The notes under the pieces: generated by a model | What the model was told of the DNA's origin: nothing | Seen by the model: the letters and a program-made list of their open reading frames with translations, nothing else | Database searches by the model: none | Origin: a virus | DNA: 64,000 nt | Virus record (IMG/VR): IMGVR_UViG_3300033153_009093 | Coordinates: 32,001-96,000 of that record | Strand: one strand, 5' to 3' | Translations under genes and position numbers: made by a program | In this document: positions 1 to 64,000 of the stretch, piece by piece | Position numbering within the stretch: the stretch's first letter is position 1 | How the letters are laid out: every line of letters starts with the position of its first letter

Positions 1-2
1 AT

Positions 3-155
3 TATGGAGGGTCAGTAGTTTACACTTCCGTTGTTCCAGTTGCTATTACCCCGGCTATTACTGAAAGAGATTTGGCGACTTATAGAGTAATTTATACAGT
101 TGATTCAGTAGATGTAATTCATCCTGAAATTATGGCGAGAATTGATATTGTTTAA
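3..155 (+). CDS. 3' end of a probable major capsid protein (partial, continues upstream of the window)
   Basis: Frame 3 reads YGGSVVYTSVVPVAITPAITERDLATYRVIYTVDSVDVIHPEIMARIDIV then TAA TAA. The PVAITP and VIHPEIMARIDIV spacing resembles the C-terminus of gp23-like HK97-fold capsids. A strong terminator follows. Confidence 0.5.
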   Translation, partial: YGGSVVYTSVVPVAITPAITERDLATYRVIYTVDSVDVIHPEIMARIDIV

Positions 156-178
156 TAATTATATCTGAAAGGAATACT

Positions 179-209
179 AAAGGAGGGTTGATTTATTCGC
201 CCTCCTTTT
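179..209. terminator. Intrinsic terminator hairpin, probably bidirectional
   Basis: Stem AAAGGAGGG/CCCTCCTTT followed by a T-tract, between the convergent capsid-like gene and cysC. Confidence 0.85.
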
Positions 210-212
210 ATT

Positions 213-725
213 TTAGATATACTTATTTTCTTTTAAATAATTTATTATATGAGTATTGCATTCATTTAAAGTTAAGGTCTTAGTATTTAATTTAATATCA
301 AACTTTAATGATGGTTCAAATTTTTGAGAGATGCCAGTAAAATTTTTTATATTTGTATTATATAATTTTTTAGGATTTCTTTTAATGCACGTTTCAATAT
401 CACAGTCAAGATATATTTCAATAATATTATCAAAGTTATTTCTAAGAATATTTCTTATATTTTCTGTCGGTGTTATAAAAGATATAATAATATTTTGATT
501 ACTTTTTAATAGCAACTTTGTTACTTCTTTTAATCTTCTAATGTTTTCTGTTCTATCAATTAAAGAATATTCTAAATCTGAAGATACCCCTTTTCTAAAT
601 TCATCTCCATCTAATTTAATTAAATTAGGCAGTGTATCATTTAAATTATCATATAAATAATTTGCAATGGTAGTTTTCCCAGAACCAGACAATCCGGTTA
701 AAAATATAATAAAATTTTTTTTCAT
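213..725 (-). CDS. cysC: Adenylylsulfate (APS) kinase
   Basis: IFLTGLSGSGKTTIA P-loop, LDGDEFR, DRTENIRR, ISFITP, EIYLDC, KRNPKKLY and FTGISQKFEP are typical CysC motifs. Confidence 0.92.
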   Translation of the reverse strand: MKKNFIIFLTGLSGSGKTTIANYLYDNLNDTLPNLIKLDGDEFRKGVSSDLEYSLIDRTENIRRLKEVTKLLLKSNQNIIISFITPTENIRNILRNNFDNIIEIYLDCDIETCIKRNPKKLYNTNIKNFTGISQKFEPSLKFDIKLNTKTLTLNECNTHIINYLKENKYI

Positions 726-727
726 AA

Positions 728-1060
728 TTAGCGTTTTGTCAATAATATATCATATCGACCATCGACATTATTAAAATTAAGATTACATTTTTGTTTATAT
801 TGTGATATTTTTTTATTAATATCATTCATATACTCTATAACTTCTATTTTCATAATTTTTTGATCCTGATATCTATTTTCATAACTCTATAAAATATAAG
901 TATAGCTATCTATTATAGATTTACAATAATTAATATCAACCATATGAATTTCTAAATTACTAACATCATAACTTTTGTTATTCATATCAACGCTATATAA
1001 TATATTCGGCTAACTTAAAAAAATAATTAATAATAAACAATATAATAATTCTTTATTCAT
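728..1060 (-). CDS. 110-aa protein with N-terminal hydrophobic segment (2 in-frame TAG); possible lysis or spanin-like protein
   Basis: MNKELLYCLLLIIFLS*PNILYS...LLTKR-TAA. Its ATG overlaps the TGA of the upstream gene (ATGA). Confidence 0.7.
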
Positions 1061-1368
1061 TTAATATACCTACTATTTAAATCTGTTAATTCGGTTTCCA
1101 ACTAACGTAGTTCTCTTTTTATAGATATAGGCATTTCATCATTTTCTGAATATTTGTCACGTAAAGACTATATTCTTTCTTGTATATTTCTAATTTTATA
1201 TAAACTAGCAATAGCATTACATTTTTCTCCGATTTCCATTATCTGGCGTTCTAATAAAATCATCTCTGTTTTTTTTACAAATGATCTATTATAATTTATT
1301 AAATAACCGATAGCGGTAAACGTAAATAGTGTAATTGTAATATAAGATGCAATTTTACCACTATTCAT
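1057..1368 (-). CDS. 103-aa membrane-anchored coiled-coil protein (2 in-frame TAG); i-spanin or holin-like candidate
   Basis: N-terminal TM (IASYITITLFTFTAIGYLI). Reading through TAG at 1168 and 1102 extends the ORF to TGA at 1057, giving an ATGA overlap with the next gene. Confidence 0.75.
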
Positions 1369-1417
1369 TATATATAACCTTTAGATTTATATAATTAATT
1401 ATATAAAATTATTATAT

Positions 1418-1597
1418 TTATTCTTTTGAATAAATGCTGCTTGTAGTTCCTAATTTACGATACAGTGGTTGAAAATCATCTTTACTACAAGCAGCATTCT
1501 ATTCAGACGTGCTATCAGTATCACCTACATATATAGGGATATCAAATAATGTCAATGTCGTGCTATCCTAATTACTACTATCTCCATAATAAAACAT
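1418..1597 (-). CDS. 59-aa hypothetical protein (2 in-frame TAG)
   Basis: MFYYGDSSN*DSTTLTLFDIPIYVGDTDSTSE*NAACSK...KE-TAA fills the intergenic gap. Confidence 0.55.
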
Positions 1598-1608
1598 TTT
1601 ATTACCCT

Positions 1609-1875
1609 TTAATGAACTGTTTCACTTTCAACAGATATATACATATTATGAAACCAATTTAATAACTCATTTATAAATGATTTTTCTGTTTTTATCTTCT
1701 GTAATAATGCTATTGCAATGTTTGAAGCTAGTAAATTTTTATTTGATATAGCAGTTGGAATAATAATTTTACTGTCAACTTTTGTGTCTGTTACTGGTTC
1801 AAAAATTACAACCGATGCATTTTTATTAATTATTAAATATACTTCATCGTCTTTCAACTTAACTGTTTCTTGCAT
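1609..1875 (-). CDS. Hypothetical protein
   Basis: 88-aa ORF with ATG start, TAA stop and upstream AGGA; no recognised motif. Confidence 0.7.
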   Translation of the reverse strand: MQETVKLKDDEVYLIINKNASVVIFEPVTDTKVDSKIIIPTAISNKNLLASNIAIALLQKIKTEKSFINELLNWFHNMYISVESETVH

Positions 1876-1939
1876 GATTTAAATATCCTATTTTTAAATT
1901 AATTAGTTATTACTTAAAATATAATATTGCGAGGGGTCT

Positions 1940-2434
1940 ATGAATAAAGAAAAATTAATAAAAATGCGTATTGCTTTAAAAAAATGGCTAGGAAATCCAC
2001 AAAATAAAAACAACCACATTGAAAAATTAAAAATTCTAAATAAATTAAATAGTATAAAATTAGAACTAAGAAGGATGGGGTATAATAAACGAGCGGGAAT
2101 CAAAGAAAAAAATATTCCTAAATCTAATAATGAATTTCATGAGCATATAGATGAATATAGATATTATTCTATTTTAAAAAGATTAAATGATCAATATATT
2201 AAGTGCAATTGTAAATTTAATCTTAATGATAAAGTTGCTACTACTGATGATAGAATTGGATTTATAAACAATATTATCGTTTATCCTGATAAAGTAACTA
2301 GAGACCAGTCAGGTATATATTTAATATTAAATATGTGCAAAACTGATGGAACAAAAGCAAAAAAATTACTTAGACGATCAAGATTAGATAATAAAGGTTT
2401 TCCGATTGAAGAAATAAATCTTTATATAACTTAA
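1940..2434 (+). CDS. Hypothetical basic protein
   Basis: 164-aa ORF, RBS GAGGGG, TAA stop. Confidence 0.75.
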   Translation: MNKEKLIKMRIALKKWLGNPQNKNNHIEKLKILNKLNSIKLELRRMGYNKRAGIKEKNIPKSNNEFHEHIDEYRYYSILKRLNDQYIKCNCKFNLNDKVATTDDRIGFINNIIVYPDKVTRDQSGIYLILNMCKTDGTKAKKLLRRSRLDNKGFPIEEINLYIT

Positions 2435-2447
2435 TATTTTTAGTATA

Positions 2448-3005
2448 TTATGAACCAAAGGTTAAATAAAGTGCTATACCAATATATCTTTCTAAAACCT
2501 TTTTTACATAATAACTACTACCATTAACATACTCATTCAAACCTGCGGGCAAATTTCCTTCCTTTTTAGTATAATAGGTAATAACATGATTTCCTGCTGT
2601 TATGTTATTACCTATTTTTTTTAGATCATTTATATTATTTATATTATATATTTTTTTTAGTTCCGGCAACCATAGCGGCATTACTTGAGTTAATCCCACC
2701 GCACCTTTTGATGAAACTGCATCTTTATCAAAATTTGATTCAACTGATGTAATAGCCAGCATTAACCAAGGGTCATTGGTATTTTTATAAACGGCTTTAA
2801 TTATATTATCAATATCTGCTTTCGTTGCACTTCTTTTAGCATAAAATTTGCACCATTTAAATAATAATTGTTTTTGTTTGCGAGAAAGTTTAGTATTTTT
2901 AGCAACCTTTAATTTTATCTCATTCGGTTTATAAACAGGTATAATATCTATTGGTTTATAATAAATATTATAACATAATAATGACGTTAATATAACTGTT
3001 AGCAT
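2448..3005 (-). CDS. Lytic transglycosylase (SLT domain) with hydrophobic N-terminus; probable endolysin
   Basis: SLT motifs AITSVESNF (catalytic Glu), KGAVGLTQVMP, NITAG and YVNG...YVKKV. All three Trp are TGG. Confidence 0.88.
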   Translation of the reverse strand: MLTVILTSLLCYNIYYKPIDIIPVYKPNEIKLKVAKNTKLSRKQKQLLFKWCKFYAKRSATKADIDNIIKAVYKNTNDPWLMLAITSVESNFDKDAVSSKGAVGLTQVMPLWLPELKKIYNINNINDLKKIGNNITAGNHVITYYTKKEGNLPAGLNEYVNGSSYYVKKVLERYIGIALYLTFGS

Positions 3006-3009
3006 AATA

Positions 3010-3552
3010 TTAATATTGAGTTGATATTAATCTTGTATCATTAAAAATTAATAATTCTTCTAATGAATAATTAGAAATGGACGTTTTTAAAGTTGAATCT
3101 TCTTCCAATTTATCTGCCTTATATTCATTAAATTCATTATATAATAAATTTAATGAATCAATATTATTTAAAGTTATCAAAACTATTCCATTAGTTGTAT
3201 CTTCTGATGCTTTAAAATCTAAAGGAAAAGTTATGGTATCTTTTAATAAATATAAATTAGTTAAATTACTTTGCTAAAATATTGTAGACTATATTTTAAT
3301 ATTAGGATATAAACTAAATGTAAATCCATAATAAATTATTGCAGTTGTAATAGCTGATATCATTTCTGCAATTTCATGTCTTAATAAATTAATAGATGCA
3401 GTGGTCAAATCTCCCTAACTAGGTTTAGTTCTTGTATCATCCTATGCTATATTTGTATATTCTGTAATGGTTTTAAACATACCTGAATATAAAGGATTGG
3501 GGCATAATGAATCTAATCCTTTAGATGGATAATAGTAAAAATTATTGATCAT
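3010..3552 (-). CDS. 180-aa hypothetical protein (4 in-frame TAG)
   Basis: ATG at 3552 with GGGGA RBS; open to TAA at 3010 if TAG is sense; abuts the SLT gene. Confidence 0.75.
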
Positions 3553-4339
3553 TCAATTCCCCTATTTTGTTAATAATAAATTTTGTGCCTCGTAAATCTA
3601 TTTTACAACTTTTTATAGATTTTATTTGTAAATAAAGTTCATCATTAGCATTACAACAAATAGGTAATGAATCCTTAATAGTTCCACAAGTATATTTTTC
3701 TTTATTTCTAATGTTTCGTATATTATACTTAACTTTTTCTAAATAGCAAGTTAATAATGTTCCATTGATAATATTATTATTTTGTTTTATTTGTGTATAA
3801 CAAATATTTTTTTCATTCAATAAATTATATACTAACATATTATATGATATATAATATTTACCTGAATGTAAAATTTTAATTTTACCGATTATACTATCAT
3901 ATTCAAAATAATTAGTATTGTCAAGATTTATTTCAAAATTATTTAAATTATTCTATTTAAAAGATGATAGTATATAATCATCTTTTAAATATCCATATAA
4001 TATATAATTATTCTAAATATCCATTTCTTCTTTTAATTTATACTATTGGGCGCTTTTTCTCACATAAGCTTTAAAATCATTAGGAGCATCACGTAAAGAA
4101 ACGCAATATTTTGATTCTAATGTTAAATGATCAAGTGAATCGGGTTTATTTAATATTACATTATCATAAATAACTCTTATAGAATCATTTATAATCAATG
4201 TTCTTAATTCTTCAGAGTCATATATATCCGATATTGTACAATAATTTGTTAAATCTATAGTACTGTCAACTGATATATATAGCCCAATATCATCTATAAA
4301 TATATCAGTTGAATCAGTATTAGTTATCTAAATATTCAT
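3542..4339 (-). CDS. 265-aa virion-type protein (4 in-frame TAG); includes track ORF 3542..3838
   Basis: Open from ATG 4339 in frame with 3838. Its N-terminal module is paralogous to that of 4343..5470. Confidence 0.75.
3896..3924 (-). promoter_or_regulatory. Candidate sigma70 promoter inside a coding region
   Basis: Minus strand TTGACA-N17-TATGAT, about 50 nt upstream of the in-frame ATG at 3838. Confidence 0.4.
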
Positions 4340-4342
4340 GTA

Positions 4343-5470
4343 TCAGATAGATCCTCCTGTTTTTGATAAAAATAATACAACGACCGGATTTTCAATATCT
4401 GAACCATCTGCGTATACTTCTATATTATCACCTTCGGAAAAATCTACATTTAATGTAGTATCCCTGTATGTAGTATCATTAATAATATTAATATCTACTA
4501 TATTAGTAAATGATCCATTTTTTCTAATATAAATATTTGAATTAACTATATTCTTTGATGTCATTATAGAAATGCTTACTAAAGTATAATCTGCATCTAA
4601 TAAAATTGATGATTTATTAGAATAAATTTCATTAACTTTTAAATATACTTTATCCGCTTTATCTTTTCTACTATAAATAAAATTTTGTCTCGAAGCTAAC
4701 CATTTTTCTCTAACAGTATCTTTTCCATATACAATACCATCTACTATTGATATATCTTCTAATTCAGTGGCATTAGTTTCTAAATCTAAAATTCTATCAT
4801 TTATATTAACATCACTTAGTTTTAACTATGAAGTTGTATCATATACATAATGAGATTTGAAATTATTACCGTCATCTTCAACAATAACGGCATTATTTTT
4901 TACAGGTACATGTACATTATCAAAATATAAACCATTCTAAATATATACTTTTTGGTCTGTCTACTACGTAGGTATTATTCTATCATTTATTTCTACATCA
5001 GCTAAAAATGCCTAATTAGTGCCATCATATTTATAATACTTTTCATCGGTTGTATTAGCAAATATGTCATTTATGTTTACAGAAGTAGGTTCAGTTGAAT
5101 CAATGTCAATTACTATATATTTTACTGGTTCAATCTAAGGATTTTCTTTTACATTATCATAATGTATTGTAGAATCTCCTGCATTTTGTAATTCAGATTT
5201 AGTATAATGTTGATCTTTTACATTATAAACATTTTCTCTTGATAAATAATCTAATGCATTAGATATATTTAAATCAACTGAACCATTATTAAGTACTAAC
5301 GATGTACCATCTGATATTAATGTTTTTAAATCATCACTATTACATAATTCCGCAAAAGTATATTGATTACTTAATACTATTGTAGCATCCGCTTCAATAT
5401 AATACCCCATATCGTTTATTAAATACGGAGAACTTAATAAATTTTTTATAATTGTCGTCTATTCGCTCAT
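4343..5470 (-). CDS. 375-aa virion/tail-type protein (7 in-frame TAG); joins track ORFs 5135..5410 and 4343..4564
   Basis: Contains YYKYDGTN*, KVYI*NG, IVEDDG...YVYDTTS* (DUF2793-like Trp motifs) and VYGKDTVREKWLAS. Ends in TGA. Confidence 0.8.
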
Positions 5471-5498
5471 AATTAAATACCTTAGTATATTTATTATA

Positions 5499-5891
5499 TT
5501 AATTTAAAATAATTTTTAATAAAGGATAATCTATTCCTTTATTTGATTTAATAAATATTTTTAATTTTTTATTTTTATTTAATAATATCTAAATATCTTT
5601 TATATAATACTCCTTAACATTTTTAGATATTATAACATCATATATAATATCATTATCATTATATAAAAAAATTGTTGAATCCGATTTGGTATCCTTAGAT
5701 AAAAATAAAATATCTTTTATATATACATCAGTATCTGATACAAATCCTATAATATTTGATGGAATTTCATTCTAATAGAAAAATCTATTCGATGTATTTA
5801 TAGATTTTATATAATATATTAAAATATTATTATTATATAATGATGTTGTTGTATCTGTTATACTATAGTTATCTAAATTATATACTAACAT
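5499..5891 (-). CDS. 130-aa hypothetical protein (2 in-frame TAG)
   Basis: MLVYNLDNY...RFFY*NEIPSNIIGF...KIILN-TAA fills the gap exactly. Confidence 0.65.
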
Positions 5892-5911
5892 TGCCACGCT
5901 CTTTTTATTTT

Positions 5912-5949
5912 ATATCATGGTATAGCGAATATTCGCTATACCATGATAT
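5912..5949. repeat. Perfect 38-bp loop-less palindrome
   Basis: ATATCATGGTATAGCGAAT/ATTCGCTATACCATGATAT; intergenic. Confidence 0.9.
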
Positions 5950-5954
5950 TTTTA

Positions 5955-6284
5955 TTACAACTGTTTTATAATTTCTCCGGCCCATGACGGAACATTTACT
6001 TGTGCAAATTTTGAAGGGTAATTTTTCAATGTTGAAATAATATAAAGTTTGACCGCTTTATAATTCATATTAGTTTCATGGAGCACTGTCATAGAATTAA
6101 CTTTATTTTCCATTCTTCCAGTAATAATTTTATGAGTAACACTTTTTATAAAGCGGTCATTTTTACTACAAAAAGCCACTGAATATAGAAGCTTATCGCC
6201 TTCAAAACGATACCCAATAGAAATGACACCGTTACGAGTTGTATCATTTTGATTTCCAAAATACATATATTTAATTTTGTCCAT
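5955..6284 (-). CDS. Phage hypothetical protein
   Basis: 109-aa ORF with AAGGA RBS; motif VAFCSKNDRF...KIITGRM resembles small phage proteins. Confidence 0.75.
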   Translation of the reverse strand: MDKIKYMYFGNQNDTTRNGVISIGYRFEGDKLLYSVAFCSKNDRFIKSVTHKIITGRMENKVNSMTVLHETNMNYKAVKLYIISTLKNYPSKFAQVNVPSWAGEIIKQL

Positions 6285-6300
6285 ACTTTATCCTTATAAA

Positions 6301-6693
6301 TTAATTAATATAATTAGCTATAATATTTTTTACTTGCCGCCCGTTTACGCTACCATTAGGAAAATGTTTTATAACTTTTCCAATAGCGGCCATAGGGTTA
6401 ATTTTATCGAAGTCAATATTTTTTAAATATGAAATAATATCTTGTTCAGAAATTTGGACAGGAAGATATCCCATTAAAATATCCGTTTCAATATCAGCTT
6501 CAGATTGATCGGTGCAAGATTCTTTTAAAAATTTTAATGTTTTATTAATAACAGATATTATATAATCATCATCATAATTTTTATCTGACTTTCGTTGAAT
6601 ATCGAATATTAATACTCTTAATACTGATATTTTTATTTTATTTTTTAGTTTTAAAGCATTAGTTAAATCTACTTTAATTTTATTATATATCAT
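6301..6693 (-). CDS. yqeY: GatB/YqeY domain protein
   Basis: IKVDLTNALKLKNKIKISVLR, IISVINKTLK, ETDILMGYLPVQIS and MAAIGKVI...NGRQV match the YqeY pattern. Confidence 0.8.
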   Translation of the reverse strand: MIYNKIKVDLTNALKLKNKIKISVLRVLIFDIQRKSDKNYDDDYIISVINKTLKFLKESCTDQSEADIETDILMGYLPVQISEQDIISYLKNIDFDKINPMAAIGKVIKHFPNGSVNGRQVKNIIANYIN

Positions 6694-7325
6694 ATTTGAT
6701 ACCGGTTATGATAAAAGAAGACACATTCAGGTAATCGTAGAGGAATTTTTGATTGTTTGTATATATCACAATTTAATATTTTCTTAGCATGTTCCATTGA
6801 TTTAAAAAATGAAATGTGTTGTTTTTGTTTACAATTGGGCTGTATTGGTATAGTGCCAAAAAATAAATCCGTTGAATATTTTTTACATTTTAATATCACC
6901 TCCGATGATTTATATAAATGCTCTATGACTTCAAATGCCATAATTATATCATACTTATTATTTAAATTATCTAAATAAATATTAATATCTTCATGTAAAA
7001 ATCGTACATTATTTATAGAATATTTATTTTTTAAATAATTACATCTTTCTATTCTATTCTTTGAAAACTCTATTGATGTAATCTCGCAATTATATTTTTT
7101 TGCTATCAATAAATCTAATATACCATGACCACATCCTAAATTCAATATATTTTTTCCTTCTAAATCAATTTTAAACTTATCAAGAATAAATAAAAAATGA
7201 GTCTAATCTAATGAAGGAGAAATTTTATTACCCGTTTCAAATGAGTTTATACTTTGATTCAATAAATGAATATCATTTTCATATGTATATAGTAATTTTT
7301 CTTCTTCTATATATTTACATTTCAT
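6690..7325 (-). CDS. Class I SAM-dependent methyltransferase, 211 aa (1 in-frame TAG at 7203); paralog of 11826..12440
   Basis: ILNLGCGHG, YDIIMAFEVIEHL, GTIP. The ATG at 7325 overlaps the upstream TGA (ATGA) once TAG is read through. Confidence 0.85.
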
Positions 7326-7525
7326 AATTCTTTTACTCCTTCTTCTTGCTCTTTTAGCATTTTCTGAAATTGTTTTTCTAATTCAATACAATTATAAACT
7401 GCATTTTCCGATTCTTCTATTCTAATTGTCCAATTATCTTTATCGTATCTTGTATAAAAAGAATAGCAACTTTCATCAGTTTCAATAAAATGTATTATAG
7501 CTTCAGTGATTTGTTCTATTATCAT
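7322..7525 (-). CDS. Hypothetical acidic protein
   Basis: 67-aa ORF overlapping its neighbours in an operon-like arrangement. Confidence 0.65.
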   Translation of the reverse strand: MIIEQITEAIIHFIETDESCYSFYTRYDKDNWTIRIEESENAVYNCIELEKQFQKMLKEQEEGVKEL

Positions 7526-7817
7526 ATTTATTCGATAATCCTTTATAATTTTTTATAAAATTAAACATTTTTAATTGGCGTTCCGTTCTTGTATCGCATG
7601 TATAATACTGTTCGCAATCTATACAAATGATATTTCCTAAATGAATGCAAGGATATTTTTCACTAAACATTTTATAACAATCAAATTCATCGTTATAGTT
7701 TTGCTCAAATAATGAATAATTAATCATTGGTTTATAATTTTTCGCAGCTATTAAATCTAGTGAATCATATTTAGGTAACCTATAAAATAATCTTAATAGA
7801 TATGATAAAAAGCTCAT
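7503..7817 (-). CDS. Hypothetical protein with CxxC
   Basis: 104-aa ORF, CIDC...C, ATGA overlap with the endonuclease stop. Confidence 0.65.
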   Translation of the reverse strand: MSFLSYLLRLFYRLPKYDSLDLIAAKNYKPMINYSLFEQNYNDEFDCYKMFSEKYPCIHLGNIICIDCEQYYTCDTRTERQLKMFNFIKNYKGLSNKYDNRTNH

Positions 7818-9268
7818 ATATTTCCTTTCGTTTTAAATTTTAATTTTCCGCAATCCCATACTCTATCATAACCATTATTCAAACAATTCCGATATTCTGT
7901 CAATTCAGGATTATATGTATTAAATTTTTTCTTCAATATCTTTTTTTGAAAACCTCTTTTATGAAGTAGATATGACTTGCCTCTAAAATAATAATAAGAA
8001 GGATCGACTTCATGAACAAATTTAAATCCATTTTTCAAATAAACCTTACCTTCAAAATATCGAAGGTCTGCGAAAGTATATATTGAATTAAAATTATAAT
8101 TATTAATAAAACATTTCAATAACTTAGAAAAAGCGCCATGAACTAATGTATTCTTTTTATTAACAAATCTTGTCAATTCGTAATCTTCTTTGTTTTTTCT
8201 AAAAGATATTGCGCTAACTAATTGATCTTTATAATATAACCCAAAATGTTTACCTCCAAAAAATCCTTGAATATGATTATTATTAAAGAAATCTTTTGAT
8301 ATTTTAGAATTAATTATTTTTATTTTACATTTCCTTGCACCGATCTTTGTTTCATAAATATTTAATTTTGCGAGAATAATAGATTTTATTATTTCTTTTT
8401 TAAATATCCATTCTGGTTCAAAGATAGATAGTAGTTGATGTCCTTCTTTTTTACAACCTAAATATTTTTCTTGATGATATCTAATAGGATTTTTATTATT
8501 ATTTTTTAATACTTGTTCGGAATGCCAGTAAATGCCGTTAAATTCAATTGCAAGTTTAAAAGAAGGTATCACTATATCTAACTCTTTTCCGTTCAAAATA
8601 GACCTATTAGACTGCTCGTAATCAATAGTTTTAGAATCAAGGAAAGCGCATATTTCTAATTCTGGTTTTGAAATATTTTTTGAACACATATTACAACCAT
8701 TTCCTCTTAAATGACCTTCGGGGGTTTGTTTAAATATTCCATGGATTGGACAAATAATTTTTACATGTTTTTGAGAATGTATATATATAGTAACTGAATA
8801 ATCATACTTATTATTATATATATTATTTGCCCTATGTATAAATTCTTCAATAGTTAATGTTTGATATTTTCCTCTTTTTTCTATTGAACACTTTTTACAT
8901 CCTTGTAATTGATTCAAATGCGCATCTGGAGTTTGTTTAAATATTCCGTGAATTGAACAAATAATTTTTATCTTGGTTCTACAATTCTTATATTCTACTA
9001 ATGAATAATCATACTTATTATTATGAACTTTACTAGCTCGTTCAATAAATTCCTGAATTGAAAATTTTTTATTATTAATTGAACACTTTTTACATCCTTG
9101 TAATTGATTCAAATGTGCATCTGGAGTTTGTTTAAATATTCCATGTTCAGAGCAAATAATTTTTATCTTGGTTCTACAATTCTTATATTCTACTAATGAA
9201 TAATCATACTTATTATTATGAACTTTACTAGCCTTTTCAATGAATTCTTTTGTTGTTAATTTTTTCAT
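7814..9268 (-). CDS. Hef-like homing endonuclease: three KYDYS...CxxHG...GCxxC Zn repeats, a PD-(D/E)XK/Vsr-like nuclease and a C-terminal acetyltransferase-like domain
   Basis: Repeats KYDYSLVEYKNCRTKIKIICxxHGIFKQTPxxHL..GCxxC; ELDIVIPSFKLAIEFNGIYWHS; ARKC..NHIQG..ELTRF..ADLR..VWDCG. Confidence 0.85.
   Translation of the reverse strand: MKKLTTKEFIEKASKVHNNKYDYSLVEYKNCRTKIKIICSEHGIFKQTPDAHLNQLQGCKKCSINNKKFSIQEFIERASKVHNNKYDYSLVEYKNCRTKIKIICSIHGIFKQTPDAHLNQLQGCKKCSIEKRGKYQTLTIEEFIHRANNIYNNKYDYSVTIYIHSQKHVKIICPIHGIFKQTPEGHLRGNGCNMCSKNISKPELEICAFLDSKTIDYEQSNRSILNGKELDIVIPSFKLAIEFNGIYWHSEQVLKNNNKNPIRYHQEKYLGCKKEGHQLLSIFEPEWIFKKEIIKSIILAKLNIYETKIGARKCKIKIINSKISKDFFNNNHIQGFFGGKHFGLYYKDQLVSAISFRKNKEDYELTRFVNKKNTLVHGAFSKLLKCFINNYNFNSIYTFADLRYFEGKVYLKNGFKFVHEVDPSYYYFRGKSYLLHKRGFQKKILKKKFNTYNPELTEYRNCLNNGYDRVWDCGKLKFKTKGNI
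8883..9247. repeat. Near-identical intragenic tandem duplication, 195-bp period
   Basis: About 170 bp at 8883-9052 recurs at 9078-9247 with few substitutions and encodes two Zn-finger repeats. Confidence 0.9.
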
Positions 9269-9271
9269 TTA

Positions 9272-11416
9272 TTATTCTTTTATATTTTCAACAATTTTAC
9301 TAGAATTAATTGCCACATATCGAATCATAAATTGACAGTTCATTGTGATAGTGGTTGCAAGAATTATATTAAAAAGGCGGGAACGCCTAAATCCCAAATA
9401 TCCATAAACACTATTAGCTATAATCTTATCAACCAATTGAGCAATATTTAAATTTAAAATCTCTGGATCATCCGAAAGTAACCCTTGTTCTTTTACTTTC
9501 TTCTTCATTTCTTTTTTAATTGACTGCCTATCAGAAATAGGAAATCTAATTAACTTACGGAAAAATGATTCTTTAATATGAGCAGGCAAAAACACCGCAC
9601 CCGTTTCTGTCAATACTAATTCCTTTTCATACATCTTTTTAAATATCTCGATTATTTCAAAATGTTTAAATTTTTTAAATATATCATTTACAACATCATA
9701 AATTTCTACAACTAGGTTTTCGTTATCAGTTATGAAAGAAATAAAATTATCTCTTTCATATAAATACAATAGAGCTATATTTTCAGGAACTTGATACACC
9801 CAACTATCGCAACCATTATTCGTTGAATAAATACTAGAGGGGTACATACTACTTGCATCAAAGTCTATCACATTTAAATGAATACCTTTTGATGGTGTCT
9901 TGACATATGCTCCCGGATACTTATCATAATTCCAAATGAACGGAAACTGCCCCTTTGTTAATTTGATATTTTTTAAATCTACCGTTTCTAAATCCTTTTC
10001 AGTTAAATCATTGTATATATTATATTTTACTTCATTCAACTCTTCTTCATTTGTAAATAATGAAAAGGTTTTATTATCTTCTCTTAATCTTTGAATAAGT
10101 TCTAATCTACTATCATTTAAAAAATTCAAACGTCTATATATATTCCATATTTTTTGAGTATAAAAACTTTGAACTTTTATTGCGGATGTGACCATTAATT
10201 TATTTTTCTTTGCTTCTGTAGATATATATGCATCAAGGATATTATTAATTGAAAGCGTTGCCGCAGTAAACCCCCTTGTCATCATTTTTTGTTTAAATAA
10301 AATCTTAACAAATAATAATTTATCATCTATCAATTTATTTAAAATAACATCGCCTACATTATATGTAATAAAATTTATAGGATCTGTTAAATATTCCACA
10401 TTTAAATTAGAAATTTCTATTTTTGCTGTAATATTATCTTCTTCTTTTTTTAAAATCTTTTTGGCAATTTTATTTAACGCATAAGATGGGTAATTGGTTC
10501 GGTCATAAAATTTTATTAATTGAATATAATCCAGACTTAATATTTTAGTAGTATAATATGTATAAGAATTCATACCAGTTTTACTATCTACAATATTTAA
10601 TGTCTGATAAATTTCTCCAAATGAATCATTAAAAGCTCCTAATATTTTGATATGTTTACATCTATTATAAGTATACAATGTATCAAAATTTAAACTATTC
10701 CAACCCATCATTACGTCAAAATTTTTTATATATTTTAAAAATTCTATTATTAATTTTTTCTCATTATCAAATTTAAATATTTTATATTTATAACCTTCAC
10801 CGAATTTTTCTTTTAATTTTTTATATAAACCTTCATCAAAATTTTTAATTTTATCATGATGTAAATTATTATATAAAAAATAAACATTTATGTTGTTTTT
10901 TTGTAAATCAATATGAGCAATAGAATTTATTTCATATTTTGCCTGCTCCGCTTCCGGGAATTCTTTATCATCATGTAAAACTTCAATATCAAATATTCCA
11001 ATTTTAATATTATTTAAATAATCATTATCATATTGGAATATTTCTTGTTGTAAAAATTGAGTTTCGATTTTATAATCATCATATATATCAAATTGAAAAG
11101 ATAATATAGATGGAAATTTATTTAATAATTTTAAATTCTTCTTTCCTTCATATGCACTCGTTAATCCTTTCTTTAACGAATTATAATTCCTATATGTTAA
11201 CGTTAAATCCTTTACCTTTTCTTCTAACGGTAATGTATATCTTATTCGCTTTGTAAATTTAGATAGTTTTACTGTATATTTAGGATCATGTTTATGCCCT
11301 GTTATTTTTTTTGAATTACCATTACTATCTATTTCTTTAATTATATAATGTAAATTATTATCTTTATAAGAATAGTAGGCATCTATTGGGTAATATTTCT
11401 TTGTTTCTGTTGTCAT
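9272..11416 (-). CDS. polB: Family B DNA polymerase, N-terminal part (exonuclease plus motifs A and B; lacks motif C)
   Basis: FDIEV (ExoI), GWNSLNFD (ExoII), YNVGD (ExoIII), YPGAYV, DFDASSMYPS (A), KIIANSVYGYLG (B). Ends in TAA before any DTDS. Confidence 0.9.
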   Translation of the reverse strand: MTTETKKYYPIDAYYSYKDNNLHYIIKEIDSNGNSKKITGHKHDPKYTVKLSKFTKRIRYTLPLEEKVKDLTLTYRNYNSLKKGLTSAYEGKKNLKLLNKFPSILSFQFDIYDDYKIETQFLQQEIFQYDNDYLNNIKIGIFDIEVLHDDKEFPEAEQAKYEINSIAHIDLQKNNINVYFLYNNLHHDKIKNFDEGLYKKLKEKFGEGYKYKIFKFDNEKKLIIEFLKYIKNFDVMMGWNSLNFDTLYTYNRCKHIKILGAFNDSFGEIYQTLNIVDSKTGMNSYTYYTTKILSLDYIQLIKFYDRTNYPSYALNKIAKKILKKEEDNITAKIEISNLNVEYLTDPINFITYNVGDVILNKLIDDKLLFVKILFKQKMMTRGFTAATLSINNILDAYISTEAKKNKLMVTSAIKVQSFYTQKIWNIYRRLNFLNDSRLELIQRLREDNKTFSLFTNEEELNEVKYNIYNDLTEKDLETVDLKNIKLTKGQFPFIWNYDKYPGAYVKTPSKGIHLNVIDFDASSMYPSSIYSTNNGCDSWVYQVPENIALLYLYERDNFISFITDNENLVVEIYDVVNDIFKKFKHFEIIEIFKKMYEKELVLTETGAVFLPAHIKESFFRKLIRFPISDRQSIKKEMKKKVKEQGLLSDDPEILNLNIAQLVDKIIANSVYGYLGFRRSRLFNIILATTITMNCQFMIRYVAINSSKIVENIKE

Positions 11417-11459
11417 AAAAATTGATTAATTTGTTAACATTTTAAATATGAGGTTAATA

Positions 11460-11594
11460 ATGAAAATAACAGCGTTTTGTCCAGTTTGCAAAGAATAGAT
11501 TGAGATGCCTAAAATAGGATGAAGTAAATTAAAAAAATACTTCTGCAAGGTTTGTAGAAAAGCATATCCTATTCATAGATTAAAGAAAAAATAA
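11460..11594 (+). CDS. 44-codon Zn-ribbon ORF containing in-frame TAG and TGA
   Basis: RBS GAGGT; MKITAFCPVCKE[TAG]IEMPKIG[TGA]SKLKKYFCKVCRKAYPIHRLKKK-TAA. The two CxxC motifs straddle the TGA. Confidence 0.6.
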
Positions 11595-11604
11595 TACTAA
11601 AAGT

Positions 11605-11823
11605 TTATTCCATGAGTTTTAAACTATAAAAAATTAAATCTCTTTGGACACTAATACCAACTACTTCCAAATCAACCGCTTCATATATTGATTTATTTAT
11701 AATTACTAAATATCCATCATCTACTCTACATTTAGGTATAACATTTTGAAAGAATGTTTCAAATGTTTCATCGCATGCATTTCTAACGTAAATTTTATTA
11801 CAATGATTTATTGTTTCTGACAT
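11605..11823 (-). CDS. Hypothetical protein
   Basis: 72-aa ORF directly after the methyltransferase stop. Confidence 0.7.
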   Translation of the reverse strand: MSETINHCNKIYVRNACDETFETFFQNVIPKCRVDDGYLVIINKSIYEAVDLEVVGISVQRDLIFYSLKLME

Positions 11824-11825
11824 TG

Positions 11826-12440
11826 TTATTTTTTCTCATAATAGAATACTAATTGATTTGGAAATCTTAAAGTGAAGTTATTAAATATTTTTACTTCTAA
11901 TTGTGATTCAATTTCTTTTACTGTTTTGAATGCTGATAAATGTACATTATTTGGCTTATCTTGTAAAGGAATAGTTCCTATAAGTTTACCATTCTTATTT
12001 AATATTTTTTTTAATTGTATGATAGCATTTTCAGGATTTTTCAAATGTTCAATTATTTCAAATGCAATTATAGTATCAAATTTATTTTCTTTATATGAGC
12101 TATTATCAAGAAAATAATTTACATCCATATTTAAAGCTATTAAATTGGTATGATTTTTACTTTTTTCTATTAACTTATCTATTCGGTTTTTTGAATAATC
12201 TATTGCAACTAAACTATTCATAACAAACTTATTTAATAGAAATAAGGAAGTTTCCCCTGTTCCGCAGCCAAAATCTAAAACATTAGAATTTTTATTGAAA
12301 TCTATATTAAAATAAGCTATAATTTCTTTAAATGTTTTTAATGTCATAGATGCATTTAAAAATTTACGTTTATCAAAATATGTTACATTGTTTTGATAAT
12401 GACTTAATGCGTTTTTCTCCGTTTCATATTTACAATTCAT
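11826..12440 (-). CDS. Class I SAM-dependent methyltransferase (TAG-free paralog)
   Basis: VLDFGCGTG, IDYS, FDTIIAFEIIEHL, GKLIGTIP. Confidence 0.88.
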   Translation of the reverse strand: MNCKYETEKNALSHYQNNVTYFDKRKFLNASMTLKTFKEIIAYFNIDFNKNSNVLDFGCGTGETSLFLLNKFVMNSLVAIDYSKNRIDKLIEKSKNHTNLIALNMDVNYFLDNSSYKENKFDTIIAFEIIEHLKNPENAIIQLKKILNKNGKLIGTIPLQDKPNNVHLSAFKTVKEIESQLEVKIFNNFTLRFPNQLVFYYEKK

Positions 12441-12452
12441 ATAGTCTTAACC

Positions 12453-12629
12453 TTATTTTATTTGTTTTAAAGTTATTTTATTAAAGGGATTCTTAAAAAT
12501 TGTAACTTTTTTATTTGTAATTAAATCAATAAAACTTATTATTTCCATTGATTTATATCTTCTCTGCAATTTTTTATTATTTGTTTCGAAATAAAATTTC
12601 TTATTATTGAAAATGCATTCAATTTTCAT
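12453..12629 (-). CDS. 58-aa basic hypothetical protein
   Basis: MKIECIFNNKKFYFETNNKK...KQIK-TAA; below the track's length cutoff and fills the gap. Confidence 0.5.
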   Translation of the reverse strand: MKIECIFNNKKFYFETNNKKLQRRYKSMEIISFIDLITNKKVTIFKNPFNKITLKQIK

Positions 12630-12664
12630 AAATTAATATTATTAAAAGTAAAAGGTAAATTTTA

Positions 12665-13135
12665 ATGCCAAAATATAATAACAATACTCCAGCATCGCAA
12701 GGTAATGAATATTTAAAAGTTCCGCCACATACAAAAGATTTTGAAAGTATTTATTTTTATAACATAAATCATGTTAATATATCAGATGAGCCTCCGTATT
12801 ATAATCCTATATTATATAAAGATATAATAAATTTTTCATCCATAAATAATTTTCAAGTAAATTTAACAGATAATATGATAGGTCAAAACACTTTTCTTTT
12901 TATTCAAGTAAATTCAAAAAATTCTACATCATTGACAGATGTAGAAATAATTTTTAATGATATTAATAATTTACCATCATTACCAATATCAAATTCTGTA
13001 TTTACTATTAATAATAATCATAGAATAAAAAAAATTTTTATTAATACTAAAAATTGTAATGGCGAAATTATCATTTTAGTAACGGATAAATTTATACCTT
13101 CTTTTCCGTCAATGTCTTATGACTATAAACCATAA
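12665..13135 (+). CDS. Hypothetical Asn-rich protein
   Basis: 156-aa ORF, RBS AAGGT, TAA stop followed by a hairpin. Confidence 0.7.
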   Translation: MPKYNNNTPASQGNEYLKVPPHTKDFESIYFYNINHVNISDEPPYYNPILYKDIINFSSINNFQVNLTDNMIGQNTFLFIQVNSKNSTSLTDVEIIFNDINNLPSLPISNSVFTINNNHRIKKIFINTKNCNGEIIILVTDKFIPSFPSMSYDYKP

Positions 13136-13193
13136 AAAATTTAATGTCAAGATTATAAAATATCTTGACATTAAATTAATCATATGATAAAAT
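13122..13193. promoter_or_regulatory. Back-to-back sigma70 promoters within an inverted repeat
   Basis: Plus strand TTGACA(13165)-N17-TAAAAT with extended TG; minus strand TTGACA(13150)-N17-TATAGT. Both -35 boxes lie in the arms of AATTTAATGTCAAGAT/ATCTTGACATTAAATT. Confidence 0.7.
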
Positions 13194-13219
13194 TATTAAT
13201 AACCAATCAAGGATATATT

Positions 13220-13645
13220 ATGAGAATAAATAATAATAAAAATTTATATATGAAAACTGATAACATTAATAAGTGTTATATAGGATTTCATGAGAACAAT
13301 GAAACAACTAATGATATAATATTACATAATAATATACTAAGTTTATATATAAATTATATAAAAAATAAAAAATTATTATCATTAAAATATTTTAAAATAT
13401 TATTACCATTATATTATAAATTTACATTTAATAAAACTATAATTTATAAAAATATAAATTATGATATTACATTAAAAGAAAATTTAATTACTCTATTAAA
13501 TGATTATTCAGTTATTCAATTATATAAAATTATGTTATATTATATTAACGATGATGATATAGATATTAAACAATTAACGGCAATGTTTTATTCAACTTTG
13601 TATTACATTAATAAGGAGATAAGTACAGATAATGGAATTAACTAA
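13220..13645 (+). CDS. Hypothetical protein (start reassigned from 13184)
   Basis: ATG 13220 has an AAGGA RBS; ATG 13184 lies inside the promoter spacer. Confidence 0.65.
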   Translation: MRINNNKNLYMKTDNINKCYIGFHENNETTNDIILHNNILSLYINYIKNKKLLSLKYFKILLPLYYKFTFNKTIIYKNINYDITLKENLITLLNDYSVIQLYKIMLYYINDDDIDIKQLTAMFYSTLYYINKEISTDNGIN

Positions 13646-15173
13646 AAATCAAAAAGGTATTATTGAAAGCGCGAAGGAAAATGGATTTATTAAAATTAAT
13701 GCATTCGCTGGAACAGGAAAAACTACAGTATTAGAATATTTAACAAAGACTTACAGTAATCAAAAATTTTTATATTTAGTATTCAATAAAAATATGGCAA
13801 ATGAAGCTAAAAAGAAATTTCCAGATAATACTCATGTTTATACTATAAATGGTTTAGCTTATAGATTCTCTCGATATGAACTTAATTTCGTAACTGTAAA
13901 AAATGGATATAGAGTTATTGAAATAAAAAATTATCTTAATATTACAAAATATGACATTGCATTAATAACAATAAATATATTTAATTCATTTTGTAATTCT
14001 GCTTTCAAAGATATAAATAAAAAAGTTGTATTGGATCTTATCAATACTAATGATGAAATGAAATTAGTATTCGCAAGAAATAAACAACATATCGATGATA
14101 TAGTTAAACATATTTTAACTATATGGAATAATATGTTTAATTCGGAATTAGAAATAACTCATAATTTTTATTTAAAATATTTTCATATTAATATTGATAG
14201 AATGAAAGATTTTATAAATTATGATTTTATTCTATTAGATGAAGCGCAGGATACTAATGATATTACATTGGATATATTTAATAATTTAAATGGTAAAAAA
14301 GTTTTAGTCGGAGACAAGCATCAAGCTATTTATGGCTGGCGGGGAGCTGTCAATGCTATGACAAAACTAAATGATAGTAATGTTAGAGAGTTATATCTTA
14401 CAGAAACTTTTAGATTTAATAATAATATAGCAACCAAAGCAAATTTTTTACTTAACGACTTATTAGGCGAAAACAAAAAAATTATTTCATATTACCCTGA
14501 TAAAGATAATCAAATAAAATCAAGATGTTGTATAACTAGAACTAATGCCGGTGTCATTAAGGTATTCAGTAAAAATTATAATAAAGGTAAAATAATAAAA
14601 ACTATTAGAAATCCTGACGATATATTTAAATTGCCATTATCTTTATATTATTTTTTAAAAAATAAAACTAAATATAGAAATGAAATAAAAGTAAAATGGC
14701 TTTATAATTTTAGATCAAGAGATGATATAAAAAAATATGCTCAAAGTATTAATGATATTGAACTTTTAACTTCTTTAAGTATTGTAGAAGAATTTTGGGA
14801 AGATTTAATTGATATTTATAAAAATGCAAAAGCATTTAGAAGAAAACGAAAAGTGGATTTATTTATCACAACAGCGCATACGTGTAAAGGTTTAGAATGG
14901 GATCATGTGACAATTTATAATGACTTTCCTAATATATTACAAAAAATATCAACTGTGACCGAAGATATAGATCATTTCAAAATGATAATATCAAATTTAA
15001 ATGATAATAGAAATAGTTTTGCTATTCAAAAAATAATTGAAGAAATAAATTTATATTATGTAGCAGTAACAAGAGCTATATATAAATTAGAAACGGATAT
15101 AACAAATTCTGATTTATTTAATCTTAGCAAAGAAACGATAAATAATTTATTAAAAGAATATCAGGATAACTAA
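13632..15173 (+). CDS. UvrD/Rep-like SF1 DNA helicase
   Basis: AFAGTGKTT, LLDEAQD, VGDKHQAIYGWRGA, LTETFRF, TAHTCKGLEWD, LYYVAVTRA. Confidence 0.92.
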   Translation: MELTKNQKGIIESAKENGFIKINAFAGTGKTTVLEYLTKTYSNQKFLYLVFNKNMANEAKKKFPDNTHVYTINGLAYRFSRYELNFVTVKNGYRVIEIKNYLNITKYDIALITINIFNSFCNSAFKDINKKVVLDLINTNDEMKLVFARNKQHIDDIVKHILTIWNNMFNSELEITHNFYLKYFHINIDRMKDFINYDFILLDEAQDTNDITLDIFNNLNGKKVLVGDKHQAIYGWRGAVNAMTKLNDSNVRELYLTETFRFNNNIATKANFLLNDLLGENKKIISYYPDKDNQIKSRCCITRTNAGVIKVFSKNYNKGKIIKTIRNPDDIFKLPLSLYYFLKNKTKYRNEIKVKWLYNFRSRDDIKKYAQSINDIELLTSLSIVEEFWEDLIDIYKNAKAFRRKRKVDLFITTAHTCKGLEWDHVTIYNDFPNILQKISTVTEDIDHFKMIISNLNDNRNSFAIQKIIEEINLYYVAVTRAIYKLETDITNSDLFNLSKETINNLLKEYQDN

Positions 15174-15178
15174 AAAAG

Positions 15179-15220
15179 TAATTAGAAAGGGATTATTATA
15201 TAATAATCCCTTTCTAATTA
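15179..15220. terminator. Perfect 42-bp palindrome between convergent genes; probable bidirectional terminator
   Basis: TAATTAGAAAGGGATTATTAT/ATAATAATCCCTTTCTAATTA lies between the helicase stop and the stop of the converging structural gene. Confidence 0.75.
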
Positions 15221-17668
15221 TACTAAATTATGTAAATAATTTAACTTAGTAGTTTTATTTTTCATAATAAATCTTTTTATTTTATAATATTCATTTATCA
15301 TATTAATATCAAAATTTAAAATATTTGTAGAAAATGAAAATTTTGTCTCATATTCATCTTTATATAAAATAATATCTTTAGGATAATTATTTAAATAATC
15401 TGTTTTTTGTGTTAATATAACAATAACTTCTTTTTCTTTCGTCATGTTATTTTCTAATACCTTTATAGAATTAAACCATTCTATATTAATATAATCATAA
15501 GATATAACAGGTTCATATTTATCATCTAATAATTTCTAATTATTTTCCGCGATAATATTATCAGAATCAACCGAAGATATTGTAATAAACTTATCATCAA
15601 TCTTTATAGTTTCTCCGATATTGCTATAATAATTTACTGAATCATTATAATTTAAATAATAATTATTACTATTTAAATCAATCATAGATTTATTATTTTT
15701 ATTATATATACATGAATCTTCATTAAGCTCTATAAATAAAAATGTTTTATCATCTGATAAATGAATATTTTTATAAGGAACTTGAACATCTTCTATTAAG
15801 TTTTCATTATATTTACTCCGAAGAGAATCAACTATAATTTTATAATTATAAATTATTTTATAATTATCCTCTGCAATTTTATCAACTCCTATTCTTGTTA
15901 AATGTACTGAATTATTTTTGGTTGATTTTATGGGATAATATTTCAATCCTGAAATCGAAGTAACGTAATTCAAATTTCCTTGATAAAATATTTTATCATT
16001 TTTTAAATCAATAAATAATGTAAATATTTTATCATTTTTTAATAATTCTATATACTATAATTTATCGCCATAATATACAGCATCATTAACGGTTGTATCT
16101 GTAATATTTATAGGTATATTGATTTCGTTTAATATAGAATAATTTGTACCATCATTGCAGTATAGTTCAACAAAAAGAGTAGTATTATATAATGAATCTG
16201 TTGCATCAGTATTAATAAATTGAACCAAACTATATAAATTATCATTTATTTTATTATACTATCCATGTTCTGAAAATACATGGTCATATACAACTATATC
16301 AGTATATCCAATATCATTATAATTTATTTCCTTTGCTATTGAAATTTCTTTATCTTTAAATAGTTTATTATGATCTAATAAATCATAATATTTTTTATAT
16401 ACTTGTTTTACGTTCAATATATCAAAAGTATCATTATCAACATTTAAATATTTATCAAACATTATACAATTCTAATCACTATTATCTTGTATAATCTCTG
16501 CTATTTTCATATTTATCAAAGGGATATCAGTATCATTATCAAAATATTCCATTTCGATTTCGGTTCCAATAGTACAGTTATTATTATGATACTATAATTC
16601 ATAATATACTTTTGATATATCAAAAGATGCTAATAAATATAAATTAAGATTAACCTATTCAATATTTCCTATAATTACATTTTTAAATAATGTTGTAGTA
16701 TCATAATATATATTACATCTTAAATTTGCTGTAGTGTCTGAAGTAGTAAACAATAAATCTTTTAATACTTTATAATTCTATAATGTATGTTTATTTTTAT
16801 ATGATAATGTAAAATTCTAATTATTTAATTCTATATTATCATATTCATCGAATAATCCTATATTGGCAGTATTATCAATGTCATTTTCGTTAACAGTTAA
16901 TTCTATATTATTATCATTTTCGTTATATACTATCGGATATAACGTATTATTTGATATAGGAACATTGTCAGGCACTTTAAAAATTAAAGAATTTATTTCA
17001 TATTGATCATCAATTATTTCATTATAATTTGCTTTGTAATTAAAATCATTTTCTTGACCATTGTAAATAATAGAAAACTTTTTACCATGCGTAAATAAAT
17101 TTTTATACTTGTTTATATTTTCTACAACAGGAGGCGTACCGCCATCATTAAATGTTAAATAAAATATATTACTTGTGAACTAATTAGATCCATAATATTG
17201 TCTAATTGTTATAAAATATTCTCCCGGTGAAGAAAAATATTGAACGTTATAATTGTTATATGTATTAGTTCCGTATATTGTATCTGATGCGATATATGAA
17301 CCCGGTTGCCCTCCTGATGAATAATGCTAATAAAATTTCAAATTATAATTCGATGAACTTTGTGAAGGTTTAGTTATACTAACATATCCAGGACTGGATA
17401 TTTCGAATTTATACGTTCTATATGTATATGATGTAGAAGGATTATACGGAGGCGTACAAGCTATGGATGGGTCATTTAGATCAATAGTGTATGGTTGATT
17501 GTTAAATATTTGAGAGTAGCAAGGAATAGAATTGTCTAATTGTTTAATAACTTTTATATCGTTTGACATATTATCCAAATATTGTTTAGTTGGACAATTA
17601 ATTTTAAAATAATTTTTATATTCTGAAGTAGTATCACTAATATTTTTTATATAAAATAGACTATTCAT
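15218..17668 (-). CDS. 816-aa virion-type protein; joins four track ORFs through TAG
   Basis: Traced codon by codon: only TAG interrupts (FY*HY, SN*FT, NN*NF, EL*YH, SD*NC, KL*YI, HG*YN). Start overlaps the upstream stop (TAATG). Confidence 0.8.
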
Positions 17669-18939
17669 TAATCATTCCTTATTTCTATTGATTTCGTTAC
17701 CTATTTATATTGTAATGGATAAATAGAATTTACGAATTTTAAATTGACATTACAATATTTATTTATTGCATACTTTTCATTGTCTGTAAAAAATATATCT
17801 TTAGTATCAAATAATAAAAGATGTGACTGAATATTTAATATTTTTATATTTATTTTATTTATTAAAGCAGAGGTGTCATATAAGTTTCCTAAATACTAAT
17901 AACTATCAACTGGAATATTATTATTAATAAATAATAATTCTAATTGTGATAAATATAATTTTTCAACATTGCCATATAAACCAACATTCAAATTTACATA
18001 GGGATTAATATCATTTTCTTCTATTTGAGAATTTAAAAAGCTTACATGAATTTTACAAGTTTGATCTTTTGTTAAATAAAAATACTCTTCTGTAGAAAAC
18101 ATATCTCCATTATCTGAACCTATATCGTAACTAGGCAAATCTTTATCTGGATATACAACAACTCTGGAAGAATTTCCCGCCTATGCATTTTCTTCGGTCA
18201 ATTCATCATTTTCATAATCTATATATTCTCCTAATTTTAACTTATACTATCCAGTGAAATTAGGAGTAAATTCTAAAGCTCTATATTTATATGATGATCC
18301 AAAAACTGGGCATACACTCCCAGCTTTATTAAAAGAAAAATCTAATATTAAAACATTTTCTCCTACTAAAGGTTTTTCTAATTGCGGCAACTGTAAAGTT
18401 TGTTCAATAAAAGAACTCTAGGTCTATTCAAATATATTAGATAATTTATTTATATCATTATCAAAAACTATATCAGGTTTTAAATATGATAATGTTATTA
18501 AATTCATAGCATTTTCGGCTATTAAAACGGAATCTACAAATTTTTTATTGATATTTAAAAAATTTTCCGTTAATAATTTATCTTTCTAAGTTGAATTATT
18601 AACCATATTTTTAATATAAGAAAGATCAATTATTCTATTTTCTCTTATAAATGTCGTATTATAATTATTTTTAATATCTAATTCAACTATAATATCATTT
18701 AAATTGTCAAAATTTCCAATAATACTATTATTTATTTTAACATTTGTAGAATCAGAATATAAATAATTAGGATAACAATTGTTAAATAAATAAGATGTAT
18801 CGGAATAGGATATATCTTTTTTATTTTTTATTTTATCAATAAAAATTAAATTAGTGGTAAATTTATCACTAATTTTTAAAGATTCGTATTCTTTTATTCT
18901 ATATTTTTTTATTGAATAATCTAATGTTATATCTTCCAT
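17668..18939 (-). CDS. 423-aa virion-type protein (TAG-recoded)
   Basis: Joins 18586..18939 and 17896..18138. TAG contexts FE*T*SS, FTG*YK, NA*AG. Ends TAA at 17670-17668. Confidence 0.8.
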
Positions 18940-19011
18940 AGTTTACCGTAATACTAGATTTCTAAATTAATTTATTAAATTAATTTAAAAATATAAATTA
19001 GGTTGCTATAA

Positions 19012-22000
19012 ATGATACCACATTTATCAAAACTAACCAATATAAATGATCTTAATAATTTTGAACAATTATTTTCTTTCAAAAAATCAACGCAATTATT
19101 TATTATACCAAAAGTATATGATGAAAATAATCCTTATAAAAATGAATATAATGACGAATATTAGTTACTAATTTAGTGCGAATTGATAACTAGTGATACT
19201 GATTATTATAATTTTTTAAATAACTTTTTAACTGACACTGCAATATCTAATAAAGATTCTAACAATTTAGCATTATTTTCTATAGAAAATGATACTCTTA
19301 ATTTTGTAGATATGCATGTTTTAGAAACTGACAATAGAGCTAACTTTTCTATAAATTTAAAAACTGCACAAGATTTAATTATTGATGATATTAATGTTAT
19401 TGGTATATATTATACTCAACCAACATTTGTAACAATAAACGATGATATTATAAATAAAAATTATGGTGATATATTTACAGTATCAGTAAAACAATTAAGT
19501 TACGATGATTATAATAATAAATATACTAATCATTATATGTTTCCAGATTCTTAGGATGATTCTGAAGCGTCTAATCCTACAAATTTTGTATTGCCCCGTG
19601 ATATCAGTGATGATTATTATAAAGGTTCATATAATACAAGAACCACTTTACCAGATGAAAAATCCTAGTTAAGTTATAGCTCTGATAATTTTAATACTAA
19701 AGATAGAATAAAACAATATAGAACAGAGTACTTTGACCATGTAATACCTGATATAAATAATGATCAAAATATTGCAATAGCCTATAAAACAATTCCTATA
19801 GCACCTTATATGAATATAGATATTTATATAAACGGTATTTTGAATGAGTATAAATTAAATAATATAACATCTATTCAGTAGATAGATAATAAAATTTTTC
19901 AAATCGTTAAAGATGGTATACTATATAAATGTAATATGCATTGGGAATCTGGTACATTTTACAATTTAATCGAATTAGAAAACTTAAATATTTATTTAAA
20001 TGGCTTATTAAAATATCACAATAATATAATAAAATACGGCAGTAATATAATAAGCGAAAAATAGTCTTTTGGATATGGCAATAGTACTTATGATGATTGT
20101 AACATTTATATAAATGATCAAGAATTTTCTGAAAGTAATTCGGTATAGGGTACTGGATCTTATTATATAACACATAGTAATATTTATAAATTTGGAATGG
20201 ATATGATACAGCCTGTATTATACGAATTTAAAAATTTTATTATATTTCCTCGAAAACGATCAATATTACCTATAAATATAAAAGATTCTTATTAGAAAAA
20301 AACAGTATATAATGAAAATGATTCAGTTTATGTTGCTAATAGAGAAGAGGATTCTATTATTAAAATAAACAATTTTAATAATATTAAACTATTAGAAAAT
20401 GATGCCAAACTAATATCTGAATCAGGAACTAATGCTTTTTATAAAATGAAATCCAATTTAGCATTTGAACAATTATCCGATGATATTTCTTTAATAACAA
20501 TATATAATAATATCGGAGATGTAAACGGTGCGTTTAAAAATGCAAATGAAGATTCAACTAACAATATATTTTTAAAAATTGATGATTATGATTATGATTT
20601 AACAACAGAAAATATAACCTTAGAGTTAAATATAGATTATTCTGAAATAAAACAATTTTTACAAAATGATAAATTTATTAAATTATTAAATAATAATAAT
20701 AGTTATTATTTAAAATAGAATAATTATCTTTTTAATTCGATAACGGAATTAAAAAATAATTTTATGGATATTCTAAATAATAATTTTAATTTGGATGAGA
20801 TAAATTTGTCAACATAGACAACAGAAAATAGTAATTATATAGATAATATCATAGGTATTCAAGATACTATAGATTCTGATATATTTGCTATTAGCAATAA
20901 TACTGAACAACTTAAATTAGGTTATAATTTTATAGAGTTAAATTCATCTTTAAATTCTATAACGAATTTAACTAATCATAAATCAGAATTTAAAATTGAT
21001 CAATTTATAACTTCAGATGGTACAATATATCAAGAAAATGAGATAAATTATAAACTATATAATATTAATACGGATATATCATTTAAATTAATAATTACTG
21101 CTGAAAAAGAATTAGCGGAAAATTATATCAATGATAAGATTATTAATATTGAATATACTATTGAAGATATTAATCAATGTGAGACATCATATATAGTAAA
21201 TAAAAATTTAGAAGATTTATCAAATATTACACATGATACGACTACTATAAATTTTATAAATGATAATACATCTATTACATTATCAAATATTGATAGCACT
21301 TCAATAACATTTGAAGAAAATATAAATTTAAATGAAGAAATCATTCTTAATAAAGATGAAACTTTAAATATCGATATAACTCTTTCTAATTTTAATTTAG
21401 ATAAAGATATTAATCATTATGATATATTTTCAAGTTATAAATATAATGATTTTATTGATATTCATATTAAAGATGATTATTATAATCATAATATTTACCA
21501 TTTGGATTTAATAGGAAAAACTTTTAACACTTATAAAGTTAATTTATCTAATGAATATAAATTTTATACATTTGGAAATTTACCAAAAAAATGCAAAACA
21601 TAGTTATCAACTTAGTATGATTATGATGAAAATAATACTATAAATGAATTTTATGGTAATTATAATAATGCAATTCTATATAATTTAATGGAACAAAATT
21701 CAGCGAAGTATTTTATAGAAAGATATATAGCAAATGAAGCGTTCACTGAACCCGATAGTAATAATACTCCTTGTGATGCATATTATATAAAACAAAATGA
21801 TACCGATTTAGGCACCCTTCCTACATCGCAATCAATTGATGTATAGCCGGTAGATAAAGAGGCTCATACATTGTTTATTAATGCCGCTGTAAATGATTTA
21901 ATAGATGGTGGTAATACTATGTATACAGATTATGAATAGCGATACTATTTAGCTAAATATGGCGTTAATTATGGTGCTATATTAAATGGAGTATCGTCCA

Positions 22001-22773
22001 CTGAATAGATTGTAGGTAATACTATAAAGCCTATAACATAGTAGGTTGATAACGATGCTCAGTTATTTGATAAAGATAACTGCAATGGTTATAATGTTTA
22101 TAATTATTATGATAATACGACCTCTAACAATTTATGTTTCACTTTTAATAAATATTCCGACTCTACTAATCAAATAGAATCATCTTACATTGATTCCACT
22201 AGTATAGATACAATAGAATATGAAAATAGAATAAATGAATACTTCAGTAATGGTTATCCTATTAATAAAAATTTTGATTACGGCAGTCCATTATTAAATG
22301 ATTATAAAAATAAAACTGGAGTAATATATTTTTGCGATTTTTCTTCTCGTTCAATACATCAATCATATGGTGGTACTTTATAGAATCATATTATTGATTT
22401 TGATTACGAACTTCATTCAAATGAAATAGAATTTTTGTCAAATAATTTAACAGATATATTAACTAAAATATATAATGAAAAAAGAAAAATGGGACAAATT
22501 GTAATAGATAATGATTTCAAATATAAATATATTGAATGCGGGTCGTATATTTATGATATCCCTCGATCCTCTATGAATATTAAATTAGAAAGAAAACATT
22601 CAACTATAACAGTGTATATAAATGATATTATTGTAGATGAAATACTTACTAATGATGATAAATCATACATTTCTAATATTATAAATTAGGGCAATATATA
22701 GGCCGGAAATAAGACTATTAATATGTATAAAACTATAAACATAGTAACAAAAAAATCAGGATTATGGTGTTAA
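19012..22773 (+). CDS. 1253-aa probable tail/baseplate structural protein (20 in-frame TAG)
   Basis: Frame 1 is open from ATG 19012 to TAA 22771 except for TAG; absorbs track ORFs 19183, 20446 and 22435. Confidence 0.82.
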
Positions 22774-22774
22774 T

Positions 22775-23896
22775 ATGATAAAAAGGTCATTTTATGATTT
22801 TAAAAATCAATTTACAAATGAATCTATAGATAATGTAAAAGTGCCTTATAATGTTCTTTTAAAAAGTTTTAATACAGATGTAACCACATATGATGATATA
22901 TTAAATTATTTTGATATAGATATTTCTTCTGATGGTACTAATATATCTTGTGACATTACACAAAAGGAAGATACTAGTTATATATACCCTGAACCAATTA
23001 TTTATGATTTTTCAATACCTAATGAAATTGATTATATATATGATTAGTATCCGGCTTCAGATGATCCTCAATCTCATTAGATAGGGGTAAAATTACCTTC
23101 AGATAATACCTCTGTGTTAATAAATAAACCTTTTAAAGATACTACAATTACATTATCAGAGACAAGAAAGATGCACCCTACGCCATCTATCGAAATGTAG
23201 TATTCTTCATATAATGACCATTTAATATTACCTAAAGAAGAATTGGTATAGGATGAAAATTTTACAGAATTCGCAACTGATATTTATAAATTCGCAAATG
23301 ATACAACAAAAACTGAATATGCTCATAAATATGAATTATATTTATTTAATCCATCTACATTACTTTCATTAAATAAAAATTTTAAGTTTGGGTTTCATTT
23401 TGATTCTAGTTTATTAGGTGTAAAAAATACTAATGATTTTCAATGGAATCCTAATAAAAAATACTAGCCAAATAATACTAATGTCACAAATGATATAATT
23501 GGCAGTTATTATGATTATGATTCTAATTATAAACTAAATGGATAGTTATTAATAAATAGTGATATTACATCTTATATTGGTTCTTATAACTTAAACATAG
23601 ATACTACTGTAATTATAGATAGTGAAAATTATAAAATAAATAGAGCACATGTACCACCTATGAGATATTTAAGTATTGGGGATTTTGATACTGATGAACC
23701 TGAAAACTATTATCAACCAATTATTGCTTTTAATGATAAAAATAATTATAGACATGTTAAAATTGAACACGAAAATCATAGTCAATTTACCGAAACGACT
23801 GGTATAAATGCTATTTTAAATTCATTAAAGAATGAAACTCATAGTGAATTTTTAGTTGAATTTGATGGATATAATGAAGTAATAGAATTAAATTAA
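22775..23896 (+). CDS. 373-aa structural-type protein (TAG-recoded)
   Basis: ATG 1 nt after the previous stop; joins 22775..23047 and 23660..23896. Confidence 0.8.
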
Positions 23897-23924
23897 TTTT
23901 TAAATAAAGAAGGGTTATATATTC

Positions 23925-26711
23925 ATGTCAAATATAAACTATGATAAAGATATTTTAATTTATCCTATAACAAATAATTTATCAGATATAACTAATACTG
24001 ATATTACAACATCACATGCTATAAACGTTAATATTCTTAGTTTAGTTAATAGTACTGGAATAGCTATTTATAAAGATAATACTTAGGTATTTAAAGATTT
24101 CAATAATGAAATTGAAAACAAATAGATATTTAATGATAGCACAAATACTGACATGACAGTATATTCCTATAATATTTATAATATATTTATTGATGATACA
24201 GAAAATATTAAAGCATATTTATATAACAATAAACGAAAAAAGATCAGTGATATATTTGAAAAAAATATTAATATAGATTATAAAATAACAATAGATATTA
24301 CTGGAATAGATTTATCTGATCCGAAAAATTATGAATTGGATAGTACAATTGTATTGGATACAACTTCATAGATAGATAATACAGTAATAATAAAGCATGT
24401 ATCAGGTATGTATAATAGAAAATATCAAATGGATTCATATACTAATATATATGAGTTTACAACTTCTGATTCGACCAATTTAGTTTATAATTTGTATCAA
24501 GATTCAGATAATAGATTATTTGATTACAATAACAATCTTACTTTATATGTAACAGATTCGACAGGTAATCAAGTTTCAAATAAACTAGAAAAAAATTATT
24601 TAATAAAACATATAAACTGCGAAACTCCTTTAATGTCACCTATTGTGTCGGAATATATTAATTATAATACTTAGAATGCGAGTCCAACTAATTCGAATAC
24701 ATATGAAGGTGATTGGCATAGTTGTTGTGTATATACAAAATATATGAACTTAACAATTCAACCTTATGGTACTTTTCAAAAAAATCTTAAATATTTCGAT
24801 ATTTATAATAATTATAACTCAACCGGAGCAATAAATTTAACATATAATGTCCCTTTATTAATAACTTCATATTTATCGCAAGGTGATAATTGGGATGAAA
24901 ATGTAAGCGGTGAATTAGATACAACCGATACAATTATAGAACATGATATTCATCCTTCTAATATTTATAATAATCATAATCTCATAAACTATAGCGAAAA
25001 TTCTATATTTTTATAGTTTAAATAGAATGATAATATTACGTCATATAATTATGATGATAATATGCATTCTTTAAGAATTAGAAATAATAGAGAAGGAAAT
25101 TTAGATTTGGTATATTTTCCTAATGACTATAATAATACTCCTACTTATTTTGATGATCATACTGACACTGGCGCATATGGTGAGGAAAATATATCTGGGC
25201 CAGAGTAGTATACTACGTCCAATTTTATAGAATAGAGGAAATATAATTTACAGTATAATAACTGGGATAACATAAATGAAGAAGTTATAATTGATTCATC
25301 TTATGAATAGAAATATTCTGAGCAACAATATTATTAGTAGGAAAGTAGAATACCAATAATGTTACGAATTGAAACTAATCACAAGGTAAGATTTAAATTA
25401 GAAATGAATGGAGCGGAAGATTTTGATGATAGAATTAATAATTTAATAGATATTGTAATAAATCCTAATGAACCTTTCGAATTAAGACAATCAGAAGATT
25501 TTTATATTAATCCATATACTTATTATTTTGTAACTTTTTAGTTTGAATTATTAGATACCACTACTATAAGTTTAGAAACCGCTCAAGATATAGAATTTAA
25601 TGTGTAGTTAACTCCTATTAGAGATGATAGATTATATATAATAAAAGATGATATATCTTTTCAACACGGAGATGAAATAGAATAGTTTTCGTTACAAGGT
25701 GAAGTTCACCATGATCCAGAATATATATATAATATATCTAATATAAATAAAATGACAATGGATGATACTATAAAATGTAATGATCCTTATATAAAATTTG
25801 ATAAAGGTACTAATGATTTAAGTATTTTGATGACAGAATTTTCTTCAAATGATACAACTTCTAATGTATCATTAAATTTTAGAACTTATAACATTGATGC
25901 TACATCTATTCCTGATTTTACTAATGTAAACGATTTAAATATTGGTGATATTGTACATGTATATGGATATAATTTAAACGAAACTTATATAGTTGAAAGT
26001 TATATTGTCCCTGATAATACTAATATAACTCAAAGTGAAGTTTATAAAATTTCTTTTAAAACTGCAACAGGTGTATGTTCTACTCCGGTAGTTGTTAGAG
26101 ATGATGAATATGGAGAATAGACTATAACTTGCATTGGGGATTGTAGGCCGTCATATACGTATGTAACGAGCAATTATGCTGATGGTAATACAATGCACCA
26201 TATTACATACCAAGACGGTTTAAATGTCGCTCAAGGCGAACCAGTCGAAGTATTGACAGTTCATCCTAATACTAATAGAGGATGTAATGTATATATGGAT
26301 AACACAGAAGCAATAGTGTGCATGGCACCATATGCAATAAGATATGACACAGAACAAACCGGTGTATTTTTTGCATTTTCTTGTATAGGTGATGATTTAT
26401 CATATGCTTCATCTGAAGTTATAGAAAGTGAAAATTACCCTGATCAAAGTATGTGCCCTGTAGGTAATTTGTATTATTATTATGCAGGTAGAACATCGTA
26501 GAAATGGTATGAGCATAATTATGCGAGAGGAATAGGATCTTATAACGCAACAAGATATTATCGAAAAAATGAAGGCTCTTAGATAAATTCAGGGACAAGC
26601 TCTTATTCATATTTATCGGTAAGTTTAAATGATACAATTGAAGTTATGCAACAAGATACATATTCAAATTATGACCATTCATGGTCAATTAAAAAGAAAC
26701 GATAGGCGTAA
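23925..26711 (+). CDS. 928-aa structural-type protein (TAG-recoded)
   Basis: Frame 3, RBS AGAAGGG; joins six track ORFs. Contexts DNT*VF, NK*IF, PE*YT, GE*TI, GS*IN. Confidence 0.82.
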
Positions 26712-26713
26712 TA

Positions 26714-29700
26714 ATGGACTCTACTATATTAAACAATACAACAGTATATGCCGTAAATTGTAATGAGATTTATAATTATTCTCCAAAAAGAAAAATCGAA
26801 GTAATTAATGATAATAATAATTTATCTCCTTATGATAAAAACTTCACATATTTAGTAACGTTTCACCCTATAAGTCCATACTCTTAGGATCAAACGGGTA
26901 CCGATCATTTATCACCTAATGATATAAAATGTATAGATACTAATTTTGTAAACGTTGAAGATTATCATTATTTGAATAATGATGCGTTTGAATAGTGGAA
27001 TGATTCAACAGAGTCTTTATATCCTATTTTAAATTATGATACCACATGCAATTACAATAATGCTTCATTAAACACTGGAGATTTTTTAAATTGTTTTTCA
27101 TTATTTATCTATAAAAAGAAACTACATTAGGTGATAAATGATAGTACATCATATCCGGCATTAGTTCATTGTAAAATTGATTTGGATGATATAGAGTTGC
27201 AACATCATAAATATTATCATACAATATTAACCAGAAATGATAATATTTACACTATGCATTTAATTCTCGATAAATATTCTTTGTTTTCCACTTATGACCC
27301 TGAACATATTTATAGATTGCCATATGAAAGACATAATACATCTACAGATAAAATATCTGATGATATAACCACAATAGAAGCTGACACCATTGCTAATGTC
27401 GCAATAGTTAATACAAATGAAGAATATGCTATTGATTTTACATATGATAATAATGAAAGATATATAGAATTTACATTAGATGAAACTTGCGATTTAGTAA
27501 TAGAACTATTACCAGACGAAAGGCATAAACATATGAGCTGTCAGGTAGATGAACATTATAGTCCTATTAACTCTACTTCATATGGAGGTATTGGGTTAGA
27601 TGGTCATAATTAGAGTTCTATAACAAATATCGATACTTTAATTGATGAAGAAACAAATAATATCTCAAAATCTTCCGAAAGTGGCAGATTTACTACATTT
27701 TTAAATTTATCACCCGGTAAATATAAATTTATAATATATGTCCCTTTTAATTATGAAAACTATCCTGATGTAGCATTTTAGGAATATAGTTTTTATAATA
27801 CTAATACTGACTATAATTCATTTTATAATAAGCCCGAAAGTGTATCTTTTAAAATATATAAAGAAAATAAAAAAGAAAATAGCTATTTTAATTGGAATTA
27901 TAATTATAAAACTGATACTGTTATTTTATCAGAAAATATCAATATATCTGAAATAATAAATGATAATAAATTAGTTTATGGTTATTTAGAAAGATATCCT
28001 CAAAATATACTAAATAATAATTTATTATATAAAAATTCTTTTAAAGGTTATATTACTGAAACTTCATATTATAGAGATCAAGTATATTTAAGAAAATTTA
28101 ATAATACTATACCATTTAACAGTTTTCAATATATAACCGATTATACCGCTTCTTATAATGAAAATTTAAATCAATATAATTTAATTAGACCTGATTTTGA
28201 AAATATTATTAATAACCCTGACACCGAAACACCTTTTTCAAATCAAAATAATATGAAAGCTGTAATCAATAATAATAATAAAATACCTTTAAAATCTTAT
28301 TTTAATATTATTGAAAATAGTAATTATTCAACAGAATATAATGTTACTTAGGCAAGGCATATCTACGGGGCGGATGAAGATGAATGTTCAATGCCAAGAG
28401 TCGAATATTTTACAAATTTTATCATTGATGACATTATTTTAATAGATGAAAGTGTAATAGATACTAATATAATAAATAATGCATCTAATAAAATTACACA
28501 TATAGAATATCCCAGAACGATTGATTCAAGTTCAAATATCGAATATACCGGCAATGACATTGTTATTAATAACAAAACATTATTAATATTTACATTTGAT
28601 ATTATGAAAAATTTAATTTCCTCTAATGGTTATACTGTATATGATCAGACAAAATTTTTAATGACATCAAATTATATATTAGAAGAATATGATGAAAATA
28701 AAACATATCAATCGTATATTGATAGTACTGACAATTACATTCAACCGATAGATTTAACTATCAACGGTTTAAAGAAATTAGATATTTTAAATTCTTTAAA
28801 CAATTATATTAATACTGTTAAGGATTCTACAAATAATTTATTTGTAACAAAATTTATTATTCAATGTTTTCGAGATTCAAGATATATGTTTATGTATAAA
28901 ATATCCAATAAAACATTATTAACAGATCGAAATAATTATTATGATTATCAATTAGATGGTAAATGCATTACTTCATCTGATTTGTTTAATCCTGTATTTG
29001 ATAATATTATATCGCCTTATCATACGAATTTTGATTATAGGATGTCATTTTCTCCTTCCTATATATCAGGATATTAGTATACAAAAAAACCTGAAAGATA
29101 GAAAGGTTTTACAGGTAATCATTATGTATATAATGGATTTTATTATTCAACAGAGGTGTAGGAAGGAGAAAAAACTATAGTATTATTATATTCTAATGAT
29201 TTATATGATGAGGATTTTGATCCAGTTCCATTAGATAAAATTTATAAATTAACTACACCTGATTATTTGTCAACCTCTTAGGATGATATTTATTTAAATA
29301 ATTTAAGTTATGATGAAATACATATAACAGATTTAAATAAAACAGTATATCTAAAAATGAAAGTGGATGATTATATTAATAAATATGGAAATTTACTTTC
29401 AAAATATATAGAAAGCGAACTATATGAAGATGGAACAGTATTAGCTAATTTTTCTTATGATCCAAATAAACATTATTATATTGAATTATATGACTCAACT
29501 ATTAATGATAATATTGTAGTAGGTGATTTTTAGCATTTTCAGGGGTCAAAAAAAACTAGAATTCCAAATTATGAAATAACCGAAGTTGATAGCACAACGT
29601 ATAAAGTAGATTATACCAATGTAAATACTAACGATATAAATTTATATATTGCATTAGATTTCACTGATCCTATATCTGATAAAAGTAAATTAAATTAGGC

Positions 29701-30085
29701 ATTAGCGTTATTTGAATATGGTCATAATTTTGAGATGGAAAATGGTTATTGTCATACATTACCTACAATAAAAACTGATGGTAAAAAAGATTTATTTCAA
29801 TTAAAATATGAAGAAGAATTTAATGATTATTAGGCATTTTATTAGTAGTACCCTTTAATAAAGCATGATATTGTTTCAAGGCAAAATGATTATAGTAATT
29901 CATATATGTACAATTTAATAGAATAGTATAATTATGAAATTGGAAATTCTTCTATAGGTTCCTATGATGATACATATAATGAATTTGTGATAACAGCATA
30001 GTCTACTTAGGGTTATATAGATTAGTTTTTTTCTAAAATAAACGTTGTTTATGATAACGATAAACGAATTATTACAGATTTTTAA
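26714..30085 (+). CDS. 1123-aa structural-type protein (TAG-recoded)
   Basis: Frame 2 from ATG 2 nt after the previous TAA. Contexts GY*YTKKPER*KG, TS*DDI, TA*ST*GYID*FF. Confidence 0.82.
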
Positions 30086-30107
30086 TAAAAAATTAAATGG
30101 TTTTTAA

Positions 30108-32423
30108 ATGAAAAATTTAAGAAATATTCCTTCAAATATATATTTTTCAAATTTATTATCTGATATAGAAAATAAAGATTGTACCTCTGTATTTAAACTA
30201 AATAATAAAAATTATTTAGATATAACTATTCCTGTTTCCGAATTATTGCAAAATAATAATAAAGCGATAACTAATAGGCATATTCCTATACAAGATGACA
30301 ATACTTATAATGCCTTTTATCAATATTATAATTATACTGACAATGATATAAAAGCAATCCCTGACATAAAAAATGAATATCCGGTCACTTCTTAGTATCC
30401 TGAGAATCATTCTGATTAGGTAGGGTCGGATGGTACTATTGCAATTGATATGAAAGACTATCCGGTTGATAATTTAGAATTGACATTGTATAATAGTTAT
30501 AATACGGTACCTAAAGAATAGTAGGATGATAGTCCACAAAATTATATATCCACATTAAGAAATATATCAGGAGCGGAAACTTTAAATGGTTTTAAAATTG
30601 TAAATGATAGTTCCTTTGATACTCATAGTAAATTAGCAAATTATGATTATTAGGTTAATAAATATTCTTATAGCTATACTTATAATAATATGTATAATCC
30701 AGTAAATCTTTATGAATTAGAACCGGGGTATTTTGATATATCATGTTCTAGTTACGCAATGAAGAATCATATATCAAAGTAGGATGAAGAAGGTTTATAT
30801 ATTTATTATAAACTTATTGACACTAAAGAAATAAGTAAAAATAATGATATTTTTGAATAGGATATTTCTTATAATTTTAATGATAAACAGTAGATAAATA
30901 CTATTCAAGGATTTTTATATAACTTTAAATAGTATGCAGTTGATGAAAGTAGAATTTCTACTCCTGTATATGATAGAAATTATTATGGCACATTTAATTA
31001 TCTCCATTGTGATACTTCGTATTTTTTAAATGATTATAATGAAGATACTGATCATTTTGATGAGGTAATTTTAACAGCATATTCATTTAACGAAACATTA
31101 AATGAATAGATACCTATAGGAAATCGTAGTTTATTTTCCCCTGATGTAATTGATTTAGAAAAATTATTACCAATTAAACCAACATATACAAATAAAATAA
31201 AACTGACTATAACTCAAAAATATACATTTGATGGAGTTGAAACTGACAATACTGCATTACTTGACGATATCGTTTTTAAGAATATAAATGGCGAATTGAT
31301 AAATGAAAAGTATGCGGTAGATAAAATTACCAATACATTACAATATAAAAGATGTGCAGCATGTAGTAAATTTTTACCCGGCTTTAATATTGATTTATTG
31401 AATAATAATAAAAGTGTATTTCATACTCAATATGATAATAAAACATTTGCCCGTTTCAAAGATTATGAAATAGTAGTACCTTTCACCTCTTTTATTACAG
31501 AAAGATTATTTATAAAAGATAATGATTATTATCCCTATTTATATGATGTAAATTATAATGATAATAATTTACAATTTTATGTAAACTCAGATAGTTACAA
31601 ACATAGTGATATTTTATATAAAGGTATTAATAATATAGATGTATTATTAGTAACTTACGATTATAATAATATTATAGATTACAATGATTCAACTATTATA
31701 GAGTCCTACAATTATAATAATATTAATAATAAAATTATTTCTGATTTCACAACAGATATCAGTTCCGTTATTGATAATTATTTTATTAATATTAGATTAA
31801 ATTATCAACAGAGTATAGAAAACATTGTAAATTTTATGACTAAACTAAACTATTATACTGATGTATATAATAATTATGATTATGATTTTAAAATACCTCA
31901 AATAAATAGTATTACGGCAATTAAAAGAATTCTTACATATAAATATGACAATGACTCAACAGTGACAAAAGAAATAACAAAGGAAAATACTAATAATATT
32001 TTCATTAATAAAAATATTAATGAAATATTATTAAATAATTCTAAAGATATTTCAGAAATATATATTCAAATTTCTGAAATATCTAATAATAATATAATAA
32101 ATGAAAAGTGGTTTGACGGAACAACTTATGTAAGCTCTTTTAATGAATCATTTCCTTATTCATTAAATAATGGTTTAAATGCAATAACATTTACAGATTT
32201 TACAGCTAATGAAAATACTGATTATATATTAATATTTATAACAAATAATAATTGCAATTAGTCAACGTCTTTTGATTATACAGATACTGTTAAAATGAAT
32301 ATGTCATATAATATTCCTATAGAATTTACATTGGCCGATATAAATTCTATTTCAGAGGTAGAGGTTATACTTCAAAACGTTGATATATTTGCTTATAAAA
32401 TATAGTATATAAAAAAGGTTTAA
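30108..32423 (+). CDS. 771-aa structural-type protein (TAG-recoded)
   Basis: Frame 3; joins 30108..30395 and 31296..32261; TAATG overlap with the next gene. Confidence 0.82.
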
Positions 32424-35089
32424 TGATGTTTTATCCTAATAAAATAAAAGAAGCACCGAAATCTAATATTAATGAATATTAGATAAATACTATAGAACTT
32501 TTCCCGATAGATTCAATTGATAATGATTTTATAATTGATAATGATTTTATAAATCGATATTATAAAAACTGCAATAAAGTTATCAGAGTAAATGAATTAT
32601 TTGATAAATATTTAAAATGTATCGGTGTAAATCAAATTACATCGGAGGAAGAATTTGAATTTTACGAAGAACTGGATAATATACCTTTAACTAAAAAATA
32701 TTATTATAAATTAAATGCTATTAATAGCATTGATTCTTCATCTAATTATTATAATATCAATCTTGATATAGATATATATGATTTAATTTATAATAATTAT
32801 TTAAAACATAATCTATATAGTAATGGATATTTAACTAATGATGAGTATTTAAACTCTTTAATATTAAATTCAACCATAAATTTAAATATTATATTTGATA
32901 AAAATTTATTTTTCGATTATGCAGAATGTATAGCGTATGTAAACTCTTCCAAATTTGAAACAGATTTTTTAGGTCATATAAATTGTATCCTATTCAATGA
33001 TACTATTACATATAACATTATCAATGAAAATATTACTTTAAATATTATATCAGATATTTTCTTTGAAAATAAATTTATATTAAATGTTAATGATAATGAT
33101 TTTTATATAGAGGGTGAAATAGAATCGTTATTATTTGAGCTTACTAATATTATTAGTGATTCGACAATAAATAATATGGAATTAAATATATCCTATACAC
33201 CTTTTTATAAAAACTTAATGTTTTTAAAACGTTACGATGTTGATAATTTAAGTATTATATTTGATATGATTTTTTTAACTAATTTTATTCCTGTAATCCA
33301 AGGAGATGTTGAATATAATAATTTATCTTTAGGTAATGATTATTTTTTAAAATCTTATAAATATTAGAACTCTGCGAAATTATCTAATAAAAAGAATTTT
33401 GTGACCGCAAAAAATTATACACAGAATTTGTTTAATAATATTTATTAGGTAGAAACCATTGATAATAATAATGTAGGCGTTATTAATATATATTCTTTAA
33501 TAAACAATGAACCTATTATAGTTCAACGATATCCATTTTCAAATATAGAAGAAAAATTTAAAATAGCCACTGTGTTAGAACATAATATTTCTATTCATAA
33601 TGTTAATGAGTATATGGCTAATGAAAATATTTTTATTGAATATGACTATACAGGAGGTGGTAGTTTTGAAGATATCAGTATTGAAGATCAATGGGATTAT
33701 ATTGATATTGATTCTCGTAATTTAAAAATTAATACTAATACTAAATTAAACAGTTTTGAAAATAATGGAAATATAACACATACTGAAAATATTAGTGATG
33801 ATCATATTCCCTATCATGGTGATAATAATAATATTACAAATACTTACGGGAGTTTTGAAAATAATATTAAATTTATTAATAGTTGTATCAATTCAACTGA
33901 AATGCAAGGCGATTTATTAATATGTACTTTCAATGGATATACGTCTGTCTTGGATGAAGAAAGGTCAATGGCTGGGAATGTGCCATGTATAAATAATTCC
34001 AATATTTCTCAATCAATTTTAACGAAGTTAAATAATAATTCAAATGAATTCACTTTTGTTTTTCTTACAAATAAGTAGGGATTTAAAAATAATTATTTTA
34101 AAATTGGCAATTTTTAGAAAAATGTCTATGGAAAAATAATTATAATGGAAAAAGAATTAGATTCTATTAATGATATGGTATATCATGTAGATATAGATAC
34201 TTAGGATAATACAGGTTCCTATGATTCTATTTTACATATAATAAAATATAATGATGGTAATTTAAATTATACTGCTTACAATGACAGTACATTATACGCA
34301 TCATTAGATTTGACATCCGTAGATATATCCAATTGTAATATATCTTCATTTAATATTTATAACCATAAAAAAACAATAAACAATACTTCATATACTGACA
34401 GCAGTATAATTGACCCAACTTATGAAGATATAAAATATTATTGTAATACTGTAAATTTAGAAACTCCGATAGAAGGAACAAAGTATAATATAGACATTGA
34501 TCAATATAGAAAAAATTTATCAATACCTGCTGAATACGGAGTATATTCTAATTTTCCCACTGATAAGCATAGTAATTAGGATAATTTTCCTGTGATGATT
34601 TTTGAATTAACTATTCCATCTGATTGCAGTTCATGTAAAATAACATATGACAAATTTCAAGAATCAGTGTTATACTTTTATGAAGGGTCTTTTCCTGATA
34701 ATGTGGATCTAACTTATAATTTCGGAGACTTTTTTGAGTCTGAAGATTTTTCCAATTAGGAAATAATATCAGGCAGAGGAGGAGAAACGATAACTATTAT
34801 TATAAAAGATAAATATTATAGAGAATTAGATATAGATGGAAATTTTTATTTAACAATAGAATATAATGGAGTTTCATATACTGCTGAAAAAGTATTACCT
34901 TCCCCTTATGGAAAAAATAAATAGATATCAGATAAAGGTTTAGATTTACATAAAACTAAAACTGATGAATTTATGGCTGTAGGAAAATATCATATATATA
35001 ATCAATGCATTTCCGATTAGAGAATAGATAAAATAAAGCAGTGTTATGTAAATAATAAATTGTATAACACTGCTTTATTTATAGATTAA
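32423..35089 (+). CDS. 888-aa structural-type protein (TAG-recoded)
   Basis: Frame 2; joins 33176, 33572 and 34310; its TAA overlaps the converging gene's TAA (TTAA). Confidence 0.82.
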
Positions 35090-35931
35090 ATCTGAATAGC
35101 TGATTTTATTTTATTTGATATATCTCGTTTAAAATCATAATTATTATTTATAATGGCGGTGGAAGCTTTCTTTATATCCGCCATTTCTTTTTTATAATTA
35201 ACATCATTAAGTAATTTTAATTTATCAGTTTCATTGTTAGTAGCTAATATATTACTTCTGATAACATGATCCATGTCAATCCATATAATAGGCGAATTAT
35301 ATTTTTCTTTAAAAAACAGTACTTCATTTAAAGAATATGCATAGTAATTTATTCGCTTACTATAGTCTTGTATACATTTGTAAGGTTCAATAACAGCGGA
35401 AAGATATTCGAACATGTCATATTTATTACTGAAGTCGTATATTTCGCAAATGACTTTATTATAAAATTCCACTGTCATGTTAAATAATAAATTCATATCA
35501 GGTGAATGGTTATGATTATATATAACAGTCGCCATATCATAAAAATCTTTTAATTTATTATCATTGATATGATCAAAATTCTTATTCTTTATTTGAAATA
35601 TATTTTCTAAAACATATTTAATAATATCCTTATTTACTCCCTTATATAACATTATGCTATCTTTAGCGTAATCAAATATATGTTTATTGTAATTATTATT
35701 TATAACTTGATAATCTATATAATTTTCATCTATCCAATTATAATTAGTATCAATGGGATTTATATTAAATAAATATAAAAATATTCGAGTGATAAAATCA
35801 TATTTATTTAAATTCACCGCTATGTCTAAATCTTTTCTTATCAATTTGGCGGAATAAGATTTTCCGCAATAATGATGACCGCAAAATACAATAAATGGAT
35901 GCTTTAATTTTTTAATAGCTTTTTTAACCAT
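35086..35931 (-). CDS. P-loop kinase, dNMP-kinase-like (T4 gp1 type)
   Basis: FIVFCGHHYCGKSYSA Walker A, and SLNEVLFF...IIWID resembling the RFxNE...IxI segment. Start set at ATG 35931 (AAGGT RBS). TAG-free. Confidence 0.55.
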   Translation of the reverse strand: MVKKAIKKLKHPFIVFCGHHYCGKSYSAKLIRKDLDIAVNLNKYDFITRIFLYLFNINPIDTNYNWIDENYIDYQVINNNYNKHIFDYAKDSIMLYKGVNKDIIKYVLENIFQIKNKNFDHINDNKLKDFYDMATVIYNHNHSPDMNLLFNMTVEFYNKVICEIYDFSNKYDMFEYLSAVIEPYKCIQDYSKRINYYAYSLNEVLFFKEKYNSPIIWIDMDHVIRSNILATNNETDKLKLLNDVNYKKEMADIKKASTAIINNNYDFKRDISNKIKSAIQI

Positions 35932-36062
35932 GCAATTTACCTTTAATAATAATAGGTTTCTAAAATTAACAAAAACAGGCCTGTTTTCAATTTTAATTTT
36001 AATGTACGCCCTACTATTCAATTTTAATTTAGATTGAAATTTGGCCCCATATAACGATTATT

Positions 36063-37703
36063 TTAATACTGTCTACTAAATATCTTTATAGAGTATGAAT
36101 CGAAACTATTAGAGGGTACTATATTTATTCTTCCTCTACTCTAATTCAACTTAGTATTTAAAGATTCATTAGTATAAAGGTGCTCTTCATTCCAAGTACC
36201 ATCAAGAATATCCATATATTTTATTGAAAATGTTATAGCTGTCGAATCTGATAATAGGTAGACATCACTATCACTTCTTAGGGTTATGTGTTTATCTCCT
36301 GTAATATTCTCATATTCAAGGGGTATAGAAATCTGTATATTACCATCATCATCTTTATATAATTTATTGTCATTTATCAGTACAAAGGGTATAGTATTTA
36401 TATTAGGCTGAACTATATCTATATCATAATAGTTATTTATTACTGTCACTGTATTATCAGTAATATCATATATTTGTATCTCTGAATTATCAATAGAAGT
36501 CTTATCTGTCTACTGATAATTTATATCAACCGTATCAGTAACCCCGGTATTTTCAGTATTTATAATATTATTATAACTAAATTTTAGATATTCTACTAAA
36601 TAAGAATTATTATATTGACTGTTCATTATTATCGCAGATTCATTAGAAAAATTTATTTCCTAAGAATTCTTTGTTTCTAATTTAACAGTATTTTCTATAT
36701 TTATATCAGTATCAGTATATTCATATTCAATAATAAATGAACCGCCCCCTAAATCTATTGTAGTATCAGTATAATTAACTTCCGCTGTAAATAAATCTTC
36801 AGTACAATTTATATTAAATAATTTATTATTTAATAAATCCTTTTTCTAATCTTTAATAAAGAAAGAATCTTTCAATATAAATTCATCAGGATTCAACTTC
36901 TAAGGAAAATCTAGTTCTAATTTAGAGTTATTAAGTTTTATATATCCATTTTCATTATTTGTATTGATATCTATATCATCAATTTCTTTAAGTTTATGAT
37001 AGTGATAGGGTAATTTTCTATAATTATCTATATTAGTTGAATCTTCAAAAACAAAATTATTAACCGTAATTTCTATTATATTTACATTAGTCAAATCACT
37101 TAAGGTTGATTCATTATAATCATTATCTAAATATACAGTTAACTCTTTTGTTTCTATATTCCATAATAATGAATCATAGTAAATCATATATACGTAATCA
37201 TTTAATAAAACATCAACCATCTCTGTTCTTACCGGTATGCTATATGACGAATATTCTGTCAGTTTAGTATATAATGTATCTCCTTCTTCGACATTGTTCA
37301 ACTGAATGACAATAGAAGGAATTGAAGTGGAATCCTATACAGTGGTAACATCATATGTACTATTTATATCATATTGCTTAAATTCATCTTCTTGTAAATT
37401 TATTTCTTCATTAAACGATCCTGTATCAGTCTTATCAAAATTCATAAATTCATCAAAGAAAATTTCAGAAGTCAATAATGATTTTATAACATCTGGATTA
37501 TGTATATCAAGTAATTGTATTATATCAGTATTACCATCAACTACATTTACAGCGTTCGCTTCCATAAATAAATCAGCATATTCATAATCAGGTAAAGATC
37601 TCCTTATAGGGATATTAAGTTTATCCACCGCTGATAATTTATAAATATCAGCTTCATTGGACACTTCCGCATTTGTAAATAATTGATTACCTGTATGTCT
37701 CAT
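36063..37703 (-). CDS. 546-aa virion-type protein (TAG-recoded)
   Basis: Joins 37335, 36900 and 36141. Contexts FP*KL, KD*KK, NS*EI, YQ*TD. ATGA overlap upstream. Confidence 0.8.
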
Positions 37704-38944
37704 ATTATCATAACCTTCCCTGTTAAATATTCACCAAATGTTATTGTGATAGTGTCAAGCATATTATAATGCGTATTCTCCGGTACTATCTGAGCACCTT
37801 CATCATCATAAACAACTATAGAAGGAATAGCATTTTCGTATTCAATAACCAATTCTTCTACATTGGTAAAATCTTCCGTTATCTTTTCTACATTAGAAGT
37901 TCCACCGCTGCCGCCTCCTGCTCCTGTATTATAAAGATATATATCCGTAGGAATGAATGTTGTTATATTATTTAATCCGATAATAAATCCATAATATGTT
38001 CTTTCTTTTCTTATATTATCCAGTGAATGATTAGATATACTGTCAATCAATAATGCATAATTTGTTTCATTTAATATAGAATCATATAACAGGTCATCAT
38101 TATCATCAATATATATTCCTAATAAAGAATACCCTACATTTAATTGAGCGGGGTCTATTATTACATTCTGGGAATTTATATATTTTAACTTTGAACCATC
38201 CTTATATAATTTGGGTTCTGTTATTATAAGCTTACTTGCACTTTCATCGTATTGTACAAAACTTTGAGCATTAACCCTATATAAATCATTTATAGTCGAT
38301 GATCTTAAAATAGAGCCATAAGTTTTTAATAATACATTTATCTCTTCATTTTGATATTTATTGTCAAATACCAAAGCATTATTTATTTTATCAAATGAAC
38401 AAAGAAATTTGTGTACTGCGGGTTCTTCTGTTACATGCACTGAATATATATCATACTCTATGTATTCATCAACATCTAAATATAAAGGCTATGTAATGTT
38501 TATATTTACTCCTATTGATTCTGAATATAACTGCACTGTTTTATCATTGTATAATTTGACATTATCATCATATTCAATTTCTTCCACTAAATTATTATTA
38601 TTATAAACTGCTATTTTATAAAGATCATCCCCTGATATATCAACATTGATAATCTTTATTTTAATTTTATTTTCTGTATTATTATCCAGTGATATAAAAT
38701 TATTATATACTGTTCTATAATTATTTATAAAGAATAAATGATTTCTACATTTTGCTATTCCTGATATTTCTATATTACTTAAAGAATATGAGATATCAGA
38801 AAATGACTTATATTTATATTGAACGTATATATCTGTCGATGTGTTTTTAATAATATCTTCAAGATGTAACACATTCTCAAAAGTAGATTTATTATAATAA
38901 TAATTCTCCACACTTTCTATTAAGTTTTCATAAAATATTCTCAT
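37700..38944 (-). CDS. 414-aa virion protein with Gly linker and C-terminal beta domain
   Basis: Joins 38489..38944 and 37700..38440 through one TAG. C-terminal PSIVVYDDEG...TITITFGEYLTGKVMII is typical of tail-associated beta modules. Confidence 0.8.
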
Positions 38945-38973
38945 TTAAAATCCCGAAACGTTTTAAAAATTAA

Positions 38974-40800
38974 TTATTTCTTGTTATTAATAATATGTAC
39001 AACATCTTCCGGTAAATAATACTTATTATCTTCTGACATTATGTTATAATATTTATCAACTTCGTTTTTATTATAGACATTATTTATTTTAAGTATATCG
39101 ACATTAGTAATATTATACATATAAGTAATATTATTTTCATCATCGGTATAACTGTTTATGAAATTTTCCCTTTTAGGTTCAAATAACATAACCTTTATAA
39201 ATCCAGTATCATAATCCTAATAAGTCAAGCTTAAAGTAATATTATCAATAATCAAATCTATTTCATTATTTCCAATGTATCTATATAACTAATTGTACAT
39301 ACTATGCTGTTTATACTTTATATATATTATAGTATTAAATTTATTTATCTTTCTCCAAAATACATTGATGCTTAAAGAATCTGCCAACATATTAAATACC
39401 GATGTGATATCAGAAATATTAACCGCTGTTGTATTTATTTTTTTAGAATTAAATATCTTTGAAACTACATATTCAGTATTTAAATTTTGAGAAGTAAAAT
39501 CTGTTCTTTCGGATGCATACGTATATTGAAAATTATTTATTAATATATCCGTTGATTGGAATGTATTATAGGAAGGGTAATAAGAATTAAAAGATATCAA
39601 TTGGCTCATTAATGAAAATTTTATATCCTTTGATACATTAAAAGATTTTATATCTTTTATATCTTTTAATGTTATGCTTAATAAATTATCTCTATCATTA
39701 TATAACTCTAAAGGTATAAAATTATTATCCGTTATATAATTATCGCTTATCAATAATGACCTATCAAAATCAACATCAACATAATTAAATCCTATATTAT
39801 TTATGTTGAATAATATTTTTTCTCTTTCTTTTGAATAATACGTTTCTAATTCCGAAGAATTGTATTTTAAATAAGATCCTCTGTTTAAATAATATTCTTT
39901 ATTATCTACAAGGGAATTTATGCTATCTATATTTAATTTAAATATAAATTTACACCCCATATACCAATTAAAATAAAGATTATTATTATATATTTTAATA
40001 TTATCAGAAGATGACTAATTTTTTATATTAAAAAGAATGTGAATATCTTTATAACCATTTCTCAAATTATCTAATTCTTCTTTAAATCTATCACTGTTTA
40101 AAAGAACTGGTAAATTTTTACAAGAATGCTATATATCAGTATTATAATTATCATATTCGGTTGAAGTCATGTCGTAAAAAGTAGAAGAAATTATATTCCC
40201 TTGCGAATATTCTAAATCAATAAGATGCATTTTATAATAAAAAATATTATTACTACTATCAGTACATTTTAAAGTATATTCAGGAAAGTATTCAATGTCA
40301 ACATACCCAGTAAATTCTTCTTTTTCTATCACATCCTATAATAAATCATTATATAAAAATTTACCTTCAGTATTTAATACATAATCATAAATAATATTAT
40401 TATTAACAATATTTCTATATTTATTTATAAATATAGCTTCATTATTCTATTCAGCATTGACGTAACCTGAAATAATAAAATTAAAGTCGTCTAATTTATA
40501 TTTATAATCATCATTGCATAAATCATTGCAGTAATGTTTCATACGGTCATCATGTATTACCATACTTATTATAGCTGTAGAATCCGGTAATATTTCTATA
40601 TTATCAACATTTATAACTGTAGATGTTATATCATATATCGTTGAATCGGATAAAGAAGGCGTATTATTATTGTAATTTAATACATATGAATCCGTTGATG
40701 TTGAATCATCTATATTCGTCTGTTTATAATCGTCATTTTTTAAACTAACAAATATGGCCGATAATAGGTCATTATCGGGATAATATGTCATATTTAGCAT
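38974..40800 (-). CDS. 608-aa virion-type protein (TAG-recoded)
   Basis: Joins 40447, 40129, 39289 and 38974 in one frame. Confidence 0.8.
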
Positions 40801-40805
40801 TTTAA

Positions 40806-41945
40806 TTATACCTAATTTATAACAAAATCAATATTTCTATATGATACATATCGTTTAGTTAATTCTTTATTATAAGGTAACATTATAAAATAGATATTTT
40901 TAGGGAAATATATTAATGCTTCTGCGCTATTATGGTCATATGCGATAGTATTTAATTGACCCCTTTCAACTGTAAAGTTTACATTAGAATTTACTTCTGT
41001 TATTTTTACAATTTCCACACCTGAAGAACTTTTAACAGTTAAATAGGAATATATATCTAAGTCTATATTAGGAGGGGAAGTAAGTTCTAATATAGTATCA
41101 CTGATAGTTAAATTACTATTCAATGCTATTGTGTCAGAGTATGTAATATCTACATTATCAGATAATGATACTAATTTATCATCGCCCTATAAATCAACAA
41201 TTTGATCATACTCATTATTAACCAATGTATATGAATCTTCTTTCCCTAATGAATCGACCATATACTAATTTTTTGTATCAAAGGTATCAATGAATTTAAA
41301 CTTGAAAGGTGATAAATCATTTATTGTTGAATCAGTGAGAATATTAGAATTTATCTGCAATTCATATTTATCATTTTTAAATAATAATAAATCATTTTTA
41401 TAATAATCTTGGTCAATGTCCCTATCAAGATGCACAGTATACGTTGTAGGGTTATCATCAACCGTTTGAATAGTATACTCTTCGTTATAATCCTTGAATA
41501 AAATAACCTTTCCAGTTTCCAAATATGCTAAATCCTTTTCGGCATTTTCAGAACTCTTATCAAATGTAATAATATCTGTTCCTGTTGATATGTTATAATC
41601 CAATAATAATGACGGCCTTTCATATAATTTAAATTCTGGATAATATAAAAAATCATACCCATCATATATTATTTGGAATCTAAATGTAGGAATTTCATCG
41701 GTGCATAATATATTTAACTAACAATCTTTATTATAACTTTTTATTTTTTTATATACAGTATCAATGTCTTTATCTTTTATCTATATCTCCGATGGAATAT
41801 CATTTTGTTCCATCGGAGGTATATTCTTATAAGAAAGTGACATATTTTCTTTACCGCCAGTATTGCAAAAAATTATATCATTAAAAGAATACTATATAGG
41901 ACTATTTATTGTATTACCTACATTTCCTTGTAAATTTACTAACAT
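40806..41945 (-). CDS. 379-aa virion-type protein (TAG-recoded)
   Basis: ATG 41945 with AAAGGA RBS; joins 41265 and 40812; TAA 5 nt before the next ATG. Confidence 0.8.
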
Positions 41946-41968
41946 ATTTCTTTCCTTTATAAAAACTA

Positions 41969-43780
41969 TTATTTAAAAACTGTTGTCCTGCAAGTAAAAG
42001 TTGTTGTATTTTTTCCTATGTCCCAATTTACTTTATCGAGTATAAATTCTCTTTCTTTAAAAAAATCTTCCAAATCATCTATTGTAGCAGTTCCTTTAAA
42101 ATTAATATTCATACTTGCTAAATGATTATTAATCATAGCAAAATTATCTGCTATTAATTGAACATCATTATCGCTATAATATACAGCATTGCTATATCCT
42201 ACTGTAGAAAATCTATCGTTACCATATCCAGAAGCTTTAATATCAGAATCTGAACCTGATGAAGCTTTTGAAATATACGTAGGTACTGTGTAAGTTTTTA
42301 AAGGAACCCCTCCCCCTATAAATTCTTTAGAATCATAATCCTGCGAAATTTCTCCTACCTTTTCAGAATGTAATATTCTATGAGAGTTTGTTTTACCTAA
42401 TGGAACCATTTTTATAGTTGACCTTTCAAATCTTTCTCTGCTTATGGATATATTGGCGATATTATTTAATATATGAAGAGAGCCGCCTTTAGCTAATATA
42501 TCTTTTAAAGGTATCATTTCCGTCCCGGATTTGGTATAATAATTTTTTGATGTTTCAAAATCTAACAAAGTTGCATTTTTTATTAATTCTTCTCTATCAA
42601 TAGTTTCTAATAATTGTATTATACTTGATAATCCTTGCTATGTCGTGGCGCCTTTTATGCATTGGTATAGTATTTTTTTATCATCAATATCAGCAACTAA
42701 ACAATCTTCCTACCTGGACTTAACTACTGATGTCTGTTTATAAAATGGTACATTGTCTACTATTTCTTTTTGATAATTATTATGAGTTCTTTCTGTATGA
42801 TTTACAGATTGTATACCATTTCCTTTATTAGCAATAAATACACGTTTAAAATTATTATTATTGCCTACGTGTGCTATTACAATAAAATCATTTAAGTTAA
42901 TATAATTTTCACCATACATATGAGTATTTGTTGTAATTTTCTTTTGCAAAGGATCGGCTCCGATATGAACATATTCATACTCTGTTTCTGTTTTTAATTT
43001 TGTTGAAAATGATTTTTCAGTATAACCACCATCTCCATTATTTTCATAATATAAATTTTGCACAGGGCCGGTATGTTTAGAAGTTATTTCTGATGTAACT
43101 TTATATGGTATTATAGATTTATTATAATAGTCTATATCGTAACCTTTTGAATCATAGGATATTCCTTCTATATACGCATCGCTGCTACCCCCATAATATA
43201 CTTCATGTTCAGATATGACATTTCCAGTTACATAGAATATTCTGTTTTGTTTCGATTTATTAGTTGTAACAGATGCTAATGTACTACATGTGCTATTCAA
43301 AATACCTGATTCCTGATCTAATGATTCCGCAATAACTTCATATTTTTTATCATACTATTTATCTTTATAAACTAAACCGAATCGTTGAGCTATAGTATTT
43401 TCTGATGTTGACGACTATAGAATACTGACAATATTAGGGGGTGTTCCTAATAAAATATTGTCTTCATTTATACTAAATTCCTTATATTTTACATTTTTAT
43501 TTAAAATAGAATATATTTGAGACGGAGGAAACTGTTTTTCGTATGAAATATAAGTAATTACTTCAGTTAATAAACTTTTTTCATCTACCTATAATTCACT
43601 TACATCGTATGTCAATTCTTCTGATGCTCGTGAAGGATATCGTTTTACCATACCCCCAAATTCTTCTTCTAAAATATCATTTGAATCAATTTCAACTAAA
43701 GGTATACCCCGGGGTTCTACGTATATATCAACCTTTTTATTTTTTTGAAGGTCATATATAATTTGTTTAAGGATTTTCAT
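41969..43780 (-). CDS. 603-aa protein, possible baseplate hub / tail-tip component (TAG-recoded)
   Basis: Joins 43589, 42710 and 41969. Less Asn-rich composition; C-terminal FILDKVNWDIGKNTTTFTC resembles hub-protein ends. The function is a guess. Confidence 0.75.
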
Positions 43781-44150
43781 TATTTATTTCCTATGAAATA
43801 ATTTCATGATATTCATTAGTATTATCAATGATTATTAAATCTAATTTATTAAAAGTTCTATTTAAATATTTTAAATTAAACTCTTCAATACTTAAGATAT
43901 CATTATTAATAATAATATCCCTTTTGCCTATTAAATTAGTAAATTTTACTTCTGTAAATAATTTACAATCTTCATAATATACTTCATTATTATTTGTTGC
44001 AGGTGTAAATATAGACGATAATATAACTTTTATATTATCGTCTATATTTAATTTAGCGATGTCAATAAAATTATAACTAAATATAGAATAAAAATTTATT
44101 ACATTGCCATAAAAATAAATTTTACTTGTAGTGTTATTAAAATATATCAT
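43767..44150 (-). CDS. 127-aa hypothetical protein (1 TAG)
   Basis: Readthrough at 43791 extends the ORF to TAA at 43767, overlapping the next start. Confidence 0.65.
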
Positions 44151-44158
44151 ATTGTATT

Positions 44159-45118
44159 TTATATAAAAATTAAATATAAATTTTTATACTCTCCTGAATT
44201 AATATTATTTATAAAATCTATATCCGAAGGGAAATCGTTGATTATTATCTTGTAATTAAATTTATTATTTAACAAATTAGTTGTATTATTAATTAAATGA
44301 TTGAACCTATACATAAAATTTAAAGGAAATTTGAGTTCTGTATTTATATCAAACATTATTTTAAATGTTATTTCATATAATGAATTGGTTTCGCTAATGA
44401 ATTTATTTTTTGATGACTTTGTAACTATTTTACTTAAAATGTTATTATTAAAATTTATTGGAATCTTTATCAAAAAATTATTTAAATTCTAATTATCTTT
44501 TATAAATATATCATTATTATTTAAATCTAATGGCAGTTCATTAAAATGATTTAATAAAAATCTTTTTCTATTTTCAGTATCGGAAGATTTTAAAACCTTT
44601 TCTGATATTAAATAATTAATAATATTACTATTGTATAAATTATTTATGATGTAGTCTTTTGAATATATCATAGTTTCTTCAAAATTAAATAATTTTAATT
44701 TACCATTATGATTTATAGTTTCTTTAATTGTATTATCAAACCCGGAAGGTTTATTGATGAATATTATTATATTATCTTCTTTTATTGCAGAATTAAATGA
44801 AATAATTTGTTTTTTTATAAAAGAATTTTTATTATTAACATTACTAGAATTGTAATAATTTGTTTCAATATCCCCTGTATAATCTGGAAACAATGAAGCT
44901 TTTTCATCAAAGGTGGATAAATTATTTAATTGGCTGTAAGGTATATTATTATCTGATAATTTATTATGACAATTAAATGATATAGGATTTTCAATATTGA
45001 TTACTATATTTTGTTGCAATTTAATATCATTATCATTATCCTTTACCTATGATACATTTTCTGAAAAATTTAATAATGAATCATAATTCTCTAATATCTT
45101 CAGTGCATAATTTTTCAA
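44159..45118 (-). CDS. 319-aa hypothetical protein (TAG-recoded, probable TTG start)
   Basis: Joins 44489..45019 and 44159..44473; TTG 45118 is preceded by AGGT. Confidence 0.7.
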
Positions 45119-45137
45119 AACAATACCTATTAATTTA

Positions 45138-45163
45138 TAATTTATAAATTAATTTATAAATTA
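45138..45163. promoter_or_regulatory. 26-bp palindrome between divergent late operons
   Basis: TAATTTATAAATTAATTTATAAATTA (two copies of AATTTATAAATT). A related AAATTAATTT inverted repeat lies at 18963-18987. Confidence 0.4.
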
Positions 45164-45183
45164 AATATACATGGTAATAATGA

Positions 45184-46128
45184 ATGAGTATAGATAAATA
45201 TAATTTATTTATAAATAAAAGCTTTAATACTTATGATTTTTCAAATAATAAAGATATCAGCATATATAATACTGTAAACGGTAATTTTATAGAAAATACT
45301 GTATATATTATTCATAATAATAAACCTACTTCAAGTACTTCATTTATAACAATGAATGTAGACGATGTACTTGAAGTATATTTATTTCCAACAATGAATA
45401 CGAATATAACGTTTAAAGTAAACGAAATATTACATACTGTTGACAATAATTCAATTTTTATTATAACTAATCATATTGAAGAAAATAGATTTGCAATAAA
45501 GTTAGTATAGAGCAAAAATGATACTGATTATAATTTATATAATAATTTTCCATCATTATTATATAACAAATCTATTGAAGATTTATTTTATAAATTAAAT
45601 ATTAATAAAGATGCTATTGCTGAACAAAAATCCAATTATACTTCAATTTTAAATTCAGGAACAGAATTAAGTGAATTTATAAATTCCAAAATTACAATAT
45701 CTACCGATTATACTGATTCTTATACTTTAAATTTTTCTTTTTCGTCTACAGAAGATTTTTCAAGAATAGCTTCAGTGATAGATAAATTTTATTTAAATAT
45801 ATAGGTATATGATTATAATGAATTTAAATATATTTATTGTAAGGATATTATAGAATCTTCTGGAAACTATACATTATCTAATACTAATCATATTACAGGA
45901 ATATTAAAAAATTCTTATACAAAAATATTACCTCATGCATATTTTAAATTGCAACAAGGAAAAGATTATGTATATTCTGATAATATATTGAATAAATATA
46001 CTTCATATAATAAAAATTATACCGGTCAAAAAATATTGATACTATTTCAATTGTCAATTAATGATAAAAGTACAATTTATGATATATCAAATAATATAGA
46101 AAGTGATTCAATATACATCATTGCATAA
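45184..46128 (+). CDS. 314-aa hypothetical structural-type protein (2 TAG)
   Basis: Frame 1 open to TAA at 46126. Confidence 0.78.
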
Positions 46129-46140
46129 GGTAATATTTTC

Positions 46141-47319
46141 ATGAAGTATAAATTAAAACCAAAGAATAATATTCTTAAATATTTATTAGGTGATATTGAT
46201 TAGATTGATATTTCATATACACTTAATTCTACATATAATACATTACTATTATGTTTAAATGAACCGCTATTAGATATATTATATAAATATGACCAATATT
46301 CTATAAATTATTCCTCTGATTAGACAGATACAGGGCATGATGAATGTCTATCGCTGGAAATGGAAATAGTATCTGATACTATTATGAAATTTAATATTAA
46401 ACAAAAATTTGTTAGATGTTTTTCATATTATAAAGAATATACTAATACTACTAATACTAATGATATTGGTATATATACTAATACAAAAAACTTTATAAGT
46501 TTATATCCTAAATTATTTTTAGATTCCGAAAATTCAGAAATCAATAATTTATTAACTACAGAGGAAAAAATAAATTTACAAAATTCTAAATTAATAAATG
46601 CCGAATTTACTGATTCTGATAATTTTTAGATTCCTACTATTAATAATAATGCATCAAAAGGAAAATCCCTTCCTGCTCATATAGAACTCATATCATTCAT
46701 TGATTCAAATTTAGATTATATAAAAAAAGAATATAATTTAAGTGATTCTATAACTGATGAAAATCATATAATAGATATATAGTATGATGAAAATCCTAAT
46801 GTAGATAAATATTCCACATATGCGAAGTCATTTAATATTATTAATGATTCTACTATTATATTTGATTTTGAAATTTATATTAATATTAATCAGTATAATT
46901 ATTTATTAGATATTAATGATATCAATATTGATTATCATATAAATGTCACAGGTGATAATGTAATAACCGGAACTACATTTAACCTTGATATATATGAAAA
47001 TATCAACAATTATTTTAACATCAATGACATTGTATATATTAAAAATATATACACCGATACAATAGTCAGCATTTGTAAAGTTACAAATATTATAAATAAT
47101 AAATTAACTTTATCTAAATTATAGGCCGAAATATCAGGAGATATTAATATTGATTATATGGATAAATATATACTTAATAAAATAAAAAATTTAGAAAATT
47201 GCAACGATGTTCAAGAAAAAAATAACATTTTAAGAAAATTGCTAATTAATAATTTATTTGTTATAGACGATATTGAGTTTAATGAAAATGATTATTTAGC
47301 TATAAATAACTTTGGTTAA
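46141..47319 (+). CDS. 392-aa hypothetical structural-type protein (TAG-recoded)
   Basis: ATG 46141 after AAGGT; contexts ID*ID, SD*TD; absorbs 46360..46629. Confidence 0.78.
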
Positions 47320-47325
47320 TATTAT

Positions 47326-47979
47326 ATGGCAACTTATAGATCAGTGTCTAATTTTCCTAGTAATATTAAATCAATGACCGATTTAATAGGAGATAATTAG
47401 AATTTAAAATCTTATGGATCAAAAACTATAAAGTTTACTGCTGACAATACTATACATTTACAAAATGCAACTTAGACAAAAATGTACAAAAGGTCTATGT
47501 TTAATTTATCGGCAAAACTTTCAGGAGTCGAAAAATATTTTTCTTCGTGCTATTCTCCAAATATATTTAATGTTGGAATTACTCTTAATTGTGAAGGTTT
47601 ATATATGGGAGAAAATGGAGATTTTTAGAAAACGGAATTGTTAGAACCTATACAAAGTTAGTTTACTTCTGCTGTAATTTCAAGAATATTTTCTCCCACA
47701 GATTTAATTCAAACATCTAAAACTATTTCTGAAGATGAAGATGGAGAAACTACATTGGTTAATTCAGATGGTACAATTGATAGTTATAAAAAAACATTCT
47801 TTAATAAAAGTGAACAATATAAACTGTATTTTCCCGCTGCATCTAAAGGAGGCGTAGGTGATAAATCGATAGAACAAGAAGATGATATAATCGATGTAAT
47901 TAATTAGAATAAGATATAGTCTTTATCATTAAGTTGTAATGATAAAATTTATACATTAAATGCTACCGCCCTAACATAA
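47326..47979 (+). CDS. 217-aa protein, candidate tail tube or tail-associated protein (6 TAG; absent from the ORF track)
   Basis: MATYRSVSNFP...LNATALT-TAA. Size and position directly upstream of the chaperone suggest a tube protein. Confidence 0.6.
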
Positions 47980-47993
47980 ACCAAGGATGAACA

Positions 47994-48458
47994 ATGATTG
48001 AAAGAGTTGATAATATCAATATGGTACCGGAAGATATTAAAGAGTTATTATTTACCGAAAAAGGTGAATTTATTGCTATAGGAGAAGAAGTTTATCGATT
48101 AAAACCTTTTGGTGTAAAAAAATACTTCGAATTATTACATTTTATTTCAATATATTATACATTATATAATGACGTATTTGCAGAAAGTAATAATTTAAAA
48201 ATTACTTCTTTCTTTGGAAGTTTAGCAAAAAAATTAATTGATAATGAATTAATTGATGATTTTATGAAAACTTTCTTTCCTGAAATTCCAGAAGGTGCCG
48301 AAAATATAAACAAACCTCAATTGGATTATTTATTGGGGGTAATATATAAATTAAATTTTTTATTAAAAGATCGCCCGATTCAGGATCAGGCGACTCGACT
48401 GTCGATTCACAAAATGCAGGAAATGTTAGGCTTAAATCTAAATCAGACGACAAATTAA
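47994..48458 (+). CDS. Tail assembly chaperone (lambda gpG-like)
   Basis: 154 aa, AAGGA RBS, EEVYRLKP motif, contains a slippery heptamer with a long open -1 frame. Confidence 0.7.
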   Translation: MIERVDNINMVPEDIKELLFTEKGEFIAIGEEVYRLKPFGVKKYFELLHFISIYYTLYNDVFAESNNLKITSFFGSLAKKLIDNELIDDFMKTFFPEIPEGAENINKPQLDYLLGVIYKLNFLLKDRPIQDQATRLSIHKMQEMLGLNLNQTTN

Positions 48459-49534
48459 TAGTCGATGATTCTATAATATAGAATCAATATATTTATTTAA
48501 ATCTTATAACTTTTATAATATATAAAACTGGTTAGTCAATAGATTACATTTTTGGTGATTATATTAAAAAATGTAACCAAACAAATAATAAATGTAATTG
48601 GGGGAGTTGTTTATATTTTCATAATACTATAAAAACAAACTCATCAATAGATTGTGATAATATAAAAAATGAATTAAATGGATTAACAATTAGACAAATA
48701 GTTTTAATAGCTATGTTTTTTAGATATTTTGATTATGAATATTTACTTAATTCAAAATATCAGTTAACTGATATTATTAATGTAGTTTTTTCTAAAGAGA
48801 ATAAATCATTGGATTTTAAAAACATTTATTCTAAATCATTGTTAAGTACAATATTTTCTCAAAAAGAAAATATTGTTATAAATGAAAATGATAAGATGGA
48901 AAATTTAATAAATGAAATATTATTAACAAAAAATAAAAATGAAAAATTTATTAAATTTAATAAATTACGATCATATATAAATTCAACATTTTATAATAAA
49001 GAAAATAGTTTATATATATTCTTAAGATTTATTAATACAAGTTTTGAAGATTTTTTCCAAGATTATTATATACAAAACTCTATATTGCCAAATGATGAAA
49101 GTAAAGATTTTTTCATAAATATATTAATAAATATTTATAAATATATTATGGTTTTTCCTAATCATACTAAAATATATAATGATAAAAATAATTTAAAAAT
49201 GTTAAGAACTAAAGCTAATGCATTAAAATTAAGTAAACGAGAGCCTGATTATTTAAAAGGTGATTAGGATGATCAAAGATTAATGGATTATACTTCAGAT
49301 GATAATGTAAAATTATATATTACATCTATAGATTCTTATTATTATATCTATAAAAAATATGACTCTATAGATGATAAAAATTTTTAGTTAATGATAGAAA
49401 TATTTAATTATTTAGATGATTTGAACAATCTTAAATATAAATCTTTACGAAGCGTTATTATAGAATTAACTAAAATATTAAAGTATAACATAAACCAACA
49501 ATATGATATTGATATAAATGACATTTTTAATTAA
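47994..49534 (+). CDS. gpGT-like -1 frameshift product, about 513 aa
   Basis: T TTT TTA at 48356-48362; the -1 frame is open 48350-49534 with no ATG until 48713. It encodes a G/S/D linker followed by TG*SIDYI and LTIRQIV. Confidence 0.7.
48356..48393 (+). promoter_or_regulatory. Programmed -1 ribosomal frameshift signal
   Basis: Slippery T-TTT-TTA, 8-nt spacer, hairpin TCGCC-C-GAT-TCAGG-ATC-A-GGCGA. Confidence 0.7.
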
Positions 49535-50064
49535 GTCTAATTAATAATTGACCATTGTATATTAACTGTATAAATATTAGCATTAATTTTTAATATTGGA
49601 ACTATAGAATCTAAATAATTCAGTTCATCATATACTTCATCTTTATATAAAAATGAACTGGTTTTCTAAAAAATATTACTGGTTAATTTCCAATTATTAA
49701 ATTCGTTCTATAAATTAGAAAATATATCCAGTGGCAATCCATCAGGTGCGATTAATAGTATATCATCAATTTTATTCTGAATTTCTGATATTACATCTGA
49801 TGATATATCTATTCCTATATCATCATATGCTAAATTAGCTTGCCATGAATACCCTTTTAACTTATACGAAACCGGTTCAATTGTAGGGGTGGCTTTAAAT
49901 GAAAAAGAATATTTAAAGCCACCCTAATCAGCGTCACAGCCAACTTCGTTACATACACATGCAATTTCCTGATAATCACTTTGAACCTTTCCTACATATT
50001 TCAATGATTGGGATTCTACATTAAAATATGGCATTTTATATAACGATGAACTTTCTTTTATCAT
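49531..50064 (-). CDS. 177-aa protein downstream of the tape measure gene, distal-tail/baseplate candidate (4 TAG)
   Basis: ATG 9 nt after the TMP stop with GAGGA RBS; context DAD*GGF; TTAA overlap with the converging gene. Confidence 0.7.
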
Positions 50065-50073
50065 TTTAAATCC

Positions 50074-53000
50074 TCATGGCATTAAAATAAACGATTCTTC
50101 ATTATCAGCAGGTGCTATAGCAGGCGATTTATTTAGTAATCCTTCTAATGCCGCTGCATTACTAACTGCTGCTGCCCCTTCCGCTGTTCTATCTCCTATA
50201 TCTGTTTGATGTGTATCAATTGTAATAGGCTCTTGTTGAGTGGCAGTTTTACTAACATCACTATCAATCACAGCACTGCTTATTGTAGCAGTGGCAATTT
50301 CTGACTGTTTGGATACTGTATCAATTTGATGAGTAGATGCTTGTCTAAAGTTATTAACGGCAGAATCAAATTGTTTAGTATCTACCGTTTGAGAAATTAC
50401 ATTACCTAAATTTTCAACTACTGGAATTGCTGCCGCCCCTCCTTTTATTTCCGCCCCAACTTCATTGCCTATTTCAGTTGATAAATTGGGCTGCATTGCT
50501 TGCGCAACACCATCACTACTTACTCTATTTGATGCGTCAATTACAGCTTCTCCCATAAATTTACTATGTTCTTTATTAAAAGTAACATCTTTTCCACCGG
50601 CAGAAATAGCACCATATCCTTTCGATTCCATTAAATATCTACTACGTTCTTCAGAACTAGGAAGTTTTGCGTATTCCATTTTTTCAGTGGCACTTAATCC
50701 TGCGAGTTCTGGAGTTGTTCTAACATCTCCGCCACTTAATAATGATAACATAACATCGCTATTTGTTTTTGCTACTAATTGATCTACTCTTTTCGATGCA
50801 ACTCTATCATATGACCCCGTATCTCCACCTGCAAATTGTGCAACTCCCGCCCTAATTTGATAATCATTTAATCCTAATTTTCTTTGAGATGCTATATTAG
50901 CATCAATGAAGGTAGAGAATTTTTTTCGATCCTGTGGTGTCTGTGCTCCTTCATAACCTTCAAATGCGGTTTTTAATTCTTCAGCGGATGATTGTCGTAA
51001 ACGTTGACGTTGTTGCTAATTAGTACCTAGCATAGTACTTGTAACATTCTGAAATTCTTTACTACCTACAGATGAAGCTTGAAAAGCTAATTGTGCTGTT
51101 TGTTCAGCACCTTGTAAACTCATAGTCTTAGCTTTTAAAGTATCTTTTTCACCTGCTTCATATTCGCTTCTTAATGTTGAAACCTGACCAAATTGTTCAT
51201 CTGATAAAGTTCCCATTTGTCGCAATCTATCAATTCCGGTCATTCCTTCATCATCGACTTTAGATAGATCTTCAACACTTTTAATATCAGTTAAACCGAA
51301 CGCTAATTGTGCCATAGGATCTTTTTTCATTTCTTCAAAACCCTGAGCAGCGGCAAATTGTTTCCCTTTTCCTGTAATATCCATAGTTTGAATAGAATCA
51401 TTTAATGTATCTATAAATGCCATTGTTGTCTTTGAAAAATCACCGGAAGTGGTTAACCCTTCAGAAAATACGTTTACCGCCTTGCCAGCGTTTTCTAATG
51501 AAAAATTAAATTTCTTTTCAACCGATTGACTAGTTGCCTCAAATACTCTACCTAAAGCCAAACTACTTTTTTCAAATTCTTCTGAAGCCATTCTCATTTT
51601 ACCGAATGTATCTAACTTCTGAACACCTTCATCTTGCATAAGTTCAGTTATCTGTACATCTGATAAATCTTTTAATGCAGTATCTTTGCCAAATTTTTGC
51701 TGTGCTATTTCAGTTAATTCATCGCCTCTAATATCACTGACAGATTCTTTTCTACGTTCCATCGCATATTCTAATTCCTGCTTTTTTCCTTTGGAAAGTT
51801 TACTTAAATCTGCACCGGTATATATAGATTGTTGTTTAGCTATTTTTTCAAATGTTTTTTCATTATCAGATATAGCACCAACAAATCCTTTGAAGGCACT
51901 AATTTGTGTAGTATTATAATCTTTTTCTACTGATTGTACCTTTTTTGATGATTCGCTAGTTTTTTGTAATTCTGCTAACTCTTCTTTATCAAATTTACCA
52001 GACTTCTGCGCTACTTCTAAACCTGATCTAAGAACTGGTAATCCTAAAACTGTAGTGGACATTTTTTGATTTAATTGATTAGCACTAGTTATTCCTATTT
52101 CTTTTAATTTGTCAGATGTTGATTCCGCAAGGCCGCCCATTTCGTCTTTAGGAAGTTCAATGTCTCTTTTTTTGAAATATTCAGATTTAGTATCGCCAAT
52201 GGTTTCATAAGGATCTTTTATACCAATTTCCGCTAATTTTCTACCGGTTTCCATTTCAAGAGTAGAATATAAATCCCTTTCTCCTTTAGAAGTAGCTAAT
52301 GAGCTTCTGACTTGCGAAAACATTTTACTTTGAATTAAACTGCCTTGATTTAATTCTTTAAATAACGCCATTCCTTTTTCATCACCTAAAGGAGCAACTA
52401 AAGAATTCAATCTACCTTTTTCAGCTTGTAAAATTGTTTGTGTCTGGTTTTTATCTTCAAAATCAACAACTTGTAAGGTATCAATAAATTTGCCAGTCAT
52501 TTCTTTATTAATTTTAGCAGAGTTAACAATTACTCTTTTTACTTTACTAAAATCTTTTTCTTCAATACCTTCCTGCATCACTTCATTTAAACCTTGCGAT
52601 ACTTGCGAACTTACCGCAGCCGATCCAAGATATTCAGAAACTGTATTTCTAGGGCGAATATCTTGATCTTGTTTTAAATAATTAATCAATCTATATGAAG
52701 CCGAAGACCTTTCATCATCGTAGTTTTCCAAATAGCCTGTATCAGAAGTGCCATAAATATCAGCGACTGTATTAATAGCCTTTAGTTGAACATTTTTATT
52801 TCTTTCTGCATCTGTTTTTAATTTCCTAGTTGTTACTAATTTTGTTTCCTCCGCTCCGGTTAGGCCGCCTCCTGCAATTTCTTTATATTCTAATTCTGCC
52901 ATATCGACATTTAAATCTTCAATTTTTTTATTATAATATTCAGCCCCGCCCATGAATCCAGTAGTTAACCCTTTTAATCCTGTTGCTTCTGTTGTCATTT

Positions 53001-56000
53001 TACTTTTACCAGAAAAATAATCTGAACCTGCCTAAGTAGTACCCATTCCAGCAGCGGCAAGACCTAATAAAGGTAATAGTGTCCCGCCTGACATTATAGC
53101 CGCTGTAGCCCCGCCCCCAATTAATAATGTTTTTAATAATGCATTATCCATCATTGATTTCTTTCCGGCTTGCTTTCTTAATTTTTCATTACCCATTACA
53201 GATCCACCGGCTTTCATTAAAGCTGTTCTATCAACCCCTGCAAAATCAATAGACTCCATATCTAACATATAAGATCCTTGTTGTTCGCTTATTTCTCTAT
53301 CTGATTTTAATTTTGATCTGTATAATTCTAAACCTGTAGTTAAAACTGCAAGGCCTCCGCCTAATCCTCCTACTTTACCCAATGAAGCGGTAAATGCTCC
53401 TACTCCCATTAATGACCTTGCACCTAAAAGGCCCCCGCCTAAAAGGCCAGTGGCTCCTATACCTGCTCCCATTGCTTGGCCTTTCGACATACCGAGTTCT
53501 TTAGCAATGTCATGACTTTGCATACCTACAAGTAAAGGGTCTATGAATGATGCCAACCCGCCTGCAACTCTCCCTATATTTCGCATTGTACCAGAACGTC
53601 TTATTAATGAACTTAATCTATTAACATTTCTTAATGCGCCTAATCTTTTTCCGCCTGTTTCCATTGTCCCTGTAACTTGCCTAAGTAATGAGGGGTCACT
53701 TTCTAACGCCTGTAATGCAACATTTCCGGCTAATGCTCGTTGTTGCTGCGAAGGTGACATTTGCATTAATGAACTTACGCCCCCGGCTCTATATCTTGTA
53801 AATTGTTCACTGCCAACAGCTTCCATTAAATTTAATTGCCGCCTTCCTCCTAATGCGGCTCTTACATTACTAGGAACATCAACAGAAATATTTGCCAACG
53901 CTTCTTTATTTCTAGTTAATAACCTTGTCATTTTATCAGCAATTTTTGGGCTTGTTAATGTACTAAAATCATATGAACCTATACCTTTTAAAGTATCTCT
54001 TGTTTTTGCGGTTGATATCATTTTATCTATTCCGGGCATTACCCGCGAAACTCGTTGTTCCATTGTTGTAACGGCTTTGAATCTATTATTTCTAAATCCA
54101 TCTAATAAACCTCGTGTATGATCAGAAGATTCTCTTAACTATCTTCCATTCTGTTTCAATAACCTCAATTGATCTGTTGATATATTGCCTGTTGATATGT
54201 CAGCTATATTTACATTTAAATCTTTTGCAAACCTCGTTAAAGCTCCTGTATCAGTAACTCTTGATAAATCCCTCACAGATGAAATATTCGCTATTTTAGT
54301 ATAATCTTTTGCGGCTCCTTGAAGTTTTGAAACCATACCGGACGTTATTTCATCGCCTATTTTAAAAGTATCACCGTATGAACTTTTCCCACCTGTATAC
54401 CTAATGGCTCTTTCGGTAGAACGAGCCATGTCATAACCATAGGAAACTCCCGATAACTCTCTTCTTAATGAAGAAACGTCTGTTCGTTTGGCAGCCCTAA
54501 CGCCTTTATTCATATATGTTTGATTTTCTAATGATTCAACGCTTCCCATTTTTAATGTATCAGATAATTTATTTATATCCGATTCCTTAAACCCTACACT
54601 CTTTAATCTATCAAAATAGTTAGTAAATGCCTTTTGATTACTTCTTGACATTGTAGATAAATCCATTGATCTATCTAATGCGCCTCCAATGACATTCATT
54701 CTTGTACTGGCTCCTGCTCCTGCCCGTCTTGTTGAAATGTCACCGCTTACTGATTCAATTTGTTTAGTTGCTCTTGTAATATCACTTGTAAGAATATTGT
54801 CCAATTGAGTTCGTTGAGTTTCTAATAAACTGCCAATATTTCCCCTTGTTATTTTTCTAGGCAAAACTTGTCCCGCACCAACACTATCAGCGAGATTATC
54901 TATAGCTGTTATACTACCGCCAGTACGTGCTCTAAATGCCTCTGTAGTGGACGATGGAGTACCCTACATACCTCCGCCTGCCTTTCTACTCATTCGATTA
55001 AATAGGCCTTGTTCAAACCCTTTTTCAAGCAAGGCAGGTATCAATCTTAATCCACCTACAGCACCAAGAGCCGGTAGCGCTAAATTTGCCATGGAACCCA
55101 TTGTGCCCATGGGACTTTCCATAATAGCACTACCGATTCCAGATATGATACCAGATGCCATATTAGAAAAAGTTTTAGTCGCGACCGCAGCAATATCACC
55201 TCCTATTAATCCTAAAACGTCACCAAATTTACCAGATATGACTCCGTCTATTTTTAATGTGGTATCTTTCTATATTCCTCCCATATCATCAATGAGAGTT
55301 TCAAATCGTTGACCTATCTCATCCATTGACAAGCCTTCAAAGTTTTTTTCCATAGCATCCATAACTTGAGTCATTGGCATAGATTTATATGTACCAACTC
55401 CAACACCCATAAATTTAGAAACCGCCTGATCCATTCCGCCTTGAAATGGTTTAAACATACTGCTGGCGTAATTTAAAAATTCTTTATTGGAACTTAATGT
55501 AGAAAATCCCGTTTGAAATGCAGTAGCCGCACCGGTTACAGTTTTATATAACCCTGTTCTTTCCATAACTTCTTTTGTTACCATTTGTAATGAATCTCCG
55601 AAGTTATCTACTTGTTTACTAAATGTATATTTTTGTTTTTCTAATACATCTAGTCCAACAGCTTTACCAATAAATCTATGCAAACCTTCTACTAATTTTG
55701 TAGGATCTGAAGACATTTCTGCTTTTGTCATACCACTCAATGACTCAATGACTTCGGGCGAAACGTTAAATCTCATTTGCATTGATCGCCATGAACCCGA
55801 CATAGCTTCGACCATTGAAAACATTGCACCTTGCATGCCTTGTTCAGGTGCAATTAAAGATAACCCTGATACTGTTTCCATTAATTGATTTTGAAATTTT
55901 TCCGATGTTAAATGAGGTTTAACTTCGGGATATACTGCCATTTTAGTTAATGCACCTAACGCTTCTTCTGTTTTAATAGGGTAATCTCTTGCCATTTTTA

Positions 56001-56715
56001 AAGCACTTTTCAACGCTTTATCAGCTTGTTTTTCGCCTCCTAATGCAGAACCTAACATTGCCTGACTTTGATATAAACCTTCGTACATATCAAAAGGGGA
56101 AGTTAATTGTGATTTGAAACCTTCGACAGCAGAACCAATCCCAGTAAATCCCTTTGCGAAACTTTTTACAGGAGTAAGAGCTTCATTCATTCCAGTTATA
56201 GGCTCTATAACAGTTTCGGCCATTTTCATTTGAGCAGGAAAAACAGCACCAAACATCATCGCATCTTGTACAAATGCCGCAGGGTTTAATGTATCTTTTG
56301 CCCTGCTTATTGCCGATGGTGCTTGAAAATTACCCATTCCTTTATTTATTCCCGACCCTATAGCAGATGATACATTTCTTGAAATATTATTACTAAAAGA
56401 TGGGTGCTGAAATCCAGACTGAAATAAATCGCCTATATCGGGAACTCTTGGTCTTGATATATCATAACTTGGCGCACGGCCTCCTTGTTGTTGTCTAACA
56501 TTTCTAGTACCCTGAGATATCTCACTTAAGCCAGAAATCAACCCGGTTGTATTTTTACCTAAAGAGGTATCTATTTTTCTTACAGAATTTACTAGTCCTC
56601 CTAAATGTGATACAAAATCATTAAACCCATTATTTGCGTTACCTAAATGTCCACTAAAATCATCTAAGTTATTTAATAAAGTATCATTAGGTAATATATT
56701 TCTATTATCGGCCAT
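50074..56715 (-). CDS. Tape measure protein, 2213 aa (5 in-frame TAG)
   Basis: Six track ORFs share one frame, separated only by TAG at 55270, 54964, 54139, 53032 and 51016. Ala/Gly/Met-rich helical composition; ALKMARDYPIKTEEALGALTKM...AMFSMVEAMSG resembles the tape-measure core domain. Confidence 0.88.
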
Positions 56716-56740
56716 ATATTTTTACCAAATTTTTTTATAT

Positions 56741-58393
56741 TTAATTAATTATTTTTTCAAAATATCCTCTGATAGACTATTCTGGCATTATTTCCGTTAA
56801 AATATTTGGAATTTGTAAATAATCTTTAACGGAATTTATATTATAATTATTCAATTCTTCCTAATTCTATGAAGGTTCTTGTAATTTATTATCCTAAGAA
56901 TAATCTTCTTTTAATAAATTTATTAAATTATCAGTATTTTTACAAAAAATATTCTATACTGAAGTATATCTTAGCTATAACATAGCCATTGAATTTGAAT
57001 AATATCCTTTTATAAATCCGGCATTTAAATGTAATGGTTGTAAATAATTTCCAAAAAAAGGAGCAAATATATCATAACCCTTTCCGGATTTTAAATTACT
57101 ATTTATATGAGTTAACTTGCCTAAATTATGTTTACTATTCGATGAAGGATTTAAAATTGTATCAATATTATTTATTTTATCATCGTAGTATTGATATTTA
57201 TCATTCAATGCAAAACTACTTTTTATTGTACATTCTGATTTTTTTACATCTGACATATATTCATTATATAAATTAAATATATATTCAGCAGTGTTAATAA
57301 TATTATCATATAATGAAACAGTATTTTCGTTATATAAATCATTATTAATATTAATATCTAACAAATCTTGTTGGTCTCGTTTTTTAACTTCTACTAATAT
57401 TTCAATAATATTATCAAAACTTATTTTATTTACTTCAATTTCATTTAATTCATTTATTGTAGTAGTATCAAATATATAATCATTAAACACTTCACCACTA
57501 CTAGCTCTTATTTTTTTTGAAAATTGATATACTGTATCATAATTAGAAAATTGTGAATGAAATAAATATCTATATGTTAATGCTATATAATTATTAAACG
57601 TAGAATCTTTTCTAAATAACGGCATCGCATTCCTGAATAATATATTATGCACATTATAATCTATAGATTTTATAGGAAAAGTATAAAATTTGATATTAGT
57701 ATACTGGCCCCTTTCTAGTAAACATCTAGGCAAACCTAAAGATAATAAATAATTACACATATATAAACTCCTAGATATATTATAATCCATTGGGTAACAT
57801 AGATTTTCTGTAAAAGCAAAACTGGTTATATTATATGCCACTTTAAATAATTCAAAATATTCAATATCAGTTATTTCTTTTTTCATCTTATCAAATAAAT
57901 ATAACGATCCTAAAAAAATAGGTATAGAATTAAATAACTATTTTTTTATTACATATTTCCTACTATATTCTTCAGGATCAGCTAAATTGATTTTTCTAAA
58001 ATAATAATCATAAGGGTTATCATATGGAAAATCAATACTTGTATATAAATCCGAATCGGTTTTTATTATAGCACGATGAAACGAATTCAAATTAGACCTA
58101 TATGTCACGCTCCTACTTTCTATATTTAATATAGACATGCATGTCATTACGCTTAAAAAAGATGGAGCAGGATTAGATATATTGGACATTAGTCCATATA
58201 ATGTACCAGTGGAAGAAAGTACTGCATTTGTCAATGCTGTACCCAATTTAGAATTTAATGAAGTTGTCAAATATCCATAATCAACCGTACTCTATCTTTC
58301 GGAAAGATAGTTATAATACATATAAATATTATCTTCTGTAGTAGAAAAATATGACTCTTCGTAATGGTGTGCATACAAAAATGTATCATCCAT
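56741..58393 (-). CDS. 550-aa hypothetical protein upstream of TMP (TAG-recoded)
   Basis: Joins 57938..58270 and 56975..57886. Contexts ER*ST, PS*N*EE, PE*SI. ATG overlaps the upstream gene end. Confidence 0.78.
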
Positions 58394-61300
58394 TTTTAAA
58401 CCATTCTAAATCAGGAAAAGATAAATCGCAGCCCGCTGTTCCTTTATATACATCTGTTAATATATTAAGCGATTTGCCGTTTACAGAATCTCCCATATCT
58501 TCCTCTCTAATATTTCCAAAACTATCGGTTTTTTTATACGTAGGATTTTTAACATAATCTAACCGCTTTACTTCAGCTATTAAATATTCATTATCAAGAA
58601 CATCAATCAATTCTACTTTATATCTAATATCCTTTGTTATTGTATAATTTTCACCATTAAATGTATAGTAAATTATTAACGTTGTATAATATTCGCCTGT
58701 TTGATTCGGTACATTAAATCCTCTTATTAATATTTTTAAATTATTTTTATCATATTTATAATAAGTTTTATTTATTATTTTTTCATTATTAGATTTAATA
58801 TTATAAATTTCATTAGTATCTCCGAATATAATACAATAATCTGTATCATTAATAAAATTATCCGCTATTCTTATTTTATCTATAACTAAATACGATTGAG
58901 TCGCTTTAAATATTTGAACCGGCATTTCAAATATCATTTTATAATTTGAATCTGATACAATGGTTATAGGATTTTCATTATAATCTACCGTTTTAATTAT
59001 CAAAGGATTTTCTAATACTTTTCTTTGCATAGCACTATGCAATTTATATGGCGAATTTGGCAAATTATATTTAGTATTATCTATAACTAATTGTAATGTA
59101 TTCTATTTTAAATTTTCAAAAATTATAGATAAATAATTATCTTCAGTATTAAATTTTATAGTATTATCACCCTTAAAATAAAATTCATATCCATTATTAT
59201 CTACTAATGAACTGTTAATAGAAGCGGATATAATATTATCATAATGACCATCGCAAGATAATGAGATATAATGAGATATTTTTAAACCATTATTTAATTT
59301 CATTTTTATATTTGTCTTAAAGTACCCACTACTATTAAAAGTATTAGATAAAAAGTTTGTATTTGTCAAGATATCATTGACATCATCAAATAGCCAATTT
59401 TCCTAATTTATAGTATCTTCTATAGGAATATTACCTGTTTCATTAAATAACTTTAAATGAAATTTTAAAGCTTCATCCTACATACTATGATTAGATTCAT
59501 TTTCTTTAATAGACGGAAATATAAAACTATTAGTATATGTACCACTTAAATCATTATTATAAATTTCCAGTGTTCCAGTATCCATTAATTTTGAAACTTT
59601 TTCATAAGATATTTCTGGCAATATATATTTATGAGATTTCCCAACTAAACTTAAATTTTTTGTTAATGATTTTGATTTTGGTGAATTTTCAATAGCTAAT
59701 TCATCTACTAAATTTGATAATATTTCAATAGTATTGCTAGGTATATTTTTATCTTTTCCTACAAAACTATTAGCTATACTTATGGCTAAATTTTCGCCAT
59801 AATCTCTAAAAAATAAACTTAAAATAGTTACAGGGTCAACTATTTTAAAATTCAATAAAATTCCAAATGTTTTAAAATCTTCTAAATCAAAATCATTATT
59901 TAAAATATATGATAGCAGCGTTTCATTTTTTACAGAAATAATACCATTTAATGAAAAAGAGAATTGATCAATGTTAGTTTGTTTACCTATTAAATATAAA
60001 TAATTTTGGTCTGTATCGATCATATTATTAACTTCTGTAAGTGCTGTCTCATCAGATGGTGAATTTACAAAATTACTAATATCATCTATAATATATTTCG
60101 ATGATGATGGATGTATTAGAGGTATCTTTATATAAATAACATCACCAAATTGAGTAGTCTAATTTATTATATCTGTTAAATTTGATCTATCTATTACAAC
60201 TTTATATGTTTCATTTACGTAAAATAAATAATCAATATCAACTAATGCATTATTATTTTCAACTTGCAAAATTGAAGAATTTATAAAAGATATTTTACTT
60301 GATGAAAATGTCTTTTCTATTTTATATTTATCGTTTTGATTTGATTCGTCTATATAAAATTGATTTTGTTCAAAATCAATTTGTACAATTTTAGCTGTCT
60401 TATCTATAAAGTTCATTACAGCCCTCAAATAATCATCTAATGAAGGTATAGGCAATTCAACTGTATCAATTATCGATGTCACATCAGTTTCTAAATCATG
60501 TTCAATTAAATCATATATAGCTATTCCACTTTCATAACTATCACTATAATCGGTCGCATCTATATCTTCTGTTAAAGATAATATTTTAAATTCTAAAGGA
60601 GCAATATTATATTCTTTATAATCATTAATAATTGTCTTTGGTGTATTATTTTCTTTTAATGAAAATGCTATTTTTTTATTATTGAATGATGAATTAAATA
60701 ATAATAATGTTGATTTTGATTTTGTGGGTTTGTCAATATAATTAACTAAATCCTTCTTATTATTACTACCAGAAAATAAATCATAATAATTTGAAGTATG
60801 GCTATCTTGACTATCCTAAAAAGCATTCTTTGCTAATGATGACAGCTCTTCCTTAGTTTTTTCTACCGAAACTTTTTTATCTATAACAAAAACAGTATTT
60901 GCCGATTCTTTATAAAACATATATGGAACAAACTATTCCAATTTTATATTATGAGAATAACAACCTAATAGCAATGAAGCTATATTAAACCCAAAATATT
61001 TTGGTTTATTTTTTATATTTAAATTTAAAGTAGTTGTAATACAATTATTACATTTATATCTTATTAAATAATTAAAATAATCCAATACTTCATATTTTGA
61101 ATTAGACTAAATTACATTATTTAATTCATCTTCTGGATTTTCTAAATCTTCATAATCCAATGGAATAGCAACGTATAAATCATCTGTACAGTTAAATATA
61201 TCAAAATATAATTCTGATACTTTTACGGCTGTTGAATCTATTGTTGATAATTTTATTTCTAATTCTATATTATGTACTATTTCTTTTTGCTATGAATATT

Positions 61301-64000
61301 CTGGATAAATGTCATAATATTCAATATAATCTAATAATTTAGGTGAATAAGTTGTTGCTGATTCTATATACTCTCCTCTATTTTTTACGTTCATTAAAAT
61401 GGAGCTTTCTTTTGATGAACTAAAATCAGGGTTATAACCAATATAATTATTATAATTATTATATAATTCATAAGTTAAATCAACATCTATAGGTATAACA
61501 ATATTATTATTAACATTATTTGATATAATAAAATTCATATTTATTTTGTATTCTTTTAAAATATCATCAATAGTTGTATGATCCGCAATATCAGTTATTT
61601 TACCATCTAATAATAATGCACCTTTACTTTCATCATAATATTCAATGTTATATAAATTTGTATATTCAAAATCTTCTACTAAATCTGATAATTCATTTAA
61701 TGAAAAACTTGCATATATTCGTATATATTTATTTTGATTATCATTTACTATATAAGGTAATACATTATTTTGATTATCAAATTTATTATATATAGTGCTA
61801 TTTTTATCGATAACGCTTATATCATCAATATCATAAATTGTAGAATCTGTTAATTCATAAAACCCTGTATCAGTATTGCCTATATAATTATTAAAAAATA
61901 AGCATTTCTTATTATCTGGTACATAATTCTATATATCATCATCTATATCAAATAACGAAAGTGATATATTTTTAGAATATATAACTTGAGGTAATATATT
62001 ATCCAATTCTGTATTATAAACTCCTACATTTACATCTCTGATGACTTCATTTATAATATCACTATAAAATATTCCTATTAAAATTACAGCAGTCGTAGAT
62101 ATAAAATTATCAAAATTGGAATAAAATTTTATTGATAAATTATTAAAATATGTAAATGTATTATATTCCATATTTACATATAATTTCTATTCTAATTGAT
62201 CTACTATATGTTCATTGGATGTAATAAGATTTTCTATATTGTAAATTAAATCATTTCCGGAGGTAGTGAAGTCCTCCATTAATATTTCAAATTGTACATT
62301 ATAAATATTATATGTATCAATATTATATACTTTACAATATAAAACCATTTTTGAAATATCGCCATGAATATTGCCGCCATTTTTTATTTCTAATTCTTTA
62401 TAATATATAGGCTTATGTGTGATATCATAACCGGAGATTAAATTCATTGCTCCGTTGATATATGTTATTTTATCAACGGGGTTACTGTCATAAAATCTTA
62501 CATAATTTCTTATATATTTATTACTATTATGTAATTCTAATTTATTAACATGATAATCTATATTTTCTAAATCGTAAATATTTACAATATCATAACTTTC
62601 AGAATATGTATCATAAATCATATAAATATATTCCATACGATTCTTATTTATTAGCGTAAAATCATTAAAATTCCACTGGAAAGTATTAGAATTATATGCA
62701 TTATAAACAACTTTATCATATTCTGTAAGTTCATTATCGCCATTGACATAATTATTTATAATATCTTTATATTGAGTGATATTATAATCCGTAGAATCGC
62801 TAGTTATAGAATGATTTATTATTTCTAATCCTATATAATTATTAATATCATTAATAGAATTATATGAACATATGTTCATATTATTGGAATTTAATAACAT
62901 AGGAACCGGAAAAGGTAATAATTTTATTTTTCCAGAATTAACATTATTAATAAAAGTTGTATAGTTTGTACTATTTAAATAATTAGAATTGCTATTATCT
63001 ATATCTATTGCTAATCCGTAAATTTTAAATCTATCATTGTCTACAAAGTTATTCGTTATTAGAATATTATTTATATTATCCGTAGCGTGTAATTTATATT
63101 CAAAATCATTTAAATTATCATAGTCTGATACAAAATTTATTTCCTCCTTTGACATTATATCAGTATAAGGAGTTAAAGCTACTGAAGAATCTAATAACTC
63201 TTTTCCTAATATTTCACCATAATGATAATTGTCTGCATTAGTATAATCAGATTTACTATAAGTGTAAATTTCTTGATATCTTTTTTTATAATACGGATAG
63301 GATAATATTACATTATCATTCTCTATTAAATCATTATCTATTTCTGAAAGCCTTATAATAAAATTATTATTTATATCTGACCTAAAAAAAACATTATTGT
63401 CTAATAATCTAAACCCACTGACATTCAATAAATTAGCTGTTGTTACATCTATATATAATTCTTTAATTGAGCTTTCTGAATTTTCTATTTCATTTTTTAA
63501 ATTTAGGGCGTTTAATTTTGTAGTAATATCTATTAATTCTAAATATTCCCCTATATTTAGAATTATATCATCATTTATAATACCAGTTTCAGTTATTTCG
63601 ATATTAGAATCTATTAATTTAAATATAAACTCCAACCCATAATAGATATCATCACCTAAAACAATTTTGTAATTTTCTAAAGTATATTCATCAAATACAA
63701 TATCTTTGCCATACTGAGTTGAATGTATTTGATTTGTAGAATCATTATTTATTTCATCAGGTTCATAACTATAATTATAATTCATATAATAAATATCATT
63801 AAATGTGCCGCTATATTTTTTTAATTCACCGGCTATTATGGAGTATTCATTATTAATAGTAATGATATCATATTGAACTTCATCAATATCATTATTATTA
63901 TAGTAATTATAAATGTTTTCTATGCCTAAATATAAATGATGAGTAGATAAACTATTAGGAATACTATAATTATATATTAATTTATCGAAAGAATAATAAA
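58386..64000 (-). CDS. Giant structural-type protein of at least 1870 aa, 5' end beyond the window (TAG-recoded)
   Basis: Seven track ORFs (62187, 61929, 61290, 60159, 59478, 59103, 58386) lie in one frame. I found no TAA/TGA from 64000 to the TGA at 58386. Confidence 0.8.

Follow-up and report, generated by a model that had tools for sequence, protein, structure and literature searches.

Phages whose genetic code is unlike that of their hosts have been seen with only two changes, TAG to Gln and TGA to Trp (Borges et al., preprint 10.1101/2021.08.26.457843), a restriction that has been put down to the fact that only some host synthetases tolerate suppressor anticodons. In code 15 phages (crAss-like, Lak, Garnet and others; 10.1101/2021.08.26.457843; PMC9523058) only some genes, among them that for the terminase, have in-frame TAG, those for replication functions and the recoding machinery are free of it, a tRNA(CUA) is encoded, and TAA and TGA are the stops. 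The TGA-to-Trp phages (Jade, Borges et al.; the TrpRS:tRNA(UCA) pairs of AP1 and HF2, PMC12636597) turn a stop into Trp with a phage TrpRS and a suppressor tRNA, the recoding genes themselves being written in the standard code. The phage analysed here shares these traits of both groups. It differs from the code 15 phages in the amino acid, which would be Trp instead of Gln, and in encoding a synthetase for the reassigned codon while lacking RF2; it differs from the TGA-to-Trp phages in using UAG and CUA rather than UGA and UCA, in a tRNA with U73 rather than G73 or A73, in the lack of a release factor gene beside the pair and in a synthetase of the four-cysteine Fe-S type. TAG stands for Trp in the extremely AT-rich plastids of Balanophoraceae (NCBI translation table 32), where TGG has been largely replaced. 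In the recoded genes of our AT-rich genome TAG has likewise taken the place of most TGG, but the plastid uses its code genome-wide, whereas the phage restricts it to a class of genes and brings its own synthetase and tRNA. In the literature searched we found no report of UAG read as Trp in a phage.

Distribution of TAG codons

The window, i.e. the whole stretch of 64,000 nucleotides analysed, corresponds to bases 32001-96000 of a complete IMG/VR phage record of 180,374 bp with a GC content of 24% and inverted terminal repeats at its ends. It holds 29 TAG-bearing ORFs (187 in-frame TAG and 26 TGG in 16,596 codons) and 16 TAG-free ORFs (20 TGG in 3,703 codons), which are listed by region in Table 1. 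As stated in an earlier note made from the letters of the window, the interruptions are TAG: reading this codon as sense fuses the broken frames into long ORFs ended by TAA or TGA, and such abundance of in-frame TAG with both other stops retained is the general mark of phage amber recoding. TAA and TGA account for about 7% of the trinucleotides in the window, so chance cannot account for frames that run for 800-2200 codons with neither. Several details of that note were recovered, namely the gene junctions at 1057/1060, 17668, 32423, 35086/35089 and 49531/49534, the TAG-TAG pairs on the plus (22039-22044) and minus strand (4961-4966), the scarcity of TGG in the 1253-aa ORF and the contexts YKYDGTN*, KVYI*NG, YVYDTTS* and TG*SIDYI. 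Its 'DUF2793-like' label for 4343-5470 found no support in Pfam, the sole hit being a sub-threshold match to DUF3969. Neither Pfam nor PHROGs assigned a family to any large ORF of the window, so these can only be presumed to be structural.

Table 1. Open reading frames and gene blocks of the window (window coordinates; TAG read as a sense codon)
Feature	Position	Strand	Remarks
Smaller TAG-recoded ORFs	728..7325	-	728-1060, 1057-1368, 3010-3552, 3542-4339, 4343-5470, 5499-5897, 6690-7325; TAG-free ORFs interspersed
ORF	4343-5470	-	7 TAG; TAGTAG at 4961-4966
SAM methyltransferase ORF	6690-7325	-	1 TAG; part of the 728..7325 group
TAG-free replication block	7503..15173		12 TGG, 0 TAG; Trp = TGG
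DUF723/Vsr homing-endonuclease-like ORF	7814-9268		TAG-free; in replication block
Family-B DNA polymerase fragment	9272-11416		TAG-free; in replication block
Methyltransferase paralogue	11826-12440		TAG-free; in replication block
UvrD-like helicase	13632-15173		TAG-free; in replication block
ORF, 816 aa	15218-17668	-	10 TAG, 1 TGG; no known family
ORF, 423 aa	17668-18939	-	7 TAG, 0 TGG; no known family
Six large consecutive TAG-recoded ORFs	19012..35089	+	12 TGG in total
ORF, 1253 aa	19012-22773	+	20 TAG, 2 TGG
ORF, 373 aa	22775-23896	+	6 TAG
ORF, 928 aa	23925-26711	+	18 TAG
ORF, 1123 aa	26714-30085	+	19 TAG
ORF, 771 aa	30108-32423	+	12 TAG
ORF, 888 aa	32423-35089	+	10 TAG
13 TAG-recoded ORFs	36063..50064	both	46 TAG, 8 TGG; no Pfam/PHROG family; e.g. 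36063-37703, 38974-40800, 40806-41945, 41969-43780, 46141-47319, 47326-47979
Single TAG-free ORF within 36063..50064	47994-48458
Gly/Ser/Ala-rich ORF, 2213 aa	50074..56715	-	5 TAG, 1 TGG; five pieces under table 11
TAG-recoded ORF, 570 aa	56741-58453	-	9 TAG
TAG-recoded ORF, 2092 aa	58386-64664	-	12 TAG; extends beyond window end

The replication block served as internal control, and the six consecutive ORFs on the plus strand as the main test set within the window. Compared with three relatives (L009, L008 and L011), these six ORFs have their TAGs either kept or exchanged for TGG, and the two minus-strand ORFs at 15218..18939 have syntenic homologues in L008 and L011 with TAG kept. In 4-kb bins the GC content of the DNA encoding the 2213-aa ORF rises locally to as much as 37%, compared with a genome value of 24%.

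The two gene classes also differ in their use of the standard Trp codon, TGG being depleted about 5-fold in TAG-bearing genes (45 in 26,897 codons) as compared with TAG-free ones (222 in 26,044; p = 8e-31), and Gln is about equally frequent in both. The ratio of TAG to TGG is 88:12, in line with that of A to G at other two-fold sites, which fits the suggestion of the earlier note that TGG drifted to TAG under AT pressure. A codon pair resting at the A:G mutational equilibrium of the genome points to a long-established code and not to leaky readthrough.

Residues and codons opposite TAG

Tabulation of the residues that homologues carry at TAG positions, put forward in the earlier note as a way to tell Trp from Gln, was carried out on two genes. 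The DUF5662 gene (genome 123991-124443) was aligned with 120 standard-code homologues of 57-71% identity, and all five of its TAGs fall in columns that are 76-100% Trp; conserved Gln columns keep Gln, encoded by CAA in the phage gene, and conserved Tyr columns keep Tyr with two exceptions. The terminase gene terL (genome 22947-24758; 9 TAG, 0 TGG) was aligned with 114 standard-length homologues, and at the three columns where these are most strongly Trp (77%, 97% and 96% W) the phage has TAG in each case. W is also the commonest residue at a fourth TAG column, so that 4 out of the 9 TAGs lie in Trp-dominated columns, the other five being found at L, F or variable columns. Summed over the 14 TAG columns of both genes, the log-odds favour W (+21.4) over the runner-up F (-17.0), and none of these columns is a Gln column. 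Therefore, the alignment of TAG with Gln that defines code 15 is not seen; TAG aligns with Trp and swaps with TGG while TAA and TGA remain stops, as in a code where TAG means Trp.

The exchange of codons between related phages gave a second line of evidence. In-window genes share 73% amino acid identity with those of L009, and synonymous sites are saturated at this distance. We counted 60 TAG sites with TAG in the relative, 8 TAG to TGG, 10 TGG to TAG and 5 TGG to TGG; the resulting probability of TGG given TAG (0.12) is near those of AAG given AAA (0.08) and GAG given GAA (0.10). Thus, across three related phage lineages, the exchange of TAG and TGG resembles that of saturated synonymous codons, a behaviour which TAG shares neither with CAA/CAG nor with TAT/TAC. 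TAG/TGG exchange with the genome under study was likewise detected in a 166-kb relative, whose genome has the TrpRS at 68% identity and, in syntenic position, a tRNA(CUA).

The phage synthetase and tRNA(CUA)

The search for a TrpRS proposed in the earlier note led to a TrpRS-like enzyme, the one class Ic synthetase of the genome (Pfam tRNA-synt_1b PF00579, 2e-23), which has LHIGH and KMSKS motifs and whose gene contains neither TAG nor TGG. A profile built from 15 members of its clade matched the Fe-S TrpRS of T. maritima (2g36) in the PDB almost over its full length (profile positions 1-305; 3.5e-24); the 13 best matches were all TrpRS, and the first TyrRS was 18 orders of magnitude weaker (9e-6). 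The nearest Atlas structure is also a TrpRS (TM 0.76). With its Rossmann-fold catalytic domain and these two motifs, the enzyme is closer to TrpRS than to TyrRS. Four cysteines (C230, C253, C258 and C261) are invariant in the 15 members and align with those of 2g36 that we take to bind the cluster; by this motif near the anticodon-binding domain, the synthetase resembles the Fe-S cluster TrpRS subtype. The HIGH and KMSKS motifs align as well, but identity to 2g36 is only ~25-30%, the phage region following the cysteine motif has diverged, CUA is the anticodon of the presumed tRNA substrate, and both cluster binding and amino-acid specificity are predictions. No GlnRS was found in the phage genome, nor any release factor or anti-RF1 function, the RF2 that the earlier note sought included.

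The single tRNA of the phage, a tRNA(CUA), is encoded outside the window (genome c[108714-108787]; ARAGORN; Rfam 59.4 bits), a phage-borne suppressor of the kind that accompanies amber recoding, with C1-G72, U73, an encoded CCA and the anticodon loop CUCUAAA. In bacteria, tRNA-Trp is recognized by the G73 discriminator and the CCA anticodon. The earlier note had predicted a tRNA-Trp(CUA), of which the CUA tRNA was found but not the Trp identity elements, U73 replacing G73; the name tRNA-Trp thus rests on the codon evidence and not on the tRNA sequence. From its anticodon loop the molecule could derive from a Trp or a Tyr tRNA. The syntenic tRNA(CUA) of the 166-kb relative is a class II molecule with a long variable arm, C73 and an unrelated body, and the pairing of synthetase and tRNA is therefore not conserved in a simple way.

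UAG as a probable tryptophan codon and competing readings

The claim that TAG is Trp and not Gln is borne out by three independent sequence tests: the homologue columns, the TAG/TGG exchange, and the depletion of TGG together with the A:G-equilibrium ratio. The best explanation, which we hold to be very probable, is that UAG serves as a Trp codon in the terminase, in the big unannotated ORFs presumed to encode virion proteins and in a few other genes, replication and presumed early genes being TAG-free and using TGG for Trp. We infer a link between the TrpRS and tRNA(CUA) and, from evolutionary equivalence at the sequence level, that Trp is the residue inserted at TAG. In the mechanism we propose, the host would read TAG as a stop early in infection; the phage would then express its tRNA(CUA) and its Fe-S-type TrpRS-like enzyme, and charging of the former with Trp by the latter would render the TAG-bearing genes translatable. 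The unusual acceptor end would shield the tRNA from the host GlnRS and TrpRS. In E. coli, the tRNATrp(CUA) suppressor su7 receives mostly Gln, and such mischarging would account for the need for a dedicated synthetase. We lean towards the broader view that this AT-rich jumbo phage clade possesses a natural orthogonal TrpRS/tRNA(CUA) pair for UAG to Trp, with a temporal switch from TGG in early genes to mostly TAG in late ones; this would be the first amber-to-Trp code outside plastids and, among phage amber codes, the first to be imposed by a synthetase of the phage itself. The rule that allows phages TAG to Gln and TGA to Trp only is broken by a phage that has its own synthetase and reads TAG as Trp. 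Current pipelines mistranslate such genomes, with corrupted homology searches and structure predictions as a result. For genetic-code expansion, the natural TrpRS/tRNA(CUA) pair, whose acceptor end is non-bacterial, offers itself as an orthogonal candidate, and the split between TGG-only and TAG-rich genes lets one test whether recoding times late-gene expression.

Among the competing readings, the one that survives best, although improbable, is a mixed decoding in which some tRNA(CUA) is charged with Trp and some with a different residue (e.g. Gln by the host GlnRS), or in which termination is partial, with heterogeneous late proteins as the outcome. The E. coli GlnRS uses the CUA anticodon as a determinant, the phage yielded no release factor gene or anti-RF1 function, and several TAGs occupy variable positions where perhaps any residue is tolerated; against it, essential proteins, TerL among them, have TAG at invariant Trp columns, and TAGs are conserved across lineages in the manner of Trp, so that large misreading or termination would be costly.

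It is very unlikely that TAG means Tyr, with the class Ic enzyme acting as a TyrRS. The C1-G72 pair is typical of archaeal and eukaryal tRNATyr and, together with the CUCUAAA loop, would suit this reading, as would the long variable arm of the relative's tRNA(CUA), a trait of bacterial tRNATyr; Tyr insertion by a phage-borne TyrRS:tRNA(CUA) pair has moreover been reported (PMC12636597). The single synthetase protein scores higher with the NCBIfam model tyrS (40.3 bits) than with trpS (32.1 bits), both below the equivalog cut-offs of 114-597 bits, whereas the whole clade favours trpS (best E-value 2.9e-23, against 8e-15 for tyrS), as do the profile comparison and the aligned Fe-S cysteines. Between lineages 14-23 TAG sites lie opposite Tyr, which we explain by Trp-to-Tyr being a single-base step where TAG means Trp. 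At saturated sites, TAG does not behave as a synonym of Tyr codons: it is kept at 60 of 74 sites, TAT/TAC sites face a TAG in only 4 of 443 cases (Fisher p = 1e-59), and TGG stands opposite TAG 10 times, against 0-2 for TAT/TAC. TAGs are found in invariant Trp columns, and where Tyr is conserved the phage nearly always has TAT/TAC.

A code 15 reading, with the suppressor tRNA charged with Gln by the host GlnRS as in crAss-like and Lak phages, has even less chance of being right, for all that it is the sole amber reassignment reported in phage surveys. Three TAGs of one homing-endonuclease paralogue, found where sister repeats have Asn, Asn and Lys, would suit Gln somewhat better than Trp. The public gene calls of the relatives were made with TAG as Q, and their protein records carry Gln at every Trp-TAG site, but this 'Q' aligns even with TGG codons of our phage and is thus an artefact of table 15. 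TAG is found opposite 10 of 16 TGG sites but only 2 of 112 CAA/CAG sites (p = 2e-9), Gln dominates none of the 14 TAG columns and is written CAA by the phage where it is conserved, and the late proteome would be left with just 0.17% Trp.

That the TAGs are true stops and the ORFs pseudogenes, assembly errors or products of rare readthrough has nothing in its favour beyond the standard-code reading itself and is refuted by the 187 in-frame TAGs whose frames contain no TAA or TGA, by the conservation of TAG positions in independent assemblies from other samples and by the presence of TAGs in the terminase itself. Each of the 179 ORFs predicted in the genome stops at TAA (150) or TGA (29), in agreement with the assertion that no gene ends in TAG. 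Full proof of this assertion is hampered by 8 ORFs of the genome in which TAG occurs 1-5 codons before TAA or TGA (~3.7 expected); at codon 927 of the 928-aa ORF a relative has TGG, so this near-terminal TAG is a sense codon.

Reading TAG as a sense codon

Under table 11 the frames of the window are fragmented into short ORFs, whereas with TAG as sense they become long, close-packed ORFs that all end in TAA or TGA, as the earlier note had proposed; the TAGTAG pairs and the peptide contexts that it quoted are likewise found in place. The note also stated that no reconstructed gene ends in TAG, which is correct in so far as no ORF needs TAG as a stop, although TAG does lie 1-5 codons ahead of TAA/TGA in 8 ORFs genome-wide; at one of these near-terminal sites a relative has TGG, and that TAG is therefore a sense codon. 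Pfam and PHROGs recognised no family among 30 large window ORFs, so that calling the interrupted ORFs structural rests on inference, the label DUF2793-like loses its support and a profile-based inference of the code is impossible on the window's own genes.

In-frame TAG occurs 187 times in the 29 TAG-bearing ORFs of the window, together with 26 TGG codons, and the 16 TAG-free ORFs contain 20 TGG. Genome-wide, 62 ORFs carry TAG, which makes up 1.18% of their codons when a compositionally different 2213-aa ORF is excluded, TGG accounting for 0.18% as compared with 0.85% in TAG-free genes. With all TAG-bearing ORFs included, 45 TGG in 26,897 codons stand against 222 in 26,044 in the TAG-free set (p = 8e-31); Gln is similar in both (1.83% vs 2.27%). 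The TAG:TGG ratio in the window (88:12) agrees with those of AAA:AAG, GAA:GAG and CAA:CAG within those genes, and TAG and TGG thus behave like synonymous codons whose A and G forms have reached mutational equilibrium.

The residue at TAG: tryptophan against tyrosine and glutamine

Two TAG-bearing genes, both outside the window, belong to families rich in ordinary homologues. The DUF5662 gene (Pfam 1.8e-26; five TAG, no TGG) was aligned with 120 homologues of 57-71% identity, in which the TAG columns are 76%, 97%, 100%, 100% and 99% Trp; these five are every conserved Trp column of the family, and the conserved Gln columns, like the conserved Tyr columns with two exceptions, retain their residue in this phage. 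In the terminase large subunit (nine TAG, no TGG), aligned to 114 homologues retrieved by an exhaustive HMMER search, TAG stands in the three columns most strongly dominated by Trp (77%, 97%, 96%) and in a fourth where Trp is the commonest residue, the other TAGs falling in Leu- or Phe-dominated columns (two) or variable ones (three) and none of the nine in a Gln column. Codetta-style log-odds over the 14 TAG columns of both genes give W +21.4, the runner-up being F at -17.0.

Glutamine had seemed at first to be favoured by the 928-aa window protein, whose three full-length database homologues (52-69% identity) show Q opposite the TAG codons of this phage. They also show Q opposite its TGG, and the contigs of these relatives yield their database proteins only under TAG=Q translation; the database Q is therefore an artefact of table 15, the signal was dropped and the contig DNA was used. 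These public records (P0121-P0123, from contigs L008-L011), called with table 15, carry Gln at every TAG and are systematically wrong at Trp sites.

The DNA of the three related lineages (L008, L009/L010 and L011) is syntenic with the window at ~13.6-37.7 kb and allowed ten genes to be compared codon by codon. With L009, at 73% amino-acid identity, saturation has been reached at two-fold synonymous sites (P(TAC|TAC) 0.14, P(TAC|TAT) 0.12), and the exchanges (TAG to TAG 60, TAG to TGG 8, TGG to TAG 10, TGG to TGG 5) have conditional frequencies like those of AAA/AAG. CAA/CAG stand opposite TAG at only 2 of 112 sites, and TAT/TAC opposite TAG at 4 of 443, as compared with TAG kept at 60 of 74 (p = 1e-59). 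The same pattern was obtained with the more distant L008 and L011; TAG is therefore synonymous with TGG and not with Gln or Tyr codons. Replacement of TAG by Tyr between lineages is fairly frequent (14-23 sites); in a TAG=Trp code the change from Trp to Tyr is one G-to-T/C step, and the mutation bias of the genome favours T. The preference of the earlier note for Trp over Gln is thus supported by the Trp-dominated homologue columns, none of them Gln, and by the TAG/TGG exchange, and we regard the evolutionary equivalence of TAG to Trp in this phage clade, as judged from sequence comparison, as very well supported and highly likely.

Additional comparisons were less informative. The viral contigs held no loci related to the 1253-aa protein, to its 4-sequence alignment or to the synthetase described below, and tblastn of the 1253-aa protein found no match among GenBank phages. 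Paralogues within the genome, at few sites, place W, H, L, Y, N, N and K opposite TAG, and PDB alignments of the metallophosphoesterase and the window methyltransferase gave no signal on the residue at TAG sites.

In the main survey of phage recoding, only TAG to Gln and TGA to Trp are found where phage and host codes differ (10.1101/2021.08.26.457843), and later tools and surveys handle phage TAG recoding as code 15. The phage pairs described in a 2025 preprint comprise TrpRS:tRNA(UCA) for UGA, TyrRS:tRNA(CUA) and one UAG-to-Ala tRNA, UAG to Trp being absent (PMC12636597). Phrase searches of the literature for UAG/TAG to tryptophan returned the organelles of a parasitic plant and unrelated Drosophila histochemistry, and no phage. 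The literature searched contains no case of UAG to Trp in a phage.

A putative tRNA and synthetase pair for TAG

Over the complete genome ARAGORN predicts a single tRNA and a single tmRNA, neither within the window and both with Rfam support (see table). The tRNA carries the anticodon CUA in the loop CUCUAAA, C1-G72, U73 and an encoded CCA, its acceptor features not being the bacterial Trp identity elements. Its ARAGORN label, Pyl, derives from the anticodon alone, and pyrrolysine was rejected on account of the Trp columns at TAG and of a TrpRS-like enzyme as the genome's sole W/Y- or Glu/Gln-class synthetase. An exact-pattern tRNA scan retrieved 15 viral contigs sharing only the anticodon arm, in otherwise unrelated tRNAs, and no match in metagenomes.

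The nearest TrpRS-bearing relative, a 166-kb JGI phage, was followed along 25 kb to the syntenic tRNA site. A 91-nt class II tRNA(CUA) lies there, and its body is unrelated to that of the 74-nt tRNA(CUA) of our phage, only C1-G72, a pyrimidine at 73 and the anticodon being common to both. The TAGs of this relative exchange with the TGG and TAG of our phage in like manner, and the meaning of TAG, on these alignments, appears to be conserved across both phages while the tRNA body is not.

Taken alone, the synthetase is ambiguous by profile (tyrS 40 bits vs trpS 32 bits, both far under cut-off), and its significant PDB matches are all TrpRS. It has 14 homologues of 39-68% identity, three of them named TrpRS by JGI, and their contigs reach 276 kb. 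The profile of this clade has as its best PDB match the [4Fe-4S] TrpRS of T. maritima (2g36; 3.5e-24), aligned over almost the entire length, with four invariant clade cysteines lying opposite cysteines of 2g36; twelve TrpRS follow, and the first TyrRS comes only at 9e-6. The gene is devoid of both TAG and TGG in this phage and three relatives. Its neighbours, namely a 5'-3' exonuclease, ClpP, a rIIB-like gene, dUTPase and ribonucleotide reductase, are kept in relatives, and a GT9 glycosyltransferase is annotated nearby in this genome and in the relative contig L029. The decoder anticipated in the earlier note was thus recovered in part, as a tRNA(CUA) lacking the bacterial Trp identity elements and a TrpRS-like synthetase; the genome encodes neither GlnRS nor a release-factor domain. 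On this reasoning, the phage TrpRS would probably, if with some reserve, charge tRNA(CUA) with Trp.

Mobile genes and genome architecture

Features of the window, of the remaining genome and of the 166-kb relative
Feature	Position	Strand	Details
Inverted terminal repeat	genome 1-114 and 180261-180374		exact, 114 nt; also the IMG/VR class
DUF723/Vsr homing-endonuclease-like ORF	window 7814-9268	minus	484 aa; directly after polymerase ORF
Family-B DNA polymerase ORF	window 9272-11416	minus	exonuclease domain; polymerase profile positions 40-195 of 453 only
Gly/Ser/Ala-rich ORF	window 50074-56715	minus	2213 aa; GC to 37% in 4-kb bins vs 24% genome
tRNA(CUA)	genome c[108714-108787]	complement	74 nt; ARAGORN; Rfam 59.4 bits
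Homing-endonuclease paralogue	genome 116207-117103 (L004:8207-9103)	minus	54% identity to window ORF 7814-9268
TnpB/Cas12f-like ORF	genome 122520-123851 (L004:14520-15851)	plus	weak Pfam match; Cas12f1-like TNB domain
Class Ic synthetase	genome 134073-135023	minus	316 aa; Pfam 2e-23
tmRNA	genome 171981-172339 (L007:9981-10339)	minus	Rfam RF00023, 100.7 bits, E 7.6e-38; outside window
tRNA(CUA) of 166-kb relative	L032:14600-14690		91 nt; class II; long variable arm; C1-G72, C73

The homing-endonuclease paralogue holds the sole TAG sites seen without a Trp-like look. As assigned from ten sister repeats, its three TAGs occupy the Asn of an H-G-N-K-Y-D-Y motif in two repeats and a Lys in the third, and give no pointer to Trp; Trp may be tolerated at these sites, the frame being otherwise intact. 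The TnpB/Cas12f-like ORF carries five TAG and no TGG, and this mobile-element gene seems adapted to the code of the phage. In the window, a mobile endonuclease seems to have interrupted the gene for the family-B polymerase.

The IMG/VR virus record (180,374 bp, GC 24%), of which the window spans bases 32001-96000, is 100% complete according to CheckV. Its inverted terminal repeat, taken with a family-B polymerase, prompts the question whether replication is protein-primed. The tmRNA, with a predicted tag peptide ADDYAIAMAA (ARAGORN), could, speculatively, serve ribosomes stalled by altered termination. The 2213-aa ORF, with five TAG and one TGG, may encode a virion protein, either tape-measure-like or internal, or be a recent acquisition.
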